Below, piece after piece: positions 1-64,000 of a stretch of 64,000 nt of DNA. How positions within the stretch are numbered: the first letter of the stretch is position 1; the number at the start of each line of letters is the position of its first letter. The stretch comes from a virus. A model generated the notes under the pieces. That model saw only the letters and a list, made by a program, of their open reading frames with translations, was not told where the DNA came from and did not search any database. The translations under genes were made by a program, and so were the position numbers. The stretch lies in IMG/VR virus record IMGVR_UViG_3300017917_003379; one strand, 5' to 3'.

Positions 1-1481
1 TATGGTTATGGATTCGAAATATGTGTAAATATGGTGATTTTTATTTACACCTTGAAATTGCTGAAAAATTTGGTGTTTACAATGTAACACCATTATCTGT
101 TTATGATATGGTACGTGAGGAAGGTGTAGATCCTCAAAATCCATCCTATGTGTGTTTTAGAATTGATCCTATGGTTATTGCAGCTGGTGGTATTAATTCA
201 CGTGTTAAGGATAGAGATGGTAAAATTAAATTTGAAAACTACGAGATAGCTCATTTTAGATTATTAACTGATGCTAACTATCTTCCTTATGGTAGATCAT
301 ATATTGAACCTGCTCGTAAATCATACAAACAATATGTATTAATGAAAGATGCTATGTTATTACATCGCATCACTCGCGCCCCAGAAAAACGTATTTTCTA
401 CGTTGATATTGGAAATTTACCACCTAATGAGGTTGATGGATATATGGAAAGTTTAAAGCAAAAAATGCAAAAAACACCATTCATTGATCGCAATACAGGT
501 GAATATAATCTTCGTTATAACATGATGAATGTTATGGAAGACTTCTATATTCCACAACGTGGTGCTAACAGCAACACTAAAATAGACACATTAAAAGGTT
601 TAGAATATAACGCTATTGATGATGTAAACTTTTTACGTGATGAAATGTTAGCTGCTCTTAAAGTACCTAAAGCATTCTTTGGTTTTGAAAAAGACTTGAC
701 TGGTAAGGCTACTTTAGCAGCTGAAGATATTCGTTTTGCTCGTACAGTAGAACGTATACAACGTATTGTTTTATCTGAACTATATAAAATAGCTTTAGTA
801 CATTTATATACACAAGGATATGATGGTGTTTCATTAAGTAATTTTGAATTACATTTAACAACTCCTTCTATCATATATGAACAAGAAAAAATAGCATTAT
901 GGAAAGAAAAAATAGGATTAGCTAAAGATATCCAAGATTCTAAATTACTTCCTTCAGATTGGATTTATGATAATGTATTCCAATTTAGTGAAGATCAATA
1001 TGATGAATATCGTGACTTAATTATCGAAGACATGAAACGTACCTTCCGTTTATCTCAAATTGAAAACGAAGGTAATGACCCAGCTAAATCTGGTAAATCT
1101 TATGGTACACCTCATGATTTAGCCTCATTGTATGGTAAAGGTAGAATGGGTACAGGTGAAATGGGAATTGTACCTCCAGGATATGATGAAAAAAATCCTG
1201 TTGGACGTCCTAAAGAAAAAACATCCATTATGGGTACACAACGTGACCCATTAGGTAAAGATAGATTAGGTAGTAATGAAATGGGTGCTTTATACACAGC
1301 TAATATTCCTGGTAAAGGAGAAGAAAATGGTACACCAAAAGGAGGTTCACCTTTAGCATTAGCTGAATCTTTAAAATATAAAAATTTACTTAAAGAAATA
1401 CGTACAGATATGGAAAAAAAACAAAACGTATTTGAACAGGAATCTTCATTATTAGACGAAAAAAATATTAAGAACATATAA
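1..1481 (+). CDS. Portal protein (T4 gp20-like), 5'-truncated by the window edge
   Basis: Frame is open from the window start. Motifs YGDFYLHLE, LPYGRSYIEPARK, RAPEKRIFYVDIGNLP, EDFYIPQRG, ALKVPKAF and EDIRFARTVERIQ match gp20-type portals. First gene of the head module. Confidence 0.92.
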   Translation, partial: WLWIRNMCKYGDFYLHLEIAEKFGVYNVTPLSVYDMVREEGVDPQNPSYVCFRIDPMVIAAGGINSRVKDRDGKIKFENYEIAHFRLLTDANYLPYGRSYIEPARKSYKQYVLMKDAMLLHRITRAPEKRIFYVDIGNLPPNEVDGYMESLKQKMQKTPFIDRNTGEYNLRYNMMNVMEDFYIPQRGANSNTKIDTLKGLEYNAIDDVNFLRDEMLAALKVPKAFFGFEKDLTGKATLAAEDIRFARTVERIQRIVLSELYKIALVHLYTQGYDGVSLSNFELHLTTPSIIYEQEKIALWKEKIGLAKDIQDSKLLPSDWIYDNVFQFSEDQYDEYRDLIIEDMKRTFRLSQIENEGNDPAKSGKSYGTPHDLASLYGKGRMGTGEMGIVPPGYDEKNPVGRPKEKTSIMGTQRDPLGKDRLGSNEMGALYTANIPGKGEENGTPKGGSPLALAESLKYKNLLKEIRTDMEKKQNVFEQESSLLDEKNIKNI

Positions 1482-1488
1482 TAACTAC

Positions 1489-1496
1489 ATATTTAT
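1489..1496 (+). promoter_or_regulatory. ATATTTAT putative late-promoter motif (first of about 22 gene-proximal copies)
   Basis: Same 8-mer lies just upstream of starts at 1489, 6225, 7298, 10865, 11722, 12416, 16861, 19489, 20342, 22563, 23210, 24271, 26515, 39467, 42242, 50508, 53793, 57813 and a few others, mostly virion genes. Confidence 0.65.
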
Positions 1497-1517
1497 CGGT
1501 AGTGTATACTCATTCAT

Positions 1518-2369
1518 ATGAAAATCAAACATTCAAAATTCAAAAATACCGGTATATTATTTGAATTACTAGTACGCCAGATAGCATCGGATACTATATC
1601 CGGTAAAGATTCTGCTGCTATTAACTTAGTTAGAAAATATTTTTCTAAATCTGAATTAACTAAAGAACATAAGCTATATCAAGCTTTAATTAATACTAAA
1701 GTATTAACTGAAAGTAAAGCAGAATCGTTAATTAATGCAACTTTAGAAATATCTTCTAGATTAAATCGTACTACTCTTCGTAAAGAAAAATACAATTTGA
1801 TTAAAGATATTCGTGAAGCGTATGATATAGAAGAGTTTTTCAAAGCTAAAATTAACAATTATACACAATATGCGGCTGCATATAATTTAATTGAAACTCA
1901 TAATTCAACAGAATTTATTGATCCTTCTAATGTTATTGAAAATAAAATAACTTTACTTGAACATATTACTCGTAAAGAATTAAATAGAGATAATATTAAA
2001 GATCGTGTATTAGAAGAATATGCTAGAATGGATAAAGGTACTCGTATTTTAGCATATAAAATATTGCTTGAAAAGTTCAATGAAAAGTATGGTAATATGT
2101 CATCTGCTCAAAAAACAGTACTAAAAGAATATATTAACAATATATCTAATACAGTTAAATTACGTGAATTTGTTAACACTAACTATCTCAGTATTAAAAA
2201 ACGTTTAGTAGAATTAAACAAATCAGTAACAGATAAAACTACTCAAATTAAAATAAATGAAGTAATAAATTTGTTAAAACCATTGGATAAAAACCAAAAC
2301 GTAAAGGACGACAATATTATAGCTTTACTTCAATTTCATCAGTTAATTGACGAATTAAACGCAGTATAA
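1518..2369 (+). CDS. Head-module hypothetical protein
   Basis: 283-aa helical ORF directly after portal with its own ATATTTAT motif. No catalytic motif recognised. Confidence 0.6.
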   Translation: MKIKHSKFKNTGILFELLVRQIASDTISGKDSAAINLVRKYFSKSELTKEHKLYQALINTKVLTESKAESLINATLEISSRLNRTTLRKEKYNLIKDIREAYDIEEFFKAKINNYTQYAAAYNLIETHNSTEFIDPSNVIENKITLLEHITRKELNRDNIKDRVLEEYARMDKGTRILAYKILLEKFNEKYGNMSSAQKTVLKEYINNISNTVKLREFVNTNYLSIKKRLVELNKSVTDKTTQIKINEVINLLKPLDKNQNVKDDNIIALLQFHQLIDELNAV

Positions 2370-3064
2370 TGGGAAATTTGAAAGAATATATAAAATCATT
2401 AGTACGCAAAGAGTTAGAAGAACAATCTGCTACTGGTGCTATTGGTGTAGGTGCTGGTCCAATACAAACTCCAAAAGCTTTTGCTCCTAAAGGACAAAAG
2501 AAAAACAAAGCAACAAAATATGCTGAAAAAGAAGGATGGAAAGTAACTAAAGGTGAAACCACAATGCCTTCTGATTCTAAAGTAAGAGATTATAAATCAC
2601 TTTGGCCTTCTGCTAAAAAGAAAAAAGTAAAAATTTATAATGAGCGTAGTAACTATGACCAAGCATCAAAATATGGTGCTGCTAGTGGATATACTGCTGC
2701 TAGTGGTTATACTGGTCCTAGTTTAGCTACTAAAGGTGGTGGATATTATGCAAGTGCTATAAAAGAAAATAATATGAATTTAAATAATATTGTTAAACAA
2801 GAATTACTTAACGAAGTAACATACAACAAGTTCAAAAACGAAGTTAAATATAGAACTAAAGCTGAACAACTTCATAAAGCAATTCGTGAAGTAAAACGTA
2901 AACTACAAGAAATAGATCGTATTGTTGAATACACACAACGTATGAAACAAGAATTAAGTGAAGGTGAAGGTATCCAATATTGGAACCGCACAAATAAAGC
3001 AGTAGCTACTATTTCAGAAATGGTAAATCATTTAAATAATAAAATTAAAAATTTAAATCAATAA
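2369..3064 (+). CDS. Putative prohead core/internal protein
   Basis: Coupled to the previous ORF (TAATG). Leader LKEYIKSLVRKELEE, several (L/I)xE sites and a C-terminal coiled coil. Confidence 0.5.
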   Translation: MGNLKEYIKSLVRKELEEQSATGAIGVGAGPIQTPKAFAPKGQKKNKATKYAEKEGWKVTKGETTMPSDSKVRDYKSLWPSAKKKKVKIYNERSNYDQASKYGAASGYTAASGYTGPSLATKGGGYYASAIKENNMNLNNIVKQELLNEVTYNKFKNEVKYRTKAEQLHKAIREVKRKLQEIDRIVEYTQRMKQELSEGEGIQYWNRTNKAVATISEMVNHLNNKIKNLNQ

Positions 3065-3192
3065 TGGCTAAAGCAAGAGGTTCAAACGATGTTAAAAAAG
3101 TAACATTCGGTTCTCGTAAAAAAGGAAGTGCAAAAAAATCATATAATAAACATACACCTCGTCCTAAAAAATATCGTGGACAAGGTAGATAA
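3064..3192 (+). CDS. Small basic protein ending KKYRGQGR (42 aa, not in the ORF track)
   Basis: Read manually: MAKARGSNDVKKVTFGSRKKGSAKKSYNKHTPRPKKYRGQGR. TAATG coupling to the upstream ORF. Confidence 0.7.
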   Translation: MAKARGSNDVKKVTFGSRKKGSAKKSYNKHTPRPKKYRGQGR

Positions 3193-3204
3193 AAATATAT
3201 AATA

Positions 3205-3669
3205 ATGACTGTTAAAGATCTACGTATATTAGTTAAAGAAGTATTAAAAGAAACAAAAACTTTAGGTGAAATAAGAATATCTCAACCTACTAAAAAACCC
3301 TATGATCAAGTAATAGATATATCTTTAGAATATACAGGATGTAGTGAATATGGTGTTTTAATTGATGGTATGAAAAATAATGAAAACATAAGTGTACATA
3401 TATGCCTTGATGTTGAAGAATACTGGGAACCTGCTGAACCTCAAACACTATACTCACCCGGCACTGCAGGTGGTTTAACAGAATTAGAATTGGATATAAT
3501 TAATGGCACTATATATAATGAAACTAATACTCTTGACAGAACTTTAACTTCAGGAGAAATTGTAGCAATTAAAAGAGATAAAGCAGTAATGGATCATATT
3601 TATCAACTTCTATTTGATGAAATATCAAATCGACCACAAGATGAACCTTATGATCCTTATGATTATTAA
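3205..3669 (+). CDS. Putative internal head protein
   Basis: Leader MTVKDLRILVKEVLKE followed by an acidic domain. Lies in the head module. Confidence 0.45.
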   Translation: MTVKDLRILVKEVLKETKTLGEIRISQPTKKPYDQVIDISLEYTGCSEYGVLIDGMKNNENISVHICLDVEEYWEPAEPQTLYSPGTAGGLTELELDIINGTIYNETNTLDRTLTSGEIVAIKRDKAVMDHIYQLLFDEISNRPQDEPYDPYDY

Positions 3670-3712
3670 ATATAATAAAAACATAATAACGTTAGACAAT
3701 AAATAAAATAAA

Positions 3713-4831
3713 ATGAAAAGCATTAAACAACAGTATATAGATTTAAAAGAAGGTAAAATGTCACAAGCAAACTTTATGCGTAATTTACGCATGACTTTAC
3801 CTCAATATGTAACTAACGTAACTTCATATAATGATGCTGTTAAAATTCTTCGCAACAAAGGTATTTTAAATGAAAGTCTTATTAAGCAACTAGAACAAGG
3901 TATTGAAGTAGAAAAAGAACACACTAGTGATGAAATTAAAGCTGCTGAAATTGCTTTAGATCATTTAAAAGAAAAACCTGACTATTATACTAAATTAAAA
4001 AAAGCCGGTTTAGAAGAAAATAAAAATTGGACTAACGCTAGCGGAAAAGAATTATATAGTCAATTTAAAGAAATTGATAACCTAAATAGCCAAGAAGTAT
4101 TAATTGGTATTGATTTTGAAATTGAACAAAATCATGAGTTATCTAAAGAAGAAGCTGTTAAGATTGTTATTAAAAATTTAAAGAAAAACCCATACTATTA
4201 TACTACTAGTTTAATGGCTGGTAAAAAATTTGAAGAAATACCCACTATTGGAAAATTAACACCTGGTTCTGATAAAATGAAAGAATTTAAAGGTGAAAAC
4301 GATGCTATTGATAAGGACAACATGATGAAACCTGTTAAAGGTATTGATAAACCTAAAAAAGACTCTGATAAAGGTGGTGAAAAAAATAAAATGGTTAAAA
4401 ATGTTTCTTCTATGTCTTTAGTTGCTAAAACATCTCGTGGTGTGCAAAAAATGGCTGCTACTGGTGAAAAAATGAAAACTATCAGAGAAGCAGAAGAAAA
4501 GAAAAATACAGATACATCTTCTAATACAAAAAGTGTACCTAGTACTATTTTTAGCAAAAATGCTAAGTTAAGTGCTAGTATTAGTAAATTAATGGATAAA
4601 GATCCAAATGCTGTTAGTAAACAAAATAGACTTAAAGATATCATTCGTGAATTAATTAAGCAAGAAATGTATGATGGAATGGAACCAATGAGCCGTAAAG
4701 AATTAGATGAAACTGATATATATGGTATTGCTGGTAATCCTGAAAAAGAAAAAGAAGCACGTCTTGCCTCTATAAAAAAATCTAAACCCTCTACAACAAC
4801 AACTAAAAGTACAAAAAAGCCTAAAAAATGA
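3713..4831 (+). CDS. Putative prohead core/internal protein with two DUF5661-like repeats
   Basis: GIEVEKEHT..AAEIALDHLKEKPDYYTKL plus a second degenerate copy. Many (L/I)xE sites. ATGA overlap with the protease gene. Confidence 0.5.
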   Translation: MKSIKQQYIDLKEGKMSQANFMRNLRMTLPQYVTNVTSYNDAVKILRNKGILNESLIKQLEQGIEVEKEHTSDEIKAAEIALDHLKEKPDYYTKLKKAGLEENKNWTNASGKELYSQFKEIDNLNSQEVLIGIDFEIEQNHELSKEEAVKIVIKNLKKNPYYYTTSLMAGKKFEEIPTIGKLTPGSDKMKEFKGENDAIDKDNMMKPVKGIDKPKKDSDKGGEKNKMVKNVSSMSLVAKTSRGVQKMAATGEKMKTIREAEEKKNTDTSSNTKSVPSTIFSKNAKLSASISKLMDKDPNAVSKQNRLKDIIRELIKQEMYDGMEPMSRKELDETDIYGIAGNPEKEKEARLASIKKSKPSTTTTKSTKKPKK

Positions 4832-5442
4832 AACAGCTTTTAATAGAACATATTCCCTTTAGTATAGCTAAACTTACTCTTACTGAAAGTAAGGGTGGTA
4901 GAATGGTATTAGAAGGTAAACTGCAAGAAGCCGAACAAAAAAATGGTAACGGCCGTGTTTATCCTAGAGAAGTATTACAACGCGAAGTAGAAAAATATAT
5001 TAAAGGGCCTATATCCCAAAACAATGCCCTAGGTGAACTAGACCATCCAGAATCATCTGTAATTAATTTATCTAACGTTTCTCATAATATTAAAAAAGTA
5101 TGGTGGGATGATAATAATTTAATGGGTCGTTTAGAATTACTTAACACACCTTCTGGTAAAATTGCTATGGAATTAGTAAGCGCTGGTATTCCTTTAGGAA
5201 TATCATCTCGCGGTATGGGTAGCGTTAAGCAGCTAGGTGAAACAGTTGAAGTACAAGATGACTTTGAATTATTATGTTGGGATCTGGTATCTATACCCAG
5301 CACACCAAATGCTTACATGCAACCTGTTGGTTCATTAAAAGAAGGCAAACAATTTAATACTATTACTAAAGACTATAGCAGAGTAAATTCACTTATTACA
5401 GAAATTATTTGCAGTCAAACTGGTATTTGTCCTTTATGTTAA
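4828..5442 (+). CDS. Prohead maturation protease (T4 gp21-like)
   Basis: NGNGRVYPREVL, GELDHP (His), GISSRGMGS (Ser), WDLVSIPSTPNA (Asp). Confidence 0.92.
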   Translation: MKQLLIEHIPFSIAKLTLTESKGGRMVLEGKLQEAEQKNGNGRVYPREVLQREVEKYIKGPISQNNALGELDHPESSVINLSNVSHNIKKVWWDDNNLMGRLELLNTPSGKIAMELVSAGIPLGISSRGMGSVKQLGETVEVQDDFELLCWDLVSIPSTPNAYMQPVGSLKEGKQFNTITKDYSRVNSLITEIICSQTGICPLC

Positions 5443-5512
5443 TGTAAAGACTTTGAAATATTTTATTGGCTTTTACTTCTATCATATATCTTATTAGGAA
5501 ATAGATCACATT

Positions 5513-6196
5513 GTGACACTACAGCAAATAAAACAGTTTTATAAAGCATATAAGCAACAAGTTCTTGATGAAATGCAAGAATACTATGATGCTCCTCTAC
5601 AACATATAGAAAGGATAGAATATAATAAGTGGATAGCCTATGAAAATAATATAAAAGTTAATTTTGTATTTATGCGGCGTTTTGGTAATGATTTATATAA
5701 GCTACCTAATATAATCGATAAAAATCAAATAAAAGAGTATTATGAACGTTCATGGAGTTGGGACGAAACAACTCCCGAAAATGAACGAAACGCTAAAAAT
5801 TTCCTTAGAGTAATAGGTACTAGTTTTAAAATAACCCAACAATTTTTTCAAGATAAACCTAACTGTAAAATTTTACTATTTACCTCATTAACAAAAGGCC
5901 ATAATAGTATATATAGCAATCCATCTAGATATAGCAAAAAACTAATATCAATATTAGGAGACCAATATCATTATATATCAGACCCAGATAACTTTAGGTA
6001 CTGGATTATAAATAAAGATGTAATAAACTATAAAAACCAAAATCATATAAATATACGAATGGAAATGTTAGGAGAAAATATGGATGAAGCTATCAAATAT
6101 TGGTATTATCCTCTAAAATATTCCTCAACTTCTTTAAATGTAAAAATTAAAGCTAAAATAAAGCAAAAAATATTAAGAGAAATATACATAAAATAA
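5513..6196 (+). CDS. Hypothetical protein, possibly related to the 10338 and 39496 products
   Basis: 227-aa ORF with a GTG start. Segment FLRVIGTSFKITQQFF..ILLFTS has a similar pattern to the other two. Confidence 0.5.
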   Translation: MTLQQIKQFYKAYKQQVLDEMQEYYDAPLQHIERIEYNKWIAYENNIKVNFVFMRRFGNDLYKLPNIIDKNQIKEYYERSWSWDETTPENERNAKNFLRVIGTSFKITQQFFQDKPNCKILLFTSLTKGHNSIYSNPSRYSKKLISILGDQYHYISDPDNFRYWIINKDVINYKNQNHINIRMEMLGENMDEAIKYWYYPLKYSSTSLNVKIKAKIKQKILREIYIK

Positions 6197-6255
6197 AATT
6201 AATCGCGATTTTTAATATTTACATATATTTATATCAAACATATCAAAAAAATAAA

Positions 6256-6672
6256 ATGGCCCAATTAATTAACGAAGCAAAAAGAATGCAATTTTTAGCT
6301 GGAATTATTACTGAATCTCAAATAAATGAATTAAATGAACCTGAAAAGGAACTAGTTGATGTTATTTTAGGTGAAGGTATTAATGAAGGAAAATTTAATC
6401 CTAAAGAAATATTAGCTAAATTAATAGCTGTAGCTAAAAAAGGTTTACTTACTGCTACTATTTTATCTACTGTTTTAGCATCTTGTAATTTTGGTCCATC
6501 TGTTGATGAAACTATTAAGAATAGAGTAGAACAACATAAAATTATAAATAGTATGGAATTAGACCAATGGAAAAGAGATGAAACTTTTAAAAATAAAATG
6601 GATAGCCTTAAACAAGATTTAAAAGCAATTGAATATCAATCTGGACTTTCTAATCCTAAAAATCCTTTCTAA
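6256..6672 (+). CDS. Putative head-packaged protein with internal lipoprotein signal
   Basis: Leader LINEAKRMQFLAGIITE. Internal KKGLLTATILSTV-LASC lipobox-like segment. Confidence 0.55.
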   Translation: MAQLINEAKRMQFLAGIITESQINELNEPEKELVDVILGEGINEGKFNPKEILAKLIAVAKKGLLTATILSTVLASCNFGPSVDETIKNRVEQHKIINSMELDQWKRDETFKNKMDSLKQDLKAIEYQSGLSNPKNPF

Positions 6673-6674
6673 GT

Positions 6675-7268
6675 ATGTTAATAAAAGAAGCAAAACGATT
6701 ACAACAATTAGCTGGTATCATTACTGAAGCTGAGCAAGTTGATAGTGCTGAACAAGCCGCTGAAAAAGGATTAATAGATTTTTTAGGAGACATTAAATCA
6801 GCAGCATCAACTATCAAACCATCTCCTAAAGATGGAAAAATACAAGAAGGACTTTTAACATTATTTGCCATCACTGCTGGTGCTCCAGGTTTATTAAATT
6901 TACTAGGTAAAGGAGCTGATTTAATAGGTCAATATTTTTCACAAGGTAATGTAACTTCTACTAAAGTAGGAGCAGCTTTACAAAAAGCAGGACATAGCTT
7001 AGAACATAAGTATATTGAAGCAATTGCCTTTCTATTAAAAAAAGCATATCCTAAAGATTATGGAAATCAAGATCCATTTGATAAATCATCTCCATTACAC
7101 GATACAGCTCATGGAATTTATGCTGCTATACTAGCAGCGGCCGCTGTGGGATCAGGAATAGAAGCAACTAATGCTGTTAATTTAATTGTAAAAGGATTAG
7201 AAGGAGGAGCAGCAGCTTTTAAAACAGCTGAAGTTGTACAATTAGTACAAAAAATAACAACCGTTTAA
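6675..7268 (+). CDS. Putative head-packaged membrane-interacting protein
   Basis: Leader LIKEAKRLQQLAGIITE. Gly/Ala-rich hydrophobic helices. Confidence 0.5.
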   Translation: MLIKEAKRLQQLAGIITEAEQVDSAEQAAEKGLIDFLGDIKSAASTIKPSPKDGKIQEGLLTLFAITAGAPGLLNLLGKGADLIGQYFSQGNVTSTKVGAALQKAGHSLEHKYIEAIAFLLKKAYPKDYGNQDPFDKSSPLHDTAHGIYAAILAAAAVGSGIEATNAVNLIVKGLEGGAAAFKTAEVVQLVQKITTV

Positions 7269-7425
7269 AAATTAATCGCGGTTTTTAATATTTACATATA
7301 TTTATAGGTAGCCTACAATAGCTACCTATTTTTATTTATGGTAGTTTGGTAACACAATAACCCCCATTAAGCTTCCCCTACAATAAGCTTATTTCCAAAA
7401 AACAAATTTAAGGAGAAAAAAACAA

Positions 7426-8505
7426 ATGAGTAACAAAAACTTATTCAAAGAGGCTATCGCCGACGCCAAAGCCGTTCGCGAAGCAGCGTTAGCAAACGCA
7501 AAAGCCGCTCTTGAAGAAGCTTTAACTCCCAAACTTCAGTCTATGTTAGCTGCAAAGCTTAATGAAATGGCTGATGAAGAAGAGCTTGAAGAAGCAAGAG
7601 ACGACGAAAATGAAATGGAAGAAGGAATGCATCCTGACATTACCGGAGACACTATTCAAGACAAATACCGTGCAACTGGTGCTGCTCTTGAAGAAATGGG
7701 GATGGATATGGAAATAGATGAAGAAGACTTCGACTTATCTGAAATTTTAGCTGAACTTGAAGATGAAGAAGAAATTGAAGAAGATTTTGATTTATCTGAA
7801 ATCTTAGCTGAATTGAAAGAAGAAAAAGAAGAAGAGGAAGAGGAAGAAGAGGAAGAAGAAGAGAAAGAAGAGGAAGATGAAGAATTAGAGATCAAAGACA
7901 TGAGTGTTGAAGATCTTAAAGATCTTATCCGCGACATCGTATCCCAAGAAATGGAAGAAGAAGCTCCTGCTGGTGAAATGGAAGCTGAACCTTCTATGGA
8001 AATGGGTGGTGAAGAAATGACTAGCGATGATGAAGATGAGATTGATTTAGAAGAACTTTTAGCTGAATTAGATTCTTTAGACGGAACATCCGAGCTTGAA
8101 GAAGCTAAGAAGAAAAAAGCTAAGCAAGATGAAAAAGCTAAAAAAGAAAAAGAAAAAGAACTTGCTGAGGCTATTAGAACTATTAACACCCTTCGTAAAG
8201 AATTAAACGAAGTTAACTTATTAAATGCTAAGTTAATTTATGTTAACAAAATCTTTAAAGCTAAGAATTTAACTGAATCACAAAAAGTAAAAGTAATTTC
8301 TTCGTTTGACCAAGCAACAACTGTAAAAGAAGCTAAAGTTGTATTTGAATCCTTAAATATGGCTTTAACAACAGCTCCTGCCAAAAAGCAAATTAAAGAA
8401 TCTTTAGGATTTGCTTCTAAAGCTGCTGGTGTAGCTCCTAAAAAAGTAATTGTTGAGTCTAATGACGTAATTGCTCGTATGCAAAAACTTGCAAACATTA
8501 AATAA
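7426..8505 (+). CDS. Prohead scaffold protein (T4 gp22-like)
   Basis: Very acidic coiled coil between protease and capsid genes. Many LxE sites. C-terminus RMQKLANIK. Confidence 0.8.
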   Translation: MSNKNLFKEAIADAKAVREAALANAKAALEEALTPKLQSMLAAKLNEMADEEELEEARDDENEMEEGMHPDITGDTIQDKYRATGAALEEMGMDMEIDEEDFDLSEILAELEDEEEIEEDFDLSEILAELKEEKEEEEEEEEEEEEKEEEDEELEIKDMSVEDLKDLIRDIVSQEMEEEAPAGEMEAEPSMEMGGEEMTSDDEDEIDLEELLAELDSLDGTSELEEAKKKKAKQDEKAKKEKEKELAEAIRTINTLRKELNEVNLLNAKLIYVNKIFKAKNLTESQKVKVISSFDQATTVKEAKVVFESLNMALTTAPAKKQIKESLGFASKAAGVAPKKVIVESNDVIARMQKLANIK

Positions 8506-8542
8506 CCAAAACAATTAAAACAAAAACAAAAATTTAAACAAA

Positions 8543-10183
8543 ATGAACATCCAACAATTATTAGAGTCGTCTAACCAATATAAGGTTATTGCTGACGACG
8601 CAAGAAAACTTAACTCCAAGTGGGTTAAATCTGGCCTTTTAGAAGGTTTAAAGAATGAGAACGATCGCAACACTATGGCGATGTTACTCGAAAACCAAGC
8701 TAAGCAATTAGTAACTGAAGCTTCTCAAACTGGTACTGCTACCATCGGTGGTGGTGGATATGGTCAGGAAGCTTGGAATGGTGTAGCTTTACCATTAGTA
8801 CGTCGTGTATTTGGTGAAATCGCCGCTAAAGAATTCGTTAGTGTACAGCCTATGAATTTACCTTCTGGTCTTGTATTCTATTTAGATTTCAAATACGGTA
8901 GCAACTTCCCCGATCCTTTCACCCAGAATGGTTCTTTATATGGTGCTAACGCTACTACTAACGTAACTGACATTGCTTCTCAGTCGCTTTATGGTGCTGG
9001 TCGCTTTGGTTACACTATCAACCAATTCTCTGCTTCTATTACCAATGCTGGTACTAGTTCAGCTACATGGGCTGATTTCAACTTTGATTCTGACTATTCA
9101 GCTTCTGCTGCTGCTGGTTCTTGGAAGAAAATCTTAGTTCCCCTTCCTTCTACTGCTGATCAGCTTGGCGTTCGTGCTTTCACTATCGCTTCTGGTTCTA
9201 TCGGTGTAAGTGATGTATTACAAGCTTTCACTACTGTAACTAACAGTACTGCTTCGTTTATTGTTACTGGTTCGCTTGTAGCTGCTAATATGAGTCCTAC
9301 TGCTGCTACTGTAACATTATATTTCAATGTTGCTCCTCTTTCTACTGCTCGTGGTGATTTTGAAGATGCTAGCGGTGCTGGTTATCCTTCATACAACAGC
9401 ACAGCTGCTGGTGCAGGTAGTGCAATTGCTATTCCTGAAATCAATGTTCAGTTAAAATCTGAGCCTATTGTTGCTAAAACTCGTAAGTTAAAAGCACAGT
9501 GGACTCCAGAATTCGCTCAGGATCTTAACGCTTACCATAGTGTAGATGCTGAAGCTGAATTAACTGGTATTCTATCTCAGTACATCTCTATGGAAATCGA
9601 CCTCGAAATTCTAGATATGTTAATCCAAAATGCTTTCACTAAAGATTACTGGAGTGCTGTCAACAACGTAACTATCGACTCTAACGGTGTTACTAATCCT
9701 GCTGCTTTAGCTTCTGGTTATTACAACACTCAGGGTGGTTGGTTCCAAACTTTAGGTACTAAACTTCAGAAAGTATCTAACAAAATTCATCAGTTAACTC
9801 TTCGTGGTGGCGCTAACTTCCTCGTAACTTCTCCCACTGTAGCTACTATCCTTGAATCTATTCCTGGATTTGCTGCTGATGGTGATGGTGAAAAGATGGA
9901 ATTCAACTTCGGTATTCAGAAGGTTGGTTCTCTCAATAGCCGTTACAAGGTTTATAAGAACCCATACATGACTGAAAACGTAATCTTAATGGGTTACAAA
10001 GGTGCTCAGTTCCTTGAGTGTGGTGCTGTATTTGCTCCATATGTGCCTTTAATCATGACTCCTCTTCTTTACGATCCTAATACCTTCACTCCACGTAAAG
10101 GTTTGATGACTCGTTACGCTAAGAAGATGATTAGACCGGACTATTATGGGAAGATTTATGTTAGTGGTTTAAATACTCTCTAA
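8543..10183 (+). CDS. Major capsid protein (T4 gp23-like)
   Basis: LPLVRRVF, VSVQPMNLPSGLVFYLDF, AKTRKLKAQWTPEFAQDLNAYH, EIDLEIL, YVPL, FTPRKGLMTRYA. Strongly biased codon usage. Confidence 0.96.
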   Translation: MNIQQLLESSNQYKVIADDARKLNSKWVKSGLLEGLKNENDRNTMAMLLENQAKQLVTEASQTGTATIGGGGYGQEAWNGVALPLVRRVFGEIAAKEFVSVQPMNLPSGLVFYLDFKYGSNFPDPFTQNGSLYGANATTNVTDIASQSLYGAGRFGYTINQFSASITNAGTSSATWADFNFDSDYSASAAAGSWKKILVPLPSTADQLGVRAFTIASGSIGVSDVLQAFTTVTNSTASFIVTGSLVAANMSPTAATVTLYFNVAPLSTARGDFEDASGAGYPSYNSTAAGAGSAIAIPEINVQLKSEPIVAKTRKLKAQWTPEFAQDLNAYHSVDAEAELTGILSQYISMEIDLEILDMLIQNAFTKDYWSAVNNVTIDSNGVTNPAALASGYYNTQGGWFQTLGTKLQKVSNKIHQLTLRGGANFLVTSPTVATILESIPGFAADGDGEKMEFNFGIQKVGSLNSRYKVYKNPYMTENVILMGYKGAQFLECGAVFAPYVPLIMTPLLYDPNTFTPRKGLMTRYAKKMIRPDYYGKIYVSGLNTL

Positions 10184-10221
10184 TATATAACAAATATTTA
10201 GTCCCGTAAGACTAAAAAAAC

Positions 10222-10252
10222 AAAAGGCTCGAGGTAATACTCGGGCCTTTTT
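10222..10252 (+). terminator. Intrinsic terminator after the capsid gene
   Basis: aaaaggctcgag-gtaata-ctcgggcc followed by a T-run. Confidence 0.8.
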
Positions 10253-10337
10253 ATATATTTAAAGGCGGTTCGTTTCATTATACTAATACACAACCTCTTA
10301 CTGTAAATGAAAATAGAGTAAAATCTGATAAAATAAC

Positions 10338-10811
10338 ATGAAATTAATAGAAATTATACAACAATTAATTCAAGAAAATAAAGATTTTCCTTGGATAGAA
10401 CAACGTGAATATGAATTATTAGCTGAATTTAATTATAATTTAGAAGATACATATCCAATAACAAATGAATTACCATTTAATATTGAATTTAAAGATGAAC
10501 AAAATGGATTAAATATTACTAAAGGTAAATTAAATAATGATTTTATTGAGATAAAATTATATTGGGTAGATAATCAAGGTAAAGTAAGAATGGATACACC
10601 TGAAGGTATTTTACCCAAAACAATGAATACTCATTTGAATAATATTTTAAATAAATTTTTACCTAATTATAATAAATTTTTAATAAGACCTAATGATGAT
10701 GTAAGATATAGATTATTCCAATTATTACTAAACAAATATATTAATAAAAATCAATGGAATATGGAATTTAATCCTGAAAATAAATCAATATTTTTAGTTA
10801 AGTATACTTAG
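10338..10811 (+). CDS. Putative internal head protein
   Basis: Leader MKLIEIIQQLIQE. Lies between two hairpin-plus-terminator units after the capsid gene. Confidence 0.5.
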   Translation: MKLIEIIQQLIQENKDFPWIEQREYELLAEFNYNLEDTYPITNELPFNIEFKDEQNGLNITKGKLNNDFIEIKLYWVDNQGKVRMDTPEGILPKTMNTHLNNILNKFLPNYNKFLIRPNDDVRYRLFQLLLNKYINKNQWNMEFNPENKSIFLVKYT

Positions 10812-10831
10812 CCCCGTAAGGTTAAAAATTT

Positions 10832-10862
10832 AAAACCCGAGCCCGTAAGCTCGGGTTTTTTC
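10832..10862 (+). terminator. Intrinsic terminator
   Basis: aaaacccgagc-ccgtaa-gctcgggtttttt. Confidence 0.85.
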
Positions 10863-10878
10863 TTATATTTATACGAGA

Positions 10879-11154
10879 ATGAATATTAAAATTGACATAT
10901 TCAATGAGATACCTTGGCCTCAATTTAGACAACTAAAAGAGGTAGCTCATTTATCTGAAAGAGATAAAATAAGACATTATAATTTTTATCTGGAACAACT
11001 AAACACAGCTAGATTCCAAAATTGGTATAATGCTCAACCTAAAGGACCAAGAAAAGTAATAGTAGCTGAAGGTTTTCTCCAACAGGAAAATTTATTTTAT
11101 ATATTACAAGAAGATGGATCTAAAATTTACATAACAATAGAAAAAGAAATTTAA
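10879..11154 (+). CDS. Small virion-associated protein
   Basis: Behind ATATTTAT. C-terminal FLQQEN..ILQEDGSKI motif of a kind seen in phage structural proteins. Confidence 0.45.
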   Translation: MNIKIDIFNEIPWPQFRQLKEVAHLSERDKIRHYNFYLEQLNTARFQNWYNAQPKGPRKVIVAEGFLQQENLFYILQEDGSKIYITIEKEI

Positions 11155-11164
11155 ACATACACCT

Positions 11165-11722
11165 ATGCCAGATTTACCAATATCACAATTACCAGTTGCA
11201 GGAACTCTAACTGGAACTGAATTATTTCCTTTAGTACAAGGAGGTGTTACAAAATATAGTACTTTAGATACTATAAACAAGTATGATAAAACGTATGGAG
11301 CCTTTCAAACTAACCAAACATTATCAGGTTCAGCCAACGTATCTCAGTCTTTTATAATAGATACTTTAGATGAAGCTATAGGAATAAGCATATCTGACAA
11401 TTCTAAAATTGTGTTTAGTAAAACTGGAGTATACAACATACAATTTTCAGCACAAATAGCTCAAGGGCCATCTTCTGGCACTGTGTATATTTGGTTTAAA
11501 CGTAATGGATCTAACATTATTGAATCTAATACAGCAGTAACTGTTCCTAGTAATCAGTTTTTAGTAGCAGCATGGAATTTTGTAAAAACATTTAACGCTG
11601 GGGACTATGCTGAAATAGCATGGTTAAGCACTAGTTCTAACACTACATTCCCATATACAAACCCAGGATTAGGAATGCCTGTAATTCCTGCTCTTATAGT
11701 TACAGTAACTCAAATAAGATAA
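11165..11722 (+). CDS. Fibre/decoration protein with C1q/BclA-like beta C-terminal domain
   Basis: N-terminal ISQLP..LTGTELFPLVQGGVT fibre-type motif. C-terminal KTGVYNIQFSAQI..AGDYAEI. Confidence 0.55.
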   Translation: MPDLPISQLPVAGTLTGTELFPLVQGGVTKYSTLDTINKYDKTYGAFQTNQTLSGSANVSQSFIIDTLDEAIGISISDNSKIVFSKTGVYNIQFSAQIAQGPSSGTVYIWFKRNGSNIIESNTAVTVPSNQFLVAAWNFVKTFNAGDYAEIAWLSTSSNTTFPYTNPGLGMPVIPALIVTVTQIR

Positions 11723-11744
11723 TATTTATATTAAATGATACAGT

Positions 11745-12413
11745 ATGAGAGAACCTAATCGTGAGCGTAAAACAGATATTAAATCTATTAACGCTATACA
11801 GTTAAATGAAGAACAGAAAGAAGCAAAAAAACTAATAGTTGATAATCAAATAGTAATAGTAACAGGAAGAGCAGGTTCGGGTAAATCATTAGTATGTGCC
11901 CAAGCTGCTCTTGATTTTTTAAAGAAAAAACAAATAGACTGTATATATAATACTAGAGCTGCAATTGAAGTAGGTAAAAGTTTAGGGTATTTACCTGGTA
12001 ATTTAGGTGAAAAATTTGATCCATACATGGAAGCTCTTGTTGAAAATTTAAATAAATGTTGTACAAATAAAAGAGAAATTCCTGATTTAGTTGCTGATGG
12101 GAAAATAAAAGCAATGCCTGTTCAATTTATTCGTGGTAAAACAATAGACGATATGTTAATTGTAGAAGAAGCACAAAATCTAACTAAAGGTGAAATGCTA
12201 GCAATATTAACTCGTTTAGGTAAAACAGGTAAAATTGTCATAAATGGAGATAATGAACAATCAGATATCAGAACTCCTGATGGACAAATGAATGGTTTGC
12301 AATATGCAATTGAATTATCTAAAAAAATAGATGGAATTAAGTGGATTAAATTAAAAGAAAACCATAGAAGTGACCTAGTAGGTAAGATACTTGAGTATGA
12401 ATATGGGAAGTAA
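11745..12413 (+). CDS. phoH: PhoH family ATPase
   Basis: GRAGSGKS, LGYLPG, FIRGKT, EEAQN, LTRLG, GDNEQSD, HRS. Confidence 0.93.
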   Translation: MREPNRERKTDIKSINAIQLNEEQKEAKKLIVDNQIVIVTGRAGSGKSLVCAQAALDFLKKKQIDCIYNTRAAIEVGKSLGYLPGNLGEKFDPYMEALVENLNKCCTNKREIPDLVADGKIKAMPVQFIRGKTIDDMLIVEEAQNLTKGEMLAILTRLGKTGKIVINGDNEQSDIRTPDGQMNGLQYAIELSKKIDGIKWIKLKENHRSDLVGKILEYEYGK

Positions 12414-12444
12414 GTATATTTATACGTGTTAAATACTAGGTATA

Positions 12445-14085
12445 ATGGCTGTAAACTTAAAAGATTTATACGATATTTACGGAGGTAACCCTTCATATCT
12501 TTCCCCAGTAAAAGGAAACACCCCGTTTGAATATTACACAAATGACCCTGAATTCACCACAGATGCACTCAGTGTGGCTCGTTTTGTTGCTCAAAGATTA
12601 GGTGTAGTAGGTAGTACTTTTAATAATATTACACAACAGTGTAATCCTTCTCCTAGTGTTTTAAGCATTACTGATTTAACAGTATATGCTGCTTTTGAAG
12701 AAGCAGTTACTACTTATGGTAATTTAGTTTACCAATATAAGATTAGAGATCAATACATTAATATGGAAGGTTCAGAAACATTACCTTTCTTCCATAATAC
12801 TATTACGTATGTTAATAGTAATGATGTAAATTCTCCTATAACTTGGTCTTCTGCTAGAGTAGCTCTTTGGAATGATATAGACAATGAACCCTCTTTATCT
12901 GCATCCGTAGCTGCAGGAAACATATATGTTATTTCAGCATCGATAGCCGATTTTATTAATCCTGATTTAAATTTTATTAAATCATTTAATTTAGCTGATA
13001 ACTATACTAGTGGAAGTACAAACTATAATTTAAGTTCATTTGTTTATAACCAGTTTAATAAAGTAGCAGGTCCTACTTCAGCTTCTGTTATTACATCAGG
13101 TAAAGACTATGTGTACTTATTTACTACTAATCCTGATATAGCAGGTGGATCAACATTCTTTGGAGCTAATCCAATACCAACTGTTTATATACAGTCTAAT
13201 TTAAAGAATGCTTTAAATAATAAATTACTAAATAATAATTTAGCCACTATTACTACTCGTATAGCAGAAGACTATGCTGCTGAAGCAGGTGTTGGTGGTT
13301 TTTATAATGTAAAAACAGGCTCGTTATATATGACAACGGGTCAACAAAATTACAATTTAAACGCTTGGGCTTCAGCTTCAGCATCATTAGCTGAAGGAGA
13401 CTCAATTGAAATTAGAAGAGTATTTTACCAACAACAACCAGCAATTGTTCGTTATTTTGATCCATATGCTGGTACAGGTACAGGTATCCAATCATTACTT
13501 GAATCATTTGGATTTGGTCAATTTTCTCCTGGTATTAATTTCTTATTAATGCCTATATATTTTGACGTTCAAAAAGTACAAGCGATTGAACTAAATGACC
13601 AAATAAGAAAAGCAGATTATTCATTTGATTTAAGAAATAATCAGTTAAAAATATTCCCCATACCAACAGAGGATAGATTATTGTTTTTTGAATACGTTAC
13701 TACAAGTGATAAAAACAACATATTAAGGGATAAAAGAACAAATGTAGTAACAGATATAATGAATGTGCCTTATAAAAATCCCATTTATTCCAACATTAAT
13801 ACCGTTGGTAGAACCTGGATATTTAGATACACATTAGCCATCTGTAAAGAAATTGAAGCACATATCCGTATCCAGTTTGCTAATATGCAAATTCAAGGAG
13901 TAGGACCGCTTCAAGGTAGTGAATTAATCACTGATGCTAGAACAGAAAAAGAAAACCTAATTACTGAACTAAAGGAAATGTTAAATGAAACATCACGTAA
14001 AGGTCAGCTTGAACGTAAACAACAAGAAGCTCAATTTACTCGTGATACATTAGCAAATGTTCCTTTACCAATCTATATAATGTAA
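12445..14085 (+). CDS. Neck/head-completion protein (gp13-like) with a large insertion
   Basis: AQRLG..AFEEAV at the N-terminus, YSFDLRNNQLKIFPIP, WIFRYTLAICKE, GSELITDARTEKENL. Position fits. Confidence 0.65.
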   Translation: MAVNLKDLYDIYGGNPSYLSPVKGNTPFEYYTNDPEFTTDALSVARFVAQRLGVVGSTFNNITQQCNPSPSVLSITDLTVYAAFEEAVTTYGNLVYQYKIRDQYINMEGSETLPFFHNTITYVNSNDVNSPITWSSARVALWNDIDNEPSLSASVAAGNIYVISASIADFINPDLNFIKSFNLADNYTSGSTNYNLSSFVYNQFNKVAGPTSASVITSGKDYVYLFTTNPDIAGGSTFFGANPIPTVYIQSNLKNALNNKLLNNNLATITTRIAEDYAAEAGVGGFYNVKTGSLYMTTGQQNYNLNAWASASASLAEGDSIEIRRVFYQQQPAIVRYFDPYAGTGTGIQSLLESFGFGQFSPGINFLLMPIYFDVQKVQAIELNDQIRKADYSFDLRNNQLKIFPIPTEDRLLFFEYVTTSDKNNILRDKRTNVVTDIMNVPYKNPIYSNINTVGRTWIFRYTLAICKEIEAHIRIQFANMQIQGVGPLQGSELITDARTEKENLITELKEMLNETSRKGQLERKQQEAQFTRDTLANVPLPIYIM

Positions 14086-14086
14086 T

Positions 14087-14677
14087 ATGGCGTGGCCTAG
14101 AACTGGATTAGTATATCTTAATAACACTAGTGTTCCCACACCTGGTGTTTGTTTATCAACAGCAGCAACAGGCTCTTGTGGTGGAGGACCTGGTGGTGGA
14201 GGTGGAACTGGTGGTGGAGGTGGAGGAGGATTAGATCCTATTTTGGTAGGTCAAATACTTAACACTAACCAAAACGTTATATATTACAAAATAAATCTAG
14301 AACAAACAGTAACAAATATGTATGGTGAGTCACTAGAAAAGTGGTACTATACTGGAGTAGATGTACGTTGTAATATAAATAGAGGAGCAACTTCTAATCC
14401 AGATGATGAGTTTGGTATAGGTATAGCTCAAAATATAACAGTAGACATACCTAGAGCTCTTATCCAAACATATAATTTTCTACCAGAAGTAGGAGATATA
14501 TTAATGGACAGAGAAAGATATTATGAAGTAAATGCTGTGGATTCACAATTTGTAACTATACCAGGAACGGGAGCGTCAAATAGTGTACAAGGAACAACAG
14601 GACAAATTGTAATGTTTTCCTTATCATGTTATTTAACAAGAATAACAAAACTTAATATTATACCATATTATCAATGA
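14087..14677 (+). CDS. Neck/head-closure protein (gp14-like)
   Basis: YYKINLEQTVTNMYGES, PEVGDI, YYEVN. Gly-run linker near the N-terminus. Confidence 0.6.
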   Translation: MAWPRTGLVYLNNTSVPTPGVCLSTAATGSCGGGPGGGGGTGGGGGGGLDPILVGQILNTNQNVIYYKINLEQTVTNMYGESLEKWYYTGVDVRCNINRGATSNPDDEFGIGIAQNITVDIPRALIQTYNFLPEVGDILMDRERYYEVNAVDSQFVTIPGTGASNSVQGTTGQIVMFSLSCYLTRITKLNIIPYYQ

Positions 14678-15012
14678 TGAAAATAGCAAATATATTACTT
14701 GAAGGAGCTACTTTATATAAAGTAGATATCTTGATTAAAACCAAGAAAGAAGCTAATAAAGTAGAAATATATAATCAAATTAGAGCATTAACAAATGTTG
14801 TAGTTGTTACTGTTGAGCAAAATGATTTCTTAATTAGTAAATCAACTGATCAGTTTGATTATGAATTATTACATATAAAATTCTTATCAACTAAAGAACC
14901 TAAAGAAACTATAGATGAAATTAAAAAAGATGCCATGATTACTAGACGTATTCCTGGTTTGCTTCAATTCATAGTAAGGTATAAAACAATTCAATCAAAA
15001 GGTAAATATTAA
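14674..15012 (+). CDS. Putative internal head protein
   Basis: Leader MKIANILLE. Confidence 0.45.
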   Translation: MMKIANILLEGATLYKVDILIKTKKEANKVEIYNQIRALTNVVVVTVEQNDFLISKSTDQFDYELLHIKFLSTKEPKETIDEIKKDAMITRRIPGLLQFIVRYKTIQSKGKY

Positions 15013-15016
15013 TATA

Positions 15017-15370
15017 ATGATAAAACTATTAAACATACTAAGCGAATTAGAAAAACCCCAACAAATATATAGTCCAGGATATGGACCTGGAAATGAACCT
15101 GATCAATTAATTTCAAAAGGATTCACAACTACTCCTCCAGAAATAGATCCAGAAACTGGAAGATCAACTTCTTTCGTAAAATATTTACCTGCATTCAAAC
15201 AAATGCGTATTGATCTTGTAAAAAAAAGAAATGAAGTAAAACCATTTAAATTTTCTTCTAACCCTGATATAGCTAATACAGCTAAAGAAGTAGATAAAAT
15301 AATGGGTAAACTATCTCAATTAATATTTGTTTTAGATAAAATGGTTGAATTACAGCAAAAAAATAGATAA
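15017..15370 (+). CDS. Putative internal head protein
   Basis: Leader MIKLLNILSE. Confidence 0.45.
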   Translation: MIKLLNILSELEKPQQIYSPGYGPGNEPDQLISKGFTTTPPEIDPETGRSTSFVKYLPAFKQMRIDLVKKRNEVKPFKFSSNPDIANTAKEVDKIMGKLSQLIFVLDKMVELQQKNR

Positions 15371-16644
15371 TGGCTCGTCCTAGAAAACCAACACCTTTAA
15401 ATCAATCTCAAATTACTAATAAGGTTATCAACCCACCTTATTTAGATAATACTGCTAGAGATGTACAGGAGACTTTATTTTCTCAAAATAGAGGTGAAAA
15501 TCTTTCTATGAGGGGGGATAAAGTAAAAACAGTCAGTGTTGGTATACAGGATATAGATGAGGCTGTAATTTATTATTTTAATAATATAATTAAACCTACT
15601 GTTATTCAAGATGGGAACAGAATAGCTGTAAAAGCTATATATGCTTCCCCTGAACGTTGGAAATCTGTTCAAGCTGATGGTTTTTATAGAGATGGTAATG
15701 GGCAAACTGCTGTACCTTTAATTGTATTTAAACGTGATAATATTGAAAAAGTTAGAACATTAGGTAATAAACTAGATGGTAACTTTGCTGCTTTATATCA
15801 AGTAATAGGAACTAAATATAATTCTAGAAACCAATACGATAAATTTTCCATATTAAATAATAGAATCCCATCAGAACAATATTATTTATCAGTAGTACCT
15901 GACTATGTTACTGTAAGTTATAGTTGTATTGTATTTACTAATTTTGTAGAACAAAACAACAAAATAATAGAAGCAATTGAATACGCTTCTGATTCATATT
16001 GGGGTGATTTAAACAGATGGAGATTTAAAGCCACTATTGATTCATTTGCTACTACTACATTGATTGAAAATGGATTAGATAGAGCAGCCAAATCAACATT
16101 TAATATTAAATTAAATGGATATCTAATTCCAGATACAGTAAACCGAGATTTAACAGATGCTCGTAATAAATTCTATACTAAATCTCAAGTTATATTTGAT
16201 TTAGAAGTAGTAGATGCTGGTAGTACTACTAATGATATTGAAAGAATGAAATTTGCTAATAAAGCCCCTGCTGCAAATTCACTTGCAGCTACATCATTTA
16301 TTGGAGGAGGAGTTAACGTGACAAACAATAATACATACATAAGTACAGCCACATCAGGTGATTTAACATACCTTAATACTAATAAAACATTACAAGCAAC
16401 ATCTGTTACTGCACCTAACTCAGCAACATTTACAGGATCAATATTGCAACCTCCAGAAGGATCAACATTGCCTTCTACAACAGTAAATAACTTTACATTC
16501 TATATTAATGGTCAATATGTACCGTCTTCATTAGTTACTTTTGGTATAGGTATGGGAACAGTAACAGCTGTTTTCGATACAACTAATTTAGGTTATACAT
16601 TAGAAACAGATGATGAAATAATAGCAATAGGAAAATGGCAATAA
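15370..16644 (+). CDS. Tail terminator/sheath stabiliser (gp15-like) with C-terminal extension
   Basis: DIDEAVIYYF, YASPERW, VPLIVFKR, PDYVTVSY, EQNNKIIE, GYLIPD. Position after the neck genes. Confidence 0.6.
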   Translation: MARPRKPTPLNQSQITNKVINPPYLDNTARDVQETLFSQNRGENLSMRGDKVKTVSVGIQDIDEAVIYYFNNIIKPTVIQDGNRIAVKAIYASPERWKSVQADGFYRDGNGQTAVPLIVFKRDNIEKVRTLGNKLDGNFAALYQVIGTKYNSRNQYDKFSILNNRIPSEQYYLSVVPDYVTVSYSCIVFTNFVEQNNKIIEAIEYASDSYWGDLNRWRFKATIDSFATTTLIENGLDRAAKSTFNIKLNGYLIPDTVNRDLTDARNKFYTKSQVIFDLEVVDAGSTTNDIERMKFANKAPAANSLAATSFIGGGVNVTNNNTYISTATSGDLTYLNTNKTLQATSVTAPNSATFTGSILQPPEGSTLPSTTVNNFTFYINGQYVPSSLVTFGIGMGTVTAVFDTTNLGYTLETDDEIIAIGKWQ

Positions 16645-16645
16645 T

Positions 16646-16861
16646 ATGGCACGATTAAAATTAAAACAAATATTGTCTAATATGAGCTATAATAGTAGTT
16701 CAAATCAACTTACTATTAAGGGTGAAGAAAATGCTTTAATAATATCTGGTTCAGTACAAGTTACTTCAACTCCAACAACAACAGGATCTCTTACAATCCA
16801 AAATATAGACAGTTTTGGTGATTCAGGTAGCTTCTCTACATTAGATTTAGGGGAGTATTAA
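16646..16861 (+). CDS. Small structural hypothetical protein
   Basis: 71-aa Ser/Thr-rich ORF ending DLGEY, before the fibre gene. Confidence 0.45.
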   Translation: MARLKLKQILSNMSYNSSSNQLTIKGEENALIISGSVQVTSTPTTTGSLTIQNIDSFGDSGSFSTLDLGEY

Positions 16862-16927
16862 TATTTATTATAGCGCTACATAGCCTGTAATTTTATTTTA
16901 GTACATACTAAACCCCTATAATGACAT

Positions 16928-19150
16928 ATGTCAAATCAATTTCTTAAACTACGCCGTAGTTCTATACCTGGTAAAACGCCTACTACATCTTCATTAGATT
17001 TTGGAGAATTAGCTCTTAATACCTACGATGGAAAGGTATTTATGAAAAAGAGTGGTAGTGGAGGTGAAGAAATAATTGCTATAGGAGCCATTGATACTGG
17101 CTCTTTCGTTACAACATCTAGCTTCAATAATTTCACCTCATCCTATAATACAGGTTCATTTACAGGATCCTTTACAGGTTCATTACAGGGAACTTCTAGT
17201 TGGGCTAACAATGCTATTTCATCTTCATTTGCTGCTACTGCTTCTAATGTTAATCAACTTAATCAAGCTGTAGTAATATCTGGTTCTCTAACAGTAAGTG
17301 GTTCAACTAATTTTGTGGGCACTTCAGGAACTACTTTATTTAACGCCAATGCTGATACTTTAATATTTACAGGTTCATTATTTACAAGTGGGTCTATTAT
17401 ATCTACAGGTTCATTAAACATAACCAGTATAACTAGTTCTTTATTAGGAACGGCTTCATTTGCTTCTACAGCTTCATTTGTACAAACAGCCCAAACAGCA
17501 TCATATGTTTTACAAGCAGTGAGTGCTTCGTTTGCTACTAGTGCCTCCTTTGCAGTTAGTTCATCTAGAGCAGTTTCATCAAGTTTTTCAATAAGTTCTT
17601 CATTTGCAACTAGTGCCTCATTTGCAATTAGTTCATCTAGAGCAGTTTCATCAAGTTTTTCAATAAGTTCTTCATTTGCAACTAGTGCATCTTTTGCTTC
17701 AACATCTATATCATCAAATTTTGCAACTACTGCTGATAATTTAAATGGATTCGGGACACGTAATGGGTTATCTATTTATTCTACTAACGTAATACAATTA
17801 GGAGGAGAATTGCAAAATGAAAATACTATTTTATTTAAAAAAGATACAAGTACTCCTTCAAAACACAATATTATATTTCAACAATTAGATTTATATAATG
17901 AAGCTTATGAAACATCTTCTGGAATCATATTCAGACAAGCTTCAGGATCATATGACTTTCCTGCTCGAACTTTAAAAGATGATATAATAAGTATAATACA
18001 AAATCAAGGATATAATGAAAGTGGATATTGGGACACATCAAGTGCTAACATTATTGTAAAATCATTGAATGACCATACATCAAATGGAGGTGATGCAGGA
18101 AATGGAGCTGAAATCATATTTCAAACAACACCTCCTGGAAAAGATGGAAACAATAATAATTTTATAGCTCAAGATTCATTAATAATTAGAGGAAATGGGG
18201 ATTTAACATTTAATGCTTATACTTCATCTAGAGATGATGGATCAACTATAAGGGTTTTATATCCTGATTATAATGGAGATATAAAAGTAGGAAATGTTGA
18301 TTTTAGTGGAGTTACAATCGACACAGGCTCATTAGTTACTACTGCTAGCTTTAATAACTTTACATCATCTTACAATACAGGTTCATTTACAGGATCATTT
18401 ACAGGATCGTTGCAAGGAACTTCTAGTTGGGCAGACAATGCTGTTTCATCTTCATTTGCTTCTACAGCTTCATTTGTGCAAACAGCTCAAACTGCTTCAT
18501 ACGTTTTACAAGCAGTGAGTGCTTCATTTGCAACTAGTGCTTCATTTGCTTCTACAGCTTCATTTGTGCAAACAGCTCAAACTGCTTCATACGTTTTACA
18601 AGCAGTGAGTGCTTCATTTGCTTCTACGGCTTCATTTATATCTGAATCTGTAATAAGATCTGCTATTAGTTTAACTACTACCGGAACAAATGGAACTGCT
18701 TCTTATGATGCTTCTACTGGAATTATTAATATTCCTCGATATGATAATAACCGCCAAACAATTGCTGTATTTATGGGAAGTGGAAACGCAGGCACAGTAG
18801 GTGCCGGCGTTACTACATTTATATTCCCAAATGGTCAAATAACATACAATACACCTGAAACTGCTCGTAGTATTATATTTCCAACTAATGGTGTATTACG
18901 ACGCATGTATGTACGAATTACTACTCCACAACCAGCAACAGGTACACTTGTTTTTACGGTTCGCGTAAATGGTTCCAACACTGCACTTTCAATCACTATC
19001 CCTGCAGGTAGCAGTACATCTATCCATTCAGACCTAACAAACAGTGTAACAATTAATGCTGGTGATGTAGCATCAGTGCAAGTAGTTAATAATGCTTCTA
19101 CTACTAGTGCTGGTCTTATTTCTTTATCACTTGAATTTACAAATAATTAA
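16928..19150 (+). CDS. Tail fibre / receptor-binding protein
   Basis: N-terminal LKLRRSSIPGKTPTTSSLDFGELALNTYDGKVF fibre motif. TGSF and SASFA repeats. Beta-rich C-terminal domain. Confidence 0.8.
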   Translation: MSNQFLKLRRSSIPGKTPTTSSLDFGELALNTYDGKVFMKKSGSGGEEIIAIGAIDTGSFVTTSSFNNFTSSYNTGSFTGSFTGSLQGTSSWANNAISSSFAATASNVNQLNQAVVISGSLTVSGSTNFVGTSGTTLFNANADTLIFTGSLFTSGSIISTGSLNITSITSSLLGTASFASTASFVQTAQTASYVLQAVSASFATSASFAVSSSRAVSSSFSISSSFATSASFAISSSRAVSSSFSISSSFATSASFASTSISSNFATTADNLNGFGTRNGLSIYSTNVIQLGGELQNENTILFKKDTSTPSKHNIIFQQLDLYNEAYETSSGIIFRQASGSYDFPARTLKDDIISIIQNQGYNESGYWDTSSANIIVKSLNDHTSNGGDAGNGAEIIFQTTPPGKDGNNNNFIAQDSLIIRGNGDLTFNAYTSSRDDGSTIRVLYPDYNGDIKVGNVDFSGVTIDTGSLVTTASFNNFTSSYNTGSFTGSFTGSLQGTSSWADNAVSSSFASTASFVQTAQTASYVLQAVSASFATSASFASTASFVQTAQTASYVLQAVSASFASTASFISESVIRSAISLTTTGTNGTASYDASTGIINIPRYDNNRQTIAVFMGSGNAGTVGAGVTTFIFPNGQITYNTPETARSIIFPTNGVLRRMYVRITTPQPATGTLVFTVRVNGSNTALSITIPAGSSTSIHSDLTNSVTINAGDVASVQVVNNASTTSAGLISLSLEFTNN
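17093..18635 (+). repeat. Internal repeats in the tail-fibre gene
   Basis: About 140-bp unit at ~17093 and ~18320. SFASTASFVQTAQTASYVLQAVSASFA three times (~17455, ~18452, ~18540). SSSRAVSSSFSISSSFATSASFA twice in tandem (~17557-17697). Confidence 0.85.
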
Positions 19151-19455
19151 TGTATATCATTACTCCACATATAAGTACATCACAACGCCCAATAATTGAT
19201 ACTATATTTGGTATGGGTTCTTTTCGAGTAGAATCAGAACAAGATGTTTGGCAACTTAATACAGAACATGAAACTTATGAAGAACAAATTACTTGGCTTC
19301 GCAATCGTGTAAATTTTCTTGCTGAACGTATTGCTTCTCATGACCCAGAAATATTACCTTATCTTACCACAATTGATGTTGATGCATGCAATGAAGAATT
19401 AAACAACGGGCAACTAACATTATGTGATATAACTATAACAATACGTAAAATTTAA
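19150..19455 (+). CDS. Hypothetical protein, possible fibre chaperone
   Basis: Translationally coupled (TAATG) to the fibre gene. Confidence 0.45.
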   Translation: MYIITPHISTSQRPIIDTIFGMGSFRVESEQDVWQLNTEHETYEEQITWLRNRVNFLAERIASHDPEILPYLTTIDVDACNEELNNGQLTLCDITITIRKI

Positions 19456-19513
19456 TTTAAAAGTTTGGTTGTTTCCTCCTTCTTGTATATATTTATATCA
19501 AATATAAAAAAAC

Positions 19514-19801
19514 ATGTTAGCTATTACTACTTTAATTATTTTGAGTGTTATTATTGGTTTTTGGATTGTTTTTAAACATAACAAATTATCATCTGTTGAC
19601 TCTGTTAGTGATATCAAAGAAACAGAAGAACCATTAGGATATGAAACAAGTTCCTTAGCTTCTATTTCTGAATCTATCCCTTCTACACCAGAGCAAACAG
19701 AAAAAACTACTCCTAAAACTGCTCCTAAAACACAGAAAAAAAGTACTACTAAAGCACCAAAAATGAATACTAAACCACAAACTAAAAAGAAAAATGGTTA
19801 A
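19514..19801 (+). CDS. Single-pass membrane protein with Lys/Thr/Pro-rich tail
   Basis: N-terminal hydrophobic helix followed by a low-complexity basic C-terminus. Confidence 0.55.
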   Translation: MLAITTLIILSVIIGFWIVFKHNKLSSVDSVSDIKETEEPLGYETSSLASISESIPSTPEQTEKTTPKTAPKTQKKSTTKAPKMNTKPQTKKKNG

Positions 19802-20027
19802 ATTAGTTGAAGTAGCTAAAGCGTGGATAGCAGCTGCTAATCCTACTCCTGAGCAAAAGGAAGTAGCTAATCATCGCGCTTCTGTATGTGAAGGATGCCC
19901 GCATAAAAAGTTTATAGATATGCTTAATACATATGTTTGTGGATTATGTGGATGCCCTTTAAGTAAAAAAATATTCAGCCCTCTTCCAGGACAACAAGCT
20001 TGCCCTGATAAACGTTGGGAAAAATAA
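19794..20027 (+). CDS. Cys-rich putative metal-binding protein
   Basis: CEGC..CGLCGCPL..ACPDKRW. Confidence 0.6.
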   Translation: MVKLVEVAKAWIAAANPTPEQKEVANHRASVCEGCPHKKFIDMLNTYVCGLCGCPLSKKIFSPLPGQQACPDKRWEK

Positions 20028-20034
20028 AAAAGCT

Positions 20035-20307
20035 ATGACAGAAACAAAAAAACTTACAACTGAAGAATTAAATCAGATTAAAGAAATGCAACAACAATAC
20101 AACAAGTTTGTATTTGAACTTGGTAGTATTGAGGCACAACTTCAAAATGTTTTGGAAACTAAAAAAATGATTGAATCTGAAAAAGCAAATGCTTTAGAAG
20201 ATTTAAAAAAATTAGGTGAACGTGAAAAAGAAGTAATCAGTACCTTACAAGCAAAATATGGTGTAGGGAATATTGATATAGAAACTGGAACAATTACCCC
20301 CTTCTAA
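20035..20307 (+). CDS. Coiled-coil protein, possible assembly chaperone
   Basis: Heptad pattern and C-terminal KYGVGNIDIETG. Confidence 0.55.
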   Translation: MTETKKLTTEELNQIKEMQQQYNKFVFELGSIEAQLQNVLETKKMIESEKANALEDLKKLGEREKEVISTLQAKYGVGNIDIETGTITPF

Positions 20308-20392
20308 TATATAAACTTCTGCGTTTTATATATTTTTGTCAATATTTATCATTAGGTAACCCCTAATTATAAATTAAAACAATCATAATAAA

Positions 20393-22546
20393 ATGTCAGA
20401 AGTAATTCTTTCCCCTGGTGTATTTCAGATTGAATCTGATCAAAGTCTATACACACAAGCACCTCCTGCGTTAGGTGCTGCTATAGTAGGTCCTACAGTA
20501 GGTGGTCGTCCATTCGTACCAACCTATGTTACCACCTATAATCAGTATTTATCAATATTTGGTGATGTATTTAAAAGTGGTAGTTACTACTATGAATACT
20601 TCACATCACAAGCTGCTCGTGAATATTTCCAAAATGGTGGGCAATCACTATTAGTAACAAGAATCATTAGTGGTTCAACTAATATTGGAACTTACGCTCA
20701 AGCCACTGTACCTAGCTTTGTTCCTTCTACCGTTGGAGCTAAAGCTTCAGCTTCATTTACAGTTAACTCTGCCGTTACAGAAAGTTCTTTCTTTGTAAGA
20801 TTGAGCATTCCTGGAGTAAATGATTATTTTATAACTAGAATTGAGGGTGGTTGGATGGCCGTAGGTGAAGGTTACTATGATACACTTCAAGATACTGTAT
20901 ATATAGAAATGGGTACTAACCCTAGTCTAGATCAATGGGCACATTATGTTACTGCTTCTATTAATAATAGTGCTAGTTTCTTTGACAATAACTTTACAGC
21001 CTCTTATAATACTAGTACTAAAGTATTAACTATTACTGCTGTTACAAATGAATCTGCAAATGCTACTCCTAATGGTAATTGGTCTATAGGCTATGGTTTA
21101 TATTGGCCTGGTGATTCCAACCCCAGCCGCAATACGAATTTTGGTGGTGGGTCCAATGGTTCTAATGCAAGTTCATTTACTCTTGAAACATTAGCTTGGG
21201 GTAGCCAAATGAACAACACTTCTAGTATGGTAAGTGGTGCTTTAGCTAGTGGTTCTGCTCAAAATGTTCGTTGGGAAGTAACTAACGTAAACACAGGTAG
21301 TGGTACATTTACTGTTGTAGTACGTCGTGGTGATGATAATGATGCTCAAAAGAATATTTTAGAAACATGGGCTAATGTAAGTTTAGACCCTCAACTACCA
21401 AACTATATCTCTCGTGTAATTGGTGATTTAAAACCAGTATATAATACAACTACAAATCAAGTTGACTTTGTAGGTAGCTATCCTAACCAATCATTATATG
21501 TTCGTGTAGCTTCAGTAACTACTCCAAATATTGATTCAATTGATAATAATGGTAATTATAAAGCAACTATCTATAGCGGTAGCTTACCTCAAGTAGGTAG
21601 TGGTTCATATGGTGGTTCATTTAGTGGTGGTGTATCTGATACTAACCGTCCTAAACTAATGAACGAAAACATCACAACCAGCAATATTCAAGGTTTCTCA
21701 CCTAATGACTATACAGAAGCTTTCCAATTATTGTCAAACAAAGATGAATATCGTTTCAATGTATTGTTAGCTCCTGGTTTGAGTTTAGACACATCTGCTG
21801 CTGATGATATGATTTCATGTGTTGAAGGTCGTGGTGATGCAATTGCAATTGTAGATAATGGTATTTATACTAATGCTACAGTAGCGGGAGCTGTACAAAA
21901 TGCTGCTGGTCAATCTAGTAACTATGCTGCTACTTATTTCCCTTGGGTTCAAGTATTCTCTAATAATTTAGGTAAAACTGTATGGTGTCCTCCATCAACT
22001 GTAATAGGTGGTGTATTAGCATTTAACGACCAAGTAGGTGCTGAATGGTTTGCTCCTGCTGGTTTAAATCGTGGTGGTATTCCTTCAGTAGTAAGAGCTC
22101 AATTCCGTCTATCTCAAACAGATCGCGACACATTATATACTGGAAATGTTAACCCATTAGCTACATTCCCTGGAACTGGAGTATGTGTATGGGGTCAGAA
22201 AACATTACAGCGTAAGCCAACATCTCTTGATCGTGTGAATGTTCGTCGTTTGTTGATTGCATTAAAAGATTTCATCGGTGGTGTTGCTCGTAACTTAGTA
22301 TTCGAACAAAACACAACTGTTACTCGTAACCGTTTCTTAAGCCAAGTAAACCCATATCTTGAATCTGTAGTTCAACGTCAAGGTTTATTTGCTTATAGAG
22401 TAGTAATGGATGATACTAATAACACACCTGATGTAATCGATAGAAATCAATTAGTAGGCCAAATCTACATCCAGCCTACTAAGACAGCTGAATATATCAT
22501 CCTAAACTTTAACTTAACTCCAACTGGTGCTACATTCCCTGCATAA
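20393..22546 (+). CDS. Tail sheath protein (gp18-like)
   Basis: SPGVFQIESD, YFPWV, WFAPAGLNRG, NPLATFPG, WGQKTLQ, RVNVRRL, FEQN, IQPTKTAEYI. Confidence 0.95.
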   Translation: MSEVILSPGVFQIESDQSLYTQAPPALGAAIVGPTVGGRPFVPTYVTTYNQYLSIFGDVFKSGSYYYEYFTSQAAREYFQNGGQSLLVTRIISGSTNIGTYAQATVPSFVPSTVGAKASASFTVNSAVTESSFFVRLSIPGVNDYFITRIEGGWMAVGEGYYDTLQDTVYIEMGTNPSLDQWAHYVTASINNSASFFDNNFTASYNTSTKVLTITAVTNESANATPNGNWSIGYGLYWPGDSNPSRNTNFGGGSNGSNASSFTLETLAWGSQMNNTSSMVSGALASGSAQNVRWEVTNVNTGSGTFTVVVRRGDDNDAQKNILETWANVSLDPQLPNYISRVIGDLKPVYNTTTNQVDFVGSYPNQSLYVRVASVTTPNIDSIDNNGNYKATIYSGSLPQVGSGSYGGSFSGGVSDTNRPKLMNENITTSNIQGFSPNDYTEAFQLLSNKDEYRFNVLLAPGLSLDTSAADDMISCVEGRGDAIAIVDNGIYTNATVAGAVQNAAGQSSNYAATYFPWVQVFSNNLGKTVWCPPSTVIGGVLAFNDQVGAEWFAPAGLNRGGIPSVVRAQFRLSQTDRDTLYTGNVNPLATFPGTGVCVWGQKTLQRKPTSLDRVNVRRLLIALKDFIGGVARNLVFEQNTTVTRNRFLSQVNPYLESVVQRQGLFAYRVVMDDTNNTPDVIDRNQLVGQIYIQPTKTAEYIILNFNLTPTGATFPA

Positions 22547-22594
22547 GGGATTGTAGCCCCATATATTTATTAATAGACTAAATATAATATAAAA

Positions 22595-23080
22595 ATGCCT
22601 GTATTAAATCCTAATGAAATAATGTTTACAGCGTTTGAACCAAAAGTTCAAAACCGCTTTATCATGTATATTGATGGTATCCCTGCATACCTAATTAAAA
22701 AAGCCAGTGCTCCTGGATTCGACGCTGGAGAAATCATATTAGATCACATTAACGTTTATCGTAAAGTTAAAGGTAAAGTTAAATGGAGTGATATGAATTT
22801 AGAACTATATGATCCCGTTACACCAAGTGGTGCTCAAGCAGTAATGGAATGGGCTCGTTTAGCACACGAATCCGTAACAGGTAGAGATGGATATTCTGAT
22901 TTCTATAAAAAAGACATCACATTAAATATTTTAGGTCCTGTAGGTGATATTGTTGGTGAGTGGATTGTTAAAGGCGCTTATGTTAAAACAGCAAATTTTG
23001 GTGATTATGATTGGGCAGCAGATGCCGCAATTAACTTATCAGTAACATTAGCTATGGATTATTGCGTCCTCAATTTCTGA
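22595..23080 (+). CDS. Tail tube protein (gp19-like)
   Basis: Follows sheath. EPKVQNRF, KWSDMNLELYDP, YKKDITL, EWIVKGAY. Confidence 0.88.
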   Translation: MPVLNPNEIMFTAFEPKVQNRFIMYIDGIPAYLIKKASAPGFDAGEIILDHINVYRKVKGKVKWSDMNLELYDPVTPSGAQAVMEWARLAHESVTGRDGYSDFYKKDITLNILGPVGDIVGEWIVKGAYVKTANFGDYDWAADAAINLSVTLAMDYCVLNF

Positions 23081-23175
23081 TCCTTAATTAAGAAAATAGC
23101 GATCCAAATCATGTCTTTTAACCCTCTCGTATATTAATACACGTCTTCTATTCCCCTTCATATTTCTCAACTTCC

Positions 23176-23205
23176 GGCGTTTGCTTTTGCAAACGCCTTC
23201 TTTTT
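23176..23205 (+). terminator. Intrinsic terminator after the tail tube gene
   Basis: ggcgtttgc-tttt-gcaaacgcc then ttctttttt. Confidence 0.8.
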
Positions 23206-23248
23206 ACATATATTTATATACACAAATAATATAAATAAAAACTAGTTT

Positions 23249-24007
23249 ATGGCTGAATTAAAATTACCCACAGAAATTGTTTCGTTACCTTCTAAAGGTT
23301 TACTTTATCCAAAAGAATCACCTCTATCTAAAGGTGAAATAGAAATGAAGTATATGAGTGCACGCGAAGAAGACATTCTTACTAACACTAACTTCATTAA
23401 AAATGGTACTGTTATTGACAAATTACTACAATCATTAATTGTAACTCCAATCAATTATGATGAGTTATTAATTGGTGACAAAAATGCCATCTTAATTGCA
23501 GCGCGTATCTTAGGATATGGTGCTGAATATTCGTTTAAATATACTGATGAACGAGGTAATGAAAGAGAAGCTACTGTTGATTTATCTAAATTAGATGAAA
23601 AGCAATTAGATGCATCTTTAATTAAAGATGGTGTAAATGAATTTACATTTACTTTGCCTAAATCAAACAACGTAGTTACATTTAAACTATTGACACACGG
23701 TGATGAGAAAAAAATTGATGCTGAAATTAAAGGTTTACAAAAAATAAACCCAAATGGTTCATTTGATGTTACTACCCGTTTAAAGCATATTATCACTTCA
23801 ATCAACGGAGACCGTGAAATAAAATCTGTTCGTGATTTTGTAGATAATTATCTACTAGCAGTTGAAGCTAGAGCATTACGTGAATATTATGCTCAAGTAC
23901 AACCTGATATTAAACTCAAATTCACCCCAGATGACGAAAACTATACAGGGGAGGGTATAGATGTACCTATTTCTCTTAACTTTTTTTGGCCTGACTCCAG
24001 AGTATAG
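23249..24007 (+). CDS. Baseplate hub / tail assembly chaperone (gp26-like)
   Basis: LPSKGLLY, MSAREEDIL, GDKNAILIAARILGYG, C-terminal NFFWP. Lies between tube and tape measure. Confidence 0.65.
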   Translation: MAELKLPTEIVSLPSKGLLYPKESPLSKGEIEMKYMSAREEDILTNTNFIKNGTVIDKLLQSLIVTPINYDELLIGDKNAILIAARILGYGAEYSFKYTDERGNEREATVDLSKLDEKQLDASLIKDGVNEFTFTLPKSNNVVTFKLLTHGDEKKIDAEIKGLQKINPNGSFDVTTRLKHIITSINGDREIKSVRDFVDNYLLAVEARALREYYAQVQPDIKLKFTPDDENYTGEGIDVPISLNFFWPDSRV

Positions 24008-24260
24008 ACCCACATTATTTAAACAAATCCATGAAATAGTATTTCATGGAAACGGAGGATATGATTGGGATACTGTTTATAACATGCCTTTATGGTTACG
24101 TAGAACTACATTTAATTTATTAAAAGAATACTACGATAAACAAAATGAAGAGGCTGAAAAACAGCAAAATATGCTTAAAAACAAAACAAATGCTTCTAAA
24201 GATATAGCAAGACCAAATATAGCTCCACCAAATTATGTTGCGAAGGCGCCTAAAAAATAG
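23961..24260 (+). CDS. Chaperone C-terminal module (gp51-like), probably expressed by frameshift
   Basis: Overlaps the previous ORF in the +1 frame across a T7 run (23981-23987). YDWDTVYNMPLWLRR motif. Confidence 0.6.
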   Translation: MYLFLLTFFGLTPEYRPTLFKQIHEIVFHGNGGYDWDTVYNMPLWLRRTTFNLLKEYYDKQNEEAEKQQNMLKNKTNASKDIARPNIAPPNYVAKAPKK

Positions 24261-24296
24261 GTGCCTTCCAATATTTATATAATATAATACTATATT

Positions 24297-26507
24297 ATGG
24301 CAGAATTAACCCCAGAACAAATACGATTAGAACAGGAACGACTTGATCTTATTGAGAAACAGAATGCTGCTGCTAAAGAACTAGCTAGTACATATGAAAA
24401 AATAGCCAAGAGTAAAATAAAACTTACTCAAGATGAAAAAAATATTTTAGGATTAACTAAACAAGTAGCAGACATGTCCTCTACTTTAGAAAAATCCATA
24501 AATAAAAGACTATCAGGAAGTGCTTCAATTAAAGATTTAGAAAAATCAATTACTGCATTAAAAAATGATCAGGTTCGTAATGGAGGTGCTCTTAGAGATT
24601 ATGAAGAAAAAATAAATAAGCTTAAACAAAAAGCATTAGAAGGATTTAAAAAATCCTTTAAAGAAGAAAATTTACAAAAAGATCTTCTTAGAAAGGCTCA
24701 TCTAGAAGAATTAAAGATTATGGATGAAATAGATGCCTTAAAAAAAGGAGATGGAGATTCTGAAAAAATAGCCGACGCAAGAAAACAATTAGTTCTTCAA
24801 AGAGATATTGTAAAGGATTATCAAGATCAACTTAGTAAAGCTACAAAATTAAAAGAAAACCAAAAAGAGATATTTAAACAACTAGAAGCATCTAAAAAAG
24901 CCCATGAAAAGATAAAAGAAGAACAACAAAAAGAAATTGAACTAGCAGAACAAACTTTAGCTGAAACTAAAAAAAGAGAAGCAAAAGAAGCGATAATAGG
25001 TACTTTAAAAAAACAACTTAGAATAGATGAAATAAAAGACATGTTTACTATAGCAGGTCTTTTAAAAATAATAATAGATGCTGCTGTTCGCTTTAATAAT
25101 ACTTCAGTACAAATAGGAAAAAATTTAGGATATGGAGCAGACCAAGCAGATAGAGTAACATCTAACTTAACTAGTATAGCTAATAGTTCTTCTAATCTTA
25201 ATGTTAATCTTAAGAATTTAGGAGAAGCAATGTCTCAATTAAATGAGGCAACAGGAGGAGTAGCTGAATATTCTGCTGATGCTCTTGAAACTCAAATATT
25301 ACTAACTAAACAATTTGGTTTAACAGGAGATGAAGCAGCAGGTATATATAAATTTTCTGTATTAACAGGTAAAGCATCTTCTACCATTAATAAAGAAATG
25401 GCAGGAGCATTTGCTAGTACTAGAAATTCTGTTAGAGGATCAGCCAATTTTAAAACAACAATGGCTGAGGTATCTAAAATATCTGGTCAATTAGCTGCTA
25501 ACTTCAAAAATAACCCTGCTGAATTAACTAAAGCAGTAGTACAGGCACAAGCATTAGGTACTACACTTGAAAAAGCAAAAAGCCAAGGTGAAGCATTACT
25601 TAATTTTGAATCTTCAATTGAAAATGAATTAAAAGCAGAATTACTTACTGGTCAACAAATGAACTTAGAAAGAGCTAGAGCAGCTGCTTTAATGGGTGAT
25701 CAAGTAACAGTAGCAAAGGAACTTGCAAATCAAGGTATGACACTTGAAAAGTTCCAAAATATGAATGTATTAGCACAAAAATCATTTGCTGAAGCACTAG
25801 GATTAAGTGCAGATGAATTATCAGAGCAATTAAAAAAACAAAAAATAGCTCAAGAACAAGGAAAATCATTAGCTCAAATAACTGAAGAAGAAGCATTAGA
25901 AGCTCAAAAAAGACAAAACATACAAGATAAATTTAATGCTGCTATTGAAAAATTACAAGATTTAATTGGCAGTTTAGTAGCTGGACCTTTAGGAAAATTT
26001 CTAGAAATTATAACTGATATATTAAGTAATACTACATTATTGTCTGCTTTATTAGGTGGTGCTTTAATAGCTAATTTAAGGCGAGTTAAAAAGGCAAGTA
26101 TTGGTAGTGCTATAGCAGATATTATAGGAGGTGCATGGAAAGCATTAGGTGGTTTATATGTTATTGGCCCCGCATTAGCAGGAGCCGCTATAGCAGGTGG
26201 AATAGCATATCTAAACTCTAAAACCGCAGATGATATGATATCTCCAGGATATGGTAAGCGTACTATATTATCACCTGAGGGTTCTATTAGATTAAATGAT
26301 AATGATACTATAGTAGCAGGTACTAATTTAGGTGGTGATGGTAAAGGTGAATCTATATCACCAACAATAGATTTAACACCAATGATTGCTGCTATTAATC
26401 AAGTTAAAGCATCCGTTGATAGATTATATAATAAAGATACTTCCATTAATATGGATGGTAAAAAAGTAGGTACAACATTAACACAAGGTTCATATAAAGT
26501 AGCGTAA
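24297..26507 (+). CDS. Tape measure protein
   Basis: Long helical Ala/Lys/Glu-rich protein after the chaperones. LLNFESSIENELKAELLTG. Hydrophobic Gly/Ala C-terminal stretch. Confidence 0.8.
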   Translation: MAELTPEQIRLEQERLDLIEKQNAAAKELASTYEKIAKSKIKLTQDEKNILGLTKQVADMSSTLEKSINKRLSGSASIKDLEKSITALKNDQVRNGGALRDYEEKINKLKQKALEGFKKSFKEENLQKDLLRKAHLEELKIMDEIDALKKGDGDSEKIADARKQLVLQRDIVKDYQDQLSKATKLKENQKEIFKQLEASKKAHEKIKEEQQKEIELAEQTLAETKKREAKEAIIGTLKKQLRIDEIKDMFTIAGLLKIIIDAAVRFNNTSVQIGKNLGYGADQADRVTSNLTSIANSSSNLNVNLKNLGEAMSQLNEATGGVAEYSADALETQILLTKQFGLTGDEAAGIYKFSVLTGKASSTINKEMAGAFASTRNSVRGSANFKTTMAEVSKISGQLAANFKNNPAELTKAVVQAQALGTTLEKAKSQGEALLNFESSIENELKAELLTGQQMNLERARAAALMGDQVTVAKELANQGMTLEKFQNMNVLAQKSFAEALGLSADELSEQLKKQKIAQEQGKSLAQITEEEALEAQKRQNIQDKFNAAIEKLQDLIGSLVAGPLGKFLEIITDILSNTTLLSALLGGALIANLRRVKKASIGSAIADIIGGAWKALGGLYVIGPALAGAAIAGGIAYLNSKTADDMISPGYGKRTILSPEGSIRLNDNDTIVAGTNLGGDGKGESISPTIDLTPMIAAINQVKASVDRLYNKDTSINMDGKKVGTTLTQGSYKVA

Positions 26508-26545
26508 AAGCTCAATATTTATACCAAATAATAAAACAATAAATC

Positions 26546-26890
26546 ATGGCATCAGTATTAAACCAATTACCAAACAGTTCATTAAGCCTACAAGGCAATG
26601 GATTTGACCCACAACAAAACCAACCAGCTTGGGGTTATATTGATTCTACAGCTAACCTAGATCCTGCAGCTAGTAGACTACAATACACATATTCTGTGGA
26701 TTCTATTCCTCCTGTTAGAATAAAAAACTTTAATAGAAACGGAGTAACATCAGTAACAGCAGAATCTAGATTAGACGAATTAGATACCAGAGCCCCTAAC
26801 TTACAACCTTTAGGTGTTGTATCTCAAAACTACAAATCTAAAGTAGGACGCCAATATAAGCAATTAGGACCTCAGCCTGGACGTTACTAA
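26546..26890 (+). CDS. Tail-module hypothetical protein
   Basis: 114-aa ORF behind ATATTTAT. Confidence 0.5.
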   Translation: MASVLNQLPNSSLSLQGNGFDPQQNQPAWGYIDSTANLDPAASRLQYTYSVDSIPPVRIKNFNRNGVTSVTAESRLDELDTRAPNLQPLGVVSQNYKSKVGRQYKQLGPQPGRY

Positions 26891-26901
26891 TAAAATATTA
26901 A

Positions 26902-28881
26902 ATGTCGCTTTTAAACCTACGCACAGATTTAAAATCACTTAAATACGGTTCTGACCGCCCTGGTGGTGGGGATAGTGGTTTGCCTTATATTAAAACTGAT
27001 ATCAATACTATTGATAGTGGTTTTAATAGGTTACGTTTAACTAAATTTGATGATGGTTTAATTAGAGGAGGAACAATAGGAGCATTAAATGCTTCTGTTA
27101 CGGATACTTTACGTATTAGTAAATTTTTAATTGATCCTCCTAAAGGACCTCTATTCATTGCCAAACAAGTTGGATTACAATTATCCAATCCTCGTTTAGA
27201 AGTACCTAAAAACCCTGCTAATATAGTTTTAGGAGCATCAGATAACGCATTAGCAGTAGGAACAAATGGTTTATTAGAACCAACTCGCATTTATAATCTA
27301 GGAATTAATACAATTGCCCAGATACCAGTAAATGCTTTTGGAGGCCATTTTAATAGACATGGTATATTGCCTGTTCAAACCGATGCTAGTAAATACGAAG
27401 CTGTAGTTACTGCTAATAATAATGTATTAGGATCTTCTGAATTTAACAGACTAGTAAGTTTAGCTAATAAATTTAAATTAGGAGATAGAACTCCTAATTC
27501 GACTACTAATAGACAAGCAATAAGTATATTTAATACATTAAGCCAAGCCGCCAGTATTATTACAGGGATTTCTACTCCACCATTAGGAATCAGTCCTCAA
27601 GATCTTATTATTGATGATTATGTTGCTGGTCCTGGATCAACATATGGAATTGGTCGCACCACAATTAATAGAATTTCTAATACTGAGGATGGATATAAAA
27701 TAGGTTTATCTCTTGATCAAAGTAAACAATATGCTGGTAAAACCAGAAATCAAACAACAAGTGCCCCTGAACTAGTAGATTTTTCTAAAGATAAAAATAC
27801 AGGAAATAATGCTATATCTGCATACCCCATAATATCTCAAATAGAAGCAAGTATTATAAATAAAGCTATAAATCAATCTGTAGTAAATTACAGCAACATT
27901 AATTCAAAAACATATGCTGAGTTACAAAAACAAATAGAACAACAACAGCAATTAAAAAATGATAGTAAACTTTCTGGATCTATATATTATAACCAATTTG
28001 GAATTTATAATGTTACTGGATCTAATCCTAATGGCTCAACTAACGGTAGTTATTCTTCTATAGGTATAGAAAAAATAGGTTATAAAAATTCTTATGGTGA
28101 CGTTGTAATTATTAATAAATCTAATTGGAAAGATGCTTCTCGTGAAGTAAGAGTAGGAAGTGGAAGACAAGACCGAATTAACTTAACTCCTTTATTTAAT
28201 GCAGATGAAGGAAAAGATAGTCTAAACGTAAAAATAGGTAAAGACAATTACAATATAAATGACCTAGTTAAATTTAGAATACAAGCCATAAACACAAACA
28301 ACCCCAGCAAAGGTGTATATATGGTATTTAGAGCATACCTTACAGACTTATCAGATGATGTACAAGCCAACTGGAATGATATAAAATATGCTGGAAGAGG
28401 TGATAAATTTTATATATATGATGGGTTTAGTAGGAAAATGTCAATCGGATTTAAAGTAGCAGCATTATCTTCTAAAGAAATGCAACCTATGTATCAGAAA
28501 CTAAATTATTTGATGAGTAATCTAATGCCTGATTATGGTGAAGGTAAGGTAATGAGAGGCCCCTTAGTAAGAATGACTGTAGGTAATTACATTGATAGTC
28601 AATTAGGTGTTTTAAATTCATTAACATATAAAATATCTAATGATACACCTTGGGAAATAGCATTAAATGAACCTACAGTACAAGGAGGAATAAGAGAAAT
28701 GGTTTTACCTCACATAATTGAAGTATCATTAGGATTTACTCCTATTGGTTCTCAAACATGGAATCAAAACGAATTACCTAGAAAGGCTAATAATGTAACA
28801 AATATAGCTCAAAATTATAATGGAAAAAATGAATCTTCTAATTACATTAGACCAGATGATGTAATAGAAGAAGGAGTTTAA
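26902..28881 (+). CDS. Baseplate / tail tube initiator-like protein
   Basis: C-terminal FRAYLTDLSDD..W..KYAGRGDKFYIYDGFSRKM, RMTVGNY, PWE. Position after tape measure. Confidence 0.6.
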   Translation: MSLLNLRTDLKSLKYGSDRPGGGDSGLPYIKTDINTIDSGFNRLRLTKFDDGLIRGGTIGALNASVTDTLRISKFLIDPPKGPLFIAKQVGLQLSNPRLEVPKNPANIVLGASDNALAVGTNGLLEPTRIYNLGINTIAQIPVNAFGGHFNRHGILPVQTDASKYEAVVTANNNVLGSSEFNRLVSLANKFKLGDRTPNSTTNRQAISIFNTLSQAASIITGISTPPLGISPQDLIIDDYVAGPGSTYGIGRTTINRISNTEDGYKIGLSLDQSKQYAGKTRNQTTSAPELVDFSKDKNTGNNAISAYPIISQIEASIINKAINQSVVNYSNINSKTYAELQKQIEQQQQLKNDSKLSGSIYYNQFGIYNVTGSNPNGSTNGSYSSIGIEKIGYKNSYGDVVIINKSNWKDASREVRVGSGRQDRINLTPLFNADEGKDSLNVKIGKDNYNINDLVKFRIQAINTNNPSKGVYMVFRAYLTDLSDDVQANWNDIKYAGRGDKFYIYDGFSRKMSIGFKVAALSSKEMQPMYQKLNYLMSNLMPDYGEGKVMRGPLVRMTVGNYIDSQLGVLNSLTYKISNDTPWEIALNEPTVQGGIREMVLPHIIEVSLGFTPIGSQTWNQNELPRKANNVTNIAQNYNGKNESSNYIRPDDVIEEGV

Positions 28882-28890
28882 TAAGTAATT

Positions 28891-29199
28891 ATGGCATCAA
28901 GATACGATAACGGAACAATACTAACTACTACACAGAGTAGACCATATTATAAAGGTAAACAATATCCTAATATACCTTTATCTGAAACAGATGTATATGT
29001 TATTACAACTGTTGGAGATAGACTTGATTTATTAGCATATTCTTATTATAATGATGTAAACCTATGGTGGATAATAGCAGCAGCAAACAACAATATAACT
29101 AAAGGTTCTATGTTTCCTATACCTGGTACTCAATTAAGAATACCAGCAAATGCTGCTAATGTAATTAATTTATTTAATCAATTTAATCAAGCTAGATAA
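28891..29199 (+). CDS. LysM-like baseplate protein (gp53/tail X-like)
   Basis: GDRLDLLAYSYYNDVNLWWIIAAAN..GTQLRIP. Confidence 0.8.
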   Translation: MASRYDNGTILTTTQSRPYYKGKQYPNIPLSETDVYVITTVGDRLDLLAYSYYNDVNLWWIIAAANNNITKGSMFPIPGTQLRIPANAANVINLFNQFNQAR

Positions 29200-29204
29200 A
29201 TGTT

Positions 29205-32200
29205 ATGTCAATTTTTAAAGATACATTTCACCCAAGTATAAAAGATCAATTAAAGGTTCGTCAAGACGCAATGACAAACCGTACTTCTCAAAATCTTCAA
29301 TATTTAAATTCTCGTAATGCTTGGATTAGAATATCCTCAGCAGTTAACGTGTATAAAAAAGGTATTCCTATTACATCTGCTTCCTTAGTTGATCCGGCAA
29401 GTTATGATAATACCTTAGCTAAACAGTACATCTTACAAGGAGGAACTTTATATAATGGTAATTTAAGATCAGGATTAACACCTGGCTATACTCAAGGAGG
29501 AGCATACAGTATTTCAGGATCATTAGGTGAACCTTATCGTTTAGGTATTAGACCAATGCCTGGTATAACATCAGTAGATGTTAAATCTAAAAGTGCATAC
29601 GGTTCATTAAGAGAGGCAACTGTGAATTTCCAATGTTGGGATATTAAACAACTAGAAGATTTAGAGTTACTTTATATGAGACCTGGTTATACTGTATTGT
29701 TAGAGTGGGGATGGTCTCCATATTTAAATAATAAAAATGAATATATAACTTCTGTTGATTACACTGACATTATTGATAAAACATGGGATAAAGAAGAATT
29801 ATTTAAACGCCAGTATGCTAGATCAACAGATGGAGTTTATTATAAAGATGATGGAACACAAATATCAGTAACTGGATATCAAGGTAATTCCGAATCAATG
29901 TTTGGTTATGTTAAAAATTATAGTTGGAAAGCTAGAATGGATGGTGGATATGATTGTACTGTAAATATAATTTCGATAGGTGAAGTTATAGAATCATTAA
30001 AAGTAAATTATTCTCCTTTAAATACTAAACTCCCCATAACAACTAAAGGATTATTATCTCCTAATATAGGAATAGATGCTACTGGCATGACTGAACTATC
30101 TAGTTCATATTCGCAAAATATATTAGCAGGTATATTTTATGAATTAAGAGAAATAGTACGTAAAAAAGCAGGAGGATTTGGTGCTGATTCATTAGGAGCA
30201 GCAGCAACTATTGCTACAACTCCAATAGCAGGTACTCTTGGGGGTGTTATTGCTGGAGCAATAACAGCCACTAATACTGAACAAGGTGCAGAAGACGTTA
30301 ATGGAACAAGTTATTTATTTTATGATAATCAATATAAATTTTATTATGATGTATATCGTAGAACATTAAATATAGCTGGAGGAGAACACCCAACAAGCAG
30401 AACAAACAAAATAGGAGAATCAGATGAACAGATATACATTACATTAGAAACATTAACTAATATACTTAACAATTACGTTCTATTACAAGACACCACTAAT
30501 AAAAAACCATTTGCTTCTATTTCAGTATTAGAACCACAAATTGGTCCTCCAATACAACCCGATCCTATATCAGGTTCAGGTTATTTATTAGCTCTTGCTC
30601 ATCCATTAGAAATATCAGTAGATCCTACAGTATGTCTTATCAAAAATAGATTATGGATAGATGGACTTAATATACAATTGGACCGGGATATTGATGCTAA
30701 TAGTGGTCTTCCTGTAGCTCCTCCTAGATATGGTACAGCAACAATTGATAGAAAATGGTGGGAAGATATAGCTAAATTAGTAAACGATGCTAATAATGGA
30801 AATGAACAACCCTTAATTAAAAAAGTAAGAGAAACCGTAGGAACTGGAGATCAAGCTATTGAAAATTTAAAAGAAATCCAAAGGTGGTTTACAGTTAATG
30901 AAGGTAAAATAAGAAATATCCCTGTAATAAAAGATAGAATATCAATTAATAATACAATAATTGGTAATACAACAATTGGTAGTTATGAACATTTTTACGA
31001 TCTTTTAAATGAAGGATTAACACAAAGTACTATTAATGATATTTTAGGAATAAGAAGACCTAATGAAGATGATCCCAAATATAGTGCTGCAACTAAAAAC
31101 CCATATTCACTTGATGTAGAAAGACTAGAAGAAGCAAAACAAAAATTAAAAGAATATAAAGAAAAAGGAAGTCAAGGAAGTAAATATTTAGATAATTTAA
31201 CTCGTCCTTATTTTATAGATAACGGTGATTATACTAAAGAATTAGGTATTATAGGTAACATTTATGTTAATATAAACATGTTATATAATTTAAGTGTTGA
31301 TAAAACCTTAGCTTCACAAGATAAAAAAGAAAAAAATGAAATCAACTTATATGATTTCTTAAAAAACATTCTATCTAAAATATCCACATCAATAGGAAAC
31401 GTAAATAATTTTGATATTCATGTTGACCCTAATGGAAGCACAGCAAGAATTATTGATGTTAATTATGTAGACAAAATGTCTTCAGATCAAGCCTACGATA
31501 ATGCTGTTGAATTACAAGTCCATAATTTAAATTCAATTGTAAGATCATATTCATTAGAATCAAAAATATTCCCTGAACAAGCAACACAGGTTGCCATAGG
31601 TGCTCAAGTTGGTGGAGGAGCATTAGGAATTGATAGCACAACATTAGTAGACTACAATAGACTTATACGCGACAGGATAATACCAATAAAAAACGCTCCT
31701 ACAGACCCTACAGAATCAGAAAATAAAACTACTTTAAGTACATTAACTAATGCTTTGAGTACATTAATTCCCTTCTTTGATGAATCTATACCTGGAAGTG
31801 CTTTGGGGGTAAACCTAACTGATGGAACATATAATGTAGATGAAACCGGAAAATATACTGGAGCATTAAGAGATATTATACAATTCTTTACTAGTATAAG
31901 TAAATCTAAAATTAGAGGAAAAGCCATAATTCCTACAACATTATCTCTTGAAATGGATGGTATTGGAGGAATAATAATAGGAAATATATTCAAAATTAAT
32001 ACAGACATATTGCCTAGAGGATATAAAGATATAGATGGGGTTAGATTAGGTTATGTAGTAACAGGAATAGGACATTCTTTAAATAATAATGATTGGGTAA
32101 CAAAACTAGATTCTCAATTTATTTTATTAGATGAACCTATACAAGGAAAAACAATTAATTTTGGTAAAGATCTAATTTTAAATGTCACACCAGGAACAGG

Positions 32201-32720
32201 TGGAGAATTAACAGTCAATAATGTTGTAAGAGCATATAGTGGGAATTATAACACTAATTTTGTATCTGATAACTTAACTGCTAAAAAAGCAGCTGAAACT
32301 TATATAGGTAGAGTATTATCTGATCAAGAATGGAATGAATTAGTAGCAGCAACATTTGCTGAAGCAAGTGCTAACCAAGAAGAAAGAGCACATGTTATGG
32401 GAGTAATATTAAATAGAGCTCGCATACGAAAGAAAACTATTAGTTTCATACTTAGAGAACGTAATCAGTTTCAAGCTGTTACTGGTACTTCTAACAATGG
32501 AAGATCTCCAAGTTTAAATTATGTAAATGGCCCTGATAAAAAATCAGCAAATTCTATTTACACTGCTACTATTAATATATTAAATAGAGTCCCTAAAAAC
32601 TATACAAAATTTACTTCTAATAACCCAAAAGCTTATAAAGAACCAGGTACTAATATAGGTTACTTAGATGAACTTAAAAAAACAGGTAAAGTAATAGGAC
32701 AAACTATATTTTCAAGTTAA
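29205..32720 (+). CDS. Baseplate hub protein fused to a SleB/Hydrolase_2-like cell-wall hydrolase
   Basis: PMPGITS, MRPGYTVLLEWGW, LEMDGIGGI, H..W.T hub motifs. C-terminal ATFAEA..VILNR..NQF..IGQTIF. Confidence 0.7.
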   Translation: MSIFKDTFHPSIKDQLKVRQDAMTNRTSQNLQYLNSRNAWIRISSAVNVYKKGIPITSASLVDPASYDNTLAKQYILQGGTLYNGNLRSGLTPGYTQGGAYSISGSLGEPYRLGIRPMPGITSVDVKSKSAYGSLREATVNFQCWDIKQLEDLELLYMRPGYTVLLEWGWSPYLNNKNEYITSVDYTDIIDKTWDKEELFKRQYARSTDGVYYKDDGTQISVTGYQGNSESMFGYVKNYSWKARMDGGYDCTVNIISIGEVIESLKVNYSPLNTKLPITTKGLLSPNIGIDATGMTELSSSYSQNILAGIFYELREIVRKKAGGFGADSLGAAATIATTPIAGTLGGVIAGAITATNTEQGAEDVNGTSYLFYDNQYKFYYDVYRRTLNIAGGEHPTSRTNKIGESDEQIYITLETLTNILNNYVLLQDTTNKKPFASISVLEPQIGPPIQPDPISGSGYLLALAHPLEISVDPTVCLIKNRLWIDGLNIQLDRDIDANSGLPVAPPRYGTATIDRKWWEDIAKLVNDANNGNEQPLIKKVRETVGTGDQAIENLKEIQRWFTVNEGKIRNIPVIKDRISINNTIIGNTTIGSYEHFYDLLNEGLTQSTINDILGIRRPNEDDPKYSAATKNPYSLDVERLEEAKQKLKEYKEKGSQGSKYLDNLTRPYFIDNGDYTKELGIIGNIYVNINMLYNLSVDKTLASQDKKEKNEINLYDFLKNILSKISTSIGNVNNFDIHVDPNGSTARIIDVNYVDKMSSDQAYDNAVELQVHNLNSIVRSYSLESKIFPEQATQVAIGAQVGGGALGIDSTTLVDYNRLIRDRIIPIKNAPTDPTESENKTTLSTLTNALSTLIPFFDESIPGSALGVNLTDGTYNVDETGKYTGALRDIIQFFTSISKSKIRGKAIIPTTLSLEMDGIGGIIIGNIFKINTDILPRGYKDIDGVRLGYVVTGIGHSLNNNDWVTKLDSQFILLDEPIQGKTINFGKDLILNVTPGTGGELTVNNVVRAYSGNYNTNFVSDNLTAKKAAETYIGRVLSDQEWNELVAATFAEASANQEERAHVMGVILNRARIRKKTISFILRERNQFQAVTGTSNNGRSPSLNYVNGPDKKSANSIYTATINILNRVPKNYTKFTSNNPKAYKEPGTNIGYLDELKKTGKVIGQTIFSS

Positions 32721-32731
32721 TATATATTAAT

Positions 32732-33232
32732 ATGGGATTAAGAATACCACAAAACCAAATAATAAAGAGCCAATATACTGCGGGAGGAGAGTATATGTTT
32801 GCTAATACCCAAAATGAATATCAAGGATACTATTATGAACTTAATGGGAAAAAATTTGCCGGTAAAGAATTTAACATTAATAACCCTGAAATAATAAGAA
32901 TAAACCCTAATAATTATAATAAACTATTAGGAAATGCATCTACTTATGTATATGGAACATTATCTAGAATAAAAATATCAGGTACTGATAGAATATTTTC
33001 TCTTCCTGTTAATAATTCTAATGCAACTTTAAACACTAAAGTTGATTTTTATTGTTGTAAAATAAATCAAAATCCCCTTATTATAAAAGCAATAAATGAA
33101 GAAACTTACATTTCACTTCAAAAAAACACACTATATAAAACAACATATGTAGGAACCTATAATAATATATATCAATCACTAGAAGATGCAGAAAAACAAA
33201 TTCCAGGCATGATATCTTTTCTAAGTTTATAG
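32732..33232 (+). CDS. Baseplate-module hypothetical protein
   Basis: YTAGGEYM..EYQGYYY N-terminus. Last gene of the structural block. Confidence 0.5.
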   Translation: MGLRIPQNQIIKSQYTAGGEYMFANTQNEYQGYYYELNGKKFAGKEFNINNPEIIRINPNNYNKLLGNASTYVYGTLSRIKISGTDRIFSLPVNNSNATLNTKVDFYCCKINQNPLIIKAINEETYISLQKNTLYKTTYVGTYNNIYQSLEDAEKQIPGMISFLSL

Positions 33233-33256
33233 GTCAAAATATTTTTATTATATTTA
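33226..33256 (+). promoter_or_regulatory. Bacteroidota-like -33/-7 promoter with a CAAAA spacer element (representative of about 9 copies)
   Basis: TTT(G/A)-N19-20-TAnnTT pattern with G(T/G)CAAAA-like element 15-17 nt before the -7 box. Also at ~35020, 43047, 45567, 46748, 49191, 51147, 54333 and 58198. Confidence 0.6.
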
Positions 33257-33276
33257 TCTTATAAAGGTTATAAAAT

Positions 33277-34578
33277 ATGTTTTATGTAATTGAAAAACAA
33301 GAACAGTTATCACAACTGGGTTCTTTTAAGGATTGTTTTATTCGTTTTATTTCTCAAAATAATAATTTTCACCCTTATTTAAGTTTTCTTAGTTTAATTT
33401 ATATTCGTGATTTAAATGATCATAAAGGATACATTCTGTGTTTAGATCACAATGAATCATTTTCATTAGATAAACAACAAGTATTTGATTGGATTAATAA
33501 CAACACAGATAAACTGTGGGTGTTAAATAAAAAAGAAGCCATGTATTGGTTTTCTAATGAAAATAAATTATATGATATTAATTTTATTGAACAACCCAAT
33601 TTAAATGAAGCTTTAGATATACCTGCTATATCATTTTATTATAAACATCATATTAACAATCCAATAGTAAATAAACTAATTCCAATTAGTAAACATTATG
33701 AAGAAAGCGAAAACATATTTAACATTGTATTACCCATAATACAAAAGTACCGAGCAAATAACGTTATTTATGCATTTAATAACGGTCCTTTAACACGAGT
33801 TTTCCACGCAATTGAATCAAATGGTATTAAAGTAGACAAACAATGTTTTATTGATTGTTATGCTAATGAAATAAGATATCCTGAATTTAATCTTAAAAAA
33901 GGTAAAATATATAGTCAATATAATTTATACAACATAACTGGTAGACCTTCAAATACTTACAATAGCATTAATTTTGCAGCATTGAATAAGAATAATGGTG
34001 AAAGATTATGCTATAGACCAAATAATGAATCTTTCATAGAAATAGATATCCAGGGTTATCATCCCCGATTAATTGGTGAATTAGTTAATTTTAATTTTCC
34101 TAAAGATATAAATTGTTATGAATATTTAGGTAAATTATTAAATGTATCGCAACAAGAAGCTAAAGAATTAACTTTTAAACAACTATATGGTGGTGTTTGG
34201 AATGAATATAAAAATAAACCGTTTTTCAGAGATGTAGCAATGTATGTTGATGATTTATGGGATACTTTTCAACATCAAGGTTATATTGATACACAAAATA
34301 GACATTTTAAATGTTCTGAATTGCATGATATGACACCTGCTAAATTGTTAAATTATGTTATTCAAAGTTATGAAACTTCAAAAAATATTATAATAATTGA
34401 TAAAATATTGGATTTATTAAAAAATAAACAAACAAAATTAATATTATATACGTACGATGCATTTCTGTTTGATTATGCTAATAAAGATAAAAATATACTA
34501 CATCAAATACAAAACATCATACATTACCCAGTAAATATTAAACAAGGTACATCTTATCATGGTTTGAAAAAAATTTAA
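33277..34578 (+). CDS. Divergent family A DNA polymerase-fold protein
   Basis: TGRPS, motif A EIDIQGYHPRL, motif B AKELTFKQLYGG, NYVIQS, motif C YTYDAFLFD. Only 433 aa. Confidence 0.75.
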   Translation: MFYVIEKQEQLSQLGSFKDCFIRFISQNNNFHPYLSFLSLIYIRDLNDHKGYILCLDHNESFSLDKQQVFDWINNNTDKLWVLNKKEAMYWFSNENKLYDINFIEQPNLNEALDIPAISFYYKHHINNPIVNKLIPISKHYEESENIFNIVLPIIQKYRANNVIYAFNNGPLTRVFHAIESNGIKVDKQCFIDCYANEIRYPEFNLKKGKIYSQYNLYNITGRPSNTYNSINFAALNKNNGERLCYRPNNESFIEIDIQGYHPRLIGELVNFNFPKDINCYEYLGKLLNVSQQEAKELTFKQLYGGVWNEYKNKPFFRDVAMYVDDLWDTFQHQGYIDTQNRHFKCSELHDMTPAKLLNYVIQSYETSKNIIIIDKILDLLKNKQTKLILYTYDAFLFDYANKDKNILHQIQNIIHYPVNIKQGTSYHGLKKI

Positions 34579-34584
34579 ATATTT

Positions 34585-35007
34585 ATGGCTGAACTACTAA
34601 ATGACTTTTTAGACTTGAACAAACTATTTGCTACATTTACATCTCCTACTATGTTAGAAGAAACAGTAGTAGCCATTAATCGTAAATATTCAATATTATT
34701 CAATAAGATATTTATATTAGAATCACCACAAAGTGATGAACTAATATGCACCTATAATATTGACACAGGTAATATGGTTGCATCTCCTATGGCTAATACT
34801 ATATTATTACATCGTAAAAAAGACAGTAACACATTGTATACTATTAATGCATTAAACACATTAATTAAATCATTAAATAATGGTGTGTTAAATAAAAATT
34901 ATATAGTAAACTGGAATGATTATAAAAATTGTATATTATTAACCAGTGGTCCTGAGTTGCGCCGTTTGGATACAGCAATACATAAAATTATAGACTTTTC
35001 AAGATAA
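34585..35007 (+). CDS. Hypothetical protein
   Basis: NKLFATF, CTYNID, HRKKDSNTLYTINALN. Lies between the PolA-like gene and SSB. Confidence 0.6.
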   Translation: MAELLNDFLDLNKLFATFTSPTMLEETVVAINRKYSILFNKIFILESPQSDELICTYNIDTGNMVASPMANTILLHRKKDSNTLYTINALNTLIKSLNNGVLNKNYIVNWNDYKNCILLTSGPELRRLDTAIHKIIDFSR

Positions 35008-35096
35008 CTTAAAATAAGTTTTGCTTCTCAAGAAAAGAATCATAGATTCACAATTATTATTATAATCATAGATTAACAATTTAAAACTCAATTATT

Positions 35097-35912
35097 ATGG
35101 ATCTTTCATTGATCAAACAGAAACTGGCTATGAGCCAAAACAAAGGTGTTAAACGCGAAAAAGTAGATTACTCTAAAATTTTCTGGAAACCTAAACCTGG
35201 AAAATACCAAATTCGCATTCTTCCTTCAAAATTCGACAAAGCAAACCCATTCCGTGAAGTTTATTTCCATTACGGTTTCTCTAAGGGCCCAATTCTTGCT
35301 CTTACTAACTGGAATGAAAAAGACCCAATTGTAGAGTTTGCAAAAAATCTTCGTAAATCTTCAGATAAAGAAGATTGGCAGTTAGCTAAAAAAATTGAAC
35401 CTAAACTTCGCTATTTTGTTCCTGTATTAGTACGTGGTGAAGAATCACAAGGTGCTCGTTTATGGGAATTTGGTAAGCTAATTTATGAACAATTGTTAGG
35501 TATTGCTGCTGATGAAGATTATGGTGACTTTACAGACATTACTGATGGTCGTGATTTTACAATCGATGCTGTTGAAGATACAGTAGCAGGTAGAAAAGGA
35601 ATCAAATGTAATATTCGTATTAAACCAAAAACATCCCCTGTTTCCGAAGATGCTAGTTTAGTAACTAAAGCTCTAGAAGAACAACCCGACATTCTTACTA
35701 TTAATAAACATTATTCATTTGATGAATTAAAAGATTTATTAGATAAGTGGTTAAATCCTGAAGATGATACTGAAGAACCAATTGCATCTAAAGATGAAGA
35801 TGAAGAAGATGATTTCTTAGCTGACATCAATAAACCAGTAAAACAAACTTATAAACTTGATACATCTGCAGCTAAAACATCTGATGCTGATAAGTTTGAT
35901 GATTTATTCTAA
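35097..35912 (+). CDS. Single-stranded DNA-binding protein (gp32-like)
   Basis: FWKP..IRILP, LWEFGK, DITDGRDF. Acidic tail ending FDDLF. Confidence 0.8.
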   Translation: MDLSLIKQKLAMSQNKGVKREKVDYSKIFWKPKPGKYQIRILPSKFDKANPFREVYFHYGFSKGPILALTNWNEKDPIVEFAKNLRKSSDKEDWQLAKKIEPKLRYFVPVLVRGEESQGARLWEFGKLIYEQLLGIAADEDYGDFTDITDGRDFTIDAVEDTVAGRKGIKCNIRIKPKTSPVSEDASLVTKALEEQPDILTINKHYSFDELKDLLDKWLNPEDDTEEPIASKDEDEEDDFLADINKPVKQTYKLDTSAAKTSDADKFDDLF

Positions 35913-35928
35913 TAAATAAAATTAGTTT

Positions 35929-37032
35929 ATGGCGAAAAAAAATTCACTTAGTGAGGTAGTAAGTTCCTCATTAAAAGGGGGATTTGATTTAGATAAGTTT
36001 AAAAAATCTAAATTTCTAGATCAATCTTCTAAATTTAAAAAACAACGTTGGTTACCATTTTCACCAGCAATGCGCGATGCTCTTTCTATTCCTGGTGTTC
36101 CTCTAGGACATGTATTTGTAGCTCGTGGTGGTTCTGATACAGGTAAAACTACATTATTGATTGAAACAGCAGTAGAAGCCCAGAAAATGGGCATTCTACC
36201 TGTATTCATTATCACTGAAATGAAATGGGACTTTGCTCATGCTCAGAAAATGGGTTTTCAATGCGATGCAGTTCCAGATGAAAATACAGGAGAAGTAGTA
36301 AATTATACTGGTTTCTTCATTTATGCTGATAGAAGCAGTCTAAATACAATTGAAGATGTATCTGCGTTCATTGCTGATTTATTAAGCGAACAGAAAGCTG
36401 GTAAACTTCCTTTTGACTTATTGTTCCTTTGGGATTCTATTGGTTCTATACCATGTGAAATGAGTGTAAAACAAGGAAATAATAACCCAATGTGGAATGC
36501 TGGAGCAATGGCAACCCAATTTGGTAACTTTATCAATCAACAATTTCCTCTATCACGTAAAGAAACATCACCTTACACTAATACATTGTTTGTAATTAAC
36601 AAAACCGGTGTACAACCAGCATTAACTCCTATGAGTCAACCTCGTATGACTAATAAAGGTGGTAATACTATGTATTGGGATGCTACAATAGTAGCTACAT
36701 TTGGTAATGTAACTAATAGTGGTACTAGTAAAATTAGTGTACAACATAAGGGTAAAAAGGTTGAATTTGCTAAACGCACTAAGATTGCCATTGATAAAAT
36801 ACATGCCGATTATGGTATTGCTACTACATCAACAGTAATTGTTACACCTCATGGTTTCATTCCAGATACACCTGAAGCTATTAAAGAGTACAAGAAGAAA
36901 TATGCTCATGAATGGTTTAATGAACAAGTAGATGTAGCTGACTTAGTACAAATTGAAGACAATTCAGAATGGGAAGAAAGTAGTAAAATATCACCAATAG
37001 TAGAAATCGATAATGAAGGAAATGAAGAATAA
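35929..37032 (+). CDS. uvsX: RecA/UvsX-like recombinase
   Basis: GVPLG, Walker A GGSDTGKT, Walker B FLWDSIG, KGG. Acidic tail. Confidence 0.8.
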   Translation: MAKKNSLSEVVSSSLKGGFDLDKFKKSKFLDQSSKFKKQRWLPFSPAMRDALSIPGVPLGHVFVARGGSDTGKTTLLIETAVEAQKMGILPVFIITEMKWDFAHAQKMGFQCDAVPDENTGEVVNYTGFFIYADRSSLNTIEDVSAFIADLLSEQKAGKLPFDLLFLWDSIGSIPCEMSVKQGNNNPMWNAGAMATQFGNFINQQFPLSRKETSPYTNTLFVINKTGVQPALTPMSQPRMTNKGGNTMYWDATIVATFGNVTNSGTSKISVQHKGKKVEFAKRTKIAIDKIHADYGIATTSTVIVTPHGFIPDTPEAIKEYKKKYAHEWFNEQVDVADLVQIEDNSEWEESSKISPIVEIDNEGNEE

Positions 37033-38047
37033 ATACGCCTATCTATTATCTAAAGTCAACAATGATCAGCGTGGAGTCTTAGACTCCATTCTGATCATTG
37101 ACGGCTTAAATACATTTTTAAGGAGTTTCACAATGATTAATCATATTAATCCTGATGGAGCTCATATAGGTGGACTTACTGGTTTCCTTAAATCAGTTGG
37201 ATATGCTATTAAAATGATAGAACCAACTAAAGTAGTTATTGTATTTGATGGAGCAGGAGGATCAAACGCTAAGCGAAATTTATATCCTGAATATAAAGCA
37301 AATAGAAATAAAAGTCGTATGACTAACTATTCTATATTCAGCTCTAAAGATGAAGAAAACGAATCCATCAACAACCAAATGGCAAGGCTAATTCAATATC
37401 TTCAATGTATGCCCGTATCAATGATATGCGTAGATGGAATTGAAGCTGATGATGTTATAGGTTATCTAACAAATAAGTTAGAAAATTTTAAGACTACTAA
37501 GAAAGTCACTATAATGTCTGCAGACAAGGATTTCCTTCAGTTAGTATCTGATAAAGTTCAAGTATATTCTCCTGTCAAAAAGAAAATATACACACCAAAT
37601 GATGTACTAAATGAATTCGGAGTAAGCAGCAATAATTTTATTATATATAAAACATTAATGGGGGACAGTTCAGATAATTTGCCTGGAGTAAACGGTTTAG
37701 GGCCTAAAAAACTACTCAAATTATTCCCAACATTATCAACAAACACTCCTATAAGCTTATCCGATATAATTGCAAAATCAGAAAATAAAAAATCAGAACA
37801 TGATTTATATGCTCGCATAATTGAAAGAAAACAGCAATTAATAATTAATGATAAATTAATGAATTTAAAAAATATGCCTCTATCTGATGAGAATATGGAA
37901 CAAATTCAAAATGGTTTTAAAAATAGTTATGAGTTGAATTCATATGTGTTTATGCAAATGTATATCAATGACCATTTAGGTGAATCCATACCTAACACAC
38001 CAACATGGATAAATCAAGTTTTTGGACCTTTAAGTACTTTTAAGTAA
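37022..38047 (+). CDS. 5'-3' exonuclease / flap nuclease (T4 RNase H-like)
   Basis: IIDGLN, VFDG, YKANR, EADDVI, SADKDFLQL, GDSSDNLPGV..GPK. Confidence 0.92.
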   Translation: MKNKYAYLLSKVNNDQRGVLDSILIIDGLNTFLRSFTMINHINPDGAHIGGLTGFLKSVGYAIKMIEPTKVVIVFDGAGGSNAKRNLYPEYKANRNKSRMTNYSIFSSKDEENESINNQMARLIQYLQCMPVSMICVDGIEADDVIGYLTNKLENFKTTKKVTIMSADKDFLQLVSDKVQVYSPVKKKIYTPNDVLNEFGVSSNNFIIYKTLMGDSSDNLPGVNGLGPKKLLKLFPTLSTNTPISLSDIIAKSENKKSEHDLYARIIERKQQLIINDKLMNLKNMPLSDENMEQIQNGFKNSYELNSYVFMQMYINDHLGESIPNTPTWINQVFGPLSTFK

Positions 38048-38069
38048 ATTTATAAAAAAGGAGGATAAA

Positions 38070-39458
38070 TTGACTACTCTCTCAAAACTAAACGCATACG
38101 GCAATGCGTTTCAGGTTAAGGTATTAGGAGCATTATTAACACAACGTGAATTTCTTCTTAATATAGTAGATTCATTAGATAGTGAATACTTTGAATCTAG
38201 TGCTCATAAATGGGTAGTAGACTATATCATAAAATATTTCACTCAGTATCATACCTACCCTACTATTGAAACATTATCTATTGAAATTAAAAAAATTGAA
38301 AATGAAGTATTAAAAATATCTCTTACTGATGCTCTTCGTGAAGCATATAAGACTGCAGATGCAAGTGATCTAGAATGGGTTGAAAGAGAATTTAGTGATT
38401 TCTGTCGTAACCAACAGATGAAAAAAGCCATTATGACTTCAGTTGATCTACTTAATGTAGGTGATTATGATGGTATCCGTTCATTGATTAATGATGCAAT
38501 GAAAGCAGGTGAAGATAAAAATGTTGGTTTAGATTATAACGTAGATATCGAAACAAGATACCGTGATGATGATCGTCGTACTATTCCATTTCCTTGGAAA
38601 ACATTTAATGATCTTACACAAGGGGGATATGGTAAAGGTGATTTAGTATTATTGTTTGGAAATCCTGGCGGTGGTAAATCATGGGGAGTAATGGCTATGG
38701 GAGCATATGCTGCTGCTCTAGGATATAATGTAGTACATTACACATTAGAACTAGCAGAAGGATATGTAGGTAAACGATATGATGCTATTTTCTCAGGAAT
38801 AGATGTTGATAAATTAAAAGACCATCGTATTGAAGTAGAAGAAGCAGTTGCTAAAATAAAAGGTAAAATTGTAATTAAAGAATATCCTCCAAAACGAGCA
38901 TCTTTAGATACAATCGAATCTCATTTACAACAATTACAACATCAAAATGAATTCAAACCAGATTTAATTATAATTGATTATTTAGATCTATTACGTACTA
39001 AAGGTAGAAAAGAACGTAAAGATGAAATTGATGATGTTTACACTGATGCTAAGGGATTAGCTAAAGAATTAGGTATTCCTATTGTTTCTCCTTCACAAGC
39101 TAATAGAACAGGTGCTGATGAAGATATTTTACAAGCTAAAAATGCAGCTGGTTCATATGATAAAATTATGATTGGTGATATCATTATATCATTAGCTCGT
39201 GGACGTAAAGATAAAGTAAATGGAACGGGCAATTGGCATTTTATTAAAAACAGATATGGAGCTGATGGGCTAACATTTGGTTCTAAAATCAACACAGCAA
39301 ACGGATATATAGACATATATGAACAACCATTAGATGATGAAGCATTTGAAACCTCTACAAAAGGTAAAAATAAAAAAATAAATGACTACTCAGAAATAGG
39401 AGTAGAAGATAAATATATTCTTAGAAACAAATTTGCAAAATTTGAAGAGGGATCGTAA
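38070..39458 (+). CDS. Replicative DnaB-family helicase (gp41-like)
   Basis: GNPGGGKS, TLEL, IIDYLD, SQANR, KNRYG. Confidence 0.92.
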   Translation: MTTLSKLNAYGNAFQVKVLGALLTQREFLLNIVDSLDSEYFESSAHKWVVDYIIKYFTQYHTYPTIETLSIEIKKIENEVLKISLTDALREAYKTADASDLEWVEREFSDFCRNQQMKKAIMTSVDLLNVGDYDGIRSLINDAMKAGEDKNVGLDYNVDIETRYRDDDRRTIPFPWKTFNDLTQGGYGKGDLVLLFGNPGGGKSWGVMAMGAYAAALGYNVVHYTLELAEGYVGKRYDAIFSGIDVDKLKDHRIEVEEAVAKIKGKIVIKEYPPKRASLDTIESHLQQLQHQNEFKPDLIIIDYLDLLRTKGRKERKDEIDDVYTDAKGLAKELGIPIVSPSQANRTGADEDILQAKNAAGSYDKIMIGDIIISLARGRKDKVNGTGNWHFIKNRYGADGLTFGSKINTANGYIDIYEQPLDDEAFETSTKGKNKKINDYSEIGVEDKYILRNKFAKFEEGS

Positions 39459-39495
39459 ATTTCACCATATTTATAAATACAAAAATAAATAAATT

Positions 39496-40026
39496 ATGAA
39501 GTCTCTATCTATGTTGGCAGTGCCTATTTATCAAAAATTAGCACAAGGGTATCCTAACCTAGCTGAACGTAGAGAAGCTACTAAACAATATTTGTTAAAA
39601 GAAATAACACACTGGGGTATAAAGGAACTAGAGCAAAATAACAGTTATTTCTTTAAACCTATTGAATTTGAAAAAACAGAAAATAGTAAACCATTTCAAG
39701 TTAGGTTACTATTAGAAGATAATGGATTTCATAGTTTGAAATTTGGTGATTTGAATGCTCAAACAGATAAAGAAAGATTTGAATGGGATGAAAATGATCC
39801 TTTCAAATTAAATAAAGCCTTGTTCTTATATGATGTTATAAATAAAAAAATTATTCCATTATTACAGAAAAATAAAATAAAGGGAATACAATTTGAACCA
39901 TATGATGGAGATGGATTAGAAAGTGAAAGACTAAGCTATTTCAATAATATGTACAATAAATTAGGAAAAGATTTTACTTGGTATCAAAAAGAAAACACAT
40001 TTTATATAACAAAAAAAAACAAATAA
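39496..40026 (+). CDS. Late-motif hypothetical protein, putative head cargo
   Basis: Single gene behind ATATTTAT inside the replication block. YLLKE site near the N-terminus. Confidence 0.5.
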   Translation: MKSLSMLAVPIYQKLAQGYPNLAERREATKQYLLKEITHWGIKELEQNNSYFFKPIEFEKTENSKPFQVRLLLEDNGFHSLKFGDLNAQTDKERFEWDENDPFKLNKALFLYDVINKKIIPLLQKNKIKGIQFEPYDGDGLESERLSYFNNMYNKLGKDFTWYQKENTFYITKKNK

Positions 40027-40029
40027 ATA

Positions 40030-40302
40030 ATGTTGACAATAAAACGTTACACAGCCGCGTGGTGCCAACCTTGTAAGCAATTAGCACCTATTTTTGAAGA
40101 GTTAAAGAATGAATTAAATAATGAAATTGATAAAATTACTTTTGAAGTTATAGATGTTGATATTAATAGAGAATCAGCATTAGAAAAAGGAATAACCTCT
40201 GTTCCTACTGTTATTTTGGAAAAAAACGGAACTCAAGTGTATCGTTTTAGTGGAGTATTACCTAAATCTACTATAGCCGGTATTATTAAGAATCATTTGT
40301 AA
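40030..40302 (+). CDS. trxA: Thioredoxin
   Basis: WCQPC active site and SVPT cis-Pro motif. Confidence 0.92.
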   Translation: MLTIKRYTAAWCQPCKQLAPIFEELKNELNNEIDKITFEVIDVDINRESALEKGITSVPTVILEKNGTQVYRFSGVLPKSTIAGIIKNHL

Positions 40303-40391
40303 ATTAATTAAAATAAAACTTAAACGATTTGATTTTAAAGATCGAATGACATAACCATCTTTTTACAAATATAACTAAAAAATAAATAAAT

Positions 40392-42242
40392 ATGGATGTA
40401 ACACAAGAGATTTTATCGGAAATTACTACTTATATGAAATATTCTAAGTATGTACCCGATTTGAAGAGAAGAGAAACATGGTATGAGTTAGTAACTCGAA
40501 ACAAAGAAATGCACCTAGAAAAATTCCCACAATTAAAAAATGAAATCGAGGAAGCTTATAAATTGGTATATGATAAAAAAGTTCTACCATCGATGCGTTC
40601 ATTACAATTCGCAGGTAAACCCATTGAACTTAATAATGCTCGTATATTTAATTGTTCTTTTTTGCCTATTGATGATTGGCGTTCATTCTCAGAAATAATG
40701 TTTTTATTACTTTCAGGATGTGGAGTAGGCTATTCAATACAAAACCATCATATTGAAAAACTTCCTGAAATTAAAATTCCTACAAAAACAAAACGTTATT
40801 TAGTAGGGGACAGTATTGAAGGATGGGCAGATGCTGTTAGGATGCTCTGTAAAGCTTATTTTCAAGGTACTCCTTTACCTCTATTTGATTTTAGAGATAT
40901 TCGCCCTAAAGGTGCTCAATTAATTACAGTAGGTGGTAAAGCTCCTGGTCCTGAACCTCTTAAAGAATGTTTGTTTAACCTTCAAAAAATATTTGATCGT
41001 AAAAAAACAGGCGATAAATTAAGTTCACTAGAAGCACATGATATGGCTTGTTATATTGCTGATGCTGTATTAAGTGGTGGTATTCGTCGAGCTGCTCTAA
41101 TTGCTTTATTTGATGTAGATGATGAAGAAATGCTAACATGTAAATTTGGCAATTGGTGGGAACAAAATCCTCAACGTGGGCGTGCTAACAACTCAGCAGT
41201 AGTATTGCGCCACAAAATTAATGAAGAAGAATTCTTCAAACTATGGAAAAAAATTGAACTAAGCAATTCAGGAGAACCAGGTATTTACTTTTCAAATGAT
41301 AAAGACTGGGGAACTAACCCATGCTGTGAAATTGCTTTACGTCCATATCAGTTTTGTAATTTATGTGAAGTAAATGTTTCAAATATTGAATCACAAGAAG
41401 ATTTAAATGAAAGAGTACGTGTAGGTGCTTTTATTGGTACTTTACAAGCAGCATATACTGATTTTCATTATCTAAGAGATATTTGGAAAAAAACAACCGA
41501 AAAAGATGCTTTATTGGGTGTTGGTATGACCGGTATTGGTAGTGGTGTTATTTTAAAATATGATTTGAAAAAAGCAGCCGAATTAGCTAAAGAAGAAAAT
41601 GCTCGTGTTGCTGAAATTATTGGTATTAATAAAGCAGCTCGCGTAACAACAGTTAAACCAAGTGGAACTAGCTCATTAGTGTTAGGTACTAGCTCTGGCA
41701 TACATAGTTGGCATAATGATTATTATATTCGTAGAATCAGAGTAGGTAAAAATGAAACCATTTATACTTACCTATCAATCCACCACCCAGAATTGGTTGA
41801 AGATGATTTCTTTAAACCAACAATCCAAGCAGTAATTTCAGTACCACAAAAAGCACCTGAAAATTCTATTTTAAGAAACGAAGATGTAATTGATATGCTT
41901 GAACGTGTTAGAAAGTTTAATGTAGAATGGGTTAAAAAAGGACACCGTAAAGGAGCCAATACTAATAACGTATCCGCTACAGTATCTATTAAAGAAAATG
42001 AATGGGAAAAAGTAGGTAAGTGGATGTGGGAAAATAAAGAAACATTTAATGGACTATCAGTACTACCTTATTTTGGAGGTTCGTATACTCAAGCACCATT
42101 TGAAGATATTACTAAAGAACAATTTGAAGAAATGGTAAAACACCTCCATCAAGTTGACTTAAGTAAAGTAGTTGAATTTGATGATAATACAGCATTGATG
42201 GATCAAGCCGCATGTGCTGGAGGTGCGTGTGAAATAGTGTAA
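40392..42242 (+). CDS. nrdJ: Class II (B12-dependent) ribonucleotide reductase
   Basis: FNCSF, TNPCCEI, CNLCE, VKPSGT, C-terminal ACAGGACEI. No beta-subunit gene adjacent. Confidence 0.9.
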   Translation: MDVTQEILSEITTYMKYSKYVPDLKRRETWYELVTRNKEMHLEKFPQLKNEIEEAYKLVYDKKVLPSMRSLQFAGKPIELNNARIFNCSFLPIDDWRSFSEIMFLLLSGCGVGYSIQNHHIEKLPEIKIPTKTKRYLVGDSIEGWADAVRMLCKAYFQGTPLPLFDFRDIRPKGAQLITVGGKAPGPEPLKECLFNLQKIFDRKKTGDKLSSLEAHDMACYIADAVLSGGIRRAALIALFDVDDEEMLTCKFGNWWEQNPQRGRANNSAVVLRHKINEEEFFKLWKKIELSNSGEPGIYFSNDKDWGTNPCCEIALRPYQFCNLCEVNVSNIESQEDLNERVRVGAFIGTLQAAYTDFHYLRDIWKKTTEKDALLGVGMTGIGSGVILKYDLKKAAELAKEENARVAEIIGINKAARVTTVKPSGTSSLVLGTSSGIHSWHNDYYIRRIRVGKNETIYTYLSIHHPELVEDDFFKPTIQAVISVPQKAPENSILRNEDVIDMLERVRKFNVEWVKKGHRKGANTNNVSATVSIKENEWEKVGKWMWENKETFNGLSVLPYFGGSYTQAPFEDITKEQFEEMVKHLHQVDLSKVVEFDDNTALMDQAACAGGACEIV

Positions 42243-42253
42243 TATTTATTGAT

Positions 42254-42895
42254 ATGATAAAACTAATAGATATATTAAATGAAGCTATAAATAAAGATAT
42301 TGTTTATATCTACAGAAGTCAAAAAAGTTTACCCGATATTGAAGCCAATGGTATAAAAATGTCAGATAAAAATAAACAAAATTCTGAAGATTATAATATT
42401 CCTGATTATGGGTATACTTATTATACCTCTACTAGTAAAAATTCTAACTGGATTGATAGAAATCCATATGGAAATGCTGATAATCCGTATACTGTAAGAG
42501 TATCTATAGACTTAAATAAAATAAAAAACGATAAAAATTATAGTTTTAAAGATTTAAATGATGTAGAAGGATGGAACTACCCAGAGTATCAAGAAGTAAG
42601 AATATATTCTAATACAAAAGATAGAATACCCCCAGAATATATTAGTTCTATTGATATTCTTAGAAGAAAATCGGGAGATGAATATGGATGGGATTTTATT
42701 GGTAAACTTGACCTAGAACCAGAAGTAAAAGCATACATTGATAATACTTTTAAAGAAAACCCAGACTTAGATGAAGATTCGTTCCCATACGATGAAATGT
42801 ATGATTATTTTACAGAATTTTGGAATCATGAAGATGAGTCTTATGATGATGTTTCTCGAGAAGTTATAGATTATATAAGATCTAAAGTTAGTTAA
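42254..42895 (+). CDS. Putative head-packaged ADP-ribosyltransferase-like protein
   Basis: Leader MIKLIDILNE, then YIYRS, YTSTS, EYQEV and IPPEYI in the order of R-S-E ART motifs. Confidence 0.5.
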   Translation: MIKLIDILNEAINKDIVYIYRSQKSLPDIEANGIKMSDKNKQNSEDYNIPDYGYTYYTSTSKNSNWIDRNPYGNADNPYTVRVSIDLNKIKNDKNYSFKDLNDVEGWNYPEYQEVRIYSNTKDRIPPEYISSIDILRRKSGDEYGWDFIGKLDLEPEVKAYIDNTFKENPDLDEDSFPYDEMYDYFTEFWNHEDESYDDVSREVIDYIRSKVS

Positions 42896-43251
42896 TGAGT
42901 AAATTAATAGAAAATATTCATTATGTAATTGAAAAGAATAGGGCGGTATTTACTGCCCTATATCTTATTCAACAAGGAAAATGTTGTGGTAACGGTTGTA
43001 GAAATTGTCCTTATGATCCTAAACACCAAAAAGAAAATGTGGTGTTGGCAAAAAAAATTCTTAATTTTGAAATTATGAGATTAGAAGAAATACAAAAACA
43101 ACTTGAACAGATTCAATCAGTAAATTTTGAATCTACTCCTCCAGAACAATTAGAAAAAATAATTGAACAATTAGTATCAATGGTTGATACTGGAGAAGAA
43201 TTATTAAATAATGAAATACAAAAAATCAATACAGATGAACCAGACAATTGA
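42895..43251 (+). CDS. Cys-rich (DUF5522-like) protein, possibly with an internal second gene
   Basis: GKCCGNGCRNCPY. Internal TAATTTTG promoter box and ATG at 43075. Confidence 0.55.
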   Translation: MSKLIENIHYVIEKNRAVFTALYLIQQGKCCGNGCRNCPYDPKHQKENVVLAKKILNFEIMRLEEIQKQLEQIQSVNFESTPPEQLEKIIEQLVSMVDTGEELLNNEIQKINTDEPDN

Positions 43252-43444
43252 AGATGTTTTAATGGTAGTAGGATTATTAATACTAGCATGTTTATTATTT
43301 GGAGGCCCACTAATGTTATTATGGAATTGGCTTATGCCTGAAATATTTGGTTTGCCTTATATTACATTTTGGCAAGCATTTGGATTACAACTTATGTCTG
43401 TTTTACTATTTAAATCATCTAATGCTAAATTAAAAAAAGATTAA
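43235..43444 (+). CDS. Small membrane protein
   Basis: Two hydrophobic helices. LWNWLMPEIFGLPYITFWQAFGL. Confidence 0.65.
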   Translation: MNQTIEDVLMVVGLLILACLLFGGPLMLLWNWLMPEIFGLPYITFWQAFGLQLMSVLLFKSSNAKLKKD

Positions 43445-43445
43445 A

Positions 43446-44129
43446 ATGAAAAAAGGTTATATTTTAGCAGTAATTATTCTACTCTTAGTATTTACTGGTT
43501 GTAAAAAAATTCTTCAACTTAGAGATGATCCGTATCCTTTTGAAAATGGCAAACGATCAAAGCTAGTCATGTTGTATCCTAAAGATACTAGAGGATATTA
43601 TTTAGTTCCATTAGATACAACAACCAATTCAAATTCATATAGCATCTATGTTGAAGCAACTAAATTAATTCCTTTCTATTGGTATAATGGAGTATCAGTA
43701 ATGAGTGTTAAATTTGATTGTAATTCACACTGGGTATTAGGAACAACATCAGGAGATTTAGCTGTTACATTACCATTATATAATCCGTTTACTAGTTTAT
43801 ATAGTAATCCTTATTTTAACACTCCGTTACCTGTTAGAGATACAGTTATAGTATTAAACCATTATAGAAATAGTATTGTGCCTGTAGTACAAGAATCAAA
43901 TATATATTTAAAAGAATACTTTGCTGGTAATATGTATCAACCTGCTGATGAGTATCAACCTGAAGCAGGAATGTATTGGGGTAAACGTATTATAGGTCCT
44001 ATTCCAAAGTATTTTAAAGATGATACAATAACAGTATACTCTAAAATATTTTGGGATGCGGGAAATTATACTTATCTTCACCCAAATGAAACAACAAAAA
44101 TTGATAGTGTAAAAATAATCTTTAAATAA
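43446..44129 (+). CDS. Lipoprotein
   Basis: MKK, hydrophobic core, lipobox FTGC. Confidence 0.7.
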   Translation: MKKGYILAVIILLLVFTGCKKILQLRDDPYPFENGKRSKLVMLYPKDTRGYYLVPLDTTTNSNSYSIYVEATKLIPFYWYNGVSVMSVKFDCNSHWVLGTTSGDLAVTLPLYNPFTSLYSNPYFNTPLPVRDTVIVLNHYRNSIVPVVQESNIYLKEYFAGNMYQPADEYQPEAGMYWGKRIIGPIPKYFKDDTITVYSKIFWDAGNYTYLHPNETTKIDSVKIIFK

Positions 44130-44134
44130 AGTAT

Positions 44135-44599
44135 ATGAGTAAATTTCAATCAACAAAAGTATTTGATGGGTACAGTACAGTATTTCGTCAATGGAAAGCA
44201 GAAGGTACACATTGTAAATACCTTCATGGCTATGGAGTGTCGTTTAAAGTATGGTTTGAAGGTGAATTAGATGAGAAAAATTGGGTTTGGGATTTTGGAG
44301 GAGCGAAACGTGCTAAAGGTAAAATTGATGATATGAACCCTAAAGAATGGATGGATTACATGTTTGACCATACTATGATTATTTCTGAAGATGATCCTTT
44401 CATTAATGCTTTTAAAGAAATGGATAAAGCAGGTGTGGCACAAATCCGTATTTTACCGGCAGTAGGTGCAGAGCAATTTGCTAAGTTTATTTTTGAAAAA
44501 TTAAATACATTTATTCAAGAAGAAACAAATAATCGAGTTAAAGTAGTTAGAGTAGAATTTATGGAACACAATAAAAATACAGCTATTTATGAAGGTTAG
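44135..44599 (+). CDS. queD: 6-carboxy-5,6,7,8-tetrahydropterin synthase
   Basis: HCKYLHGY, WVWDFG, FDH, AE, E..KNTA. Confidence 0.88.
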   Translation: MSKFQSTKVFDGYSTVFRQWKAEGTHCKYLHGYGVSFKVWFEGELDEKNWVWDFGGAKRAKGKIDDMNPKEWMDYMFDHTMIISEDDPFINAFKEMDKAGVAQIRILPAVGAEQFAKFIFEKLNTFIQEETNNRVKVVRVEFMEHNKNTAIYEG

Positions 44600-45374
44600 T
44601 CATGAACTCCCTCTTTCATTGATGCATTATAGTTATGAATTTAATGACTATGAATATTGTTTACCAATATTTTTAGATAAATATGAACAATATCGTTTGT
44701 TCTTTCAACGAGCTAGATTAGACAAGAGATTCATAATTATGGATAATTCTCTCTTTGAAGGTTATACCCATACAGTAGAAGATTTATTTGACAAAATATA
44801 CTTAATTCATCCTAGCATATTCATTGTACCTGATGAATGGAATAATTCAGCTGCTACTCTTAAAAATGCTAAACATTGGATGATAAATTACAAACAACAT
44901 CTGCCTAAAGAAACAGAATTAATGGCAGTATGTCAAGGTAATACCATGGGTGAATTGATCACAACATACCAAACATTAGTAGATTTAGGTTACAAACATA
45001 TTGCTTTCAACCATGCTAGCGCAGCATATACTAACTATTATCCTAATCATAGTAAATTATATGCTCAAATGTATGGTAGAATTGAATTAATCAGACAATT
45101 AGTTGAAACTAATACTGTTAGAAAAGATATATGGCATCATATGTTAGGAGCAAGTGATTGGCGTGAATTTCAAGCATATACTGAATTCGATTGGGTTAAA
45201 TCGATTGATACATCTGCTCCTATAATTAATGGGGCTTTAGGTGTAAAACTTAACCATGATGAACCATATGTTAAACCAGAAGCTAAATTAGAAAGCATTA
45301 TGGAAGTAGATCTTACAGATAAAATGGATATTATACAACATAATGTAGAATTATTTAGAAAAAGTATTAAATAA
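44589..45374 (+). CDS. TGT-fold protein, candidate DNA 7-deazaguanine transglycosylase (DpdA-like)
   Basis: IIMDNSLFE, FIVPD, MAVCQG, HHMLG and SIDTS follow the TGT-barrel motif order. Overlaps queD. Confidence 0.6.
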   Translation: MKVSHELPLSLMHYSYEFNDYEYCLPIFLDKYEQYRLFFQRARLDKRFIIMDNSLFEGYTHTVEDLFDKIYLIHPSIFIVPDEWNNSAATLKNAKHWMINYKQHLPKETELMAVCQGNTMGELITTYQTLVDLGYKHIAFNHASAAYTNYYPNHSKLYAQMYGRIELIRQLVETNTVRKDIWHHMLGASDWREFQAYTEFDWVKSIDTSAPIINGALGVKLNHDEPYVKPEAKLESIMEVDLTDKMDIIQHNVELFRKSIK

Positions 45375-45381
45375 TATTAGT

Positions 45382-45558
45382 ATGAGTAAATACGAACAAT
45401 TAATTAAAGAAAAAGAAGAAAAAAAACGTTTACAAGAATTAGCAAATGCAAAAGATGAACAAAAAGAAATAAGATCTGATATAAAAGGAATGATAGACTA
45501 ACTAGCTCAAAACTTTAAAAAAATTACAAATGAGTTATCAAAAAGAAGAAATGTATGA
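45382..45558 (+). pseudogene. Small coiled-coil ORF interrupted by an in-frame TAA (45499-45501)
   Basis: MSKYEQLIKEKEE..GMID*LAQNFKKITNELSKRRNV*. The helical pattern continues past the stop. Confidence 0.35.
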
Positions 45559-45618
45559 AACTTCATTTTGATAAGGCAAAATATCTTTAATATATTTATA
45601 TAAATTAAAATAAAAATT

Positions 45619-45900
45619 ATGTTATCGCTTTATGATTATCTAGGTCAAGCCGCTGGTAAGGAATTAGGACAACAAGTAGCAGAATATGCTAAAATTAGAA
45701 AAACAAAATGCAGTATGCGTTATGTTTCTAATCCTAAATATAAAGGAAATGTAATATTATACACTAAAGAATTCTTGGATGAGTATTTCGAAGTAAAAAA
45801 ACTATTTACAAAACCATATAATATTGACTATACTGAAATTAATACTCAGTTAATGGAAGATAGTATTAAACAACAACAAAATGAATTAGAAAATGCATAA
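45619..45900 (+). CDS. Hypothetical protein
   Basis: SLYDYLGQAAGKELG..YKGNVILY..FLDEYF. Has its own promoter and overlaps queC. Confidence 0.6.
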   Translation: MLSLYDYLGQAAGKELGQQVAEYAKIRKTKCSMRYVSNPKYKGNVILYTKEFLDEYFEVKKLFTKPYNIDYTEINTQLMEDSIKQQQNELENA

Positions 45901-46744
45901 TAAAAAACAAGCAGTACTTAGTCTTTCTGGTGGTATGGATTCAAGTACTTTACTACTCCATCTACTTGCTAATGGTTATGAAGTTACAGCATTATCATTT
46001 GATTATGGGCAAAAACATAAAGTTGAACTAGAACGAGCAAAAGATCTAGTAATGTATCTTAACCAACAATCAGGACCTAATGCCCTTATTAAACCTATAA
46101 CTCACCAAATAATTAAAATTGATGGTTTACAACAATTACTTAATTCAGCATTAGTTGAAGGTGGTAAAGATGTTCCTGAAGGACATTACGAACAAAATAA
46201 TATGAAAGAAACTGTTGTTCCTAATCGTAATAAGATTTTTAGTTCTATTATTCAAGCAGTAGCATTATCAATTGCTACTAAAGATGAAAAACAAGAAGTA
46301 GATATTGCGTTAGGTATTCATGCTGGTGACCATGCAATTTATCCTGACTGTAGACAAGAATTTAGAGATGCTGATATGGAAGCATTTAGAATTGGTAACT
46401 GGGATTCTGAACTAATTAAATTCTATACTCCTTATTTACATGCTGATAAATTTGGTATTTTAGAAGATGGTTTAAAAGCATGTGAGAAATTAAATTTAGA
46501 CTTTAATGAAGTATATAAACGTACTAATACATCTTATAAGCCAATTCAATTACAAGTAGGAAATTATTTAAATAATCTACAATGGTTTTCTGATTATAAA
46601 TCAGCAGCATCAGTAGAACGTATTGAAGCATTTATTAAACTAGGACGTCCTGATCCTGTAGCATACGCTGATGAAACAGGACCTGTGAGTTGGGAAGTAG
46701 CTAAAGCACACGTAGAAAAAGTTTTAGCTGAACATCAAAAGTAA
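45893..46744 (+). CDS. queC: 7-cyano-7-deazaguanine (preQ0) synthase
   Basis: SLSGGMDS, FDYGQKH, VPNRN, HAGDHAIYPDCR. C-terminal Zn cysteines are absent. Confidence 0.92.
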   Translation: MHNKKQAVLSLSGGMDSSTLLLHLLANGYEVTALSFDYGQKHKVELERAKDLVMYLNQQSGPNALIKPITHQIIKIDGLQQLLNSALVEGGKDVPEGHYEQNNMKETVVPNRNKIFSSIIQAVALSIATKDEKQEVDIALGIHAGDHAIYPDCRQEFRDADMEAFRIGNWDSELIKFYTPYLHADKFGILEDGLKACEKLNLDFNEVYKRTNTSYKPIQLQVGNYLNNLQWFSDYKSAASVERIEAFIKLGRPDPVAYADETGPVSWEVAKAHVEKVLAEHQK

Positions 46745-46796
46745 GAAGGCAAAATAAAGATATTATCTTTAAGTAAACAAAAAACAATATATAGTT

Positions 46797-47033
46797 ATGA
46801 GTTATCAAACAAACGTTCGTGCAAATTACATGAACAAGACAGCAAAATTGGCATTTTACAATGCTCGCAAGCGTGAAGGTGATACTGCTCGCCTTGCAGA
46901 AGAAACAGGTTACACCACCCGTTTTATTAATTATGTGAAGCGTGGTGAACGTAGTGTAAATGATACTGTTGCTAATGCAATGTATAATCTCGCTCGTCGC
47001 CGCACTAAAATGAACAAATTAGCTAATGCCTAA
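46797..47033 (+). CDS. Small basic HTH DNA-binding protein
   Basis: DTARLAEETGYTTRFINYVKRGER helix-turn-helix pattern. Own promoter and terminator. Confidence 0.65.
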   Translation: MSYQTNVRANYMNKTAKLAFYNARKREGDTARLAEETGYTTRFINYVKRGERSVNDTVANAMYNLARRRTKMNKLANA

Positions 47034-47040
47034 TTTATTG

Positions 47041-47072
47041 ACATCCCCCGAAAGGGGGATGTTTTACTTTTT
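47041..47072 (+). terminator. Intrinsic terminator with GAAA tetraloop
   Basis: acatccccc-gaaa-gggggatgt then a T-rich tail. Confidence 0.85.
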
Positions 47073-47084
47073 AAAACTAAAAAC

Positions 47085-47309
47085 ATGAAGTGTATTAAAA
47101 ATATAAAAACTGGAGAAATTGTTAGGGTTGAAGATAAATTGGCTCACCAAACTGTAGGTATTACTTGGCAATATATTTCTAAATCTGAATGGAAAGCAGC
47201 CACTAGAGTAGTAACTGAAAAACAAGAAGTAGAAGCTGAAAAGAAAGAAAAAACTGTGAGTGAAAAGGCTGTTAAACGTTCTAAACTTAAATCAAAACAA
47301 AGAAAATAA
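47085..47309 (+). CDS. Hypothetical protein
   Basis: 74-aa basic ORF with KTGEIVRV..WQYISKSEWK. Confidence 0.55.
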   Translation: MKCIKNIKTGEIVRVEDKLAHQTVGITWQYISKSEWKAATRVVTEKQEVEAEKKEKTVSEKAVKRSKLKSKQRK

Positions 47310-47310
47310 T

Positions 47311-47874
47311 ATGATTCAGTTACCTATAGCTAAAGAAAGAAACTTATACTTAGCTAAACAAGTCGATCAAGCATCCATTAATGAAATCAGTAAGGAGATT
47401 ATTGATATAAATCAAAACGATGATTATTTAGGAAAACTAGCTGAACTTCACGGAATGAAATATACGCCGAAACCGATTAAACTCTATATCGATTCATACG
47501 GTGGTTATGTATATCAGTGCTTAGGACTGTTAGGGATTATTGATAAGTCGGTAGTACCCGTTCATACGATCGTAACAGGTGCTGCTATGAGCTGTGGATT
47601 TCTTATAGCAATTACCGGGCATAGACGTTTTGCATATGACAATGCAACACACATGTATCACCAAGTTAGTTCTGTTATGTGGGGTAAGTTAAAAGATATG
47701 GAAGAAGATCTTGAAGAAACCAAACGCCTACAGTCTCTAATTGAAGAACATACTTTATCCCGTACTAAGATGACTAGAGAAATGCTTGAAAAAAATTATA
47801 AGAGTAAGAAAGATTGGTTTATTAATACCAAGCAAGCTTTGAAACTAGGTATTATAGATGAAATTATAAAATAA
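47311..47874 (+). CDS. clpP: ClpP-family serine protease
   Basis: IDSYGG, AMSCG (Ser), MYHQ (His), KDWF (Asp), ALKLGIIDEI. Confidence 0.85.
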   Translation: MIQLPIAKERNLYLAKQVDQASINEISKEIIDINQNDDYLGKLAELHGMKYTPKPIKLYIDSYGGYVYQCLGLLGIIDKSVVPVHTIVTGAAMSCGFLIAITGHRRFAYDNATHMYHQVSSVMWGKLKDMEEDLEETKRLQSLIEEHTLSRTKMTREMLEKNYKSKKDWFINTKQALKLGIIDEIIK

Positions 47875-47879
47875 ATAAT

Positions 47880-48761
47880 ATGAGTAAAATAGATCCAAAC
47901 AAGTTATTAATTAGTAGTGATTTCTACAGCATCCAAGGTGAAGGAAAAAGTAGTGGTATTCCATCATACTTTGTACGCCTTGGCATCTGCAATCTTACTT
48001 GCGGTATGAGTAGAGTATTTGCTAATAAATTAGCTAAAGAACAAACATTAGAAGACGGGGAAATATTTGTAGGTGATTTACATGCTGAAGGTAAAGCAAC
48101 TTGGACTTGTGATTCTACAAGTCAGTGGTTATGGAGAGGTGAAGATAAAGAGTTTCAATATTTGATTGATCGTTGGAAAGAACAAGGTATCTATGAAGAT
48201 ATTAGAGATGGTATAATCCATATCATTTGGACTGGTGGTGAACCTACAATTAAAGGACACCAGGAAGCAATTGTGAATTTCCATAAGTATTGGAAGTCAG
48301 TAGATCCAGAAATTGATTTATATGATTTTGATGATCCTGAATATAATCCATTAAATGCTCATGGAATGTTTTATAATGAAATAGAAACTAATGGTACTGT
48401 TCATATTGAGGATAGTTTATTTTTATTGTTAAATCAAATTAACTGCTCACCAAAGCTATCCAACTCAGGTATGACTGAAAAACAACGTATTGTACCTGCT
48501 GCTATTAAGCGCATTATGGAACATAGTAATTACCAATTCAAATTTGTTATCAGTACAGAAGATGATGTTAAAGAATTATTCCGTGACTTTGTAGAACCAT
48601 TTAATATCCCACTCAAAAACGTTGTTTGCATGCCAGGATTAGATGATGTAGCTAATTTTGAAGAACGTACTCAATTCTGTCTTGAAATGGGGAAGAAATA
48701 TAAGTTTAGGGCCCTTACACGGCTGCACATAGCAGCGTGGAATAAAACATTAAACGTATAA
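47880..48761 (+). CDS. queE: 7-carboxy-7-deazaguanine synthase (radical SAM)
   Basis: FYSIQGEG, FVRLGICNLTC..WTCDS, TGGEP, IETNGT, SPKL, FKFVI, RLH. Confidence 0.9.
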   Translation: MSKIDPNKLLISSDFYSIQGEGKSSGIPSYFVRLGICNLTCGMSRVFANKLAKEQTLEDGEIFVGDLHAEGKATWTCDSTSQWLWRGEDKEFQYLIDRWKEQGIYEDIRDGIIHIIWTGGEPTIKGHQEAIVNFHKYWKSVDPEIDLYDFDDPEYNPLNAHGMFYNEIETNGTVHIEDSLFLLLNQINCSPKLSNSGMTEKQRIVPAAIKRIMEHSNYQFKFVISTEDDVKELFRDFVEPFNIPLKNVVCMPGLDDVANFEERTQFCLEMGKKYKFRALTRLHIAAWNKTLNV

Positions 48762-48957
48762 GTTATGAGTAAAGAAGAAAAAGAAGAAATACTAAGAATA
48801 TCTAAACATTTACAAGAACTAAAAGATTGGTTAGATGACCAACCTGGACATCCTACTCATTTAAGTAACTTACCAACTTGGTTTTGGGAAACATGGGGTG
48901 AATGTATTGAAGACTTAAAATACTTAACTAAATAAAACATTAAATGTATAAGTTATG
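48741..48957 (+). repeat. 27-bp direct repeat (48741-48767 and 48931-48957) flanking a small ORF
   Basis: aataaaacattaaa[c/t]gtataagttatg, one mismatch. Confidence 0.88.
48765..48935 (+). CDS. 56-aa hypothetical protein (not in the ORF track)
   Basis: MSKEEKEEILRISKHLQELKDWLDDQPGHPTHLSNLPTWFWETWGECIEDLKYLTK. Confidence 0.55.
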   Translation: MSKEEKEEILRISKHLQELKDWLDDQPGHPTHLSNLPTWFWETWGECIEDLKYLTK

Positions 48958-49028
48958 GCTGAAATATGGTATAGAATAGTTTACATTCCCTTTATATATA
49001 AATTAATAAAGCATTAATTATATAGAAT

Positions 49029-49208
49029 ATGTTAGATCTTTTAGAAAAACGTATTATTAAAATACTTAAAAACAATAAAGTAAGTAATAACCACATAGAG
49101 ATGTATATAGATGATATCTTTTCATTTAATAATAAAGAACTATATGAACAAGTAGACGACGAAGATATCGTATATGGATTTAATAAATGGTTAGGAGAGC
49201 AAAAATAA
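49029..49208 (+). CDS. 59-aa hypothetical protein (not in the ORF track)
   Basis: MLDLLEKRIIKILKNN..FNKWLGEQK fills the gap before folE. Confidence 0.5.
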   Translation: MLDLLEKRIIKILKNNKVSNNHIEMYIDDIFSFNNKELYEQVDDEDIVYGFNKWLGEQK

Positions 49209-49226
49209 AAATCGTATATTTAAAAT

Positions 49227-49952
49227 ATGGAAAATAAACGTAGAAAAATAACAAATGCTGAAACACTAGAAACAGCACAACCTGGATTTGCAAATGGAAT
49301 TTCAATCCAGCTCCAAACATTACTAAATAATGGAGAACACCGTTCATTAAATCATCAGGAAAAACTAATGATTATTGAAAATGCTGAGAAAGCATATGGT
49401 GATTTCCTTACAGCATTGGGTGTTGATTGGCGAAATGATCCCAACAGTATGGAAACACCTCGTCGTGTAGCTAAGGCCTATGTTTTAGATTTATGGAAAG
49501 GAAGATATGAACTACCAAGTGATATTACAGCATTTCCATCTGATGGTTATAAGGGAATTGTATTAGAAAGAGATATTCCTATTGTTAGTATGTGTTCACA
49601 TCACCATCAATCTATTTTAGGTAAAACACATATTGCTTATATACCTGGTGAAGATGGTAAAGTAGTAGGTTTAAGTAAATTAAATCGTATTGTAGAACAC
49701 TTTGCTCGTAGAGGTGCTATCCAAGAACAACTTACAGTTGCTATTCATAATGCTATTCAAGCTGTAGCTGAAACTGAAAATGTAATGGTAGTAGTACATT
49801 CATACCATAACTGTGTATCATGTAGAGGTGTAAAACACTTTGGTGCTAGTATGGTAACAAGTGAAGTATCAGGTGTATTTGCTGATCATACTAAAACAGC
49901 TAAAATGGAAGTAATTGAAATGTTAAAATTAAATATGGAGGGATATAAATAA
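49227..49952 (+). CDS. folE: GTP cyclohydrolase I
   Basis: ETPRRVAK, SMCSHH, GLSKLNR, QEQLT, HNCVSCRGV. Confidence 0.93.
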   Translation: MENKRRKITNAETLETAQPGFANGISIQLQTLLNNGEHRSLNHQEKLMIIENAEKAYGDFLTALGVDWRNDPNSMETPRRVAKAYVLDLWKGRYELPSDITAFPSDGYKGIVLERDIPIVSMCSHHHQSILGKTHIAYIPGEDGKVVGLSKLNRIVEHFARRGAIQEQLTVAIHNAIQAVAETENVMVVVHSYHNCVSCRGVKHFGASMVTSEVSGVFADHTKTAKMEVIEMLKLNMEGYK

Positions 49953-50470
49953 TGTTAAACGCACAACAAATTTTAGATGAAGGACTTTTATTACTAGAAC
50001 ACACCCAAGGCAAACCAGCTCAAGTAGGCTATGATCTTAGTATTAAACAAGTGAATATCGTAGGTGGTAAAAAGAATATGGCTGGGTTTCGTATTGGTAA
50101 AGTATTAAAAGATAAGACTGAATTGACTAATTATGACCCTTATGGTTTAATGAATTTAGATGGAGTCAATGGTTGGTTACTTTATGAAGGAGTATACGAT
50201 ATTACTTTTAATGAAGGATGTAAAATCCCTAATAATAGAGTAGCTTTTATTAAACAACGATCTTCCCTATATCGTAATGGCGCCATCATTAATAGTCCAG
50301 TATTTGATCCTGGTTTTGAAACTCAATTTATGGGAACCTTAATGTATATTCATTGTCCTATCTTTATTGAAGAAAATGCTCGAGTAGCTCAAATTTATTT
50401 TCACGAATGTCAATCAGCAGAAATGTATAATGGACAGTGGCAAAATGATAAACAACGATCATCATTGTAA
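49952..50470 (+). CDS. dUTPase / dCTP deaminase family protein
   Basis: GYDL, RSSLYRNG, FDPGF, RVAQIYF, YNGQWQ. The deaminase Glu after PGF is not evident, which favours dUTPase. Confidence 0.8.
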   Translation: MLNAQQILDEGLLLLEHTQGKPAQVGYDLSIKQVNIVGGKKNMAGFRIGKVLKDKTELTNYDPYGLMNLDGVNGWLLYEGVYDITFNEGCKIPNNRVAFIKQRSSLYRNGAIINSPVFDPGFETQFMGTLMYIHCPIFIEENARVAQIYFHECQSAEMYNGQWQNDKQRSSL

Positions 50471-50486
50471 AATTTGATATAAACTA

Positions 50487-50509
50487 ATGCCCCTCATTGT
50501 GAGGGGCAT
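50487..50509 (+). terminator. Hairpin between the dUTPase gene and a late-motif gene
   Basis: atgcccctca-ttg-tgaggggcat, overlapping ATATTTAT at 50508. Confidence 0.6.
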
Positions 50510-50519
50510 ATTTATGTAT

Positions 50520-51146
50520 ATGCCAATAACACTATTGAATACAAACGGAACAGGTAAAGTTACTTTAATAAATAATAATAATATAGGAAATATTATATTA
50601 AATGTAGCAAGCAGTGTTACTTCTAGTTCTGAATTTTATTCTAATTTTGAATCTTATATCATAAATGGTGTAAGGCAAGCAACTACATATGACTTAGTTA
50701 GAACTAATATATCAACAAATAGAAGATTAGTTGTAGCTGAAACGATAACTATAACTGGATTTAAATTTATAAGAATACCTCCTGATAACTGGTCATCCAT
50801 ATCAGGATATACTGTTACTGGAACTTTATCTATAGTGTCAGGGACGGGAGCTACAATTGATGGTGGAGTTTCAAGTAAAAGTTTTAATACAAAATCAACA
50901 ATAGCTACTCCCTCCGTATCTGCACAAAGAGCAAATAATACATCACAGTATGATATATATGATGTAAGGCCAGTTAATAATACTACTACAACATTAACAG
51001 CCGGGCAATATACTATTACGTTATTTGGAACAGGAGCTAATATGGACATAGCTACTTTAACAAATTCTTTATTTCCTATTGATACAACTAAAAAAATATA
51101 CCCTGCAAGTAATGTTTCAACTCATTTTGCCATGCAAGTTTTTTAA
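50520..51146 (+). CDS. Beta-rich putative virion protein
   Basis: Thr/Ser/Asn-rich. Start set just after the ATATTTAT motif because the track's 50487 start lies inside the hairpin. Confidence 0.5.
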   Translation: MPITLLNTNGTGKVTLINNNNIGNIILNVASSVTSSSEFYSNFESYIINGVRQATTYDLVRTNISTNRRLVVAETITITGFKFIRIPPDNWSSISGYTVTGTLSIVSGTGATIDGGVSSKSFNTKSTIATPSVSAQRANNTSQYDIYDVRPVNNTTTTLTAGQYTITLFGTGANMDIATLTNSLFPIDTTKKIYPASNVSTHFAMQVF

Positions 51147-51185
51147 TTTGATTTTGTCAAAACAATTTAATATATTAAAAAAGTT

Positions 51186-53762
51186 ATGTACCAAGCAATT
51201 TATTATGATCGCTCTACTTATACTTATCATCTTCGTGATGATGAAAAAGGTTGGTTAGACTTTAAATACACTCCAGAATTATATCAAATAGTACCTAATG
51301 GTCCTTTAGAAACATTAGATGGTAAACGTGCTATTCCCGTTGAAAAATATAATTGGAAAGATACTTCATTATATGAACAAGATGTAGATAAATGTACTCG
51401 CGTATTAATTGACCTATATAAAGATGGTGATGATACTCCCAAACATCATAATATAGTTTATTTCGATATTGAGTGTGAAATTGGTGGAACACTAACTACT
51501 GAATACATTAAGTCAGCTCCTATGAAAATGACTTCAGTAGCAGTGTATGATAATACAACTCAAAAATATTACTGTTTAATTCTAGATGAAAAACAACAAA
51601 TTAAACCAGTAAATGGAGATAAGGAAATTAGACCATATAAGACAGAAGCGGAAATGCTATCTGCTTTTCTTGATTTATGGGAAGAATTAGACCCAACTAT
51701 CATTACAGGATGGAATAGTGGGTTCTTCGATATACCTTACATGTATTATAGATTATGTAATGTGTTAGGTAGAACACAAGCAGAACGTTTATCTCCTCTT
51801 CGTAAATTTAATTTTACCGAATGGGATCAATCACAACCAATAGAAATAGGTGGTATAAATCATTTAGATTACATGTTGCTGTTTAAGAAATATGTAATGA
51901 AACAAGAACCATCTTACCGTTTAGGTGATATCGGTGAAAAATATGTTAAGTTAGGTAAGATAGAATATGATGGTTCGTTAGATACATTATTTAAAAACGA
52001 TATAAAAACGTTTATAGAATATAACTTGCGAGATGTAGAAATTATTATTGAGTTAGAAAAGAAACTAAAATTTATTGATCTAACAGTTGCTATTTGTCAC
52101 TTATGTCATGTGCCTTATGAACAAATATACCAATCAACTGTATTGAATGATGGAGCTATATTAACATATCTTAAACGCCAAAATATAGTTTCACCTAATA
52201 AACCAACCACTTATAACCCAGCCTTAAAAGAACGTACAGAAAATGATTATGCTGGAGGTTATCTTAAAGATCCAATACCGGGGCTATATCAATGGGTTAT
52301 TGATTTAGATTTTACTTCACTATATCCTTCAATTATACGTTCACTCAATATTGGTATTGAAACCTTTATAGGTAGAGTAGTTAATAACGGTAAATATGAT
52401 AATCAGTGGACATATAATGAAATGAAAAATATGGATCCAAATGATTTAGTAACAATTGAAAAATTAAATGAAGATTATACTACATCTAGAACACAAGTAC
52501 ATATTGGTAAATTAGTTAAATTAATTGAAAATAATAATTGGATTACTGCAGCATCTGGTGCTATATTTCGAACAGATAAATCATCTGTAGTATGTGAAGT
52601 ATTAACTGATTGGTTTAATAAACGTGTTGAATATAAAAGTCTAATGAAAAAAGCATATAAAGCTGGTGATAAAGTTAAAGGCGAATTTTATGATAGACGA
52701 CAACATGCGTATAAAATTAAATTAAATGACGTTTATGGTTGCTATGCTATTAATGGTTGGAGATATACAGACGGTCATAAAATAATATCATCTGCTATTA
52801 CACTTACGGGCCAACGTTTGCTACAAGAAAGTATAGCTAATATGAATAAACATATAAACAAATTATTAAACACTAAAGATAAAGACTACATTATCACATC
52901 AGATACTGATTCATTGTTCATTCAAGTAAAAGACATATTAATAGCTAGAGGAGTTGATTTAACTAATAAAAAAGAATGCGTTAAAACAACACTAGAAATA
53001 GCATCAGAATTACAAAAAGTAGCTAATGAATTTATAGGTCAATTTGCAATGAATTCACTTCATATTCCTCATAATCGTCAACATTATTTTGAATTAAAAC
53101 AAGAAGTAGTAATTGAAAGAAGTTACCATTCAGGTAAACGTCGATATGCTATGATGATTGTGAATAAAGAAGGAGTTGATACTGAAGAGATGATTATGAT
53201 GGGATTAGATTTGATGAAATCAAATATGCCCCCTTTGTATAAAAACTTTGGACAAAATCTATTAGTAGAAATAATGTCCGGTAAATCTAAAGCAGAAATT
53301 GATAAACAAATAATAGATTTTAAATTATTATTAAATAATATAGATTGGACAGAATTAGCCAAACCAACAGGAGTTAAACAAATAAATTCATACATTGCTA
53401 AACGCCCAGCACCTGGTGAAATATTTAGTGAATTTAAATTAAAAGCACCAGTCAATACTAAAGCAGCAGTATATTATAATGATTTACTCAAATTTAAAAA
53501 ACTTGATAAAAAATATTCAATGTTTACAGAAGGTAGTAAAATGAAATATGTTTCATTAAAGCCTAATCCTTACAACATTGACGTATTAGGATTTACAGGG
53601 TACGAAGACCCAGAGTATATTAAAGAATTTATTGAAAAATATATAGATAGAGACGAAGCCTTTAATTCAATATTGCTAAATAAATTACAAGGTATGTATG
53701 AAGATATAGGATGGGAATTTCCAGTATTGAATGCAAAAATAAACAAATTTTTTCGGTTTTGA
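51186..53762 (+). CDS. Family B DNA polymerase (gp43-like)
   Basis: Exonuclease FDIE, GWN..FDIPY and YNLRDV. Polymerase DFTSLYPSII, KIKLNDVYG, DTDS and KRRY. Confidence 0.95.
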   Translation: MYQAIYYDRSTYTYHLRDDEKGWLDFKYTPELYQIVPNGPLETLDGKRAIPVEKYNWKDTSLYEQDVDKCTRVLIDLYKDGDDTPKHHNIVYFDIECEIGGTLTTEYIKSAPMKMTSVAVYDNTTQKYYCLILDEKQQIKPVNGDKEIRPYKTEAEMLSAFLDLWEELDPTIITGWNSGFFDIPYMYYRLCNVLGRTQAERLSPLRKFNFTEWDQSQPIEIGGINHLDYMLLFKKYVMKQEPSYRLGDIGEKYVKLGKIEYDGSLDTLFKNDIKTFIEYNLRDVEIIIELEKKLKFIDLTVAICHLCHVPYEQIYQSTVLNDGAILTYLKRQNIVSPNKPTTYNPALKERTENDYAGGYLKDPIPGLYQWVIDLDFTSLYPSIIRSLNIGIETFIGRVVNNGKYDNQWTYNEMKNMDPNDLVTIEKLNEDYTTSRTQVHIGKLVKLIENNNWITAASGAIFRTDKSSVVCEVLTDWFNKRVEYKSLMKKAYKAGDKVKGEFYDRRQHAYKIKLNDVYGCYAINGWRYTDGHKIISSAITLTGQRLLQESIANMNKHINKLLNTKDKDYIITSDTDSLFIQVKDILIARGVDLTNKKECVKTTLEIASELQKVANEFIGQFAMNSLHIPHNRQHYFELKQEVVIERSYHSGKRRYAMMIVNKEGVDTEEMIMMGLDLMKSNMPPLYKNFGQNLLVEIMSGKSKAEIDKQIIDFKLLLNNIDWTELAKPTGVKQINSYIAKRPAPGEIFSEFKLKAPVNTKAAVYYNDLLKFKKLDKKYSMFTEGSKMKYVSLKPNPYNIDVLGFTGYEDPEYIKEFIEKYIDRDEAFNSILLNKLQGMYEDIGWEFPVLNAKINKFFRF

Positions 53763-53804
53763 TGGTTATTTAATATATGGCGAGAAAAATAAATATTTAT
53801 AACC

Positions 53805-54350
53805 ATGATTAAATTAATAGATATACTAAAAGAAAATAAAAGAAACATTTATTTAACAATGTATGCTCTTTTTACTGAAAAAAACGGCAGTTGGAAAACA
53901 GAAAATGATTGGTCTTTTAACCCCACATTTAAAACACAAGGTTTAATAGCAACATATGGAAAAGGAGCTAATGGGCAAAGTTGGGGTAAACCATCAATTT
54001 TATGTACAGAATATAATGGAGAAAATCCATTTGAAGGATCACATTCTGGTTGGAAATATGCTATTATTTTTAAAAAAAATATTGATGAAATTTATATAGA
54101 TGATGAAATTTTTTATTATGGAGATTATCCTTCTGAAGAACAAGAGAAAGAAGCAATAGAATATATATATAAAACAACAGATAATAAACAAGATGTTTCT
54201 TTAGGTGTATTACATACTAAATTTGGATCTATTATAATTCAAGATAATTTTCCACAAGGAAATTATGTTTTAAATATAAAACCTAATGAGATAATCAAAA
54301 TTGTTAAAGGAGAAGGAAATATAAAAATAAAGTTTGGTAAGTCAAATTAA
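53805..54350 (+). CDS. Putative internal head protein
   Basis: Leader MIKLIDILKE, 4 nt after ATATTTAT. Inserted between PolB and the clamp. Confidence 0.5.
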   Translation: MIKLIDILKENKRNIYLTMYALFTEKNGSWKTENDWSFNPTFKTQGLIATYGKGANGQSWGKPSILCTEYNGENPFEGSHSGWKYAIIFKKNIDEIYIDDEIFYYGDYPSEEQEKEAIEYIYKTTDNKQDVSLGVLHTKFGSIIIQDNFPQGNYVLNIKPNEIIKIVKGEGNIKIKFGKSN

Positions 54351-54368
54351 AAAAATTAAATTTAAGTT

Positions 54369-55094
54369 ATGAAAAAATTATATTTCAAAGACGTTATTGA
54401 AAAATACCATCTTGGTGGTTTAGTAGAGCGTGTTAAAATCAATATTGTTGATAAAACACTTATTACTAAATTTATTTCAAGTCAAAAAAATCTAGTAGGT
54501 GTACTTGAAGCTCCTAATATTGAATTAGATGATTGTGAATTTGGTATATATGATACAACTCAACTTCTTAAATTAATTAATATTACTGATAATTTCTTAA
54601 TATTGGGAATTGAAAAACGAGGTAATATAGCTAACAAACTTACTATCGCAGATAATGAATATAATTTAGAATACGCTTTAGCAGACATAATGCTAACACC
54701 AGCAGTACCAAATATCGATGAACCAAACTATCAAATGGTTGCTAATATCAGCTCAGAATTTATTAATAAATTTCTCAAAGCAGGTAAAGCACTAGGTACT
54801 GATGTATTTACTATTGAACAATCTCGTGATGTAGATGATAATCAAGCTATTAAATTTACATTAGGTGGTACTGAAGGGCATACAAATAAAATTAACTTTA
54901 CATTACAAACAACATTATCTAGCATTCCCGGCCATGTTGTTAAATTTCCATTACAAGAATTTAGTGAAATATTAGCAGCTAATAAAACATTTAAATCAGG
55001 AATGTTAAGTGTTAATGAAGAAGGGTTACTTAAAATCGACTTTGAAAATGAAGAAGGTGTTAAAGTAACATATTTATTAGTAGGTAAAGAATAA
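54369..55094 (+). CDS. Sliding clamp (gp45-like)
   Basis: EFGIYDTTQLLKLI and Y.LAD motifs. Size and position near PolB and the loader fit. Confidence 0.7.
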   Translation: MKKLYFKDVIEKYHLGGLVERVKINIVDKTLITKFISSQKNLVGVLEAPNIELDDCEFGIYDTTQLLKLINITDNFLILGIEKRGNIANKLTIADNEYNLEYALADIMLTPAVPNIDEPNYQMVANISSEFINKFLKAGKALGTDVFTIEQSRDVDDNQAIKFTLGGTEGHTNKINFTLQTTLSSIPGHVVKFPLQEFSEILAANKTFKSGMLSVNEEGLLKIDFENEEGVKVTYLLVGKE

Positions 55095-55097
55095 AAT

Positions 55098-55626
55098 ATA
55101 AGGTACGACAGGCCTAGTTATATTAAATTAATTAACCGCTCACCTTAGGGGAGCATAAAAAAACAGGAGGTTTAAAATGACACTTACAACACCGTGGACA
55201 TATAGTCACGATCCATTTGACATCGTTTGGAAAAATTTCTTTGACACTAATTCAAGTTTCAACACAATTCAACACAAAATCAACTACCCAGTTGATATCT
55301 ATGAAATAGAAAACGGGTTACGATTTGAACTTGCAGTAGTAGGTCTTGATAAAGAAGACATACAGATTCTAGTAGAATCAAATATATTAAGAGTAACACA
55401 TGATCGAAAAGAAGAACAAGAACGTACCTATCTTCAAAAAGGTATTGCTCGTCGTTCATTTGATTTAGCTTGGAAAGTAGCAGCTAAATTTGATTTAACT
55501 AAGCTAGAAGCTAAGTTAGATAAAGGACTGCTTATTATTGATATTCCTTATTCTGAATCAAAAGCACCAAAGCAAATTAAAATCAAATAATAGATTTTGA
55601 AATCTTAAAAGCCTGTCGTATCTTAT
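55098..55626. repeat. 16-bp inverted repeat flanking hsp20
   Basis: ataaggtacgacaggc (55098-55113) pairs with gcctgtcgtatcttat (55611-55626). The single mismatch is G-U compatible. Confidence 0.8.
55177..55590 (+). CDS. Small heat-shock protein Hsp20
   Basis: YPVDIYE, ELAVVG, KGIARRSF, AKLDKGLL.I. AGGAGG at 55165-55170. Confidence 0.92.
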   Translation: MTLTTPWTYSHDPFDIVWKNFFDTNSSFNTIQHKINYPVDIYEIENGLRFELAVVGLDKEDIQILVESNILRVTHDRKEEQERTYLQKGIARRSFDLAWKVAAKFDLTKLEAKLDKGLLIIDIPYSESKAPKQIKIK

Positions 55627-55636
55627 TATTATTGTT

Positions 55637-55834
55637 ATGAAAGAAACATTAGTTATTAAGCAAGAAGTTAAATGGGGAAGAAATGCTTACTTAAAGATAG
55701 AAGACGATAGAGTCATATTTGATACATCAGATGGAGAATATGGTCCTGTTGTATTTCACTTAGAAATATTAGATGAAGCACTTTTAACTCATAAAACAAA
55801 ATGCATTCAAAGTATCTTAGACAAAAATATTTAG
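55637..55834 (+). CDS. Hypothetical protein
   Basis: 65-aa ORF with FDTSDGEYGP. Confidence 0.5.
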   Translation: MKETLVIKQEVKWGRNAYLKIEDDRVIFDTSDGEYGPVVFHLEILDEALLTHKTKCIQSILDKNI

Positions 55835-55854
55835 AACATTTAAAAACATTTTAT

Positions 55855-56145
55855 ATGAATATTAAACCGTTACATAACCATGTTGTTATTAAACAACAAG
55901 ATGAAACAGAAACAATGTATGGAAACATTATCATACCAGATGCTGGTAAAGAAAAACCTCTTATGGGTGAAGTAGTAGCAACAGGTCCTGGATTGATTAA
56001 TATTAATGGAGTTTTGATTCCTAATGAAGTACCAGTAGGTGCAGTTGTAGTATTTCCTGCATTTGGTGGACAACGCGTTACAATTAAAGGTGAAGAATAT
56101 ATTGTAATGAAAGAACAAGATTTACTAGCCATAATTGAAGAATAA
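55855..56145 (+). CDS. groES: Co-chaperonin GroES
   Basis: IKPLHNHVVI, GNIIIPDAGKEKP, GEVVATGPG, EEYIVMKEQDLLA. Confidence 0.93.
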   Translation: MNIKPLHNHVVIKQQDETETMYGNIIIPDAGKEKPLMGEVVATGPGLININGVLIPNEVPVGAVVVFPAFGGQRVTIKGEEYIVMKEQDLLAIIEE

Positions 56146-56177
56146 ATTTTAAAAAAATTTCAGAATAATAATAAACT

Positions 56178-57809
56178 ATGAGTAAAATAATTAAATTTGA
56201 TCGTGAAGCTAAAGAAAAACTTCAAGCCGGTATTGACAAAGTCAATAAAGCAGTTTCAGTAACAATGGGTCCATTTGGACGTAACGTGCTAATTGAAAAA
56301 GAATATGGGCAAGTATCTAGTACTAAAGATGGTGTTAGTGTAGCCAAAACAATTGTATTAGAAGACCCAATTGAGAATATGGCAGCTACTGTTATTAAGC
56401 AAGCTGCTCAAAAAACTGTTGATGCTGCGGGTGATGGCACTACTACTTCAACTGTATTAGCATATGCTATCGCTTCTCAAGCATTACAAGCTACTGCTTA
56501 TGCCTCAACTAATGCTACTCAAGTAAAACGTGGTATTGAAGAAGCTGTTAAAACAGTAGTTGCTGAACTAAAAGCAATGTCTACTCCTATTACTGATGAA
56601 AAGCAGATTAAACAAATTGCTACTTTATCTGCTAATGGAGATGAAGAAATTGGCAATTTAGTAGCCACAGCTATTGATAAAGTAGGAAGAGACGGAGTAG
56701 TTACAGTTGAAGAATCTCGTACAGGTGAAACATCACTTGAAATAGTAGAAGGTATGCAATTTGATCGTGGTTATAAGTCACCTTATATGGTAACTGATAA
56801 TAACACAATGCAAGCTGTATTAAATGATCCTTTATTGTTGATTGTTGATGGTAAAATTACAACCGTAAAGGATTTACTTCCTATTCTTGAATCAGTATCT
56901 CAACAAAACAAATCTTTATTCATTGTAGCTGAAGATATTGACGGTGAAGCGCTTGCTACACTTGTTGTAAATAAAATGAGAGGTATTTTAAAAGTAGCTG
57001 CTGTTAAAGCTCCTGATTTCGGAGAACGTAGAACACTTATCCTTGAAGATATTGCTACGCTTACTGGAGGTACAGTAGTATCAAATCAAAAAGGTATGCG
57101 TTTAGATAAATTCAACAAAGATTGGTTTGGTGAAGCGCGTACTATTACTGTAGGTAAAGAAACAACTACAATTGTTGATGGTAAAGGAGATGTTGATAAA
57201 ATTGAAGCACGCATTGTAGAATTAAAAGCACAAATTGATGCTTCTACTTCACCTTATGAAATTGAAAAACTGCAAGAACGTTTATCTAAGATGATTGGTG
57301 GTGTAGCTATCATCAATGTAGGTGGTGGTACTGAAATTGAAATGAAAGAAAAGAAAGATCGTCTTGATGATGCTTTACAAGCAACTAAAGCCGCTCTTGA
57401 TGAAGGTATTTTACCTGGTGCTGGTGTAGCATTATTAAAAGCAAGAAATGCATTCCATGTGGGTGATCTTGATGGTAAAGATGATTTTAGTAAAGGAAAA
57501 CAAATTGTATATCATGCTTGTAAAGCCCCATTTGATCAAATATTAAATAATGCCGGAGTTGACGCTACTAGATTTTACATGACATTAAATTCTTCTAATA
57601 CACCTAATCTAGTACCTAACATTACAGAAAATGAATTAACAGACGCTTATGATTCAGGTATTATTGACCCAACTAAAGTAGTACGTTCAGCACTTGAAAA
57701 TGCAGCGGCGGCCGCTGTAACATTACTCATGACAGAATGTGTAATTCATGATAAACCAACAGATAAGAAAAAAGATAATCCTATGGATATGATGGAAGGA
57801 ATGATGTAA
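56178..57809 (+). CDS. groEL: Chaperonin GroEL
   Basis: TMGPFGRNV, TKDGVSVA, AGDGTTT, EGMQFDRGY, KAPDFG, GIIDPTKV. Met-rich tail. Confidence 0.97.
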   Translation: MSKIIKFDREAKEKLQAGIDKVNKAVSVTMGPFGRNVLIEKEYGQVSSTKDGVSVAKTIVLEDPIENMAATVIKQAAQKTVDAAGDGTTTSTVLAYAIASQALQATAYASTNATQVKRGIEEAVKTVVAELKAMSTPITDEKQIKQIATLSANGDEEIGNLVATAIDKVGRDGVVTVEESRTGETSLEIVEGMQFDRGYKSPYMVTDNNTMQAVLNDPLLLIVDGKITTVKDLLPILESVSQQNKSLFIVAEDIDGEALATLVVNKMRGILKVAAVKAPDFGERRTLILEDIATLTGGTVVSNQKGMRLDKFNKDWFGEARTITVGKETTTIVDGKGDVDKIEARIVELKAQIDASTSPYEIEKLQERLSKMIGGVAIINVGGGTEIEMKEKKDRLDDALQATKAALDEGILPGAGVALLKARNAFHVGDLDGKDDFSKGKQIVYHACKAPFDQILNNAGVDATRFYMTLNSSNTPNLVPNITENELTDAYDSGIIDPTKVVRSALENAAAAAVTLLMTECVIHDKPTDKKKDNPMDMMEGMM

Positions 57810-57839
57810 TAAATATTTATCAATACAAATAATAACTAA

Positions 57840-58196
57840 ATGGCAACATATACCCCATCGCAGCTACAAGGATTAGGTTCACTTGGAGAAAATATAAATA
57901 GCGGTGTTACTAAAACATTTACTTTTAATAATAACGCTCCTACAACAAATTATTTTACTCTTGAAACTATACCTAACGCTAGTGGATTTTATGTTAGTGG
58001 CTCAACGCCACGAAACATAGAAGGTAGTTGGATAGTATCCGCTTCTATGCTTCCAGGATTCATAACATCTTCTTATGTAGCATCTGTTGTAGTTCCTCCT
58101 GGTAACTCATCATTAACTTTTACTCCTACAAATAATGTAGTTGGTGCTACATATTATTTAAAAGGAACAGGAAATTTAACTTTAACGATATCTTAA
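57840..58196 (+). CDS. Beta-rich putative virion decoration protein
   Basis: Single gene behind ATATTTAT. Ser/Thr/Gly-rich. Confidence 0.5.
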   Translation: MATYTPSQLQGLGSLGENINSGVTKTFTFNNNAPTTNYFTLETIPNASGFYVSGSTPRNIEGSWIVSASMLPGFITSSYVASVVVPPGNSSLTFTPTNNVVGATYYLKGTGNLTLTIS

Positions 58197-58233
58197 ATTT
58201 GGATTGTCAAAAAAGTTATTTTAAATTTAAGTT

Positions 58234-59166
58234 ATGAAAAAGCAACACACACTCTGGATTGAAAAATATCGTAGCCAAACTTTAGAACAATACATCGGAA
58301 ACGATGCGGTTAAAAACCGCATCTCCGATTGTATTGTTAAAAATGACATACCACATTTTATATTTAGTGGAACAGCAGGAACAGGTAAAACAACTTTAGC
58401 TAAACTAATAGTTAATAATATTAAATGTGATTATCTTTACCTTAATGCTTCTGATGAGAATGGCATTGATATGATTCGAGAAAAAGTAAAAGGATTTGCA
58501 TCTTCTGCTACATTTAATCCTATTAAAGTAGTAATATTAGATGAAGCTGATTTTCTTACTCAGCCTGCTCAGGCCGCTCTTCGCAACATTATTGAAGAAT
58601 ATTCAGCTACTACACGTTTTGTTTTAACATGTAACTATGTTGAGCGTTTAATTGAACCACTTACTTCACGTTGTGAAACTCATATTTTAAAACCACCATC
58701 AATGCCTGATGTAGCAAGACATATTTGTACAAATATATTAGATGTTGAAGGTGTAAAATATGATATTAAAAACATAGCGTTATTAATTAAAGAATATTAT
58801 CCTGATATTCGATCAATCATTAAATATCTTCAAGCAGGAGTTAAAGATGGTGAGTTTAAATGGATTGAACTTGACACTAATTGGTTTGTTAAAATTATTG
58901 AAGTATTAAAAAAACCAACTAAAAACAGTTGGGTAGAAATGCGACAAATAATTGCTGATGCTCAAGTAGATGACTATCAACCTCTAATAGAATACTTATT
59001 TGAAAATGTAGATAAATATGGCAAAGGAAATGAAGCAGAAATAATTATAGAATTAGATGAAGCTCAATATCGTTCTCGAGTAGTACCTGATAAAGAAATT
59101 AATATATCTTCTCTATTAGTTAAAATTCTACGAATATTAGAAAACAAAACATTAATAAAAGGATAA
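58234..59166 (+). CDS. Clamp loader AAA+ subunit (gp44/RFC-like)
   Basis: WIEKYR, GTAGTGKTT, NASDE, ILDEAD, SRC. Confidence 0.93.
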   Translation: MKKQHTLWIEKYRSQTLEQYIGNDAVKNRISDCIVKNDIPHFIFSGTAGTGKTTLAKLIVNNIKCDYLYLNASDENGIDMIREKVKGFASSATFNPIKVVILDEADFLTQPAQAALRNIIEEYSATTRFVLTCNYVERLIEPLTSRCETHILKPPSMPDVARHICTNILDVEGVKYDIKNIALLIKEYYPDIRSIIKYLQAGVKDGEFKWIELDTNWFVKIIEVLKKPTKNSWVEMRQIIADAQVDDYQPLIEYLFENVDKYGKGNEAEIIIELDEAQYRSRVVPDKEINISSLLVKILRILENKTLIKG

Positions 59167-59172
59167 AATAAT

Positions 59173-59409
59173 ATGAGCCAAGAACAAATGAATCTAAACA
59201 TTAGTTTAGATAAAACAATTGAATTAAAATGTGACGAATGTGGTAATTCTGCTTTTCAAGAAGTAGTATTACTTCGTAAAGCATCTCGCTTTATTACAGG
59301 TACATCTCAAGATGCTATGATTCCTATTCCTGTATTTGCATGTAGTAAGTGTGGGCATGTAAATGAAGAATTTCTTCCTATGCAACTTAGAAATAACAGT
59401 AATGCTTAA
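59173..59409 (+). CDS. Zinc-ribbon protein
   Basis: CDECG..CSKCGH. Confidence 0.65.
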   Translation: MSQEQMNLNISLDKTIELKCDECGNSAFQEVVLLRKASRFITGTSQDAMIPIPVFACSKCGHVNEEFLPMQLRNNSNA

Positions 59410-59674
59410 AACAATTAAAAAAATACTTAAAATGGCAACTAAACAAGAACTAGAACAGCAACTAGCAGAAGCTGTAGCAACTGCTCAAAGATTAAATGAT
59501 GAACTTAAATTAACAAGAGCAGAAAACAATCATTTAAAGGAAGAAAACAATTCATTAAATAATAATCTAATTGAGGCTATCGAACGAGTAAGATATTTAG
59601 ATGGCCAAATAAGAATGTTAGAATCACAAAGAACAGCATCAACTAAATATTCTGATAAAGATAAAAACTATTAA
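59402..59674 (+). CDS. Coiled-coil hypothetical protein
   Basis: Heptad repeats. Start could be 59402 or 59432. Confidence 0.5.
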   Translation: MLKTIKKILKMATKQELEQQLAEAVATAQRLNDELKLTRAENNHLKEENNSLNNNLIEAIERVRYLDGQIRMLESQRTASTKYSDKDKNY

Positions 59675-60048
59675 TGTCAAATATATTTGATCATCTTAAA
59701 AACATCACAGTAACAAAGGGACCATACTTAGGTGATGAAGGTTGGAATAATCGAATGATTAATCGTTATTTAAGTATGGATCCTGAATATTGTGAAGTAG
59801 TTAACTATATTCAAAAAAATACTTGGCAAATGAAGGGAGAACATTTATATAATTTATATAAAGATCTCATTCCTCAACAATATAAATTTTTAAAATATAT
59901 TAAAGCATCTAAAAAATTAGACTATAAAAAAGAAGAAATAGATGCTATTAAAAAATATTTTGAAATATCTGAAAAACAAGCCAAGGAATATATGAATCTT
60001 CTTCCTAAAGAAGAAATAGAAAATATAACATCTCAAATCATTGGGTAA
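59674..60048 (+). CDS. Clamp loader small subunit (gp62-like)
   Basis: IFDHLKNI, MINRYLSM, FLKYIK, YFEISEKQAKEY. Near the gp44-like gene. Confidence 0.75.
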   Translation: MSNIFDHLKNITVTKGPYLGDEGWNNRMINRYLSMDPEYCEVVNYIQKNTWQMKGEHLYNLYKDLIPQQYKFLKYIKASKKLDYKKEEIDAIKKYFEISEKQAKEYMNLLPKEEIENITSQIIG

Positions 60049-60059
60049 CATTGGCAAAT

Positions 60060-60296
60060 ATGATAAAAACCAACAATACACATAAATTAGACTCAGTAGT
60101 AACATCAATTATAGACCAATTTGTTGAACGTTCTAAAAAAGGTAAAGCTAAGTATGGTGTTGATTTAGATCGTACTGATTTAACTTTACTAGAATGGATT
60201 GAACATGCTAAACAAGAGCATATGGATGCTATTCTATATTTAGAAAAAATAAAACAAGAATATACAACAAGTGGCAACCAAGAAGAAGTTATCTGA
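60060..60296 (+). CDS. MazG-like all-alpha nucleotide pyrophosphohydrolase (putative)
   Basis: R...G..KYG..LDR...WIEHAKQEHMDAILY acidic helix motif. Confidence 0.5.
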   Translation: MIKTNNTHKLDSVVTSIIDQFVERSKKGKAKYGVDLDRTDLTLLEWIEHAKQEHMDAILYLEKIKQEYTTSGNQEEVI

Positions 60297-61212
60297 AATT
60301 GAATTAAAGATAAAAAAACATACTTTACCTGAAATAAACTATTCATTTCAACGTACTGTATCTTATTCTCAATATTCAATATATTCTACATGTCCTCATC
60401 AATGGTATTTAACCTATGTAGAAAATAAATCACCATATCAAGCTTCTATTCATACTGTATTTGGTACAGCATTTCATGAAACTCTTCAGCAGTATATTGA
60501 AGTAATGTATAACCAAAGTGGAGCAGCAGCCGATAGGCTAGATTTAGAAAATATATTTACAGAGAGATTTAGAGAAACATACAAAACAGAATACGAAAAA
60601 ACAAAACAACATTTTAGCAATGCCACAGAAATGAGAGAATTTTATGATGATGGTGTTGCTATTTTAAAATGGATTAAATCTAAAAGAAATAGATTATTTA
60701 CAATTCGTAAAGTAAAGTTATTAGGTATTGAGTTACCTTTACTAATAGGGTTAACTAAAAATATATACTTAAAAGGATACATTGATTTTATTTTATATGA
60801 TACTGAATTAGATAAAGTTTATATTTATGACATCAAAACCTCAACAAGGGGGTGGAGCGAAAGAGAAAAGAAGGACGATACTAAACTCTCTCAAATCCTC
60901 CTTTATAAAGAATACTTTGCAAAACAATTCGGATTTGATGTTGATCGAATCGAAGTTGAATTCTTTATTGTCAGACGAAAAATTTGGGAAGAAGCTGAAT
61001 ATCCAATTCCCCGGGTTCAATCCTTCAAGCCCGCTAGTGGAAAATCCAAAAGAAAACAAGCCGTAGATAATTTTACTAACTTTATACAAGATTGTTTTGA
61101 TGAAGTTGGTAAACCTAAAATAAAATCATATATTAAAAATGTAGGTGAAGCTAGCTGTAAATGGTGTCCATACGCTGACAAACCTGATCTTTGCAATAAA
61201 AAAATTAATTAA
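60271..61212 (+). CDS. PD-(D/E)xK nuclease, Cas4/AddB-like
   Basis: SYSQ..CP, GTAFH, GYIDF, YDIKT, Q..LY, C-terminal CKWCP..C. Confidence 0.85.
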   Translation: MATKKKLSEIELKIKKHTLPEINYSFQRTVSYSQYSIYSTCPHQWYLTYVENKSPYQASIHTVFGTAFHETLQQYIEVMYNQSGAAADRLDLENIFTERFRETYKTEYEKTKQHFSNATEMREFYDDGVAILKWIKSKRNRLFTIRKVKLLGIELPLLIGLTKNIYLKGYIDFILYDTELDKVYIYDIKTSTRGWSEREKKDDTKLSQILLYKEYFAKQFGFDVDRIEVEFFIVRRKIWEEAEYPIPRVQSFKPASGKSKRKQAVDNFTNFIQDCFDEVGKPKIKSYIKNVGEASCKWCPYADKPDLCNKKIN

Positions 61213-61213
61213 A

Positions 61214-62218
61214 ATGATTAATTACGCTCATGTAATTGTTGATCTTCAAGCAGGAGATACTGGTAAAGGTAAAGTAGCTCATTCCTTATTGAAAACAAAT
61301 CAATATACCCATGTTATTAGATATAACGGTGGTGGTAATGCTGGTCATACTGTTTACCACAATGGTAAAAAAGTAGTAACACATTTTGTTCCTATGGGGG
61401 TATTATATAATGTTAAATCCATTATAGGACCAGGATGTGTAGTTGATCCTGTTAAATTAAAACAAGAAATTAAAGAATTAGAATCTTTAGGATTTAATAT
61501 CAAAGAAAATCTTTTTATTGATAAAAGAACCCACATTATCACAGAAGAATATAAAATTGAAGATTCACAAGATACTACTATTGGTACTACAAAAACAGGT
61601 AATGGTCCCACATACAGGAACAAATATAATAGAACAGGAATTAGAGCAGAAAATTGTGAAGAATTAAAAGAATTAATTATCGACATATATGAAGAACTTC
61701 ATGGTTTAGATCAAACTAGAATATTATTCGAAGGTGCTCAAGGATTTGAATTAGATGTTGATTGGGGTGATTACCCATATGTTACTTCTTCTCATTGTAC
61801 TGTAGGTAGCGCCATTATGAATGGTGTACCTCCTCAGAAAATTTTAAAAATATATGGTACAGCAAAAGCGTATAAAACATATGTAGGTAATAAAAAATTT
61901 GAAATACCTTCAGAAATTTTTAGTAAAATGAGAGAAATAGGTCAAGAATATGGAGCAACAACTGGTAGGCCAAGACAAATTGGTTGGATGAACATTAATG
62001 ATATGATACGAGCAATCAACATTAATGGAGTTACTGATTTGATTATAAATAAGCTAGATATATTAGAGCAAATTAACAGATTTAACATTATTAATAACAA
62101 TAATATTATTACATTTAATAATGCAGATGATTTTAAAAAATACATAAATAATATTATTATTAGCCATTGTGAAACAGTAAAAGAAATTAAATTTAGCAGC
62201 AGTGCTTATGAAATATAA
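61214..62218 (+). CDS. purA: Short adenylosuccinate synthetase (PurA-type)
   Basis: DLQAGDTGKGK, GGGNAGHT, IGTT..G.GP, EGAQG, YPYVTSS, GATTGRPR, NKLD. Confidence 0.85.
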   Translation: MINYAHVIVDLQAGDTGKGKVAHSLLKTNQYTHVIRYNGGGNAGHTVYHNGKKVVTHFVPMGVLYNVKSIIGPGCVVDPVKLKQEIKELESLGFNIKENLFIDKRTHIITEEYKIEDSQDTTIGTTKTGNGPTYRNKYNRTGIRAENCEELKELIIDIYEELHGLDQTRILFEGAQGFELDVDWGDYPYVTSSHCTVGSAIMNGVPPQKILKIYGTAKAYKTYVGNKKFEIPSEIFSKMREIGQEYGATTGRPRQIGWMNINDMIRAININGVTDLIINKLDILEQINRFNIINNNNIITFNNADDFKKYINNIIISHCETVKEIKFSSSAYEI

Positions 62219-63533
62219 TATAAAAAATATTTCACCAATTGATGGACGATATTCAAATCAAATAAGTCATTTAAGTGAATATTTTTCAGAATACGCTTTA
62301 ATAAAAGAAAGAGTTAAGATTGAAATCCTTTATATTAAGCAACTTTCAGAATGGGGAATATGTACAATACCTTCAATTAATTTGTTAGACAGTATTTATT
62401 TAAACTTTAATGAAAATGAAGCTAATATTATAAAAGAAATTGAAAATAAAACTAATCACGACATTAAAGCAATTGAATATTATATAAAGCGCAAAATGAA
62501 ATATCTTAGCCTTTCAGATTATACGCAGTGGATTCATTTTGGATTAACATCACAAGATATAAATAACACAGCAGTACCTTGTCTTTGGCTAAGATTTATT
62601 ACTGATTTATATATCCCAACTTTACAAACACTCATAGTAAAATTAAAAACATTAGCATACACTTGGTGGAAAGTTCCTATGCTATCCAGAACACATGGGC
62701 AGCCCGCTTCACCTACTACAATGGGTAAGGAGATTATGGTGTTTGTAGAAAGGTTAGAGAATCAAATTATTCTTTTAAACAATATACCTCATACAGGTAA
62801 GTTTGGCGGGGCAGTTGGTAATTTTAACGCACATTACATTGCATTCCCTAAAATTAATTGGAACCATTTCGCAGATGAATTTTTAAAGCAAAAATTAAGT
62901 CTTAAACGCCAACAATATACAACACAAATTGAACATTATGACAACTTATCGGCAAGTTTTGATACGTTAAAAAGAATAAATACAATTCTTTTAGATTTAT
63001 CAAAGGACATGTGGCAATATATTAGTTATGGTTACTTTAAATTAGAAACAAAAGAAGATGAGATTGGAAGTAGTGTAATGCCTCATAAGGTAAATCCAAT
63101 TAACTTTGAAAACGCTGAAGGTAATTTAGGAATTGCAAATGCAAATTTTGAATTTTTATCATCAAAATTGCCTGTTTCGAGATTACAACGAGATTTATCG
63201 GATTCTACTGCAATAAGAAACATTGGAGTTCCAATCGCACATACTTTTATCGCATTAAATTCAATAAATACAGGACTTAAACGACTTGTAATAGATAAAC
63301 ATGTTATGTCTTCTGAATTAGAAAATAATTGGTGTGTTATTACTGAAGCAATACAGACGATATTAAGAAGAGAAGGTCATGCCGATTCTTATGAAATTGT
63401 AAAATCTTTTAGTAAAAGTTTTGTAAATAAAGAAAAAATACGTAAATTTATATCAGAGTTAGATATAAAAGATTCTGTAAAGACAGAATTATTAAATATA
63501 GTACCTCAAACCTATTTAGGAACATTGTTGTAG
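62208..63533 (+). CDS. purB: Adenylosuccinate lyase
   Basis: ISPIDGRY, TNHDIKA, HFGLTSQDINN, RTHGQPA, GSSVMPHKVNP, SRLQRDLSDS. Confidence 0.95.
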   Translation: MKYNIKNISPIDGRYSNQISHLSEYFSEYALIKERVKIEILYIKQLSEWGICTIPSINLLDSIYLNFNENEANIIKEIENKTNHDIKAIEYYIKRKMKYLSLSDYTQWIHFGLTSQDINNTAVPCLWLRFITDLYIPTLQTLIVKLKTLAYTWWKVPMLSRTHGQPASPTTMGKEIMVFVERLENQIILLNNIPHTGKFGGAVGNFNAHYIAFPKINWNHFADEFLKQKLSLKRQQYTTQIEHYDNLSASFDTLKRINTILLDLSKDMWQYISYGYFKLETKEDEIGSSVMPHKVNPINFENAEGNLGIANANFEFLSSKLPVSRLQRDLSDSTAIRNIGVPIAHTFIALNSINTGLKRLVIDKHVMSSELENNWCVITEAIQTILRREGHADSYEIVKSFSKSFVNKEKIRKFISELDIKDSVKTELLNIVPQTYLGTLL

Positions 63534-63592
63534 GTTTTATATTTTTGTATATATTTATGGAAGGATATATTATTACCTATATATAAATATAT

Positions 63593-64000
63593 ATGATACA
63601 ACGAGACACAGATATAAGATATTGCGGAATATATAAAATTACTAATCCAAATGGTAAAATATATATTGGTAAATCTAAAGACATTGAATATAGATTTATA
63701 CAATATTATTTATTAGATAAAAGAGTAATTGGAATAAAGTTATTTAATTCACTTCAAAAATATGGTTGGGATAATCATATATTTGAAATAATTGAAGAAT
63801 GTGATAAAACTCAATTAAATGAGCGAGAAATATATTGGATTCAACAATGTGGTTCTGTTGAAAACGGATTAAATCTAAAATATGGTGGTGATGGTGGAGA
63901 TTGGTCTGATGAATTAAAACAAAAGGCTTCTATAAATAGGATAGGAAAATCTTCTCCATTAAAAGGAAAACCTCGTTCATTTAAAGGAAGAATATCTCCT
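63593..64000 (+). mobile_element. GIY-YIG homing endonuclease, 3'-truncated by the window edge
   Basis: Read manually: MIQRDTDIRYCGIYKITNPNGKIYIGKSKDIEYRF..LNEREIYWI..NGLN..GG. Frame is open to the window end. Confidence 0.85.

Follow-up and report, generated by a model that had tools for sequence, protein, structure and literature searches.

Results

Genes and leaders of the window

The DNA analyzed here, called the window throughout, is a stretch of 64,000 nt of IMGVR_UViG_3300017917_003379, taken from the 155-kb genome of an uncultured T4-like phage with Flavobacteria-type hosts. Its head module and candidate leader-bearing open reading frames (ORFs), the latter named by their first coordinate, are as follows.

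1–1481, + strand: portal protein of T4 gp20 type, 5′ end beyond the window (Pfam Portal_T4, E 2.7e-59)
2369–3064, + strand: conserved head-module protein; class-3-like N-terminal amphipathic helix ending LEE
3205–3669, + strand: small acidic ORF, a weak member whose leader is class-3-like
3713–4831, + strand: DUF5661 head-module protein (Pfam DUF5661, E 2.5e-15)
4828–5442, + strand: prohead protease (Pfam Peptidase_S77, PF03420, E 2.9e-30)
6256–6672, + strand: class 2 leader KRMQFLAGIITE, body variable
6675–7268, + strand: class 2 leader KRLQQLAGIITE on a body different from that of 6256
7426–8505, + strand: acidic scaffold protein, T4 gp22 analogue
8543–10183, + strand: major capsid protein, gp23 type (Pfam Gp23, E 5e-79)
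10338–10811, + strand: ORF starting MKLIEIIQQLIQE, doubtful member
14674–15012, + strand: MKIANILLE, class 1 variant; ORF of the structural block with a conserved body of 111 aa
15017–15370, + strand: MIKLLNILSE, class 1, on a conserved 117-aa body
39496–40026, + strand: conserved 176-aa ORF, no leader class
42254–42895, + strand: MIKLIDILNE, class 1, then a predicted ADP-ribosyltransferase (ART)-fold domain, then an acidic helical tail
53805–54350, + strand: MIKLIDILKE, class 1

An earlier note on this DNA had proposed that the leader-bearing proteins among these form a modular cargo system of the phage head, and the N-termini that it quoted are present in the sequence at these coordinates.

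The capsid protein has a predicted propeptide (8543–8719) with a predicted cut after LVTE(59); in the capsid alignment, residue 30 of mature T4 gp23* falls on residue 82 here. Relatives keep L(V/I)xE followed by A or S at this site, and T4 has FLTE followed by AEIGG; judged by alignment, both propeptide and cut site have homologous counterparts in T4. The prohead protease begins MKQLLIE, with an L-I-E site resembling LIE-9 of T4 gp21 (MNEPQLLIE), which is discussed in PMC9026906.

Three families recovered with profiles from related phages

Profiles derived exclusively from related phages recovered three leader families in the 155-kb genome.

Class 1 leader: MIKLxD(I/L)LxE; 11 ORFs in the 155-kb genome
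Class 2 leader: xINExKRMQxLAGI(I/N)xE; 7 ORFs in the 155-kb genome
Class 3 leader: MKKSELRxIIKEE; 4–5 ORFs in the 155-kb genome

Tagged genes number about 22–30 in this genome, and 30 ORFs were catalogued. Most lie outside the window, at 37–60 kb of the genome, and 27 of the 30 fall in its structural half; an early-type TTGTCAAAAT promoter was found upstream of none of the 30. Leaders of all three families begin at the start Met. A regular expression for the MIKL leader, run in six frames over the 155-kb genome, gave 10 matches, all at + strand ATG codons and none internal, while a degenerate DNA pattern for the leader gave 8 matches on the + strand, none on the − strand and none with the reversed control. 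Leader codons vary synonymously between ORFs and the upstream flanks are unrelated, so it is the peptide, not the DNA, that is conserved. The leaders are kept in relatives whose capsid protein identity is only 58–60%. In appearance, all three classes are short amphipathic helices of 9–25 residues. Literature searches found no paper on these leaders, no virion proteomics for this phage, immuto, Mel-JY01 or RM378, and, for this phage and its relatives alike, neither transcript data nor N-terminomics.

The bodies behind the leaders (residue 31 to the end of the 30 catalogued ORFs) share no BLASTP similarity except for one marginal pair, in agreement with the earlier description of unrelated payloads. 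PHROGs and Pfam searches of ten window candidates gave no significant match. Payload pI (median 5.75) did not differ from that of other ORFs (6.2), and the idea of basic payloads like the T4 internal proteins was rejected on these values. Many payloads are small, acidic and without an assigned fold. In two large ORFs of this genome, a class 1 or class 3 leader at the N-terminus is combined with a class 2 motif at the C-terminus.

Leaders of classes 1 and 2 end sharply at a Glu. Of the 41 unique class 1 leaders, 36 have E at position 10, and conservation collapses beyond it; in class 2, [LIVM]xE begins 0–1 residue after LAG in 40 of 46 leaders. The bare (L/I)xE ending, by which the leaders had been described, is not diagnostic: 29% of untagged ORFs have it among their first 25 residues, as do 26% of internal windows. 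Hydrophobic-x-Glu is common in this proteome, and the cut site alone proves little.

Members in the window

Membership was judged with profiles made from relatives' leaders alone and then searched against this genome. By this measure 42254, 53805, 15017 and 14674 are firm members within the window; 6256 and 6675 are firm as class 2 members, on the scaffold comparison given below. The class 1 profile found 42254 (E 1e-5), 53805 (E 4e-5), 15017 (E 7e-4) and 14674 (E 0.074), four of the five ORFs originally listed for that class; the fifth, 10338, gave no match and has one homologue in relatives. The variant leader of 14674 is replaced by canonical MIKLxD(I/L)LxE in many of its 43 orthologues, and the 35 orthologues of 15017 begin with a MIKL or MKLLDII leader.

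The remaining candidates (10338, 3205, 2369 and the N-termini of the capsid protein and the protease) are, by the same searches, weak or unsupported. As members of a third class, 3205 and 2369 are weak or doubtful: the class 3 profile gave 3205 a marginal E of 0.21 (residues 4–17), and no homologue of this ORF was found in the loci of 78 relatives; it failed to recover the helix of 2369. About 60 orthologues of 2369 in relatives keep LKEYIKxLVRxxLxEE, in some of them as an internal helix behind an extra N-terminal domain, and the gene occupies the position of the T4 core proteins gp67/gp68. An internal class-3-like motif is present in the 3713 ORF (residues 307–318, class 3 profile E 0.006). 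The capsid and protease starts had also been described as leader-like, and leader profiles match neither. Finally, 39496 had been counted as a cassette member. It has no leader, its N-terminus belongs to a body conserved in 64 homologues, and it has no Pfam or PHROG match; on sequence grounds we place it outside the tag system.

Class 2 leaders copy the scaffold C-terminus

The last 10 residues of the scaffold protein, ARMQKLANIK (8473–8502), are the class 2 core. The same motif terminates every full-length scaffold found among the 78 relatives and also ends the scaffolds of immuto, Mel-JY01 and RM378. When a scaffold C-terminus profile made from relatives only was searched, the seven class 2 ORFs ranked right behind the scaffold itself, with E from 4e-4 to 0.035; the next match had E 0.6. 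Among these were 6256 (E 0.035) and 6675 (E 0.02), whose grouping as a second class is thereby borne out. In alignment A4 of 6256, the leader columns alone are invariant, E20 included. Outside the scaffold, the motif stands at the N-terminus of 53 ORFs of relatives, at the extreme C-terminus of 7 and internally in 2. The identity of class 2 with the terminal peptide of the scaffold suggests that this tag targets its protein by mimicking a scaffold contact.

By eye, class 1 looks like a scaffold repeat, L(D/E/S)E(I/L)LAEL, and class 3 like a central scaffold helix, ELKD(L/I)IKDI. With best E values of 0.9 and 1.1, profiles of these scaffold motifs retrieve no tagged ORFs. Scaffold mimicry is therefore retained for class 2 alone and was rejected for the other two classes.

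Leaders are exchanged on orthologous bodies

Orthologues of 53805 that are 51–67% identical carry the same body behind class 1, class 2 or class 3 leaders (alignment A2). In one relative (locus L054) a pair of class 2 tags is fused in front of the 14674 body, and a DUF5872 body has another leader in phage immuto. Within a single genome, one acidic domain occurs both untagged, with an early-type promoter, and class-2-tagged behind ATATTTAT; the two copies are identical at 95 of 98 nt. These exchanges support the view of the leader as a portable module, independent of its payload. Since a single body can carry any of the three classes, all three must serve one destination.

Enzyme-like payloads

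The AF2 model of 42254 (pLDDT 69, with leader residues 1–12 below 50) places an ART-fold domain at residues about 11–140. All Foldseek matches listed belong to the ART superfamily, with E from 2.6e-4, and VIA-align gave Tpt1/KptA (Z 9.1, rmsd 3.0 Å, 93 aligned), followed by DarT and the cholera and pertussis toxin A chains (Z 6–7). As candidates for a catalytic motif of R-S-E or H-Y-E type, R21, S59(-T-S), E111 and E114 are invariant in 16 orthologues; a distant relative, P0032, has LYHFT and EERIYS in their place. Pfam gave no match to 42254, and its profile found only 4 representatives in a library of 1.8 billion proteins, and so no distant named relatives. From this model of moderate confidence we take 42254 to be an ADP-ribosyltransferase-fold protein behind a disordered leader. 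Another payload is a GNAT acetyltransferase (E 3e-11), and payloads of relatives include P-loop kinase-like and DarT-like bodies. The model of the 53805 body (pLDDT 48) was too poor for structure search; an Atlas match to a DarT/PARP-containing cluster (score 0.91) gives no more than a lead.

The ATATTTAT motif

Four copies of ATATTTAT precede ORFs discussed above, including the three ORFs of the replication block (39496, 42254 and 53805) that had been reported to stand alone behind it.

6225–6232, + strand: ATATTTAT, 23 nt upstream of 6256
39467–39474, + strand: ATATTTAT, 21 nt upstream of 39496
42242–42249, + strand: ATATTTAT, 4 nt upstream of 42254
53793–53800, + strand: ATATTTAT, 4 nt upstream of 53805

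The motif is enriched, with 67 copies on the + strand and 18 on the − strand against about 28 expected, and 42 are intergenic. Most structural operons have a copy of it upstream, and no −35 element accompanies it; it would thus work like a late box and is a putative late promoter. The T4-type late box TATAAATA shows no + strand bias (31 vs 47), and intergenic DNA shows no enrichment of Bacteroidota-type TAnnTTTG/TTTG promoters. ATATTTAT lies within 80 nt of 12 of 30 tagged ORFs and 39 of 192 others (p 0.03). In relatives the association is reversed, at 13 of 86 tagged ORFs and 318 of 1025 others, the latter being a crude ORF background. The coupling of promoter and leader into one unit is therefore weak. 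As to the earlier idea of such a unit, the leader half stands, and profiles of the leader classes do find variable payloads in related genomes; the expected co-occurrence with ATATTTAT does not appear there.

Discussion

Our comparisons across related phages show tag families that are N-terminal and interchangeable, one of which, class 2, is identical to a scaffold motif, in a genome that encodes T4-type head machinery. Such an arrangement has a clear precedent. The T4 capsid targeting sequence (CTS), reportedly described by Mullaney and Black in 1996, is the textbook case of pre-loaded proteins that act before phage gene expression; IPI acts against restriction and Alt acts on RNA polymerase. 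The CTS is carried by IPI, IPII, IPIII and Alt and is removed by the prohead protease gp21 (PMC9026906, PMC3012670). It has 10 residues, is cut after L/I-x-E, heads unrelated internal proteins, and one protein packaged in this way is the ADP-ribosyltransferase Alt (PMC9026906, PMC3012670, PMC5694885).

The analogy drawn earlier with T4 holds in silico. Next to genes for an acidic scaffold of gp22 type and for a gp23-type capsid protein whose propeptide and cut site are homologous, the phage encodes a Peptidase_S77 protease; its class 1 leaders share with the CTS the 10-residue length, the (L/I)-x-Glu end and the unrelated mature parts, and one payload, 42254, has a predicted ART fold as Alt has. 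Sequence similarity to the CTS is absent, however. With the IPII/IPIII leader MKTYQEFIAE (10 residues; ipII, ipIII and ipI N-termini were read from NC_000866), MIKLIDILKE shares only its length and a terminal x-(I/L)-x-E, and the tag is therefore an analogue or, at most, a very distant relative. The two systems also differ in scale and design. Here there are three interchangeable leader families on the 22–30 tagged genes, against four or five such genes in T4; one leader family is a replica of the scaffold C-terminus and recurs as a C-terminal tag without a Glu site; the payloads are not mainly basic; and the present system is known from sequence alone.

By analogy with T4, these proteins are most likely loaded into the head, where the head protease would clip the leader. 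We consider it fairly probable that the three families are capsid, or prohead-core, targeting propeptides of an expanded T4-type system. In such a system the leader would attach to the scaffolding core or to the inner face of the capsid during head assembly, class 2 leaders using the contact that the scaffold makes with its C-terminal R(M/W)QxLA(G/N)I peptide. The T4-type Peptidase_S77 prohead protease would then cut behind the final Glu of the leader (hydrophobic-x-Glu) and free the payload inside the head, from which it could later exit with the DNA. C-terminal class 2 copies lack the Glu site, so a protein that carries one would stay tethered. The payloads, predicted enzymes and small proteins that include 42254 and the GNAT acetyltransferase, would plausibly target the host as infection begins. 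Leader binding, cleavage, packaging, ejection and effector function are all steps that we infer.

The tags might also load the prohead core with assembly accessories instead of host-delivered cargo, in the form of extra scaffold or core proteins, size or stability factors, or proteins that are degraded and expelled. The location of 2369, 6256, 6675, 14674 and 15017 within the head/neck gene block would suit such a role, as would the conservation of 2369, 14674 and 15017 among relatives in the manner of structural genes, the many small, acidic payloads without an assigned fold, and the precedent of gp67 and gp68, T4 core proteins that are cleaved to fragments which exit the head (PMC9026906). 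Yet an ART fold, a GNAT enzyme and the P-loop kinase-like and DarT-like bodies of relatives have no obvious part in assembly. The repertoire also varies strongly, from 8 strict class 1 genes here to 2–3 in two complete relatives, with mostly different bodies, which is atypical of assembly factors. We judge the accessory role unlikely. Less probable again is that the leaders dock their proteins to a partner outside the capsid, such as a phage hub protein, GroEL/GroES, or a membrane or replication compartment. Short amphipathic helices are a generic interaction element, 42254 and 53805 lie among replication genes, and the phage encodes its own chaperonin (also in the immuto annotation). Docking of this kind is hard to reconcile with a class 2 motif that is the scaffold's own terminus and sits almost always at protein ends, with the exchange of three classes on one body, and with an invariant Glu boundary that fits the expected specificity of an S77 protease (PMC9026906).

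Two further explanations dispense with a targeting peptide altogether. The shared starts could reflect a feature of the DNA, either a site of recombination and cassette shuffling or a translation-initiation region, as the exact beginning of leaders at the start codon and the ATATTTAT copies just 4 nt upstream of some of them might indicate. Bacteroidota use Shine-Dalgarno sequences little, so A/U-rich starts could matter for initiation. We think this very improbable, given that codons vary while the peptide is kept, that flanks are unrelated, that the class 2 motif also occurs at C-termini, the scaffold's included, and that leaders persist across relatives with only 58–60% capsid protein identity. 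Chance resemblance among amphipathic, Glu-rich N-termini of an AT-rich proteome is the least credible. It draws on the high background of (L/I)xE in untagged N-termini and on the failure of 10338, 3205, the capsid protein and the protease in profile searches, but pattern matches fall at + strand starts only, with zero control matches, and profiles from other phages recover members with a clean E-value gap. Chance is refuted for the core families and applies to the loose members only.

If head targeting is the right reading, the logic of T4 operates in a distant, uncultured and environmentally abundant lineage at ∼5 times the scale and with three swappable tags. The tagged genes make up a candidate list of injected effectors for phages of Flavobacteria, among them ART-fold and GNAT enzymes, and a tag profile flags candidate virion-internal proteins among the "hypothetical" genes of metagenomes. 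A short tag able to bring foreign proteins into such phages would be a useful tool as well. More speculatively, and in our view less likely than not, a clade of >600 aquatic T4-like phage contigs might share a small code made up of terminal address peptides that can replace one another, with the scaffold's own capsid- or core-binding tail as the source of at least one. N-terminal copies would be cleaved and release cargo inside the head, C-terminal copies would tether it, and any gene could be turned into a pre-packaged, injected effector. The virion would then carry a large, fast-changing protein arsenal that includes NAD+-using ART-fold enzymes and acetyltransferases, and phages of Bacteroidota would possess a natural programmable protein-packaging system.

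It is useful to set these leaders beside other systems. The giant phages phiKZ, 201phi2-1 and SPN3US have ejection or inner-body proteins with propeptides (PMC5694885, PMC9026906). As proposed here, many of their head-internal proteins are cut after Glu by a diverged gp21 homologue, and SPN3US gp53/gp54 have conserved N-termini on otherwise diverged paralogues. In contrast, giant-phage propeptides are mostly >100 residues long and cut at S/A-x-E, whereas the present leaders are 9–25 residues with an aliphatic P3 and non-paralogous bodies. The reuse of a short terminal scaffold peptide by another protein, for procapsid entry or contact, is known from herpesviruses, whose protease and scaffold have a common capsid-binding C-terminus, and from SaPI1, whose CpmB mimics the 80alpha scaffold C-terminus. 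In those cases the peptide forms the C-terminus of a single specialized partner, which is a protease in one and a size-redirecting protein in the other; here the peptide is portable, mostly N-terminal, followed by a cut site and present on at least 7 unrelated proteins per genome. Encapsulin cargo-loading peptides, too, are short terminal peptides that act as an address to a shell interior, sending diverse enzymes into an HK97-fold shell, but that peptide is not removed by a protease, neither a scaffold nor DNA takes part, and the cargo is not delivered to another cell.

Results

Genome and head module

The window comes from one phage contig of 155,189 bp (bases 63,999–127,998); its G+C content is ~30%, and nearly all genes lie on the + strand. 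The closest annotated relative is Flavobacterium phage vB_FspM_immuto (capsid protein identity 58%); Microcystis phage Mel-JY01 (48%) and Rhodothermus phage RM378 (40%) are remoter. To judge from its predicted products, the head module is T4-like:

Window 1–1481: portal protein (Portal_T4)
Window 4828–5442: protease (Peptidase_S77)
Window 7426–8505: acidic scaffold
Window 8543–10183: Gp23-type capsid protein

In some relatives a second capsid-protein paralogue lies directly behind the first (L027:11659–13356, L037:11743–13449, L051:5974–7617). It is ~70–75% identical to the window capsid protein and, given its nearly identical N-terminal propeptide, is probably a gp24-like vertex protein; at this place the window carries an unrelated 546-aa ORF (12445–14085). 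The head module also contains a 42-codon ORF (window 3064–3192) whose extremely basic product, rich in K, R, and G, may condense DNA as an internal peptide; a gene annotated as S21 occupies a similar position in Mel-JY01.

Leader families

The earlier note described Glu-terminated leaders on unrelated small proteins, named here by ORF start positions. The core of that observation is confirmed and proves larger than was seen there, but several listed members find no support in profiles. In six frames the MIKL leader regex matched 10 times, always at a + strand ATG (10/10) and never internally, and a degenerate DNA pattern of the leader matched eight times on the + strand and never on the − strand (reversed control, 0). 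Conservation lies in the peptide, given that leader codons differ synonymously and the flanks upstream of them are unrelated. Stripped of their first 30 residues, the 30 catalogued ORFs show no mutual BLASTP similarity except for one marginal pair. The whole-genome ORF list places the majority of genes with leaders outside the window, at genome 37–60 kb, just upstream of terminase.

Membership was assessed with profiles made solely from other phages' leaders and then searched against this genome. The class 1 profile (MIKLxD(I/L)LxE) recovered 11 ORFs (E 1e-5 to 0.07), each of which aligns from its start Met; the next match has E 1.7. Class 3 (MKKSELR-type) gave four strong ORFs (E 1e-9 to 1e-6) and one weak, and class 2 (LAG-type) numbers seven ORFs in this genome. 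On these sequence grounds the firm window members are 42254, 53805, 15017, and the variant 14674, whose orthologues carry the canonical leader, for class 1, and 6256 and 6675 for class 2. The presence of (L/I)xE close to the N-terminus discriminates too poorly: 29% of untagged ORFs have it, as do 26% of internal windows. The relatives-only profiles, searched against this genome, recovered neither 10338 nor the capsid and protease N-termini, nor 2369, whose own helix is kept in ~60 orthologues; 3205 was marginal (E 0.21). ORF 39496 has no leader; its N-terminus belongs to a body conserved in 64 homologues.

Portability and payloads

The strongest new result is leader swapping on 53805-type bodies. 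Among homologues of this body that are 51–67% identical, four carry a class 1 leader, two a class 3 leader (MKKLELRQLIKEE...), and two a class 2 leader (...LQKLAGIE). In immuto gp187 a different leader precedes the DUF5872 body (here genome ORF 39415), and one relative fuses the 14674 body to two preceding class 2 tags. Within this same genome, one acidic domain occurs in two ORFs: an early-type promoter precedes the untagged one (77 aa) and ATATTTAT the class-2-tagged one (103 aa), and the block they share is identical at 95/98 nt. The swaps on orthologous bodies, together with this tagged/untagged pair, argue that the three classes do the same job, regardless of payload. The 14674-body fusion (L054:12521–13849) is a 442-aa ORF with tandem class 2 tags ~160 residues apart ahead of the body, and resembles a polyprotein made up of tagged modules.

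The repertoire differs among phages: immuto has a single class 1 gene and two of class 2, and two complete relatives have 2–3 strict class 1 genes each vs 8 here, on mostly different bodies that include a P-loop kinase-like and a DarT-like one. No family could be assigned to the majority of tagged bodies, and payload pI takes no distinctive value. Among the identifiable ones are a GNAT acetyltransferase (E 3e-11), a WYL_2 domain (E 1.3e-7), and DUF5872 (E 5e-4, below the Pfam cut-off). AF2 models 42254 with moderate confidence (pLDDT 69) and leaves its leader disordered. Among the Foldseek matches listed, all belong to the ADP-ribosyltransferase (ART) superfamily; VIA-align placed Tpt1/KptA first (Z 9.1, rmsd 3.0 Å, 93 residues aligned), with DarT and the A chains of cholera and pertussis toxins next (Z 6–7). 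R21, S59-T-S, and E111/E114 are invariant in its orthologues, and a DarT-like LYHFT motif is present in a distant relative that shares the leader. This ART-fold family (window 42254–42895 and the distant relative P0032) is very narrow, with 4 representatives in 1.8 billion proteins, and its two putative active-site flavours, YRS...STS and LYHFT, share the MIKL leader.

Scaffold tail and class 2

The scaffold ends in ARMQKLANIK. Every full-length scaffold among 78 IMG/VR relatives (capsid protein 59–89% identical) ends (S/T/A)R(M/W/F/L)(Q/K)xLA(G/N)I..K, and so do the scaffolds of immuto, Mel-JY01, and RM378. A profile made solely from these relatives' scaffold tails and searched against the 240 ORFs of this genome ranked the scaffold first, then the seven class 2 proteins (E 4e-4 to 0.035), with the next match at 0.6. 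In relatives' non-scaffold ORFs the class 2 motif lies near the N-terminus in 53 cases, at the extreme C-terminus in 7, and internally in 2; here it is also C-terminal in a 679-aa class 1 and a 332-aa class 3 protein. In many tailed phages and in herpesviruses the scaffold classically contacts the capsid protein through its C-terminus; thus, the best reading of class 2 is a contact borrowed from the scaffold. Classes 1 and 3 resemble conserved scaffold motifs by eye, but profiles of those motifs retrieve no tagged ORFs, and mimicry is therefore not claimed for them.

The two doubly addressed proteins (genome 43842–45881 and 59485–60483, outside the window) end in ...LKLAGILR and ...MQYYAGIKK, respectively; the C-terminal motif is kept in relatives' orthologues of the 332-aa protein.

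Protease link and predicted cut site

Capsid residue 82 aligns to residue 30 of mature T4 gp23*. By that alignment the T4 cut (FLTE then AEIGG) stands opposite LVTE(59) then AS, a predicted site kept as L(V/I)xE in all relatives, and the propeptide stretch KW.K..LLEG is common to this capsid protein and T4. The protease starts MKQLLIE and T4 gp21 starts MNEPQLLIE; for LIE-9 in the latter, a role in autocleavage or targeting is considered likely (PMC9026906).

Glu occupies position 10 of 36/41 unique class 1 leaders, and conservation collapses right after. In class 2, hydrophobic-x-Glu starts 0–1 residue past LAG in 40/46 leaders. Invariant columns of alignment A4 fall only within the leader, E20 included, and C-terminal class 2 copies end in K, without Glu. 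This is how cleavable N-terminal and uncleaved C-terminal tags would be expected to look.

Promoter-like motifs

ATATTTAT occurs 67 times on the + strand and 18 times on the −, with ~28 expected; 42 copies are intergenic, usually 4–40 nt ahead of a start codon. It stands upstream of terminase, portal, scaffold, sheath, tube, and other structural genes, and in the replication block only of small ORFs, among them 39496, 42254, and 53805. This distribution fits a putative late box, although copies also precede a MORN-gene array at the genome start and a copy only 4 nt ahead of the ATG would require a leaderless mRNA. At genome 1865–4346, an extended conserved box before four small MORN-like genes fuses TTCTTATCTT to ATATTTAT, a distinct sub-class of the motif.

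A second type, TTGTCAAAAT followed after ~13 nt by TATATTTAAT, has nine intergenic sites and is probably an early promoter class; 0/9 precede a tagged gene. Its sites (genome 9392–11886, 47422, and 97230, = window 33232) lie mostly before small ORFs at genome 9–12 kb.

The proposal that late promoter and leader form one portable unit describes the two window cassettes, but most tagged genes stand in arrays. ATATTTAT lies ≤80 nt upstream of only 12/30 tagged ORFs vs 39/192 others (p 0.03), and the association was not seen among relatives; thus, the pair is no general unit.

Discussion

An expanded T4-type capsid-targeting and processing system is, in our judgment, the best and a reasonably probable explanation of the leaders. 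The earlier interpretation is thus supported in part, promoter plus leader as a general unit excepted. The system would work like the T4 capsid targeting sequence, the sole common part of unrelated internal proteins, cut after L/I-x-E (PMC3012670, PMC9026906, PMC5694885). In the T4 record ipII and ipIII start MKTYQEFIAE; the ipI start was also read. Unlike that sequence, to which they have no sequence homology, the tags here come in three interchangeable classes, one of them scaffold-derived and usable at either terminus, and the number of tagged genes differs. T4 Alt is a packaged, processed ADP-ribosyltransferase (PMC9026906), which makes the parallel with the predicted ART fold of 42254 a close one. 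A literature search found no paper describing this leader system.

The T4 scaffold gp22 (L089:1118–1927, L090; NC_000866) starts MLKEQLIAE then A, resembling the targeting sequence MKTYQEFIAE then A. By this resemblance, a tag echoing a scaffold terminus may also hold in T4.

Follow-up and report, generated by a model that had tools for sequence, protein, structure and literature searches.

The two ORFs that lie just upstream of the prohead scaffold gene in this T4-like phage start with a short peptide resembling the extreme C-terminus of the scaffold. As judged from the sequences, this peptide is probably a portable, protease-removable capsid-targeting tag that uses the docking element of the scaffold tail. 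The window, which is the whole stretch of 64,000 nucleotides that was analysed (IMG/VR record IMGVR_UViG_3300017917_003379), comes from an aquatic metagenome; the phage genome is 155 kb long, has a G+C content of ~30% and encodes a proteome of 230 ORFs. A single module holds the genes for an S77 protease, the scaffold and a Gp23-family capsid protein, with the scaffold gene flanked by the other two (Table 1). The capsid protein has a conserved N-terminal propeptide of ~59 residues with V-T-E at its end, and the terminator-like hairpin is situated in a 157-nt gap 5' of the scaffold gene.

Table 1. Features of the head module and its surroundings, in positions of the window
Feature	Coordinates	Strand	Remarks
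Class B leader of ORF 2369-3064	2369..2422	+	Separate leader family, not significantly scaffold-like
Class B leader of ORF 3205-3669	3205..3270	+	Separate leader family, not significantly scaffold-like
Element like the internal scaffold motif in ORF 3713-4831 (DUF5661 protein), aa 306-318	4628..4666	+	Borderline
Prohead protease, Peptidase_S77 (gp21 type)	4828..5442	+	E 2.9e-30; phrog_207; presumed tag remover
Putative cargo ORF 1, 138 aa	6256..6672	+	No Pfam or PHROG family
Scaffold-tail-like tag of ORF 1, Met1-Glu20	6256..6315	+	Core R10-I17; 12.8 bits with PSSM of relatives' scaffold tails
Putative cargo or core ORF 2, 197 aa	6675..7268	+	Kept directly 5' of scaffold gene in relatives
Scaffold-tail-like tag of ORF 2, Met1-Glu18	6675..6728	+	Motif search and ortholog alignment
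Terminator-like hairpin, 9-bp stem and T-run	7304..7339	+	Consensus scan only
gp22-type prohead scaffold, 359 aa	7426..8505	+	Gene order, composition, model
Internal scaffold motif, aa 162-175	7909..7950	+	Strongly conserved in relatives' scaffolds
Scaffold C-terminal tail	8449..8502	+	IVE site (aa 342-344), then 15-residue tail
Major capsid protein, Gp23 family	8543..10183	+	Candidate receptor

The scaffold contains 80 Glu residues and 22 [LIV]xE sites, and its model is helical. It has no Pfam or PHROG match, its model has no match in the PDB at E <=0.001 (Foldseek), and a local hhalign alignment with aa 160-196 of T4 gp22 is a weak match (33 columns, 42% identity, probability 7.6%). AlphaFold2 predicts with high confidence a small, compact helical C-domain at aa 221-315, whose fold neighbours in Foldseek are three-helix bundles of a kind that binds a single partner helix, at non-significant scores (E >0.1). 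A linker of ~30 residues (aa 316-346) precedes the tail helix, and its low confidence (pLDDT ~45) is read as disorder. The chain ends in IVE / S-N-D-V-I-A-R-M-Q-K-L-A-N-I-K, for which the model predicts a 9-residue helix (aa 347-355) of moderate confidence (pLDDT 65-76) followed by four non-helical residues. The Gly/Asn cap position of this tail is conserved, and in ~60 scaffolds the tail is found 1-5 residues from the stop codon.

The leader of the first upstream ORF (6256-6672) is 20 residues long, and its core, K-R-M-Q-F-L-A-G-I-I, is situated between INE (aa 5-7, nt 6268-6276) and ITE (aa 18-20, nt 6307-6315). Six [LIV]xE sites occur within aa 5-44 of this protein, and 3' of these sites there is a hydrophobic stretch (aa 61-77) with a lipobox-like L-A-S-C at its end. 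The second ORF (6675-7268) has an 18-residue leader with the core K-R-L-Q-Q-L-A-G-I-I between IKE (aa 3-5) and ITE (aa 16-18); the protein is all-helical and includes two hydrophobic Gly/Ala-rich segments. The leader is the best-conserved part of this family, since 13 of the 28 invariant alignment columns fall in its first 18 residues. No match to the second ORF was found by tblastn against 50,697 phage records, nor was there a PDB match to its model at E <=0.001 (Foldseek). Its leader scores below 12 bits in the PSSM test described below and was recognised by motif search together with ortholog alignment.

The element shared by the leaders and the scaffold can be written as phi-x-R-(M/W/L)-Q-x-L-A-(G/N)-I. 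A motif search of the genome found it at the N-terminus of seven ORFs and at the C-terminus of two proteins, the scaffold and the product of a 679-aa ORF; there is no clear match elsewhere in the proteome, and the sole other regex match is weak and also at an ORF start. For a PSSM search with a threshold of 12 bits, 28 distinct scaffold tails were taken from related contigs, leaving out the phage's own genome. The PSSM built from them gave seven matches in the 230-ORF proteome, against 0.06 in shuffles; the scaffold tail itself scored 37.5 bits, and the other six matches were N-terminal leaders at 12.8-22.9 bits. The initial annotation had claimed that the leaders echo the end of the scaffold; the strings that it quoted are all found where it had placed them, and the likeness is far above chance. 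The motif codons differ synonymously among the copies (Arg AGA/CGT/CGA, Leu TTA/CTA/CTT, Ala GCA/GCT/GCG, Gly GGT/GGC/GGA), implying selection on the peptide rather than a DNA repeat. The seven cargo bodies have no mutual similarity, and one of them has a paralog without the tag in another part of the genome (58% identity over 72 aa), so that the tag is a separable module. Against Pfam and PHROGs the bodies gave only one WYL_2 match and one below-threshold Dockerin match, and in the ESM Atlas only unnamed viral clusters. The majority of the tagged genes are situated outside the head module, and the T4-type late promoter (TATAAATA) is not enriched 5' of tagged genes (1/6, 1/10 and 1/8, against 15/222 overall); both observations count against the proposed role as a targeting tag.

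A survey of the motif across related genomes had also been suggested by the initial annotation. The exact octapeptide R-M-Q-Q-L-A-G-I occurs 80 times in IMG/VR and is situated at chain termini in 79 cases (49 N-terminal, 30 C-terminal, one other). The N-terminal copies lie 5-14 residues past the start Met of small ORFs, and the C-terminal copies at the extreme 3' end of scaffold genes, with a capsid gene <=900 nt downstream in 28 of the 30. Among 50 N-terminal tags, [LIVM]xE directly precedes the core in 40 and directly follows it in 49. The tail is kept in ~50 related head modules, where 44 N-terminal tags were found, and in five relatives the slot between the protease and scaffold genes holds unrelated bodies under the same leader. 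The tail is present as well in immuto, Mel-JY01, RM378 and LR756508; N-terminal tags number two in immuto (Flavobacterium phage vB_FspM_immuto, cultured on Flavobacterium sp. LMO8) and three in LR756508. In the immuto record MW353175.1, the motif of the two tagged ORFs is found at 25094 and 111708. The motif persists down to 40-58% capsid identity.

The initial annotation had further proposed that an internal string of the scaffold, D-L-K-D-L-I-R-D-I-V-S-Q-E, is echoed in ORFs 3713, 3205 and 2369. The strings are present, but the proposed mimicry fails chance controls, with the match in ORF 3713 at the borderline (8.2 bits; 0.03 such matches are expected in a proteome). The internal motif itself is a predicted helix (pLDDT ~88). 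The leaders of ORFs 3205 and 2369 belong to a separate family of ~10 leaders, termed class B here; none of these exceeds 7 bits with a forward PSSM of the internal motif, and the score of 10.2 bits obtained with a reverse PSSM is equalled by 13% of shuffled scaffolds. Another group, the class A leaders of the M-I-K-L-x-D-I-L type, was considered as a copy of the thrice-repeated scaffold sequence D-L-S-E-I-L-A-E-L, and this candidate was rejected as well (4.4 bits, equalled by 59% of shuffles).

The reading of the initial annotation, that the leaders reuse the C-terminal element of the scaffold between sites of the prohead-protease type, gains support at the level of sequence from the motif statistics, the terminal placement, the lack of relation among the bodies, conservation in relatives and an S77 protease encoded in the module. 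The element is proposed to be a short amphipathic helix that carries a Gly or Asn cap and then one or two hydrophobic residues. As the last part of the scaffold chain, it would tether the scaffold to a partner inside the prohead, and the same peptide at the N-terminus, or occasionally the C-terminus, of unrelated proteins would draw them into the assembling prohead via the same site. The gp21-type S77 protease, whose cleavage specificity is assumed by analogy to be that of the T4 enzyme, would then cut at the (L/I/V)-x-E sites on either side of the peptide. Cleavage would release a fragment of 13-17 residues, free the cargo and detach the scaffold. We infer that the tagged proteins undergo binding, packaging, cleavage and ejection in this manner. 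Of the two, the scaffold tail seems to be the ancestral form and the cargo tags the derived one. In the widest form of the proposal, the scaffold tail and the cargo tags would bind one conserved pocket (capsid propeptide or inner face) of the T4-type prohead, and the contents of the head would be set by competition between scaffold and payload. Together with the two further leader classes, ~29 of the ~230 genes would then encode virion-delivered proteins, one of them a pre-lipoprotein with a signal peptide that becomes exposed only once the prohead protease has cut. This extended version is conceivable, but it is doubtful that all of it holds.

The partner of the tail could be the capsid protein or the scaffold core. 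By analogy with the scaffolds of P22, 80alpha and other phages, the inner face or the N-terminal propeptide of the Gp23-type capsid protein is tentatively favoured as the receptor. To our knowledge, the scaffold end contacts the capsid protein's N-terminal region in every solved scaffold complex. Such contacts are described for P22, phi29, T7, SPP1 and 80alpha (see PMC9546572 and PMC5644958 for part of this set), and they speak against a version that keeps the docking function but makes the scaffold core the receptor. In that version, the tail would bind a neighbouring scaffold, for example at its small helical C-domain, and so polymerise the core, while tagged proteins would fill free sites in the way that T4 internal proteins join the gp22 core. 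The confidently modelled C-domain, with its three-helix-bundle neighbours, would suit such a role, although all of these fold matches are non-significant. The basic tags set against the very acidic scaffold are also consistent with it; on the other hand, the pLDDT of the tail is not raised in the monomer model, contrary to what intramolecular docking would give. Naked cores of T4 made without gp23 still hold internal proteins. The T4 internal proteins also purify together with gp22, and an affinity for the core is ascribed to them (PMC9026906), which is a point against the capsid protein as receptor. On balance, the scaffold core is an unlikely receptor, but one to be reckoned with.

Other explanations do not involve an address for cargo. 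It is quite unlikely that the tagged proteins, or at least the family of the second ORF, are auxiliary core proteins or assembly regulators instead of ejected cargo, comparable to T4 gp67/gp68 or SaPI1 CpmB, with a tail motif that competes with or complements the scaffold and may affect head size. The position and sequence of the second ORF are indeed conserved in several relatives, and in the 80alpha/SaPI1 system a second protein with the scaffold C-terminal motif competes for the capsid site (PMC5644958). However, the tag is carried by at least seven bodies that are unrelated, mostly very small and quick to change, and one of them has an untagged paralog; this pattern fits variable payloads better than structural parts. 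Cleavage sites also bracket the tags, implying that the bodies are set free. These same sites could mean that the motif is a recognition or cleavage cassette that marks ends for trimming by the prohead protease, shared because the scaffold and the small proteins are both substrates. The motif always adjoins (L/I/V)-x-E sites, and its last residues form one; nevertheless we regard this reading as very improbable, because T4 gp21 requires just L/I-x-E (PMC9026906), the motif is absent from the scaffold's 22 other candidate sites and from those of the capsid propeptide, a substrate must first enter the prohead, and confinement to chain termini would not be expected. Least credible, and disfavoured, is the view that the resemblance has no function and reflects a leader spread by recombination or duplication that resembles the scaffold end by accident, in an AT-rich genome whose proteins are rich in K, I, L and E. 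In its favour, the G+C content is low, amphipathic K/E/I/L helices are common, and the likeness of the other two leader classes to scaffold helices does not exceed chance; the excess over shuffles, the terminal placement in public sequences, the synonymous codon variation and the conservation among divergent capsids all argue against it.

How T4-type heads select their internal proteins has been an open question from 1996 onwards, when the capsid targeting sequence (CTS) was defined. The receptor of the T4 CTS is described only as 'the core', which is without a solved structure (PMC3012670, PMC9026906). A full-text literature search found no description of the motif or of cargo mimicry of the scaffold tail in T4-like phages. 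In the large and environmentally common clade described here, the address peptide matches a defined scaffold element, so that locating the binding site of the scaffold tail would also locate that of the cargo. The arrangement suggests that new payloads may be recruited by copying ~13 residues of the scaffold end, and it may offer engineering a natural, self-removing encapsidation tag. The small tagged proteins are candidates for injected host-takeover or anti-defence factors. Because the cultured phage immuto carries the tag, the idea is open to virion proteomics.

The tag combines two known things in variant form, the CTS of T4 and the C-terminal motif shared by the 80alpha scaffold and SaPI1 CpmB. 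The T4 CTS is found on the internal proteins IPI-III and on the Alt propeptide, is removed by gp21, and is sufficient for the packaging of foreign proteins (Mullaney and Black 1996; PMC9026906, PMC3012670, PMC5694885); gp21 cleaves after L/I-x-E, removing N-terminal targeting peptides (PMC9026906). Like the tag described here, it is a short N-terminal peptide on unrelated, fast-evolving proteins, with an (L/I)-x-E end for an S77 prohead protease and a gp20-gp21-gp22-gp23 head module. On the other hand, the present tag has a protease site on both sides, also occurs C-terminally, and matches the C-terminal tail of its own scaffold. Its sequence is different: by inspection, the CTS in the T4 genome does not resemble the R-M-Q-x-L-A-G-I core, so the analogy is functional and not based on homology. 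Comparison of the T4 CTS with T4 gp22, gp67, gp68 and gp21 gave no significant match (P 0.13-0.78), indicating that scaffold mimicry is not a general rule of T4. The 80alpha scaffold and SaPI1 CpmB have in common a C-terminal helix-and-hook with an RIIK motif that binds the capsid protein (Dearborn et al. 2017, PMC5644958). As in the present phage, a second protein copies the scaffold C-terminal motif, and CpmB occupies the capsid-protein site of the scaffold. The modelled tail is built in the same way, with a short amphipathic helix, a few non-helical residues, and hydrophobic residues and Lys at the chain end. Unlike the tagged proteins, however, CpmB is a satellite's rival scaffold that alters capsid size and not cargo, and its motif is C-terminal only, with no multitude of unrelated carriers.

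Three further systems share parts of this arrangement. In the herpesvirus assemblin-scaffold pair (HSV-1 UL26/UL26.5), a common C-terminal tail binds the major capsid protein, and the maturational protease cuts directly upstream of the tail, releasing the scaffold; in the phage, the conserved IVE site that precedes the scaffold tail looks equivalent to this cut site. The herpesvirus tail is shared through nested genes and is not a portable tag on unrelated proteins. The cargo-loading peptide of encapsulins is a short terminal peptide that brings unrelated proteins as cargo to the luminal side of an HK97-fold shell, but encapsulins have no scaffold and their tag is not removed by a protease, whereas the tag described here is bracketed by protease sites in a phage that encodes both a scaffold and a protease. 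In P22 virus-like particles, the C-terminal part of the scaffold is fused to cargo for loading, which is a man-made design. In comparison with these engineered fusions and with the encapsulin peptides, the arrangement in this phage appears to be natural, cleavable and mostly N-terminal.

The phage has a 155-kb genome with approximately 30% G+C, and the window is its morphogenesis region. Among cultured phages, capsid protein identity is highest with Flavobacterium phage immuto (58%), followed by Microcystis phage Mel-JY01 (48%) and Rhodothermus phage RM378 (40%); more than 599 related stretches are found in IMG/VR. The acidic protein encoded by the window is taken to be the scaffold because it lies between the protease and capsid genes, contains 80 Glu and 22 [LIV]xE sites, is modelled as helical, and has a C-domain that locally matches residues 160-196 of T4 gp22, a match that alone is not significant. 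In the AlphaFold2 model, based on an alignment of 43 sequences, a long helix on the N-terminal side is followed by acidic stretches of low confidence, and a compact, helical C-domain (aa 221-315) of high confidence; a linker of 30 residues, again of low confidence, then leads to a helix of nine residues (aa 347-355) and a non-helical end of four. The conserved Gly/Asn of this tail would fit a helix C-cap. In the scaffolds of several compared loci (L001:8731-9972, L004:8582-9943, L024:8520-9974, and L080), the acidic region is separated from the C-domain by variable inserted modules, and in the scaffold of immuto a module of ~75 aa is tandemly duplicated.

Head genes, leader carriers and compared scaffolds (window coordinates unless a compared locus, L, or the contig of the window's own genome, G000:C1, is named)
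Feature	Position	Strand	Remark
Portal	3-1481	+	First in gene order
Five ORFs without known family, except DUF5661 domain in ORF 3713	Between portal and protease	+	
Prohead protease, gp21-type (Peptidase_S77)	4828-5442	+	
ORF 5513, then ORF 6256, then ORF 6675	Between protease and acidic protein	+	
Acidic 359-aa protein (scaffold)	7426-8505	+	
Major capsid protein, Gp23 family	8543-10183	+	Last in gene order
ORF 6256 leader in relatives	L006:358-819, L012:7304-7696, L029:8142-8651, L035:3932-4492, L043:5759-6079		Protease-scaffold slot
Class A leaders, e.g.	G000:C1 37161, 39415, 40073, 41369, 43842, 45947; window 14674, 15017, 42254, 53805		
Class B leaders, e.g.	G000:C1 39828, 51147, 51623, 58264, 59485; window 2369, 3205		
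gp22-type scaffolds compared for end layout	L082:4118-4927, L210:1994-3019, L211:2495-3343, L208:1863-2711		L082 is T4 gp22

Other features of the head module include a terminator-like hairpin (9-bp stem and T-run, 7304-7339) downstream of ORF 6675 and upstream of the scaffold gene, and a 42-aa, extremely basic, Lys/Arg-rich ORF (3064-3192); the gene at a comparable place in Mel-JY01 is annotated as ribosomal protein S21. Some relatives possess a second capsid-protein-like gene directly behind the first (L025:11659-13353, L035:11743-13446, L049:5974-7614), probably a gp24-like vertex paralog. No such gene directly follows the Gp23-family gene in the window.

The initial annotation claimed that the N-terminal leaders of ORFs 6256 and 6675 repeat the scaffold tail and that an internal scaffold motif is echoed in ORFs 3713, 3205, and 2369; the strings it quoted are all present where it placed them. 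The first claim was borne out with a matrix independent of the window's genome, constructed from the scaffold genes of ~59 related contigs (28 distinct C-terminal tails) and run against all 230 ORFs with a cut-off of 12 bits. Seven matches were obtained, as opposed to 0.06 in residue-shuffled proteomes: one is the tail of the scaffold itself (37.5 bits), and the other six (12.8-22.9 bits) are all situated 6-16 residues from the ORF start. The leader of ORF 6675 stayed below this cut-off. A plain motif search of the same genome revealed seven N-terminal carriers (6256, 6675, and five others 10-20 kb upstream of the window); the motif is C-terminal in two more, the scaffold and an ORF of 679 aa. 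The latter (G000:C1:43842-45881, or L003:3842-5881) has a leader of another family, class A, at its N-terminus and the scaffold-tail-like K-R-I-L-K-L-A-G-I-L-R at its C-terminus. Synonymous codons vary between copies of the motif (for Arg, Gln, Leu, Ala, Gly, and Ile), and therefore it is the peptide, rather than a DNA repeat, that is conserved.

Essentially all related scaffolds retain the tail, R-(M/W/L/F)-(Q/K)-x-L-A-(G/N)-I with one to four further residues before the stop, and most of them have I-V-E six residues upstream; 44 N-terminal tags were found at the same loci. DNA encoding the exact octapeptide R-M-Q-Q-L-A-G-I occurs at least 80 times in IMG/VR and, among the 80 matches listed, 49 are located 5-14 residues after the Met of small ORFs, 30 are separated from the stop by 1-5 residues in ORFs of 230-470 aa, and one is elsewhere. 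A capsid gene lies within 900 nt downstream in 28 of these 30 listed C-terminal carriers. Among the N-terminal tags listed, [LIVM]-x-E stands one to three residues ahead of the Arg in 40 of 50 and directly behind the core in 49 of 50. In a column-wise comparison, tags and tails coincide at R, M/W/L, Q, L, A, and G/N and at the hydrophobic residues two before Arg and next after G/N, and their differences are confined to residues outside the core. In two relatives (L015:8316-8759 and L031:8234-8716), the tag is at the C-terminus of a small protein encoded immediately upstream of the scaffold, with I-N-E ahead; in L017:7726-8793 the same tag stands in the middle of the ORF, which looks like a fusion of two genes.

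The tail extends as far as RM378, whose p142 ends R-I-K-R-L-A-G-L, and the 484-kb uncultured phage LR756508. N-terminal tags number two in cultured immuto and three in LR756508, and the strict pattern detects none in Mel-JY01 or RM378; this distribution fits an ancestral tail and derived cargo tags. Scaffolds of T4, cyanophage S-CAM8, and a KVP40-like phage have the same layout, a [LIV]xE site and a helical tail of 13-20 residues, with different sequences. The short tail may be an ancient feature of the gp22-type scaffold family.

No mutual similarity was detected outside the leader among the seven tagged proteins of the genome. The tagged G000:C1:47968-48279 has an untagged paralog, 11016-11249, with 58% identity over 72 aa (E 1e-21). 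In the ORF 6675 family, 13 of 28 invariant columns fall within the first 18 residues. The ORF 6256 leader is found in five relatives on entirely different bodies in the same slot, which looks like a hypervariable cargo locus and is reminiscent of the loci for internal proteins in T-even phages, which are also variable (PMC9026906). The multi-site leader of ORF 6256 is followed by Lys-Lys-Gly, a hydrophobic stretch of 12 residues, and a lipobox-like L-A-S-C (aa 61-77, window 6436-6486), a segment retained in the ortholog L012:7304-7696. A protease cut at the last I-N-E (aa 42-44), if made, would create a lipoprotein-signal-like N-terminus, which suggests a packaged pre-lipoprotein.

The claimed copies of the second echo failed the controls. 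The scaffold motif (aa 162-175) is near-invariant among relatives and is confidently predicted to be helical. With a matrix from the relatives' scaffolds, the ORF 3713 element (aa 306-318) is a borderline match at 8.2 bits (0.03 expected), and no N-terminal leader in the genome exceeds 7 bits. ORFs 3205 and 2369, whose leaders fail this control, are carriers of class B; with the class B matrix the internal motif is the best site in the scaffold (10.2 bits), a score reached by 13% of shuffled scaffolds. Class A leaders, considered as copies of the repeated scaffold motif D-L-S-E-I-L-A-E-L, score at chance level. Classes A (~12 leaders) and B (~10), both ending in (L/I)-x-E, are real leader families, but scaffold-motif mimicry is unsupported for either. 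Together with the scaffold-tail class, they place a leader on ~29 of ~230 ORFs.

T4 gp21, whose cuts fall after L/I-x-E, degrades gp22 and also removes the capsid targeting sequence (CTS), a peptide of 10-19 residues that gives internal proteins affinity for the core (PMC9026906). The 80alpha scaffold ends in 16 residues forming an 11-residue amphipathic helix and a 5-residue hook with R-I-I-K; this element binds the capsid protein N-arm, and SaPI1 CpmB copies it and competes for the site (PMC5644958). The scaffold tail is predicted to have the same build. Taken together, the tail model, the 80alpha/CpmB element, and T4 gp21/CTS biology make a docking peptide common to scaffold and cargo most likely. 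Scaffold and cargo would dock through the same peptide, which the prohead protease would excise as a 13-17-residue fragment, freeing both. The receptor may be the capsid protein, which is the partner of scaffold ends in solved systems (PMC9546572, PMC5644958), or the scaffold core, as T4 internal proteins associate with gp22 (PMC9026906).

A full-text literature search found no description of this motif or of scaffold-tail mimicry by cargo in T4-like phages. A shared scaffold C-terminal motif is already known in 80alpha/SaPI1, but not for cargo. The herpesvirus protease and scaffold share a C-terminal motif as well, which is not known to serve cargo either. By analogy, the T4 CTS and the present tag would be alike in function, although they differ in sequence and layout: unlike the CTS, the tag has protease-type sites on both sides, is usable at either terminus, and matches the scaffold tail. 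No similarity was found between the T4 CTS and T4 core proteins, and the identity of tag and tail therefore belongs to the present clade rather than being a known T4 property. This identity makes the question of the CTS receptor directly testable in a cultured phage.

Follow-up and report, generated by a model that had tools for sequence, protein, structure and literature searches.

A candidate export signal behind a predicted head-protease leader in a T4-like phage of the Flavobacteriia

Could a phage head carry a protein whose signal peptide is silent when the protein is made and becomes exposed only when the head protease has acted? The question is raised by an open reading frame (ORF) at positions 6256-6672 (+ strand) of a 64,000-nucleotide stretch of viral DNA (the window), which is part of a 155-kb IMG/VR virus record and is AT-rich (31% GC). 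The first-pass annotation of this ORF had read a leader with protease-type sites followed by a lipoprotein-type signal. It had proposed that the leader masks the signal in the producing cell, that head maturation unmasks it and that the injected protein is lipidated in the next host, for example for superinfection exclusion. The ORF has 138 codons for amino acids, and its translation is exactly the one quoted there.

A putative tagged cargo gene within a T4-type head module

The closest named relative of the phage is Flavobacterium phage vB_FspM_immuto (immuto below), and we take the phage to be a T4-like Flavobacteriia myovirus. The target ORF is surrounded by a T4-type head module, all genes of which lie on the + strand. 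Upstream are a gene for a DUF5661 protein (3713-4831), a gene for a T4 gp21-like prohead core serine protease (4828-5442; Peptidase_S77, Pfam PF03420, E=2.9e-30; PHROG 207 head maturation protease, E=1.4e-56), the presumed processing enzyme, and a further ORF (5513-6196). Downstream are a second tagged cargo gene (6675-7268) that begins MLIKEAKRLQQLAGIITE, the gene of the acidic gp22-like prohead scaffold protein (7426-8505), assigned from its place in the interval between the protease and the major capsid protein (MCP) and from homology to the immuto scaffold, and the MCP gene of the gp23 family (8543-10183; Pfam PF07068, E=5.3e-79). The target gene is found between the S77 protease gene and the scaffold and gp23 genes of this Pfam- and PHROG-supported module, and the same gene position is seen in nine related loci (L004, L005, L007, L011, L012, L015, L022, L023 and L024). 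An o-spanin reading of the target was rejected, as the gene lies between head genes, close to the second tagged cargo gene and the scaffold gene, and not in or beside a lysis cassette of i-spanin, holin or endolysin genes.

A 39-nt direct repeat brackets the two-gene cargo cassette. Copy 1 (6195-6233, + strand) lies just 5' of the target gene and copy 2 (7268-7306, + strand) lies 5' of the scaffold gene; the two are 97% identical and within the window their 25-nt core occurs only at these two places (0.03 expected by chance). The repeat could be either a promoter-like shared upstream element or the footprint of a cassette insertion, and its presence ahead of both the target and the scaffold genes fits co-expression. 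Two other gene pairs are of note. In a related locus (L015:8738-9641) the protease-scaffold interval holds an Amidase_2 endolysin-like gene and a gene for a 79-residue two-helix holin-like membrane protein, both without a cargo tag. In the window, positions 43211-43444 encode a 77-residue membrane protein and the adjoining gene (43446-44129) encodes a canonical N-terminal lipoprotein of 227 residues (MKKGYILAVIILLLVFTGC), so the phage also encodes ordinary lipoprotein precursors.

The target protein can be divided into five segments, all encoded on the + strand. Residues 1-25 (6256-6330) are a capsid-targeting-type tag, MAQLINEAKRMQFLAGIITESQINE, and residues 26-44 (6331-6387) form an acidic linker helix, EPEKELVDVILGEGINE, that ends INE44|G45. 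A basic amphipathic n-region of net charge +4 follows (residues 45-62, 6388-6441; GKFNPKEILAKLIAVAKK) and leads into the uncharged h-region GLLTATILSTV and the lipobox LASC (residues 63-77, 6442-6486). The latter segment, GLLTATILSTVLAS, is a run of 15 uncharged residues, Cys included. The rest (residues 78-138, 6487-6669) is a short, poorly conserved helical passenger domain of no known family. The lipobox Cys, which had been placed about 76 residues in, is present and is exactly residue 77 (codon TGT at 6484-6486, preceded by KK-GLLTATILSTV-LAS). Pfam and PHROG searches gave no family for the target or for ten long relatives, and tblastn against 50,697 phage records gave no match to the target. 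A Foldseek search of the AlphaFold2 (AF2) model against the PDB gave no match at E<=0.001, and an ESM Atlas structure search gave no usable match.

The tag is not peculiar to this protein. More than 35 proteins that have unrelated bodies carry it at 85-96% identity, the match being limited to residues 1-25, and the stretch MAQLINEAKRMQFLAGxITE is near-identical across them. Some of the tagged bodies are soluble and some have hydrophobic stretches; the immuto genome encodes two soluble cargoes with such a tag (record positions 111675 and 25061). The tag core KRMQFLAGII resembles the C-termini of scaffold proteins, ARMQKLANIK in the window (8473-8502) and SRWQKLAGIIK in phage immuto, with similar scaffold C-terminal motifs in L004, L007 and L012. 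These alignments support the view of the leader as a cargo tag of general use, modeled on the C-terminus of the scaffold protein, and the presence of the same tags on many soluble cargoes argues that they are generic packaging tags. In T4, proteins of many kinds, foreign ones included, are brought into the prohead by a capsid targeting sequence (CTS) of 10 residues; gp21 then cuts off the CTS at L/I-x-E, and the DNA and the cargo pass into the host together (PMC9026906, PMC3012670). On every feature that can be tested from sequence (a T4-type head module, a shared tag and an L/I-x-E boundary) the target protein is a member of the CTS-tagged internal head proteins, and we regard its packaging and cleavage as likely.

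The neighboring cargo gene (6675-7268) encodes a predicted IQE|G site directly before a Gly/Ala-rich hydrophobic stretch, GLLTLFAITAGAPGLL, with no lipobox, and there are more Ala/Gly-rich segments further on. Predicted cleavage of this product would expose a fusion-peptide-like N-terminus. It has homologues in P0051 and L007:1186-2130, and tblastn against the named phages gave no match to it. Note that many tagged cargoes carry a second conserved motif, (S/D)I(E/D)xxVNEAL(R/K)KFRK, that is absent from the target. The motif is mostly C-terminal (P0004, P0010, P0016, P0037, P0047, P0052 and P0053) and is internal in L007:1186-2130 and L009:3-686; it may be a second address or processing tag.

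A candidate signal module behind predicted protease sites

That the leader holds several (I/L)xE sites, the last being GINE|G, was borne out: the predicted sites end at residues 7, 20, 25, 28, 40 and 44. Past GINE44|G45 (residues 45-138) there is a single V-x-E, which is not conserved. Across 18 family sequences the density of [LIV]xE is 0.092 per residue before the signal versus 0.006 after it, the composition-expected values being 0.037 and 0.014, respectively; as the 18 sequences are related, this contrast is a pattern rather than an independent statistic. The distance from the last site to the Cys is 33 residues in 15 of 16 tagged lipobox sequences and 32 residues in the other, and within this set the Cys falls anywhere from residue 55 to residue 131. 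The same cleavage rule fits the MCP at QLVTE59|A, with V at position -3, and Q55-A60 is invariant in four relatives. In the AF2 model of the target the pLDDT is below 50 at residues 20-24 and 41-45, the predicted cut loops.

The fragment that starts at the last predicted site, G45-F138, agrees with both the pattern and the position rule of PROSITE PS51257, as its Cys is residue 33 (allowed range 15-35) and K2 and K6 place a Lys within the first seven residues. The n-region is long (18 residues) and thus Cys33 lies at the upper edge of lipoprotein signals. The full-length protein fails the position rule because its Cys is at residue 77. As encoded, the target is no canonical lipoprotein precursor and would become one only after the predicted cut. 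An internal start codon is ruled out for the target gene: as had been noted, there is no nearby Met, and codons 31-77 contain no ATG, GTG or TTG, only ATT and ATA.

The bare lipobox pattern is not rare (about 10 internal matches among the 51,765 residues of six-frame ORFs of the genome) so the argument depends on how well the pattern is conserved. The post-leader part (alignment A2) was used in an exhaustive profile search of 1.84 billion representative proteins, which gave 43 clusters, and these plus earlier matches make up a census of 57 modules in 55 proteins. Lipobox modules account for 30 of the 57 and all 30 keep [VI]L[AST]SC, down to ~35% identity. Conservation of LASC among homologues, proposed earlier as a check, is thus seen for the Cys throughout the lipobox subfamily, and a chance lipobox is ruled out. 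In a further 24 modules, termed type I, the Cys column is occupied by Pro or Thr, after which comes N[FL][ST]QA|Q, ASA, AEA, SAA or TSA. These ends have small residues at -3 and -1 a few residues past a helix breaker, the signature of signal peptidase I, and SPNFSQA|Q places such an end at the same columns as the lipobox. The remaining three modules have neither a lipobox nor an end of the signal peptidase I type. In some type-I relatives the cut site is closely followed by Met or Val (NEG-M-F), and those genes, unlike the target gene, may have an internal start.

The other elements of the module are shared. The uncharged run is 15 residues long in 36 of the 57 modules, which by length is signal-like and too short for a membrane anchor, and the maximum hydrophobicity (KD19) is 1.62. 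[LIVM]xE is found 12-19 residues upstream of the h-region in 54 of the 57. The mean charge is -4.5 in the 20 residues before the cut, +3.0 in the n-region and -0.55 after the h-region, so that the mature fragment obeys the positive-inside rule whereas the pro-form does not. From these comparisons, retention of the n- and h-regions while two peptidase grammars swap would be hard to explain unless the module is an export signal, and we think it probable that in some cell the module does serve as a membrane or export signal.

The module is found behind three classes of tag: the scaffold-tail class, a class (MxNFDLKKFLVE|N) that we take to resemble the T4 CTS, and a third class; lipobox and type-I signals each occur behind all three. 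(The third, LIxLLKE-like class is also seen in the window, where the ORF at 42254-42895 starts MIKLIDILNEAINKD, as well as on P0082 and P0090.) Its start varies between proteins, from residue 13 to residue 303. A polyprotein encoded directly after an S77 protease gene (P0070/P0091) has two full signal-plus-passenger units, each behind LSE|N; the L024 gene encodes three tags with the lipobox Cys near residue 320; and P0062 has the order tag, cargo, linker, lipobox with the Cys at residue 165. This independence of position argues against a merely long N-terminal signal peptide and for release by the protease. A long signal of the ESPR (extended signal peptide region) type, in which a conserved extension adjoins the signal at a short and constant distance from the N-terminus, was rejected for the same reason, the module having starts between residues 13 and 303 and being present twice in one protein, and also because the same extension is found on proteins that have no signal.

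Among cultured phages the type-I form is represented in immuto (gp3, QQO91682.1; L016:1803-2318), where it follows a T4-CTS-like tag, MENFDLKKFLVE; tblastn against the named phages matched the type-I module only in this phage. The immuto gene lies between those of DNA polymerase A and the ssDNA-binding protein and is outside the head module, as is the module gene of L014. Our literature search turned up no virion proteome of phage immuto, nor one that covers another member of the family. Several other relatives should be recorded. A scan of viral contigs for relatives gave four loci only. P0085 looks like an HD-domain gene read through into a tagged module gene, the tag starting at Met170, and in L010 a lipobox member lies directly 3' of a GroEL-like C-terminus. 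P0006 is closely related and seems to lack the leader; it is known from one contig of 972 nt, its N-terminus is odd and it is given little weight.

Other leaderless homologues provide a natural control. Eight 90%-identity clusters (P0067 and P0092-98), from several samples, lack both tag and linker. The clusters begin MHENKVKLAAKKGVLTTAIISSVLASC, with P0098 beginning MKILTKLLYAAKK, and have stop codons just upstream. They have the canonical form of lipoprotein precursors with the lipobox Cys at residue 27-28, and they are homologous over the full length to the tagged proteins P0058 and P0099, the signal region being identical in both forms. Thus, the same signal-plus-passenger exists as an ordinary lipoprotein precursor. 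The L020 neighbors of these genes encode secreted proteins and lipoproteins of Bacteroidota style (Fib_succ_major, LVTSC). The species-representative genomes that were scanned gave no relative of the leaderless homologues, so a bacterial context is provided only by the L020 neighbors. These homologies suggest exchange between lipoprotein genes of the host and cargo genes of the phage, with the signal peptide carried along.

Proposed unmasking and the cell in which the signal would act

From the gene context, the shared tag, the position of the cut site, the signal grammar and the lipoprotein homology we infer packaging, cleavage, ejection, export and lipidation as follows. The target and scaffold genes, each preceded by a copy of the 39-nt element, would be expressed together, and the 20-25 residue tag of the target would mimic the C-terminal helix of the scaffold protein and dock the target into the assembling prohead core. 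The acidic linker would neutralize the basic n-region in the pro-form until the S77 protease cuts the six (L/I)xE sites in residues 1-44, removing tag and linker. The G45-F138 product would stay in the head, its new N-terminus being a complete lipoprotein-type signal peptide. Upon ejection with the DNA the protein, probably unfolded and so export-competent, would engage Sec at the inner membrane of the new host, where Lgt would lipid-modify Cys77 and LspA would cleave. The outcome would be a 62-residue helical lipoprotein on the periplasmic face, installed before any phage gene expression.

We give this whole chain, from packaging through protease unmasking and ejection to export and lipidation in the next host, a probability of about 0.4. 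Use of the signal after ejection rather than in the producing cell is a close call that falls slightly short of even, and lipidation of Cys77 is rated a little lower. The broader proposal, that Bacteroidota T4-like phages package pre-secretory proteins whose Sec signals (type I or lipoprotein type), kept silent in the producer cell by a capsid-targeting tag and an acidic pro-region, are unmasked by the head protease for export and lipidation by the next host, is somewhat unlikely on present data. The first-pass proposal that a leader masks the signal and maturation unmasks it stands in its architecture, in that the comparisons give a removable leader, a conserved protease-type site and a signal that would then be N-terminal. 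The tag itself does not appear to be the mask, a role that probably falls to the conserved acidic linker. An early envelope-level role of the passenger is only a guess, and superinfection exclusion by this protein is speculation.

Several observations count against the chain. For a signal peptide, the degree of conservation in the h-region is unusual. By segment, conservation is highest in the h-region and lipobox (majority fraction 0.80) and falls to 0.47 to 0.34 in the passenger, with G63, L64 and T66 invariant; this hints at a more specific role. In P0068, a close relative, the Cys is kept and the segment corresponding to the h-region is charged. Moreover, Cys33 of the fragment is at the limit of the usual range, the immuto and L014 genes lie outside head modules and the AF2 model buries the h-region (see below). 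A caveat is that the chain would require the pro-form to avoid Sec in the producing cell.

Export in the producing cell is the main rival. The internal segment would be a signal or signal-anchor, the passenger being exported late and lipidated or cleaved there, and the cytoplasmic tag and linker would have another role, such as a membrane tether for the prohead until protease release or regulation of export. We think this unlikely, although the signal grammar is intact in the full-length protein, N-terminal extensions need not block Sec and the leaderless homologues indicate that the signal works as an ordinary N-terminal one. The location of the immuto and L014 genes would also fit, as would the finding that T4 proheads are built on the inner membrane and stay bound to it until proteolysis (PMC9026906). 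Against this rival, the module can be placed 150-320 residues inside polyproteins and twice per protein, and two identical units cannot share a topology unless they are first cut apart. Moreover, the pro-form has a negative net charge in its N-flank, 15 uncharged residues would not suffice for a stable anchor, the cut site lies at a fixed, conserved distance and the tags are those of many soluble cargoes.

A second alternative keeps packaging and ejection and dispenses with Sec export and lipidation: the hydrophobic N-terminus would only insert into or perturb the host membrane (as an anchor, a channel or a fusion-peptide-like element) and the Cys would serve another purpose. Neighboring tagged cargoes having a Gly/Ala-rich hydrophobic stretch after the predicted cut and no lipobox (ORF 6675-7268, P0017, P0028 and L011:1251-1715) fit this reading, and the conserved GLLT..I suggests specific helix packing. 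However, 54 of the 57 modules obey signal peptidase II or signal peptidase I rules at the helix end, for which mere insertion gives no explanation, and the leaderless homologues are canonical lipoprotein precursors. We consider insertion alone quite unlikely.

Very unlikely, in our view, is a structural helix whose likeness to a signal is incidental, either the buried core of a small soluble domain or an oligomerization element of the prohead core: AF2 does fold residues 49-131 as a helical bundle that buries the h-region (pLDDT 70-85), the segment is more conserved than the rest of the target and P0068 has the charged version, but the module precedes many unrelated passengers, so that it cannot be the core of a single fold, its peptidase site is of one kind in some members and of another in others, and the homologues use it as an N-terminal lipoprotein signal. 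The all-helical model (pLDDT 68.6, pTM 0.65) was made from an alignment of only 15 sequences, and AF2 commonly packs signal helices when the membrane is absent from the model.

If unmasking and export after ejection prove true, phages could direct proteins made in advance to the periplasm or membranes of the next host by way of its export and lipidation pathways, and periplasmic and lipid-anchored effectors would be installed within seconds of infection. This would be a new route for immediate-early envelope remodeling, exclusion or counter-defense, and it would show that protease-gated signal peptides occur in nature. Sequence alone is enough to predict such cargo, by the rule tag, [LIV]xE, signal. 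Since the cultured phage immuto carries the type-I version as gp3, the idea is directly testable, and the leaderless homologues are a ready comparison.

Comparison with known systems

The nearest likeness is to the T4 internal proteins IPI, IPII, IPIII and Alt, in which a short conserved N-terminal tag is found on otherwise unrelated proteins. The (L/I)xE sites and the S77 prohead protease are also shared, cleavage in the present case being predicted from sequence. Unlike the T4 CTS, the main tag of this family is modeled on the C-terminal helix of the scaffold protein, and a conserved acidic linker comes after it. A further difference is that the T4 internal proteins are soluble, basic and act in the cytoplasm, whereas the predicted mature N-terminus of the target is a Sec-type signal (type I or II in the family), and the target would be aimed at the envelope.

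The signal has the same n-region, h-region and lipobox grammar as bacterial lipoprotein precursors (PS51257; Lgt/LspA). In contrast to those precursors, it begins at residue 45 (up to residue 303 in relatives), has no start codon of its own and is preceded by tag, acidic linker and protease-type site. Llp of T5 and Cor of phi80 and N15 are likewise small phage lipoproteins of the Gram-negative envelope, and the target could, like them, act at the start of infection. However, T5 Llp is made from the injected genome with an ordinary N-terminal signal, whereas the target precursor would be pre-made, packaged and unmasked by a protease. Membership in the Llp/Cor-type exclusion lipoproteins was rejected: the target is not similar to them in sequence, falls in no family of Pfam or PHROGs and has no tblastn match in the 50,697 phage records.

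Our literature search found no precedent for a packaged or injected lipoprotein or secretory precursor, nor for post-translational export and lipidation of an injected protein. To our knowledge all known injected phage proteins (T4 IPI* and Alt, the N4 vRNAP and the podovirus ejection proteins) either have a cytoplasmic role or make up the DNA channel. A further parallel is found in non-enveloped animal viruses. In adenovirus protein VI, picornavirus VP4 and the nodavirus gamma peptide, maturation cleavage creates or frees a membrane-active peptide that is stored in the particle and released onto the host membrane at entry, and VP4 is also lipid-modified. In those viruses the peptides serve to breach membranes during entry, any lipidation takes place in the producer cell and there is no homology to the target, whereas the target would co-opt the secretion and lipidation pathway of the next cell. 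The new element is the latent signal, and export after ejection, if real, would be a new mechanism.

Follow-up and report, generated by a model that had tools for sequence, protein, structure and literature searches.

A divPolA1-type family-A DNA polymerase with a histidine at the steric gate and a conserved downstream neighbour in an IMG/VR virus genome

The divergent family-A DNA polymerase divPolA1 was named from Flavobacterium phage immuto and its relatives, 14 phages with genomes of 155-190 kb (Yutin et al., Virol J 2024;21:200, PMC11348598). According to the text of that paper, figures aside, these genomes encode a regular polymerase, which may be of family A, B or C, and divPolA1 as a second PolA, in which the catalytic residues of the palm are conserved, the thumb is truncated and all three exonuclease aspartates are replaced. 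The replication genes downstream of it are described there as conserved, GroEL and nucleotide-metabolism genes are reported around the regular polymerase, and in some genomes the surroundings of divPolA1 were noted to resemble a replication locus more closely than those of the regular polymerase do. The authors also argue against a catalytically dead divPolA1 (PMC11348598). A second divergent type, divPolA2 of the barbaviruses, has an unrelated N-terminal globular domain of its own, a variable neighbourhood and structural matches to RNA polymerases (PMC11348598). For family A as a whole, universal conservation and the role of a steric gate that keeps out ribonucleotides have been ascribed to E710 of the Klenow fragment (PMC3715850). 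In the text of Yutin et al., again leaving the figures aside, a steric-gate His, sugar selection and a small downstream gene are not mentioned, and no mention of divPolA1 in later papers was found in a literature search.

The window analyzed here is a stretch of 64,000 nucleotides, corresponding to the bases 63999-127998 of a 155,189-base IMG/VR virus record, which is 93% complete. Its G+C content is about 30%, and nearly all genes are located on the + strand. A first-pass annotation of this DNA had described the open reading frame at 33277-34578 as a repurposed PolA-fold enzyme, possibly a primase, an RNA-synthesizing polymerase or a specialist for modified DNA. The following features were assigned to this gene:

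33277-34578, + strand: divPolA1-type family-A DNA polymerase, 433 aa (open reading frame, family profile against Klenow, AlphaFold2 model, homology to immuto gp001)
33277-33681, + strand: N-terminal 3'-5' exonuclease-like domain, approximately residues 1-135 (the structural alignment starts with model residue 1 at Bst residue 300)
33814-33921, + strand: thumb remnant, approximately residues 180-215, from ESNGIKVD to the motif YNLY..TGRPSN (profile alignment and model)
34045-34068, + strand: motif A, DIQGYHPR, with the catalytic D257 and with H262 at the steric gate (translation and Klenow alignment)
34150-34191, + strand: motif B (O-helix), QQEAKELTFKQLYG, with K296, F300, Y304 and G305 kept (translation and Klenow alignment)
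34453-34461, + strand: motif C, YDA, with the catalytic D394 (translation and Klenow alignment)

Neither Pfam nor PHROG gave a usable match for the 433-aa protein, and no PolA family model was reached at E values up to 1. A search of solved structures with the single sequence returned nothing relevant. The homology to Pol I thus becomes visible only by means of the family profile or the structure. In metagenomes, thousands of relatives of about 430 aa were found. They group into 3651 clusters at 90% identity, are covered by 1051 representatives at 50%, and occur on at least 589 IMG/VR viral contigs. Where names were supplied for these relatives, they read 'hypothetical protein'. The family is therefore far larger than the 14 phages listed in the text of Yutin et al., and it is very abundant in aquatic viral metagenomes. 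Using the family profile, Microcystis phage Mel-JY01 and the 484-kb phage LR756508 were identified as further carriers.

A tblastn search of phage genomes found gp001 of vB_FspM_immuto, annotated as 'DNA polymerase family A' (E 2e-57; 97% of the query aligned, with 34% identity); the family profile matched gp001 at E 9.3e-165. The gene order of immuto is the same as in the window, with the polymerase followed by small ORFs, SSB, recombinase, 5'-3' exonuclease and DnaB helicase. The length of about 430 aa, the catalytic palm, the truncated thumb, the predicted inactivation of the exonuclease domain, the regular polymerase alongside, and the GroEL and nucleotide-metabolism genes near the latter are likewise common to both. 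Homology, palm, thumb, exonuclease domain and genomic setting were thus all found as described for divPolA1. Based on the similarity to gp001, the common gene order and the match to the published description, the open reading frame belongs to the divPolA1 family, although it is only 34% identical to the prototype. The view of the first-pass annotation that this is a repurposed enzyme stands insofar as a specialized second PolA is present; the particular jobs proposed for it fared less well, as detailed below.

For the comparison with Klenow and for the AlphaFold2 model, a profile was built from 61 diverse family members. In a search of solved structures, this profile matched the Klenow fragment at E 3.4e-8, and the matches consisted of DNA polymerases only, with no RNA polymerase among them. 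The model of the polymerase reached a mean pLDDT of 96.7. It was found to align with the Bst Pol I large fragment over 402 residues (Z 25.8, rmsd 4.2 A), covering approximately the model residues 1-431, and with Klenow over 421 residues (Z 24.0), in agreement with Foldseek. DNA polymerases filled the best 50 matches listed in each of the two structure searches. Since the alignment with the Bst fragment runs through nearly the entire model, the protein is, in the predicted structure, a two-domain Klenow-type enzyme, whose exonuclease-like and polymerase domains both have the PolA fold.

In the N-terminal domain, the conserved positions are limited to H32, H58, K86, D100, N132 and P136. The sole conserved acidic residue in the family alignment is D100 (54 of 61 sequences), and the DEDD-type set of carboxylates is absent, which agrees with the first-pass annotation, where no proofreading motifs had been seen. 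From its sequence, the 3'-5' exonuclease domain is predicted to be present in an inactivated or vestigial form. The exonuclease domains of Bst and Taq are likewise not known to be active. The thumb is strongly reduced. About 80 residues of the Klenow chain (approximately 233-312), which form the thumb, remain unmatched in the profile alignment, and in this region of the model only the helices 163-182 and 188-195 are found. In line with this, about 405 model residues are spread over a 577-residue span of the Bst chain. With the thumb truncated, the way in which the enzyme grips duplex DNA comes into question.

Residue conservation was counted across 352 unique members of the family, with identities reaching as low as about 30%. 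In the profile alignment, D257 of motif A falls on D705 of Klenow and H262 on E710. D257 is an Asp in 351 of the 352 sequences, and the gate position 262 is occupied by His in 347, by Gln in 3 and by Phe in 1 sequence, whereas Glu does not occur; the conservation check suggested in the first-pass annotation thus has a clear outcome. In motif B, K296 falls on K758, F300 on F762 and Y304 on Y766, with Lys in 350, Phe in 341 and Tyr in 345 of the 352 sequences, respectively. The Arg four positions ahead of the Lys (R754 in Klenow) is replaced by Q292. This position is mostly Y, T or Q in the family and an Arg in only 16 of 352 sequences. For motif C, the region 34447-34473 translates to YTYDAFLFD; D394 falls on D882 (Asp in 346 of 352 sequences), Y393 replaces H881 and A395 falls on E883. 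Position 395, directly following the Asp, was determined to be Ser (178), Ala (165), Gly (2) or Glu (1). The readings of the first-pass annotation, namely DIQGYHPR with a His at the position of Klenow E710, a kept K..F...YG without the preceding Arg, and YDA in place of HDE, were all borne out by direct translation and by the alignment with Klenow.

Besides D257, D394, K296, F300 and Y304, the residues R223, R243, Q363 and E366 were found to be near-invariant in the 352 sequences, and the kept residues include those aligned with the DNA-contacting Klenow residues R668, R682 and Q849. The most distant aligned members show the same active-site pattern. Since the unusual residues are fixed across the 352 unique sequences, they are not due to chance. 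Compared to a canonical family-A enzyme, the Asp of motif A, the Asp of motif C and the Lys, Tyr and Gly of motif B are present, whereas a Pfam DNA_pol_A match, the gate Glu, the HDE of motif C and the K-4 Arg are missing. The loss of the equivalents of E710, E883 and R754, which matter in Pol I, means that polymerase activity could be low or altered, and the near-invariance of the catalytic and the DNA- and dNTP-contacting residues argues against a dead enzyme.

The comparison with known polymerases can be summarized as follows. Like the large fragment of Pol I (Klenow, Bst, Taq), the protein has an exonuclease-like and a polymerase domain (Z 24 to 26 over about 400 residues), the motifs A, B and C and the residues at R668, R682 and Q849. 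It differs in being about 170 residues shorter with the tip of the thumb missing, and in carrying His for E710, Ser or Ala for E883, Tyr for H881 and no Arg at R754. A Pol I-type flap endonuclease (FEN) is present in the window phage, but as a separate gene. T7-type RNA polymerases have a small residue at the gate, a Tyr at the position of F762, the motif C HDS with a Ser after the Asp, and N-terminal domains for promoter binding and initiation. The polymerase in the window instead has a gate His, F300 at the F762 position and a Klenow-type N-terminal domain. As far as divPolA2 is described in the text of Yutin et al., both are divergent second PolA proteins beside a regular PolB, lacking a canonical thumb and, in our case as a prediction, exonuclease activity. 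Unlike divPolA2, the window protein combines its Klenow-type N-terminal domain with a fixed replication neighbourhood, and the structural matches listed for it are DNA polymerases.

The genes directly downstream of the polymerase were assigned as follows:

34585-35007, + strand: p140, a conserved 140-aa protein and candidate polymerase partner (conserved position and sequence)
35097-35912, + strand: gp32-type single-strand DNA-binding protein (PF08804, E 1.7e-13; phrog_1192)
35929-37032, + strand: UvsX/RecA-type recombinase (PF00154, E 5.9e-7; phrog_97, E 5.4e-14)
37013-38047, + strand: 5'-3' exonuclease/flap endonuclease, resembling the N-terminal Pol I domain (PF02739, E 2.4e-35; PF01367, E 2.4e-11)
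38070-39458, + strand: DnaB/gp41-type replicative helicase (PF03796, E 2e-19)

In related loci, FEN, SSB, UvsX and helicase were found downstream of the polymerase in 48 to 70 of 80 cases, numbers that are limited mainly by contig ends. The gap between gp32 and UvsX does not exceed 15 nt in 55 of 65 loci, and the same holds for UvsX and FEN in 50 of 57. Pfam models for UvsY and gp59 gave no match in five genomes. A promoter scan around the polymerase, which does not cover Bacteroidota-type promoters, resulted in fewer promoter-like sites than in shuffled sequence, and a terminator scan around the gene revealed none on the + strand.

A regular replisome is encoded further downstream. PolB, clamp and clamp loader, which had been listed in the first-pass annotation, could all be confirmed:

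51186-53762, + strand: family-B DNA polymerase with exonuclease domain (PF00136, E 3.7e-31; PF03104, E 4.1e-19)
54369-55094, + strand: sliding clamp (phrog_223, DNA polymerase processivity factor, E 1.5e-7)
58234-59166, + strand: clamp-loader AAA+ subunit (PF00004, E 2.6e-16; PF13177, E 2e-11; Gp44 lid domain)

PolB is probably the main replicase, since it is intact, keeps the motifs FDIEC, SLYPS and DTDS, ends in the C-terminal tail NKFFRF and adjoins the clamp and the clamp loader.

The gene p140 was found downstream of the polymerase in 76 of the 80 related loci, and in three of the remaining four the contig ends inside the polymerase gene. In 73 of 76 loci, the distance between the polymerase stop and the p140 start is at most 15 nt, and the median overlap of the two genes is 12.5 nt. 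Between p140 and gp32, the median spacer is 71 nt, and spacers of more than 150 nt occur in 15 of 70 loci. Conservation is much stronger in p140 than in the polymerase: p140 is 60% identical to immuto gp002, compared to 34% for the polymerase and gp001. Its mean column identity is 51%, and it contains the invariant block TIL.HRKK..NTLYTINALN.LI..LN.G. In Mel-JY01, p140 adjoins the polymerase; in LR756508, two genes are located between them and p140 adjoins gp32.

The model of p140 (pLDDT 88) has a ferredoxin-like N-terminal half. Pfam and PHROG scans gave no usable match, a profile search of solved structures found nothing, and in a Foldseek search of the PDB no match reached E 0.001 or better. 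With VIA wide, the best Z was 5.9, obtained for generic ferredoxin-like and ACT domains and for the residues 4-79 only. In BFVD, an uncharacterised homologue was the only match, and in the atlas the TM scores were below 0.5 and the feature search gave no usable match. Ten singleton fusions of p140 were rejected as evidence for a partner: they join it to varied neighbours (FEN, gp32, unrelated enzymes), none is consistently polymerase-fused, and they are likely run-throughs of gene calling. Judging from the gene order, p140 probably works with divPolA1 as its partner. Because tight spacing is common in this operon, the adjacency as such is weak evidence of a complex. Alternatively, as no UvsY or gp59 homologue was detected in the five genomes, p140 might take the place of a mediator or loader.

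The primase proposal of the first-pass annotation started from the window, in which indeed no DnaG-type primase is encoded. The same genome contains one outside the window, a gp61/DnaG-type primase of 312 aa at G000:C1:32385-33323, with a DnaG zinc ribbon and matches to phrog_47 ('DNA primase', E 2.5e-44) and Aquifex DnaG (2au3, E 2.6e-7). The models Toprim_4 and Toprim_2 missed this protein, which was found by the zinc-ribbon model and by PHROG. Homologues were identified in all three near-complete relatives, and in phage immuto a zinc ribbon and a Toprim domain are found together in a frame of 314 aa. A Prim-Pol (AEP) domain was not matched in the own genome. divPolA1 itself contains neither DnaG/gp61 nor AEP primase domains and has the PolA fold instead. 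With a separate conventional primase encoded, a primase role for divPolA1 is not needed; the primase reading is weak, and of the two findings that were named in the first-pass annotation as refuting it, the conventional primase encoded elsewhere is in place.

The suggested specialization for modified DNA relates to a set of 7-deazaguanine genes. FolE, QueD, QueE, QueC and a DpdA homologue (29% identity to immuto DpdA, E 1e-35) are encoded in the window. The 7-deazaguanine genes are shared by all five close relatives, with QueC in each of them and also in immuto. QueC is absent from Mel-JY01 (190 kb, complete) and from LR756508 (484 kb), both of which carry divPolA1 and p140, and an obligate link was therefore rejected. 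In the annotation of immuto, DpdA is a DNA guanine transglycosylase. DpdA inserts the base after DNA synthesis, so that no special polymerase is required. A genome with 2-aminoadenine was also considered and rejected, as the PurA-like protein (61145-62218) scores better against true adenylosuccinate synthetases (E 1.8e-57) than against PurZ (E 3e-19 or weaker).

Taken together, we favour with moderate confidence the explanation that divPolA1 is an active, primer- and template-dependent accessory DNA polymerase, which fills gaps or carries out short-patch, Okazaki-fragment or recombination synthesis beside PolB. It would be a miniaturized Klenow-type enzyme with a vestigial exonuclease domain and almost no thumb, whose palm and fingers keep the residues for nucleotidyl transfer. 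Such an enzyme may extend primers distributively, with low processivity and without proofreading, as an accessory to the clamp-bound PolB replicase. Short-patch synthesis could take place in Okazaki-fragment maturation and primer removal, together with the separate FEN three genes downstream, and/or during recombination, where intermediates produced by the neighbouring UvsX and gp32 would be extended, with p140 probably acting together with divPolA1. The role of a split Pol I is the simplest one, because divPolA1 is the first gene of an operon that goes on with SSB, UvsX, a 5' nuclease of the Pol I type and the helicase. We infer catalysis from the conserved residues and the task from this gene order.

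Several other explanations were weighed against the accessory polymerase. The replacement of the rNTP-blocking Glu of Klenow by H262, fixed across the family, could point to relaxed sugar selection, that is to ribonucleotide insertion, RNA synthesis, or a function as primase or in Pol alpha-like primer extension. The Ser or Ala following the Asp of motif C, with a Glu in a single sequence, adds a likeness to T7-type RNA polymerases, and an RNA-polymerase possibility was raised in the text of Yutin et al. for divPolA2, though not for divPolA1. We nevertheless regard this as unlikely: the conventional primase is present here and in the relatives, F300 and Y304 are residues typical of DNA polymerases, the profile matched no RNA polymerase structure, and the protein, with its 433 aa, lacks an additional domain that would bind promoters or initiate chains. 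Moreover, His is as bulky as Glu and could clash with the 2'-OH while bonding to Y304. Considering the lost equivalents of E883, R754 and E710 and the truncated thumb, the protein might also be a polymerase fold that is catalytically dead and has been retained to bind DNA or to serve as a scaffold within the replisome or the recombination machinery. This appears very unlikely, since both metal-binding Asp, the general-acid Lys and the Phe and Tyr of the O-helix are near-invariant in the 352 sequences, and the same is true for the residues aligned with R668 and Q849, which would not be expected once catalysis is lost.

A different division of labour would make divPolA1, perhaps with p140, the core replicase and the exchangeable regular polymerase of family A, B or C the auxiliary enzyme. 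divPolA1 heads a strictly conserved replication module, whereas the regular polymerase, as stated in the text of Yutin et al. (PMC11348598), belongs to varying families and stands in a less replication-like context of GroEL and nucleotide metabolism, a context that is also seen in the window. A polymerase without proofreading, with almost no thumb and without a recognizable clamp-binding tail would be poorly suited for this task, and a 155-kb genome is unlikely to be copied without proofreading. PolB, in turn, is an intact enzyme with an exonuclease domain and the terminal NKFFRF, encoded next to clamp and clamp loader, so that we consider divPolA1 as core replicase quite improbable. The same low probability is given to a two-subunit polymerase of divPolA1 and p140, in which the His gate and the Ser/Ala would alter sugar selection; as a hand-off enzyme like Pol alpha, it might elongate RNA primers or incorporate ribonucleotides. 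A specialist for 7-deazaguanine-modified DNA or nucleotides is very unlikely: the biosynthesis genes and the DpdA homologue are there, in the window as in close relatives and immuto, but in close relatives common ancestry obscures what the co-occurrence means, Mel-JY01 and LR756508 carry divPolA1 and p140 without QueC, and DpdA would act on finished DNA.

For this window, the outcome is mostly one of annotation: the gene is to be labelled a divPolA1-type accessory DNA polymerase and not a primase. The additions to the published family are modest and comprise the fixed gate His, the Ser/Ala in motif C with the lost Arg of motif B, the 140-aa neighbour and the larger family size, of which the residues and the neighbour appear to be absent from the text of Yutin et al. 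At the gate, the family lacks a residue that is otherwise considered universal among family-A polymerases. If the two-subunit hand-off polymerase were true, it could explain why the main replicase of this lineage is exchangeable between the families A, B and C. The biochemistry of divPolA1 bears on the use of a His as steric gate, on the holding of DNA without a thumb and on the retention of a second polymerase while the main one is swapped.

The 7-deazaguanine DNA-modification gene set, which is complete in appearance, spans positions 44135-49952 of the window and comprises the following genes:

44135-44599, QueD
44589-45374, DpdA homologue (29% identity to DpdA of the Flavobacterium phage immuto, E 1e-35)
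45893-46744, QueC
47880-48761, QueE
49227-49952, FolE

The phage DNA probably carries a 7-deazaguanine base. Within the Que gene cluster, and distant from the structural genes, lies a gene for a protein of 204 aa (47260-47874), which matches PHROGs annotated as ClpP/S49-type head maturation protease (phrog_94, E 2.1e-28).

Two purine genes were found at the following position:

61145-63533, adenylosuccinate synthetase (357 aa, read from GTG as start codon) together with adenylosuccinate lyase

A 2-aminoadenine pathway is disfavoured, since the synthetase matches true PurA at E 1.8e-57 but PurZ far more weakly, at E 3e-19, and the enzyme looks like the product of an auxiliary purine gene.

The regular family-B polymerase (PolB; 51186-53762) ends at its C-terminus in NKFFRF, an aromatic tail which appears to resemble the clamp-binding tail of T4-type polymerases. 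The following gene is flanked by that of the clamp on one side and that of the clamp loader on the other:

56178-57809, GroEL-type chaperonin (PF00118, E 5e-64)

Chaperonins have been found alongside the regular polymerase in divPolA1 phages (Yutin et al., Virol J 2024;21:200, PMC11348598), and the position of the chaperonin gene near the clamp and clamp loader genes agrees with this remark.

Just 5′ of the divPolA1-type family-A polymerase one further gene is located:

32732-33232, ORF of 166 aa, function unassigned

No match for this ORF was obtained in Pfam or PHROG. Of the 80 related loci, 53 carry a homologue, in most cases immediately 5′ of the polymerase gene, and Microcystis phage Mel-JY01 encodes a weakly similar one.

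Outside the window, the full genome record (G000, 155 kb) contains a primase locus:

G000:C1:32385-34105 (L005:1435-3155), gp61/DnaG-type primase (312 aa), directly followed by an exonuclease of 261 aa

The exonuclease matches phrog_298 (E 9.1e-40), and the pair is far away from the main replication block. The record is classified as a provirus in IMG/VR, whereas the genes observed in this analysis are those expected of a T4-like phage that encodes a replisome of its own.

No UvsY or gp59 homologue was detectable in the whole genome and in four relatives, despite the presence of UvsX, gp32 and a helicase of the DnaB type. Proteins not yet recognised as such may act as mediator and helicase loader, one candidate being p140, the conserved 140-aa protein encoded directly downstream of the divPolA1 polymerase.
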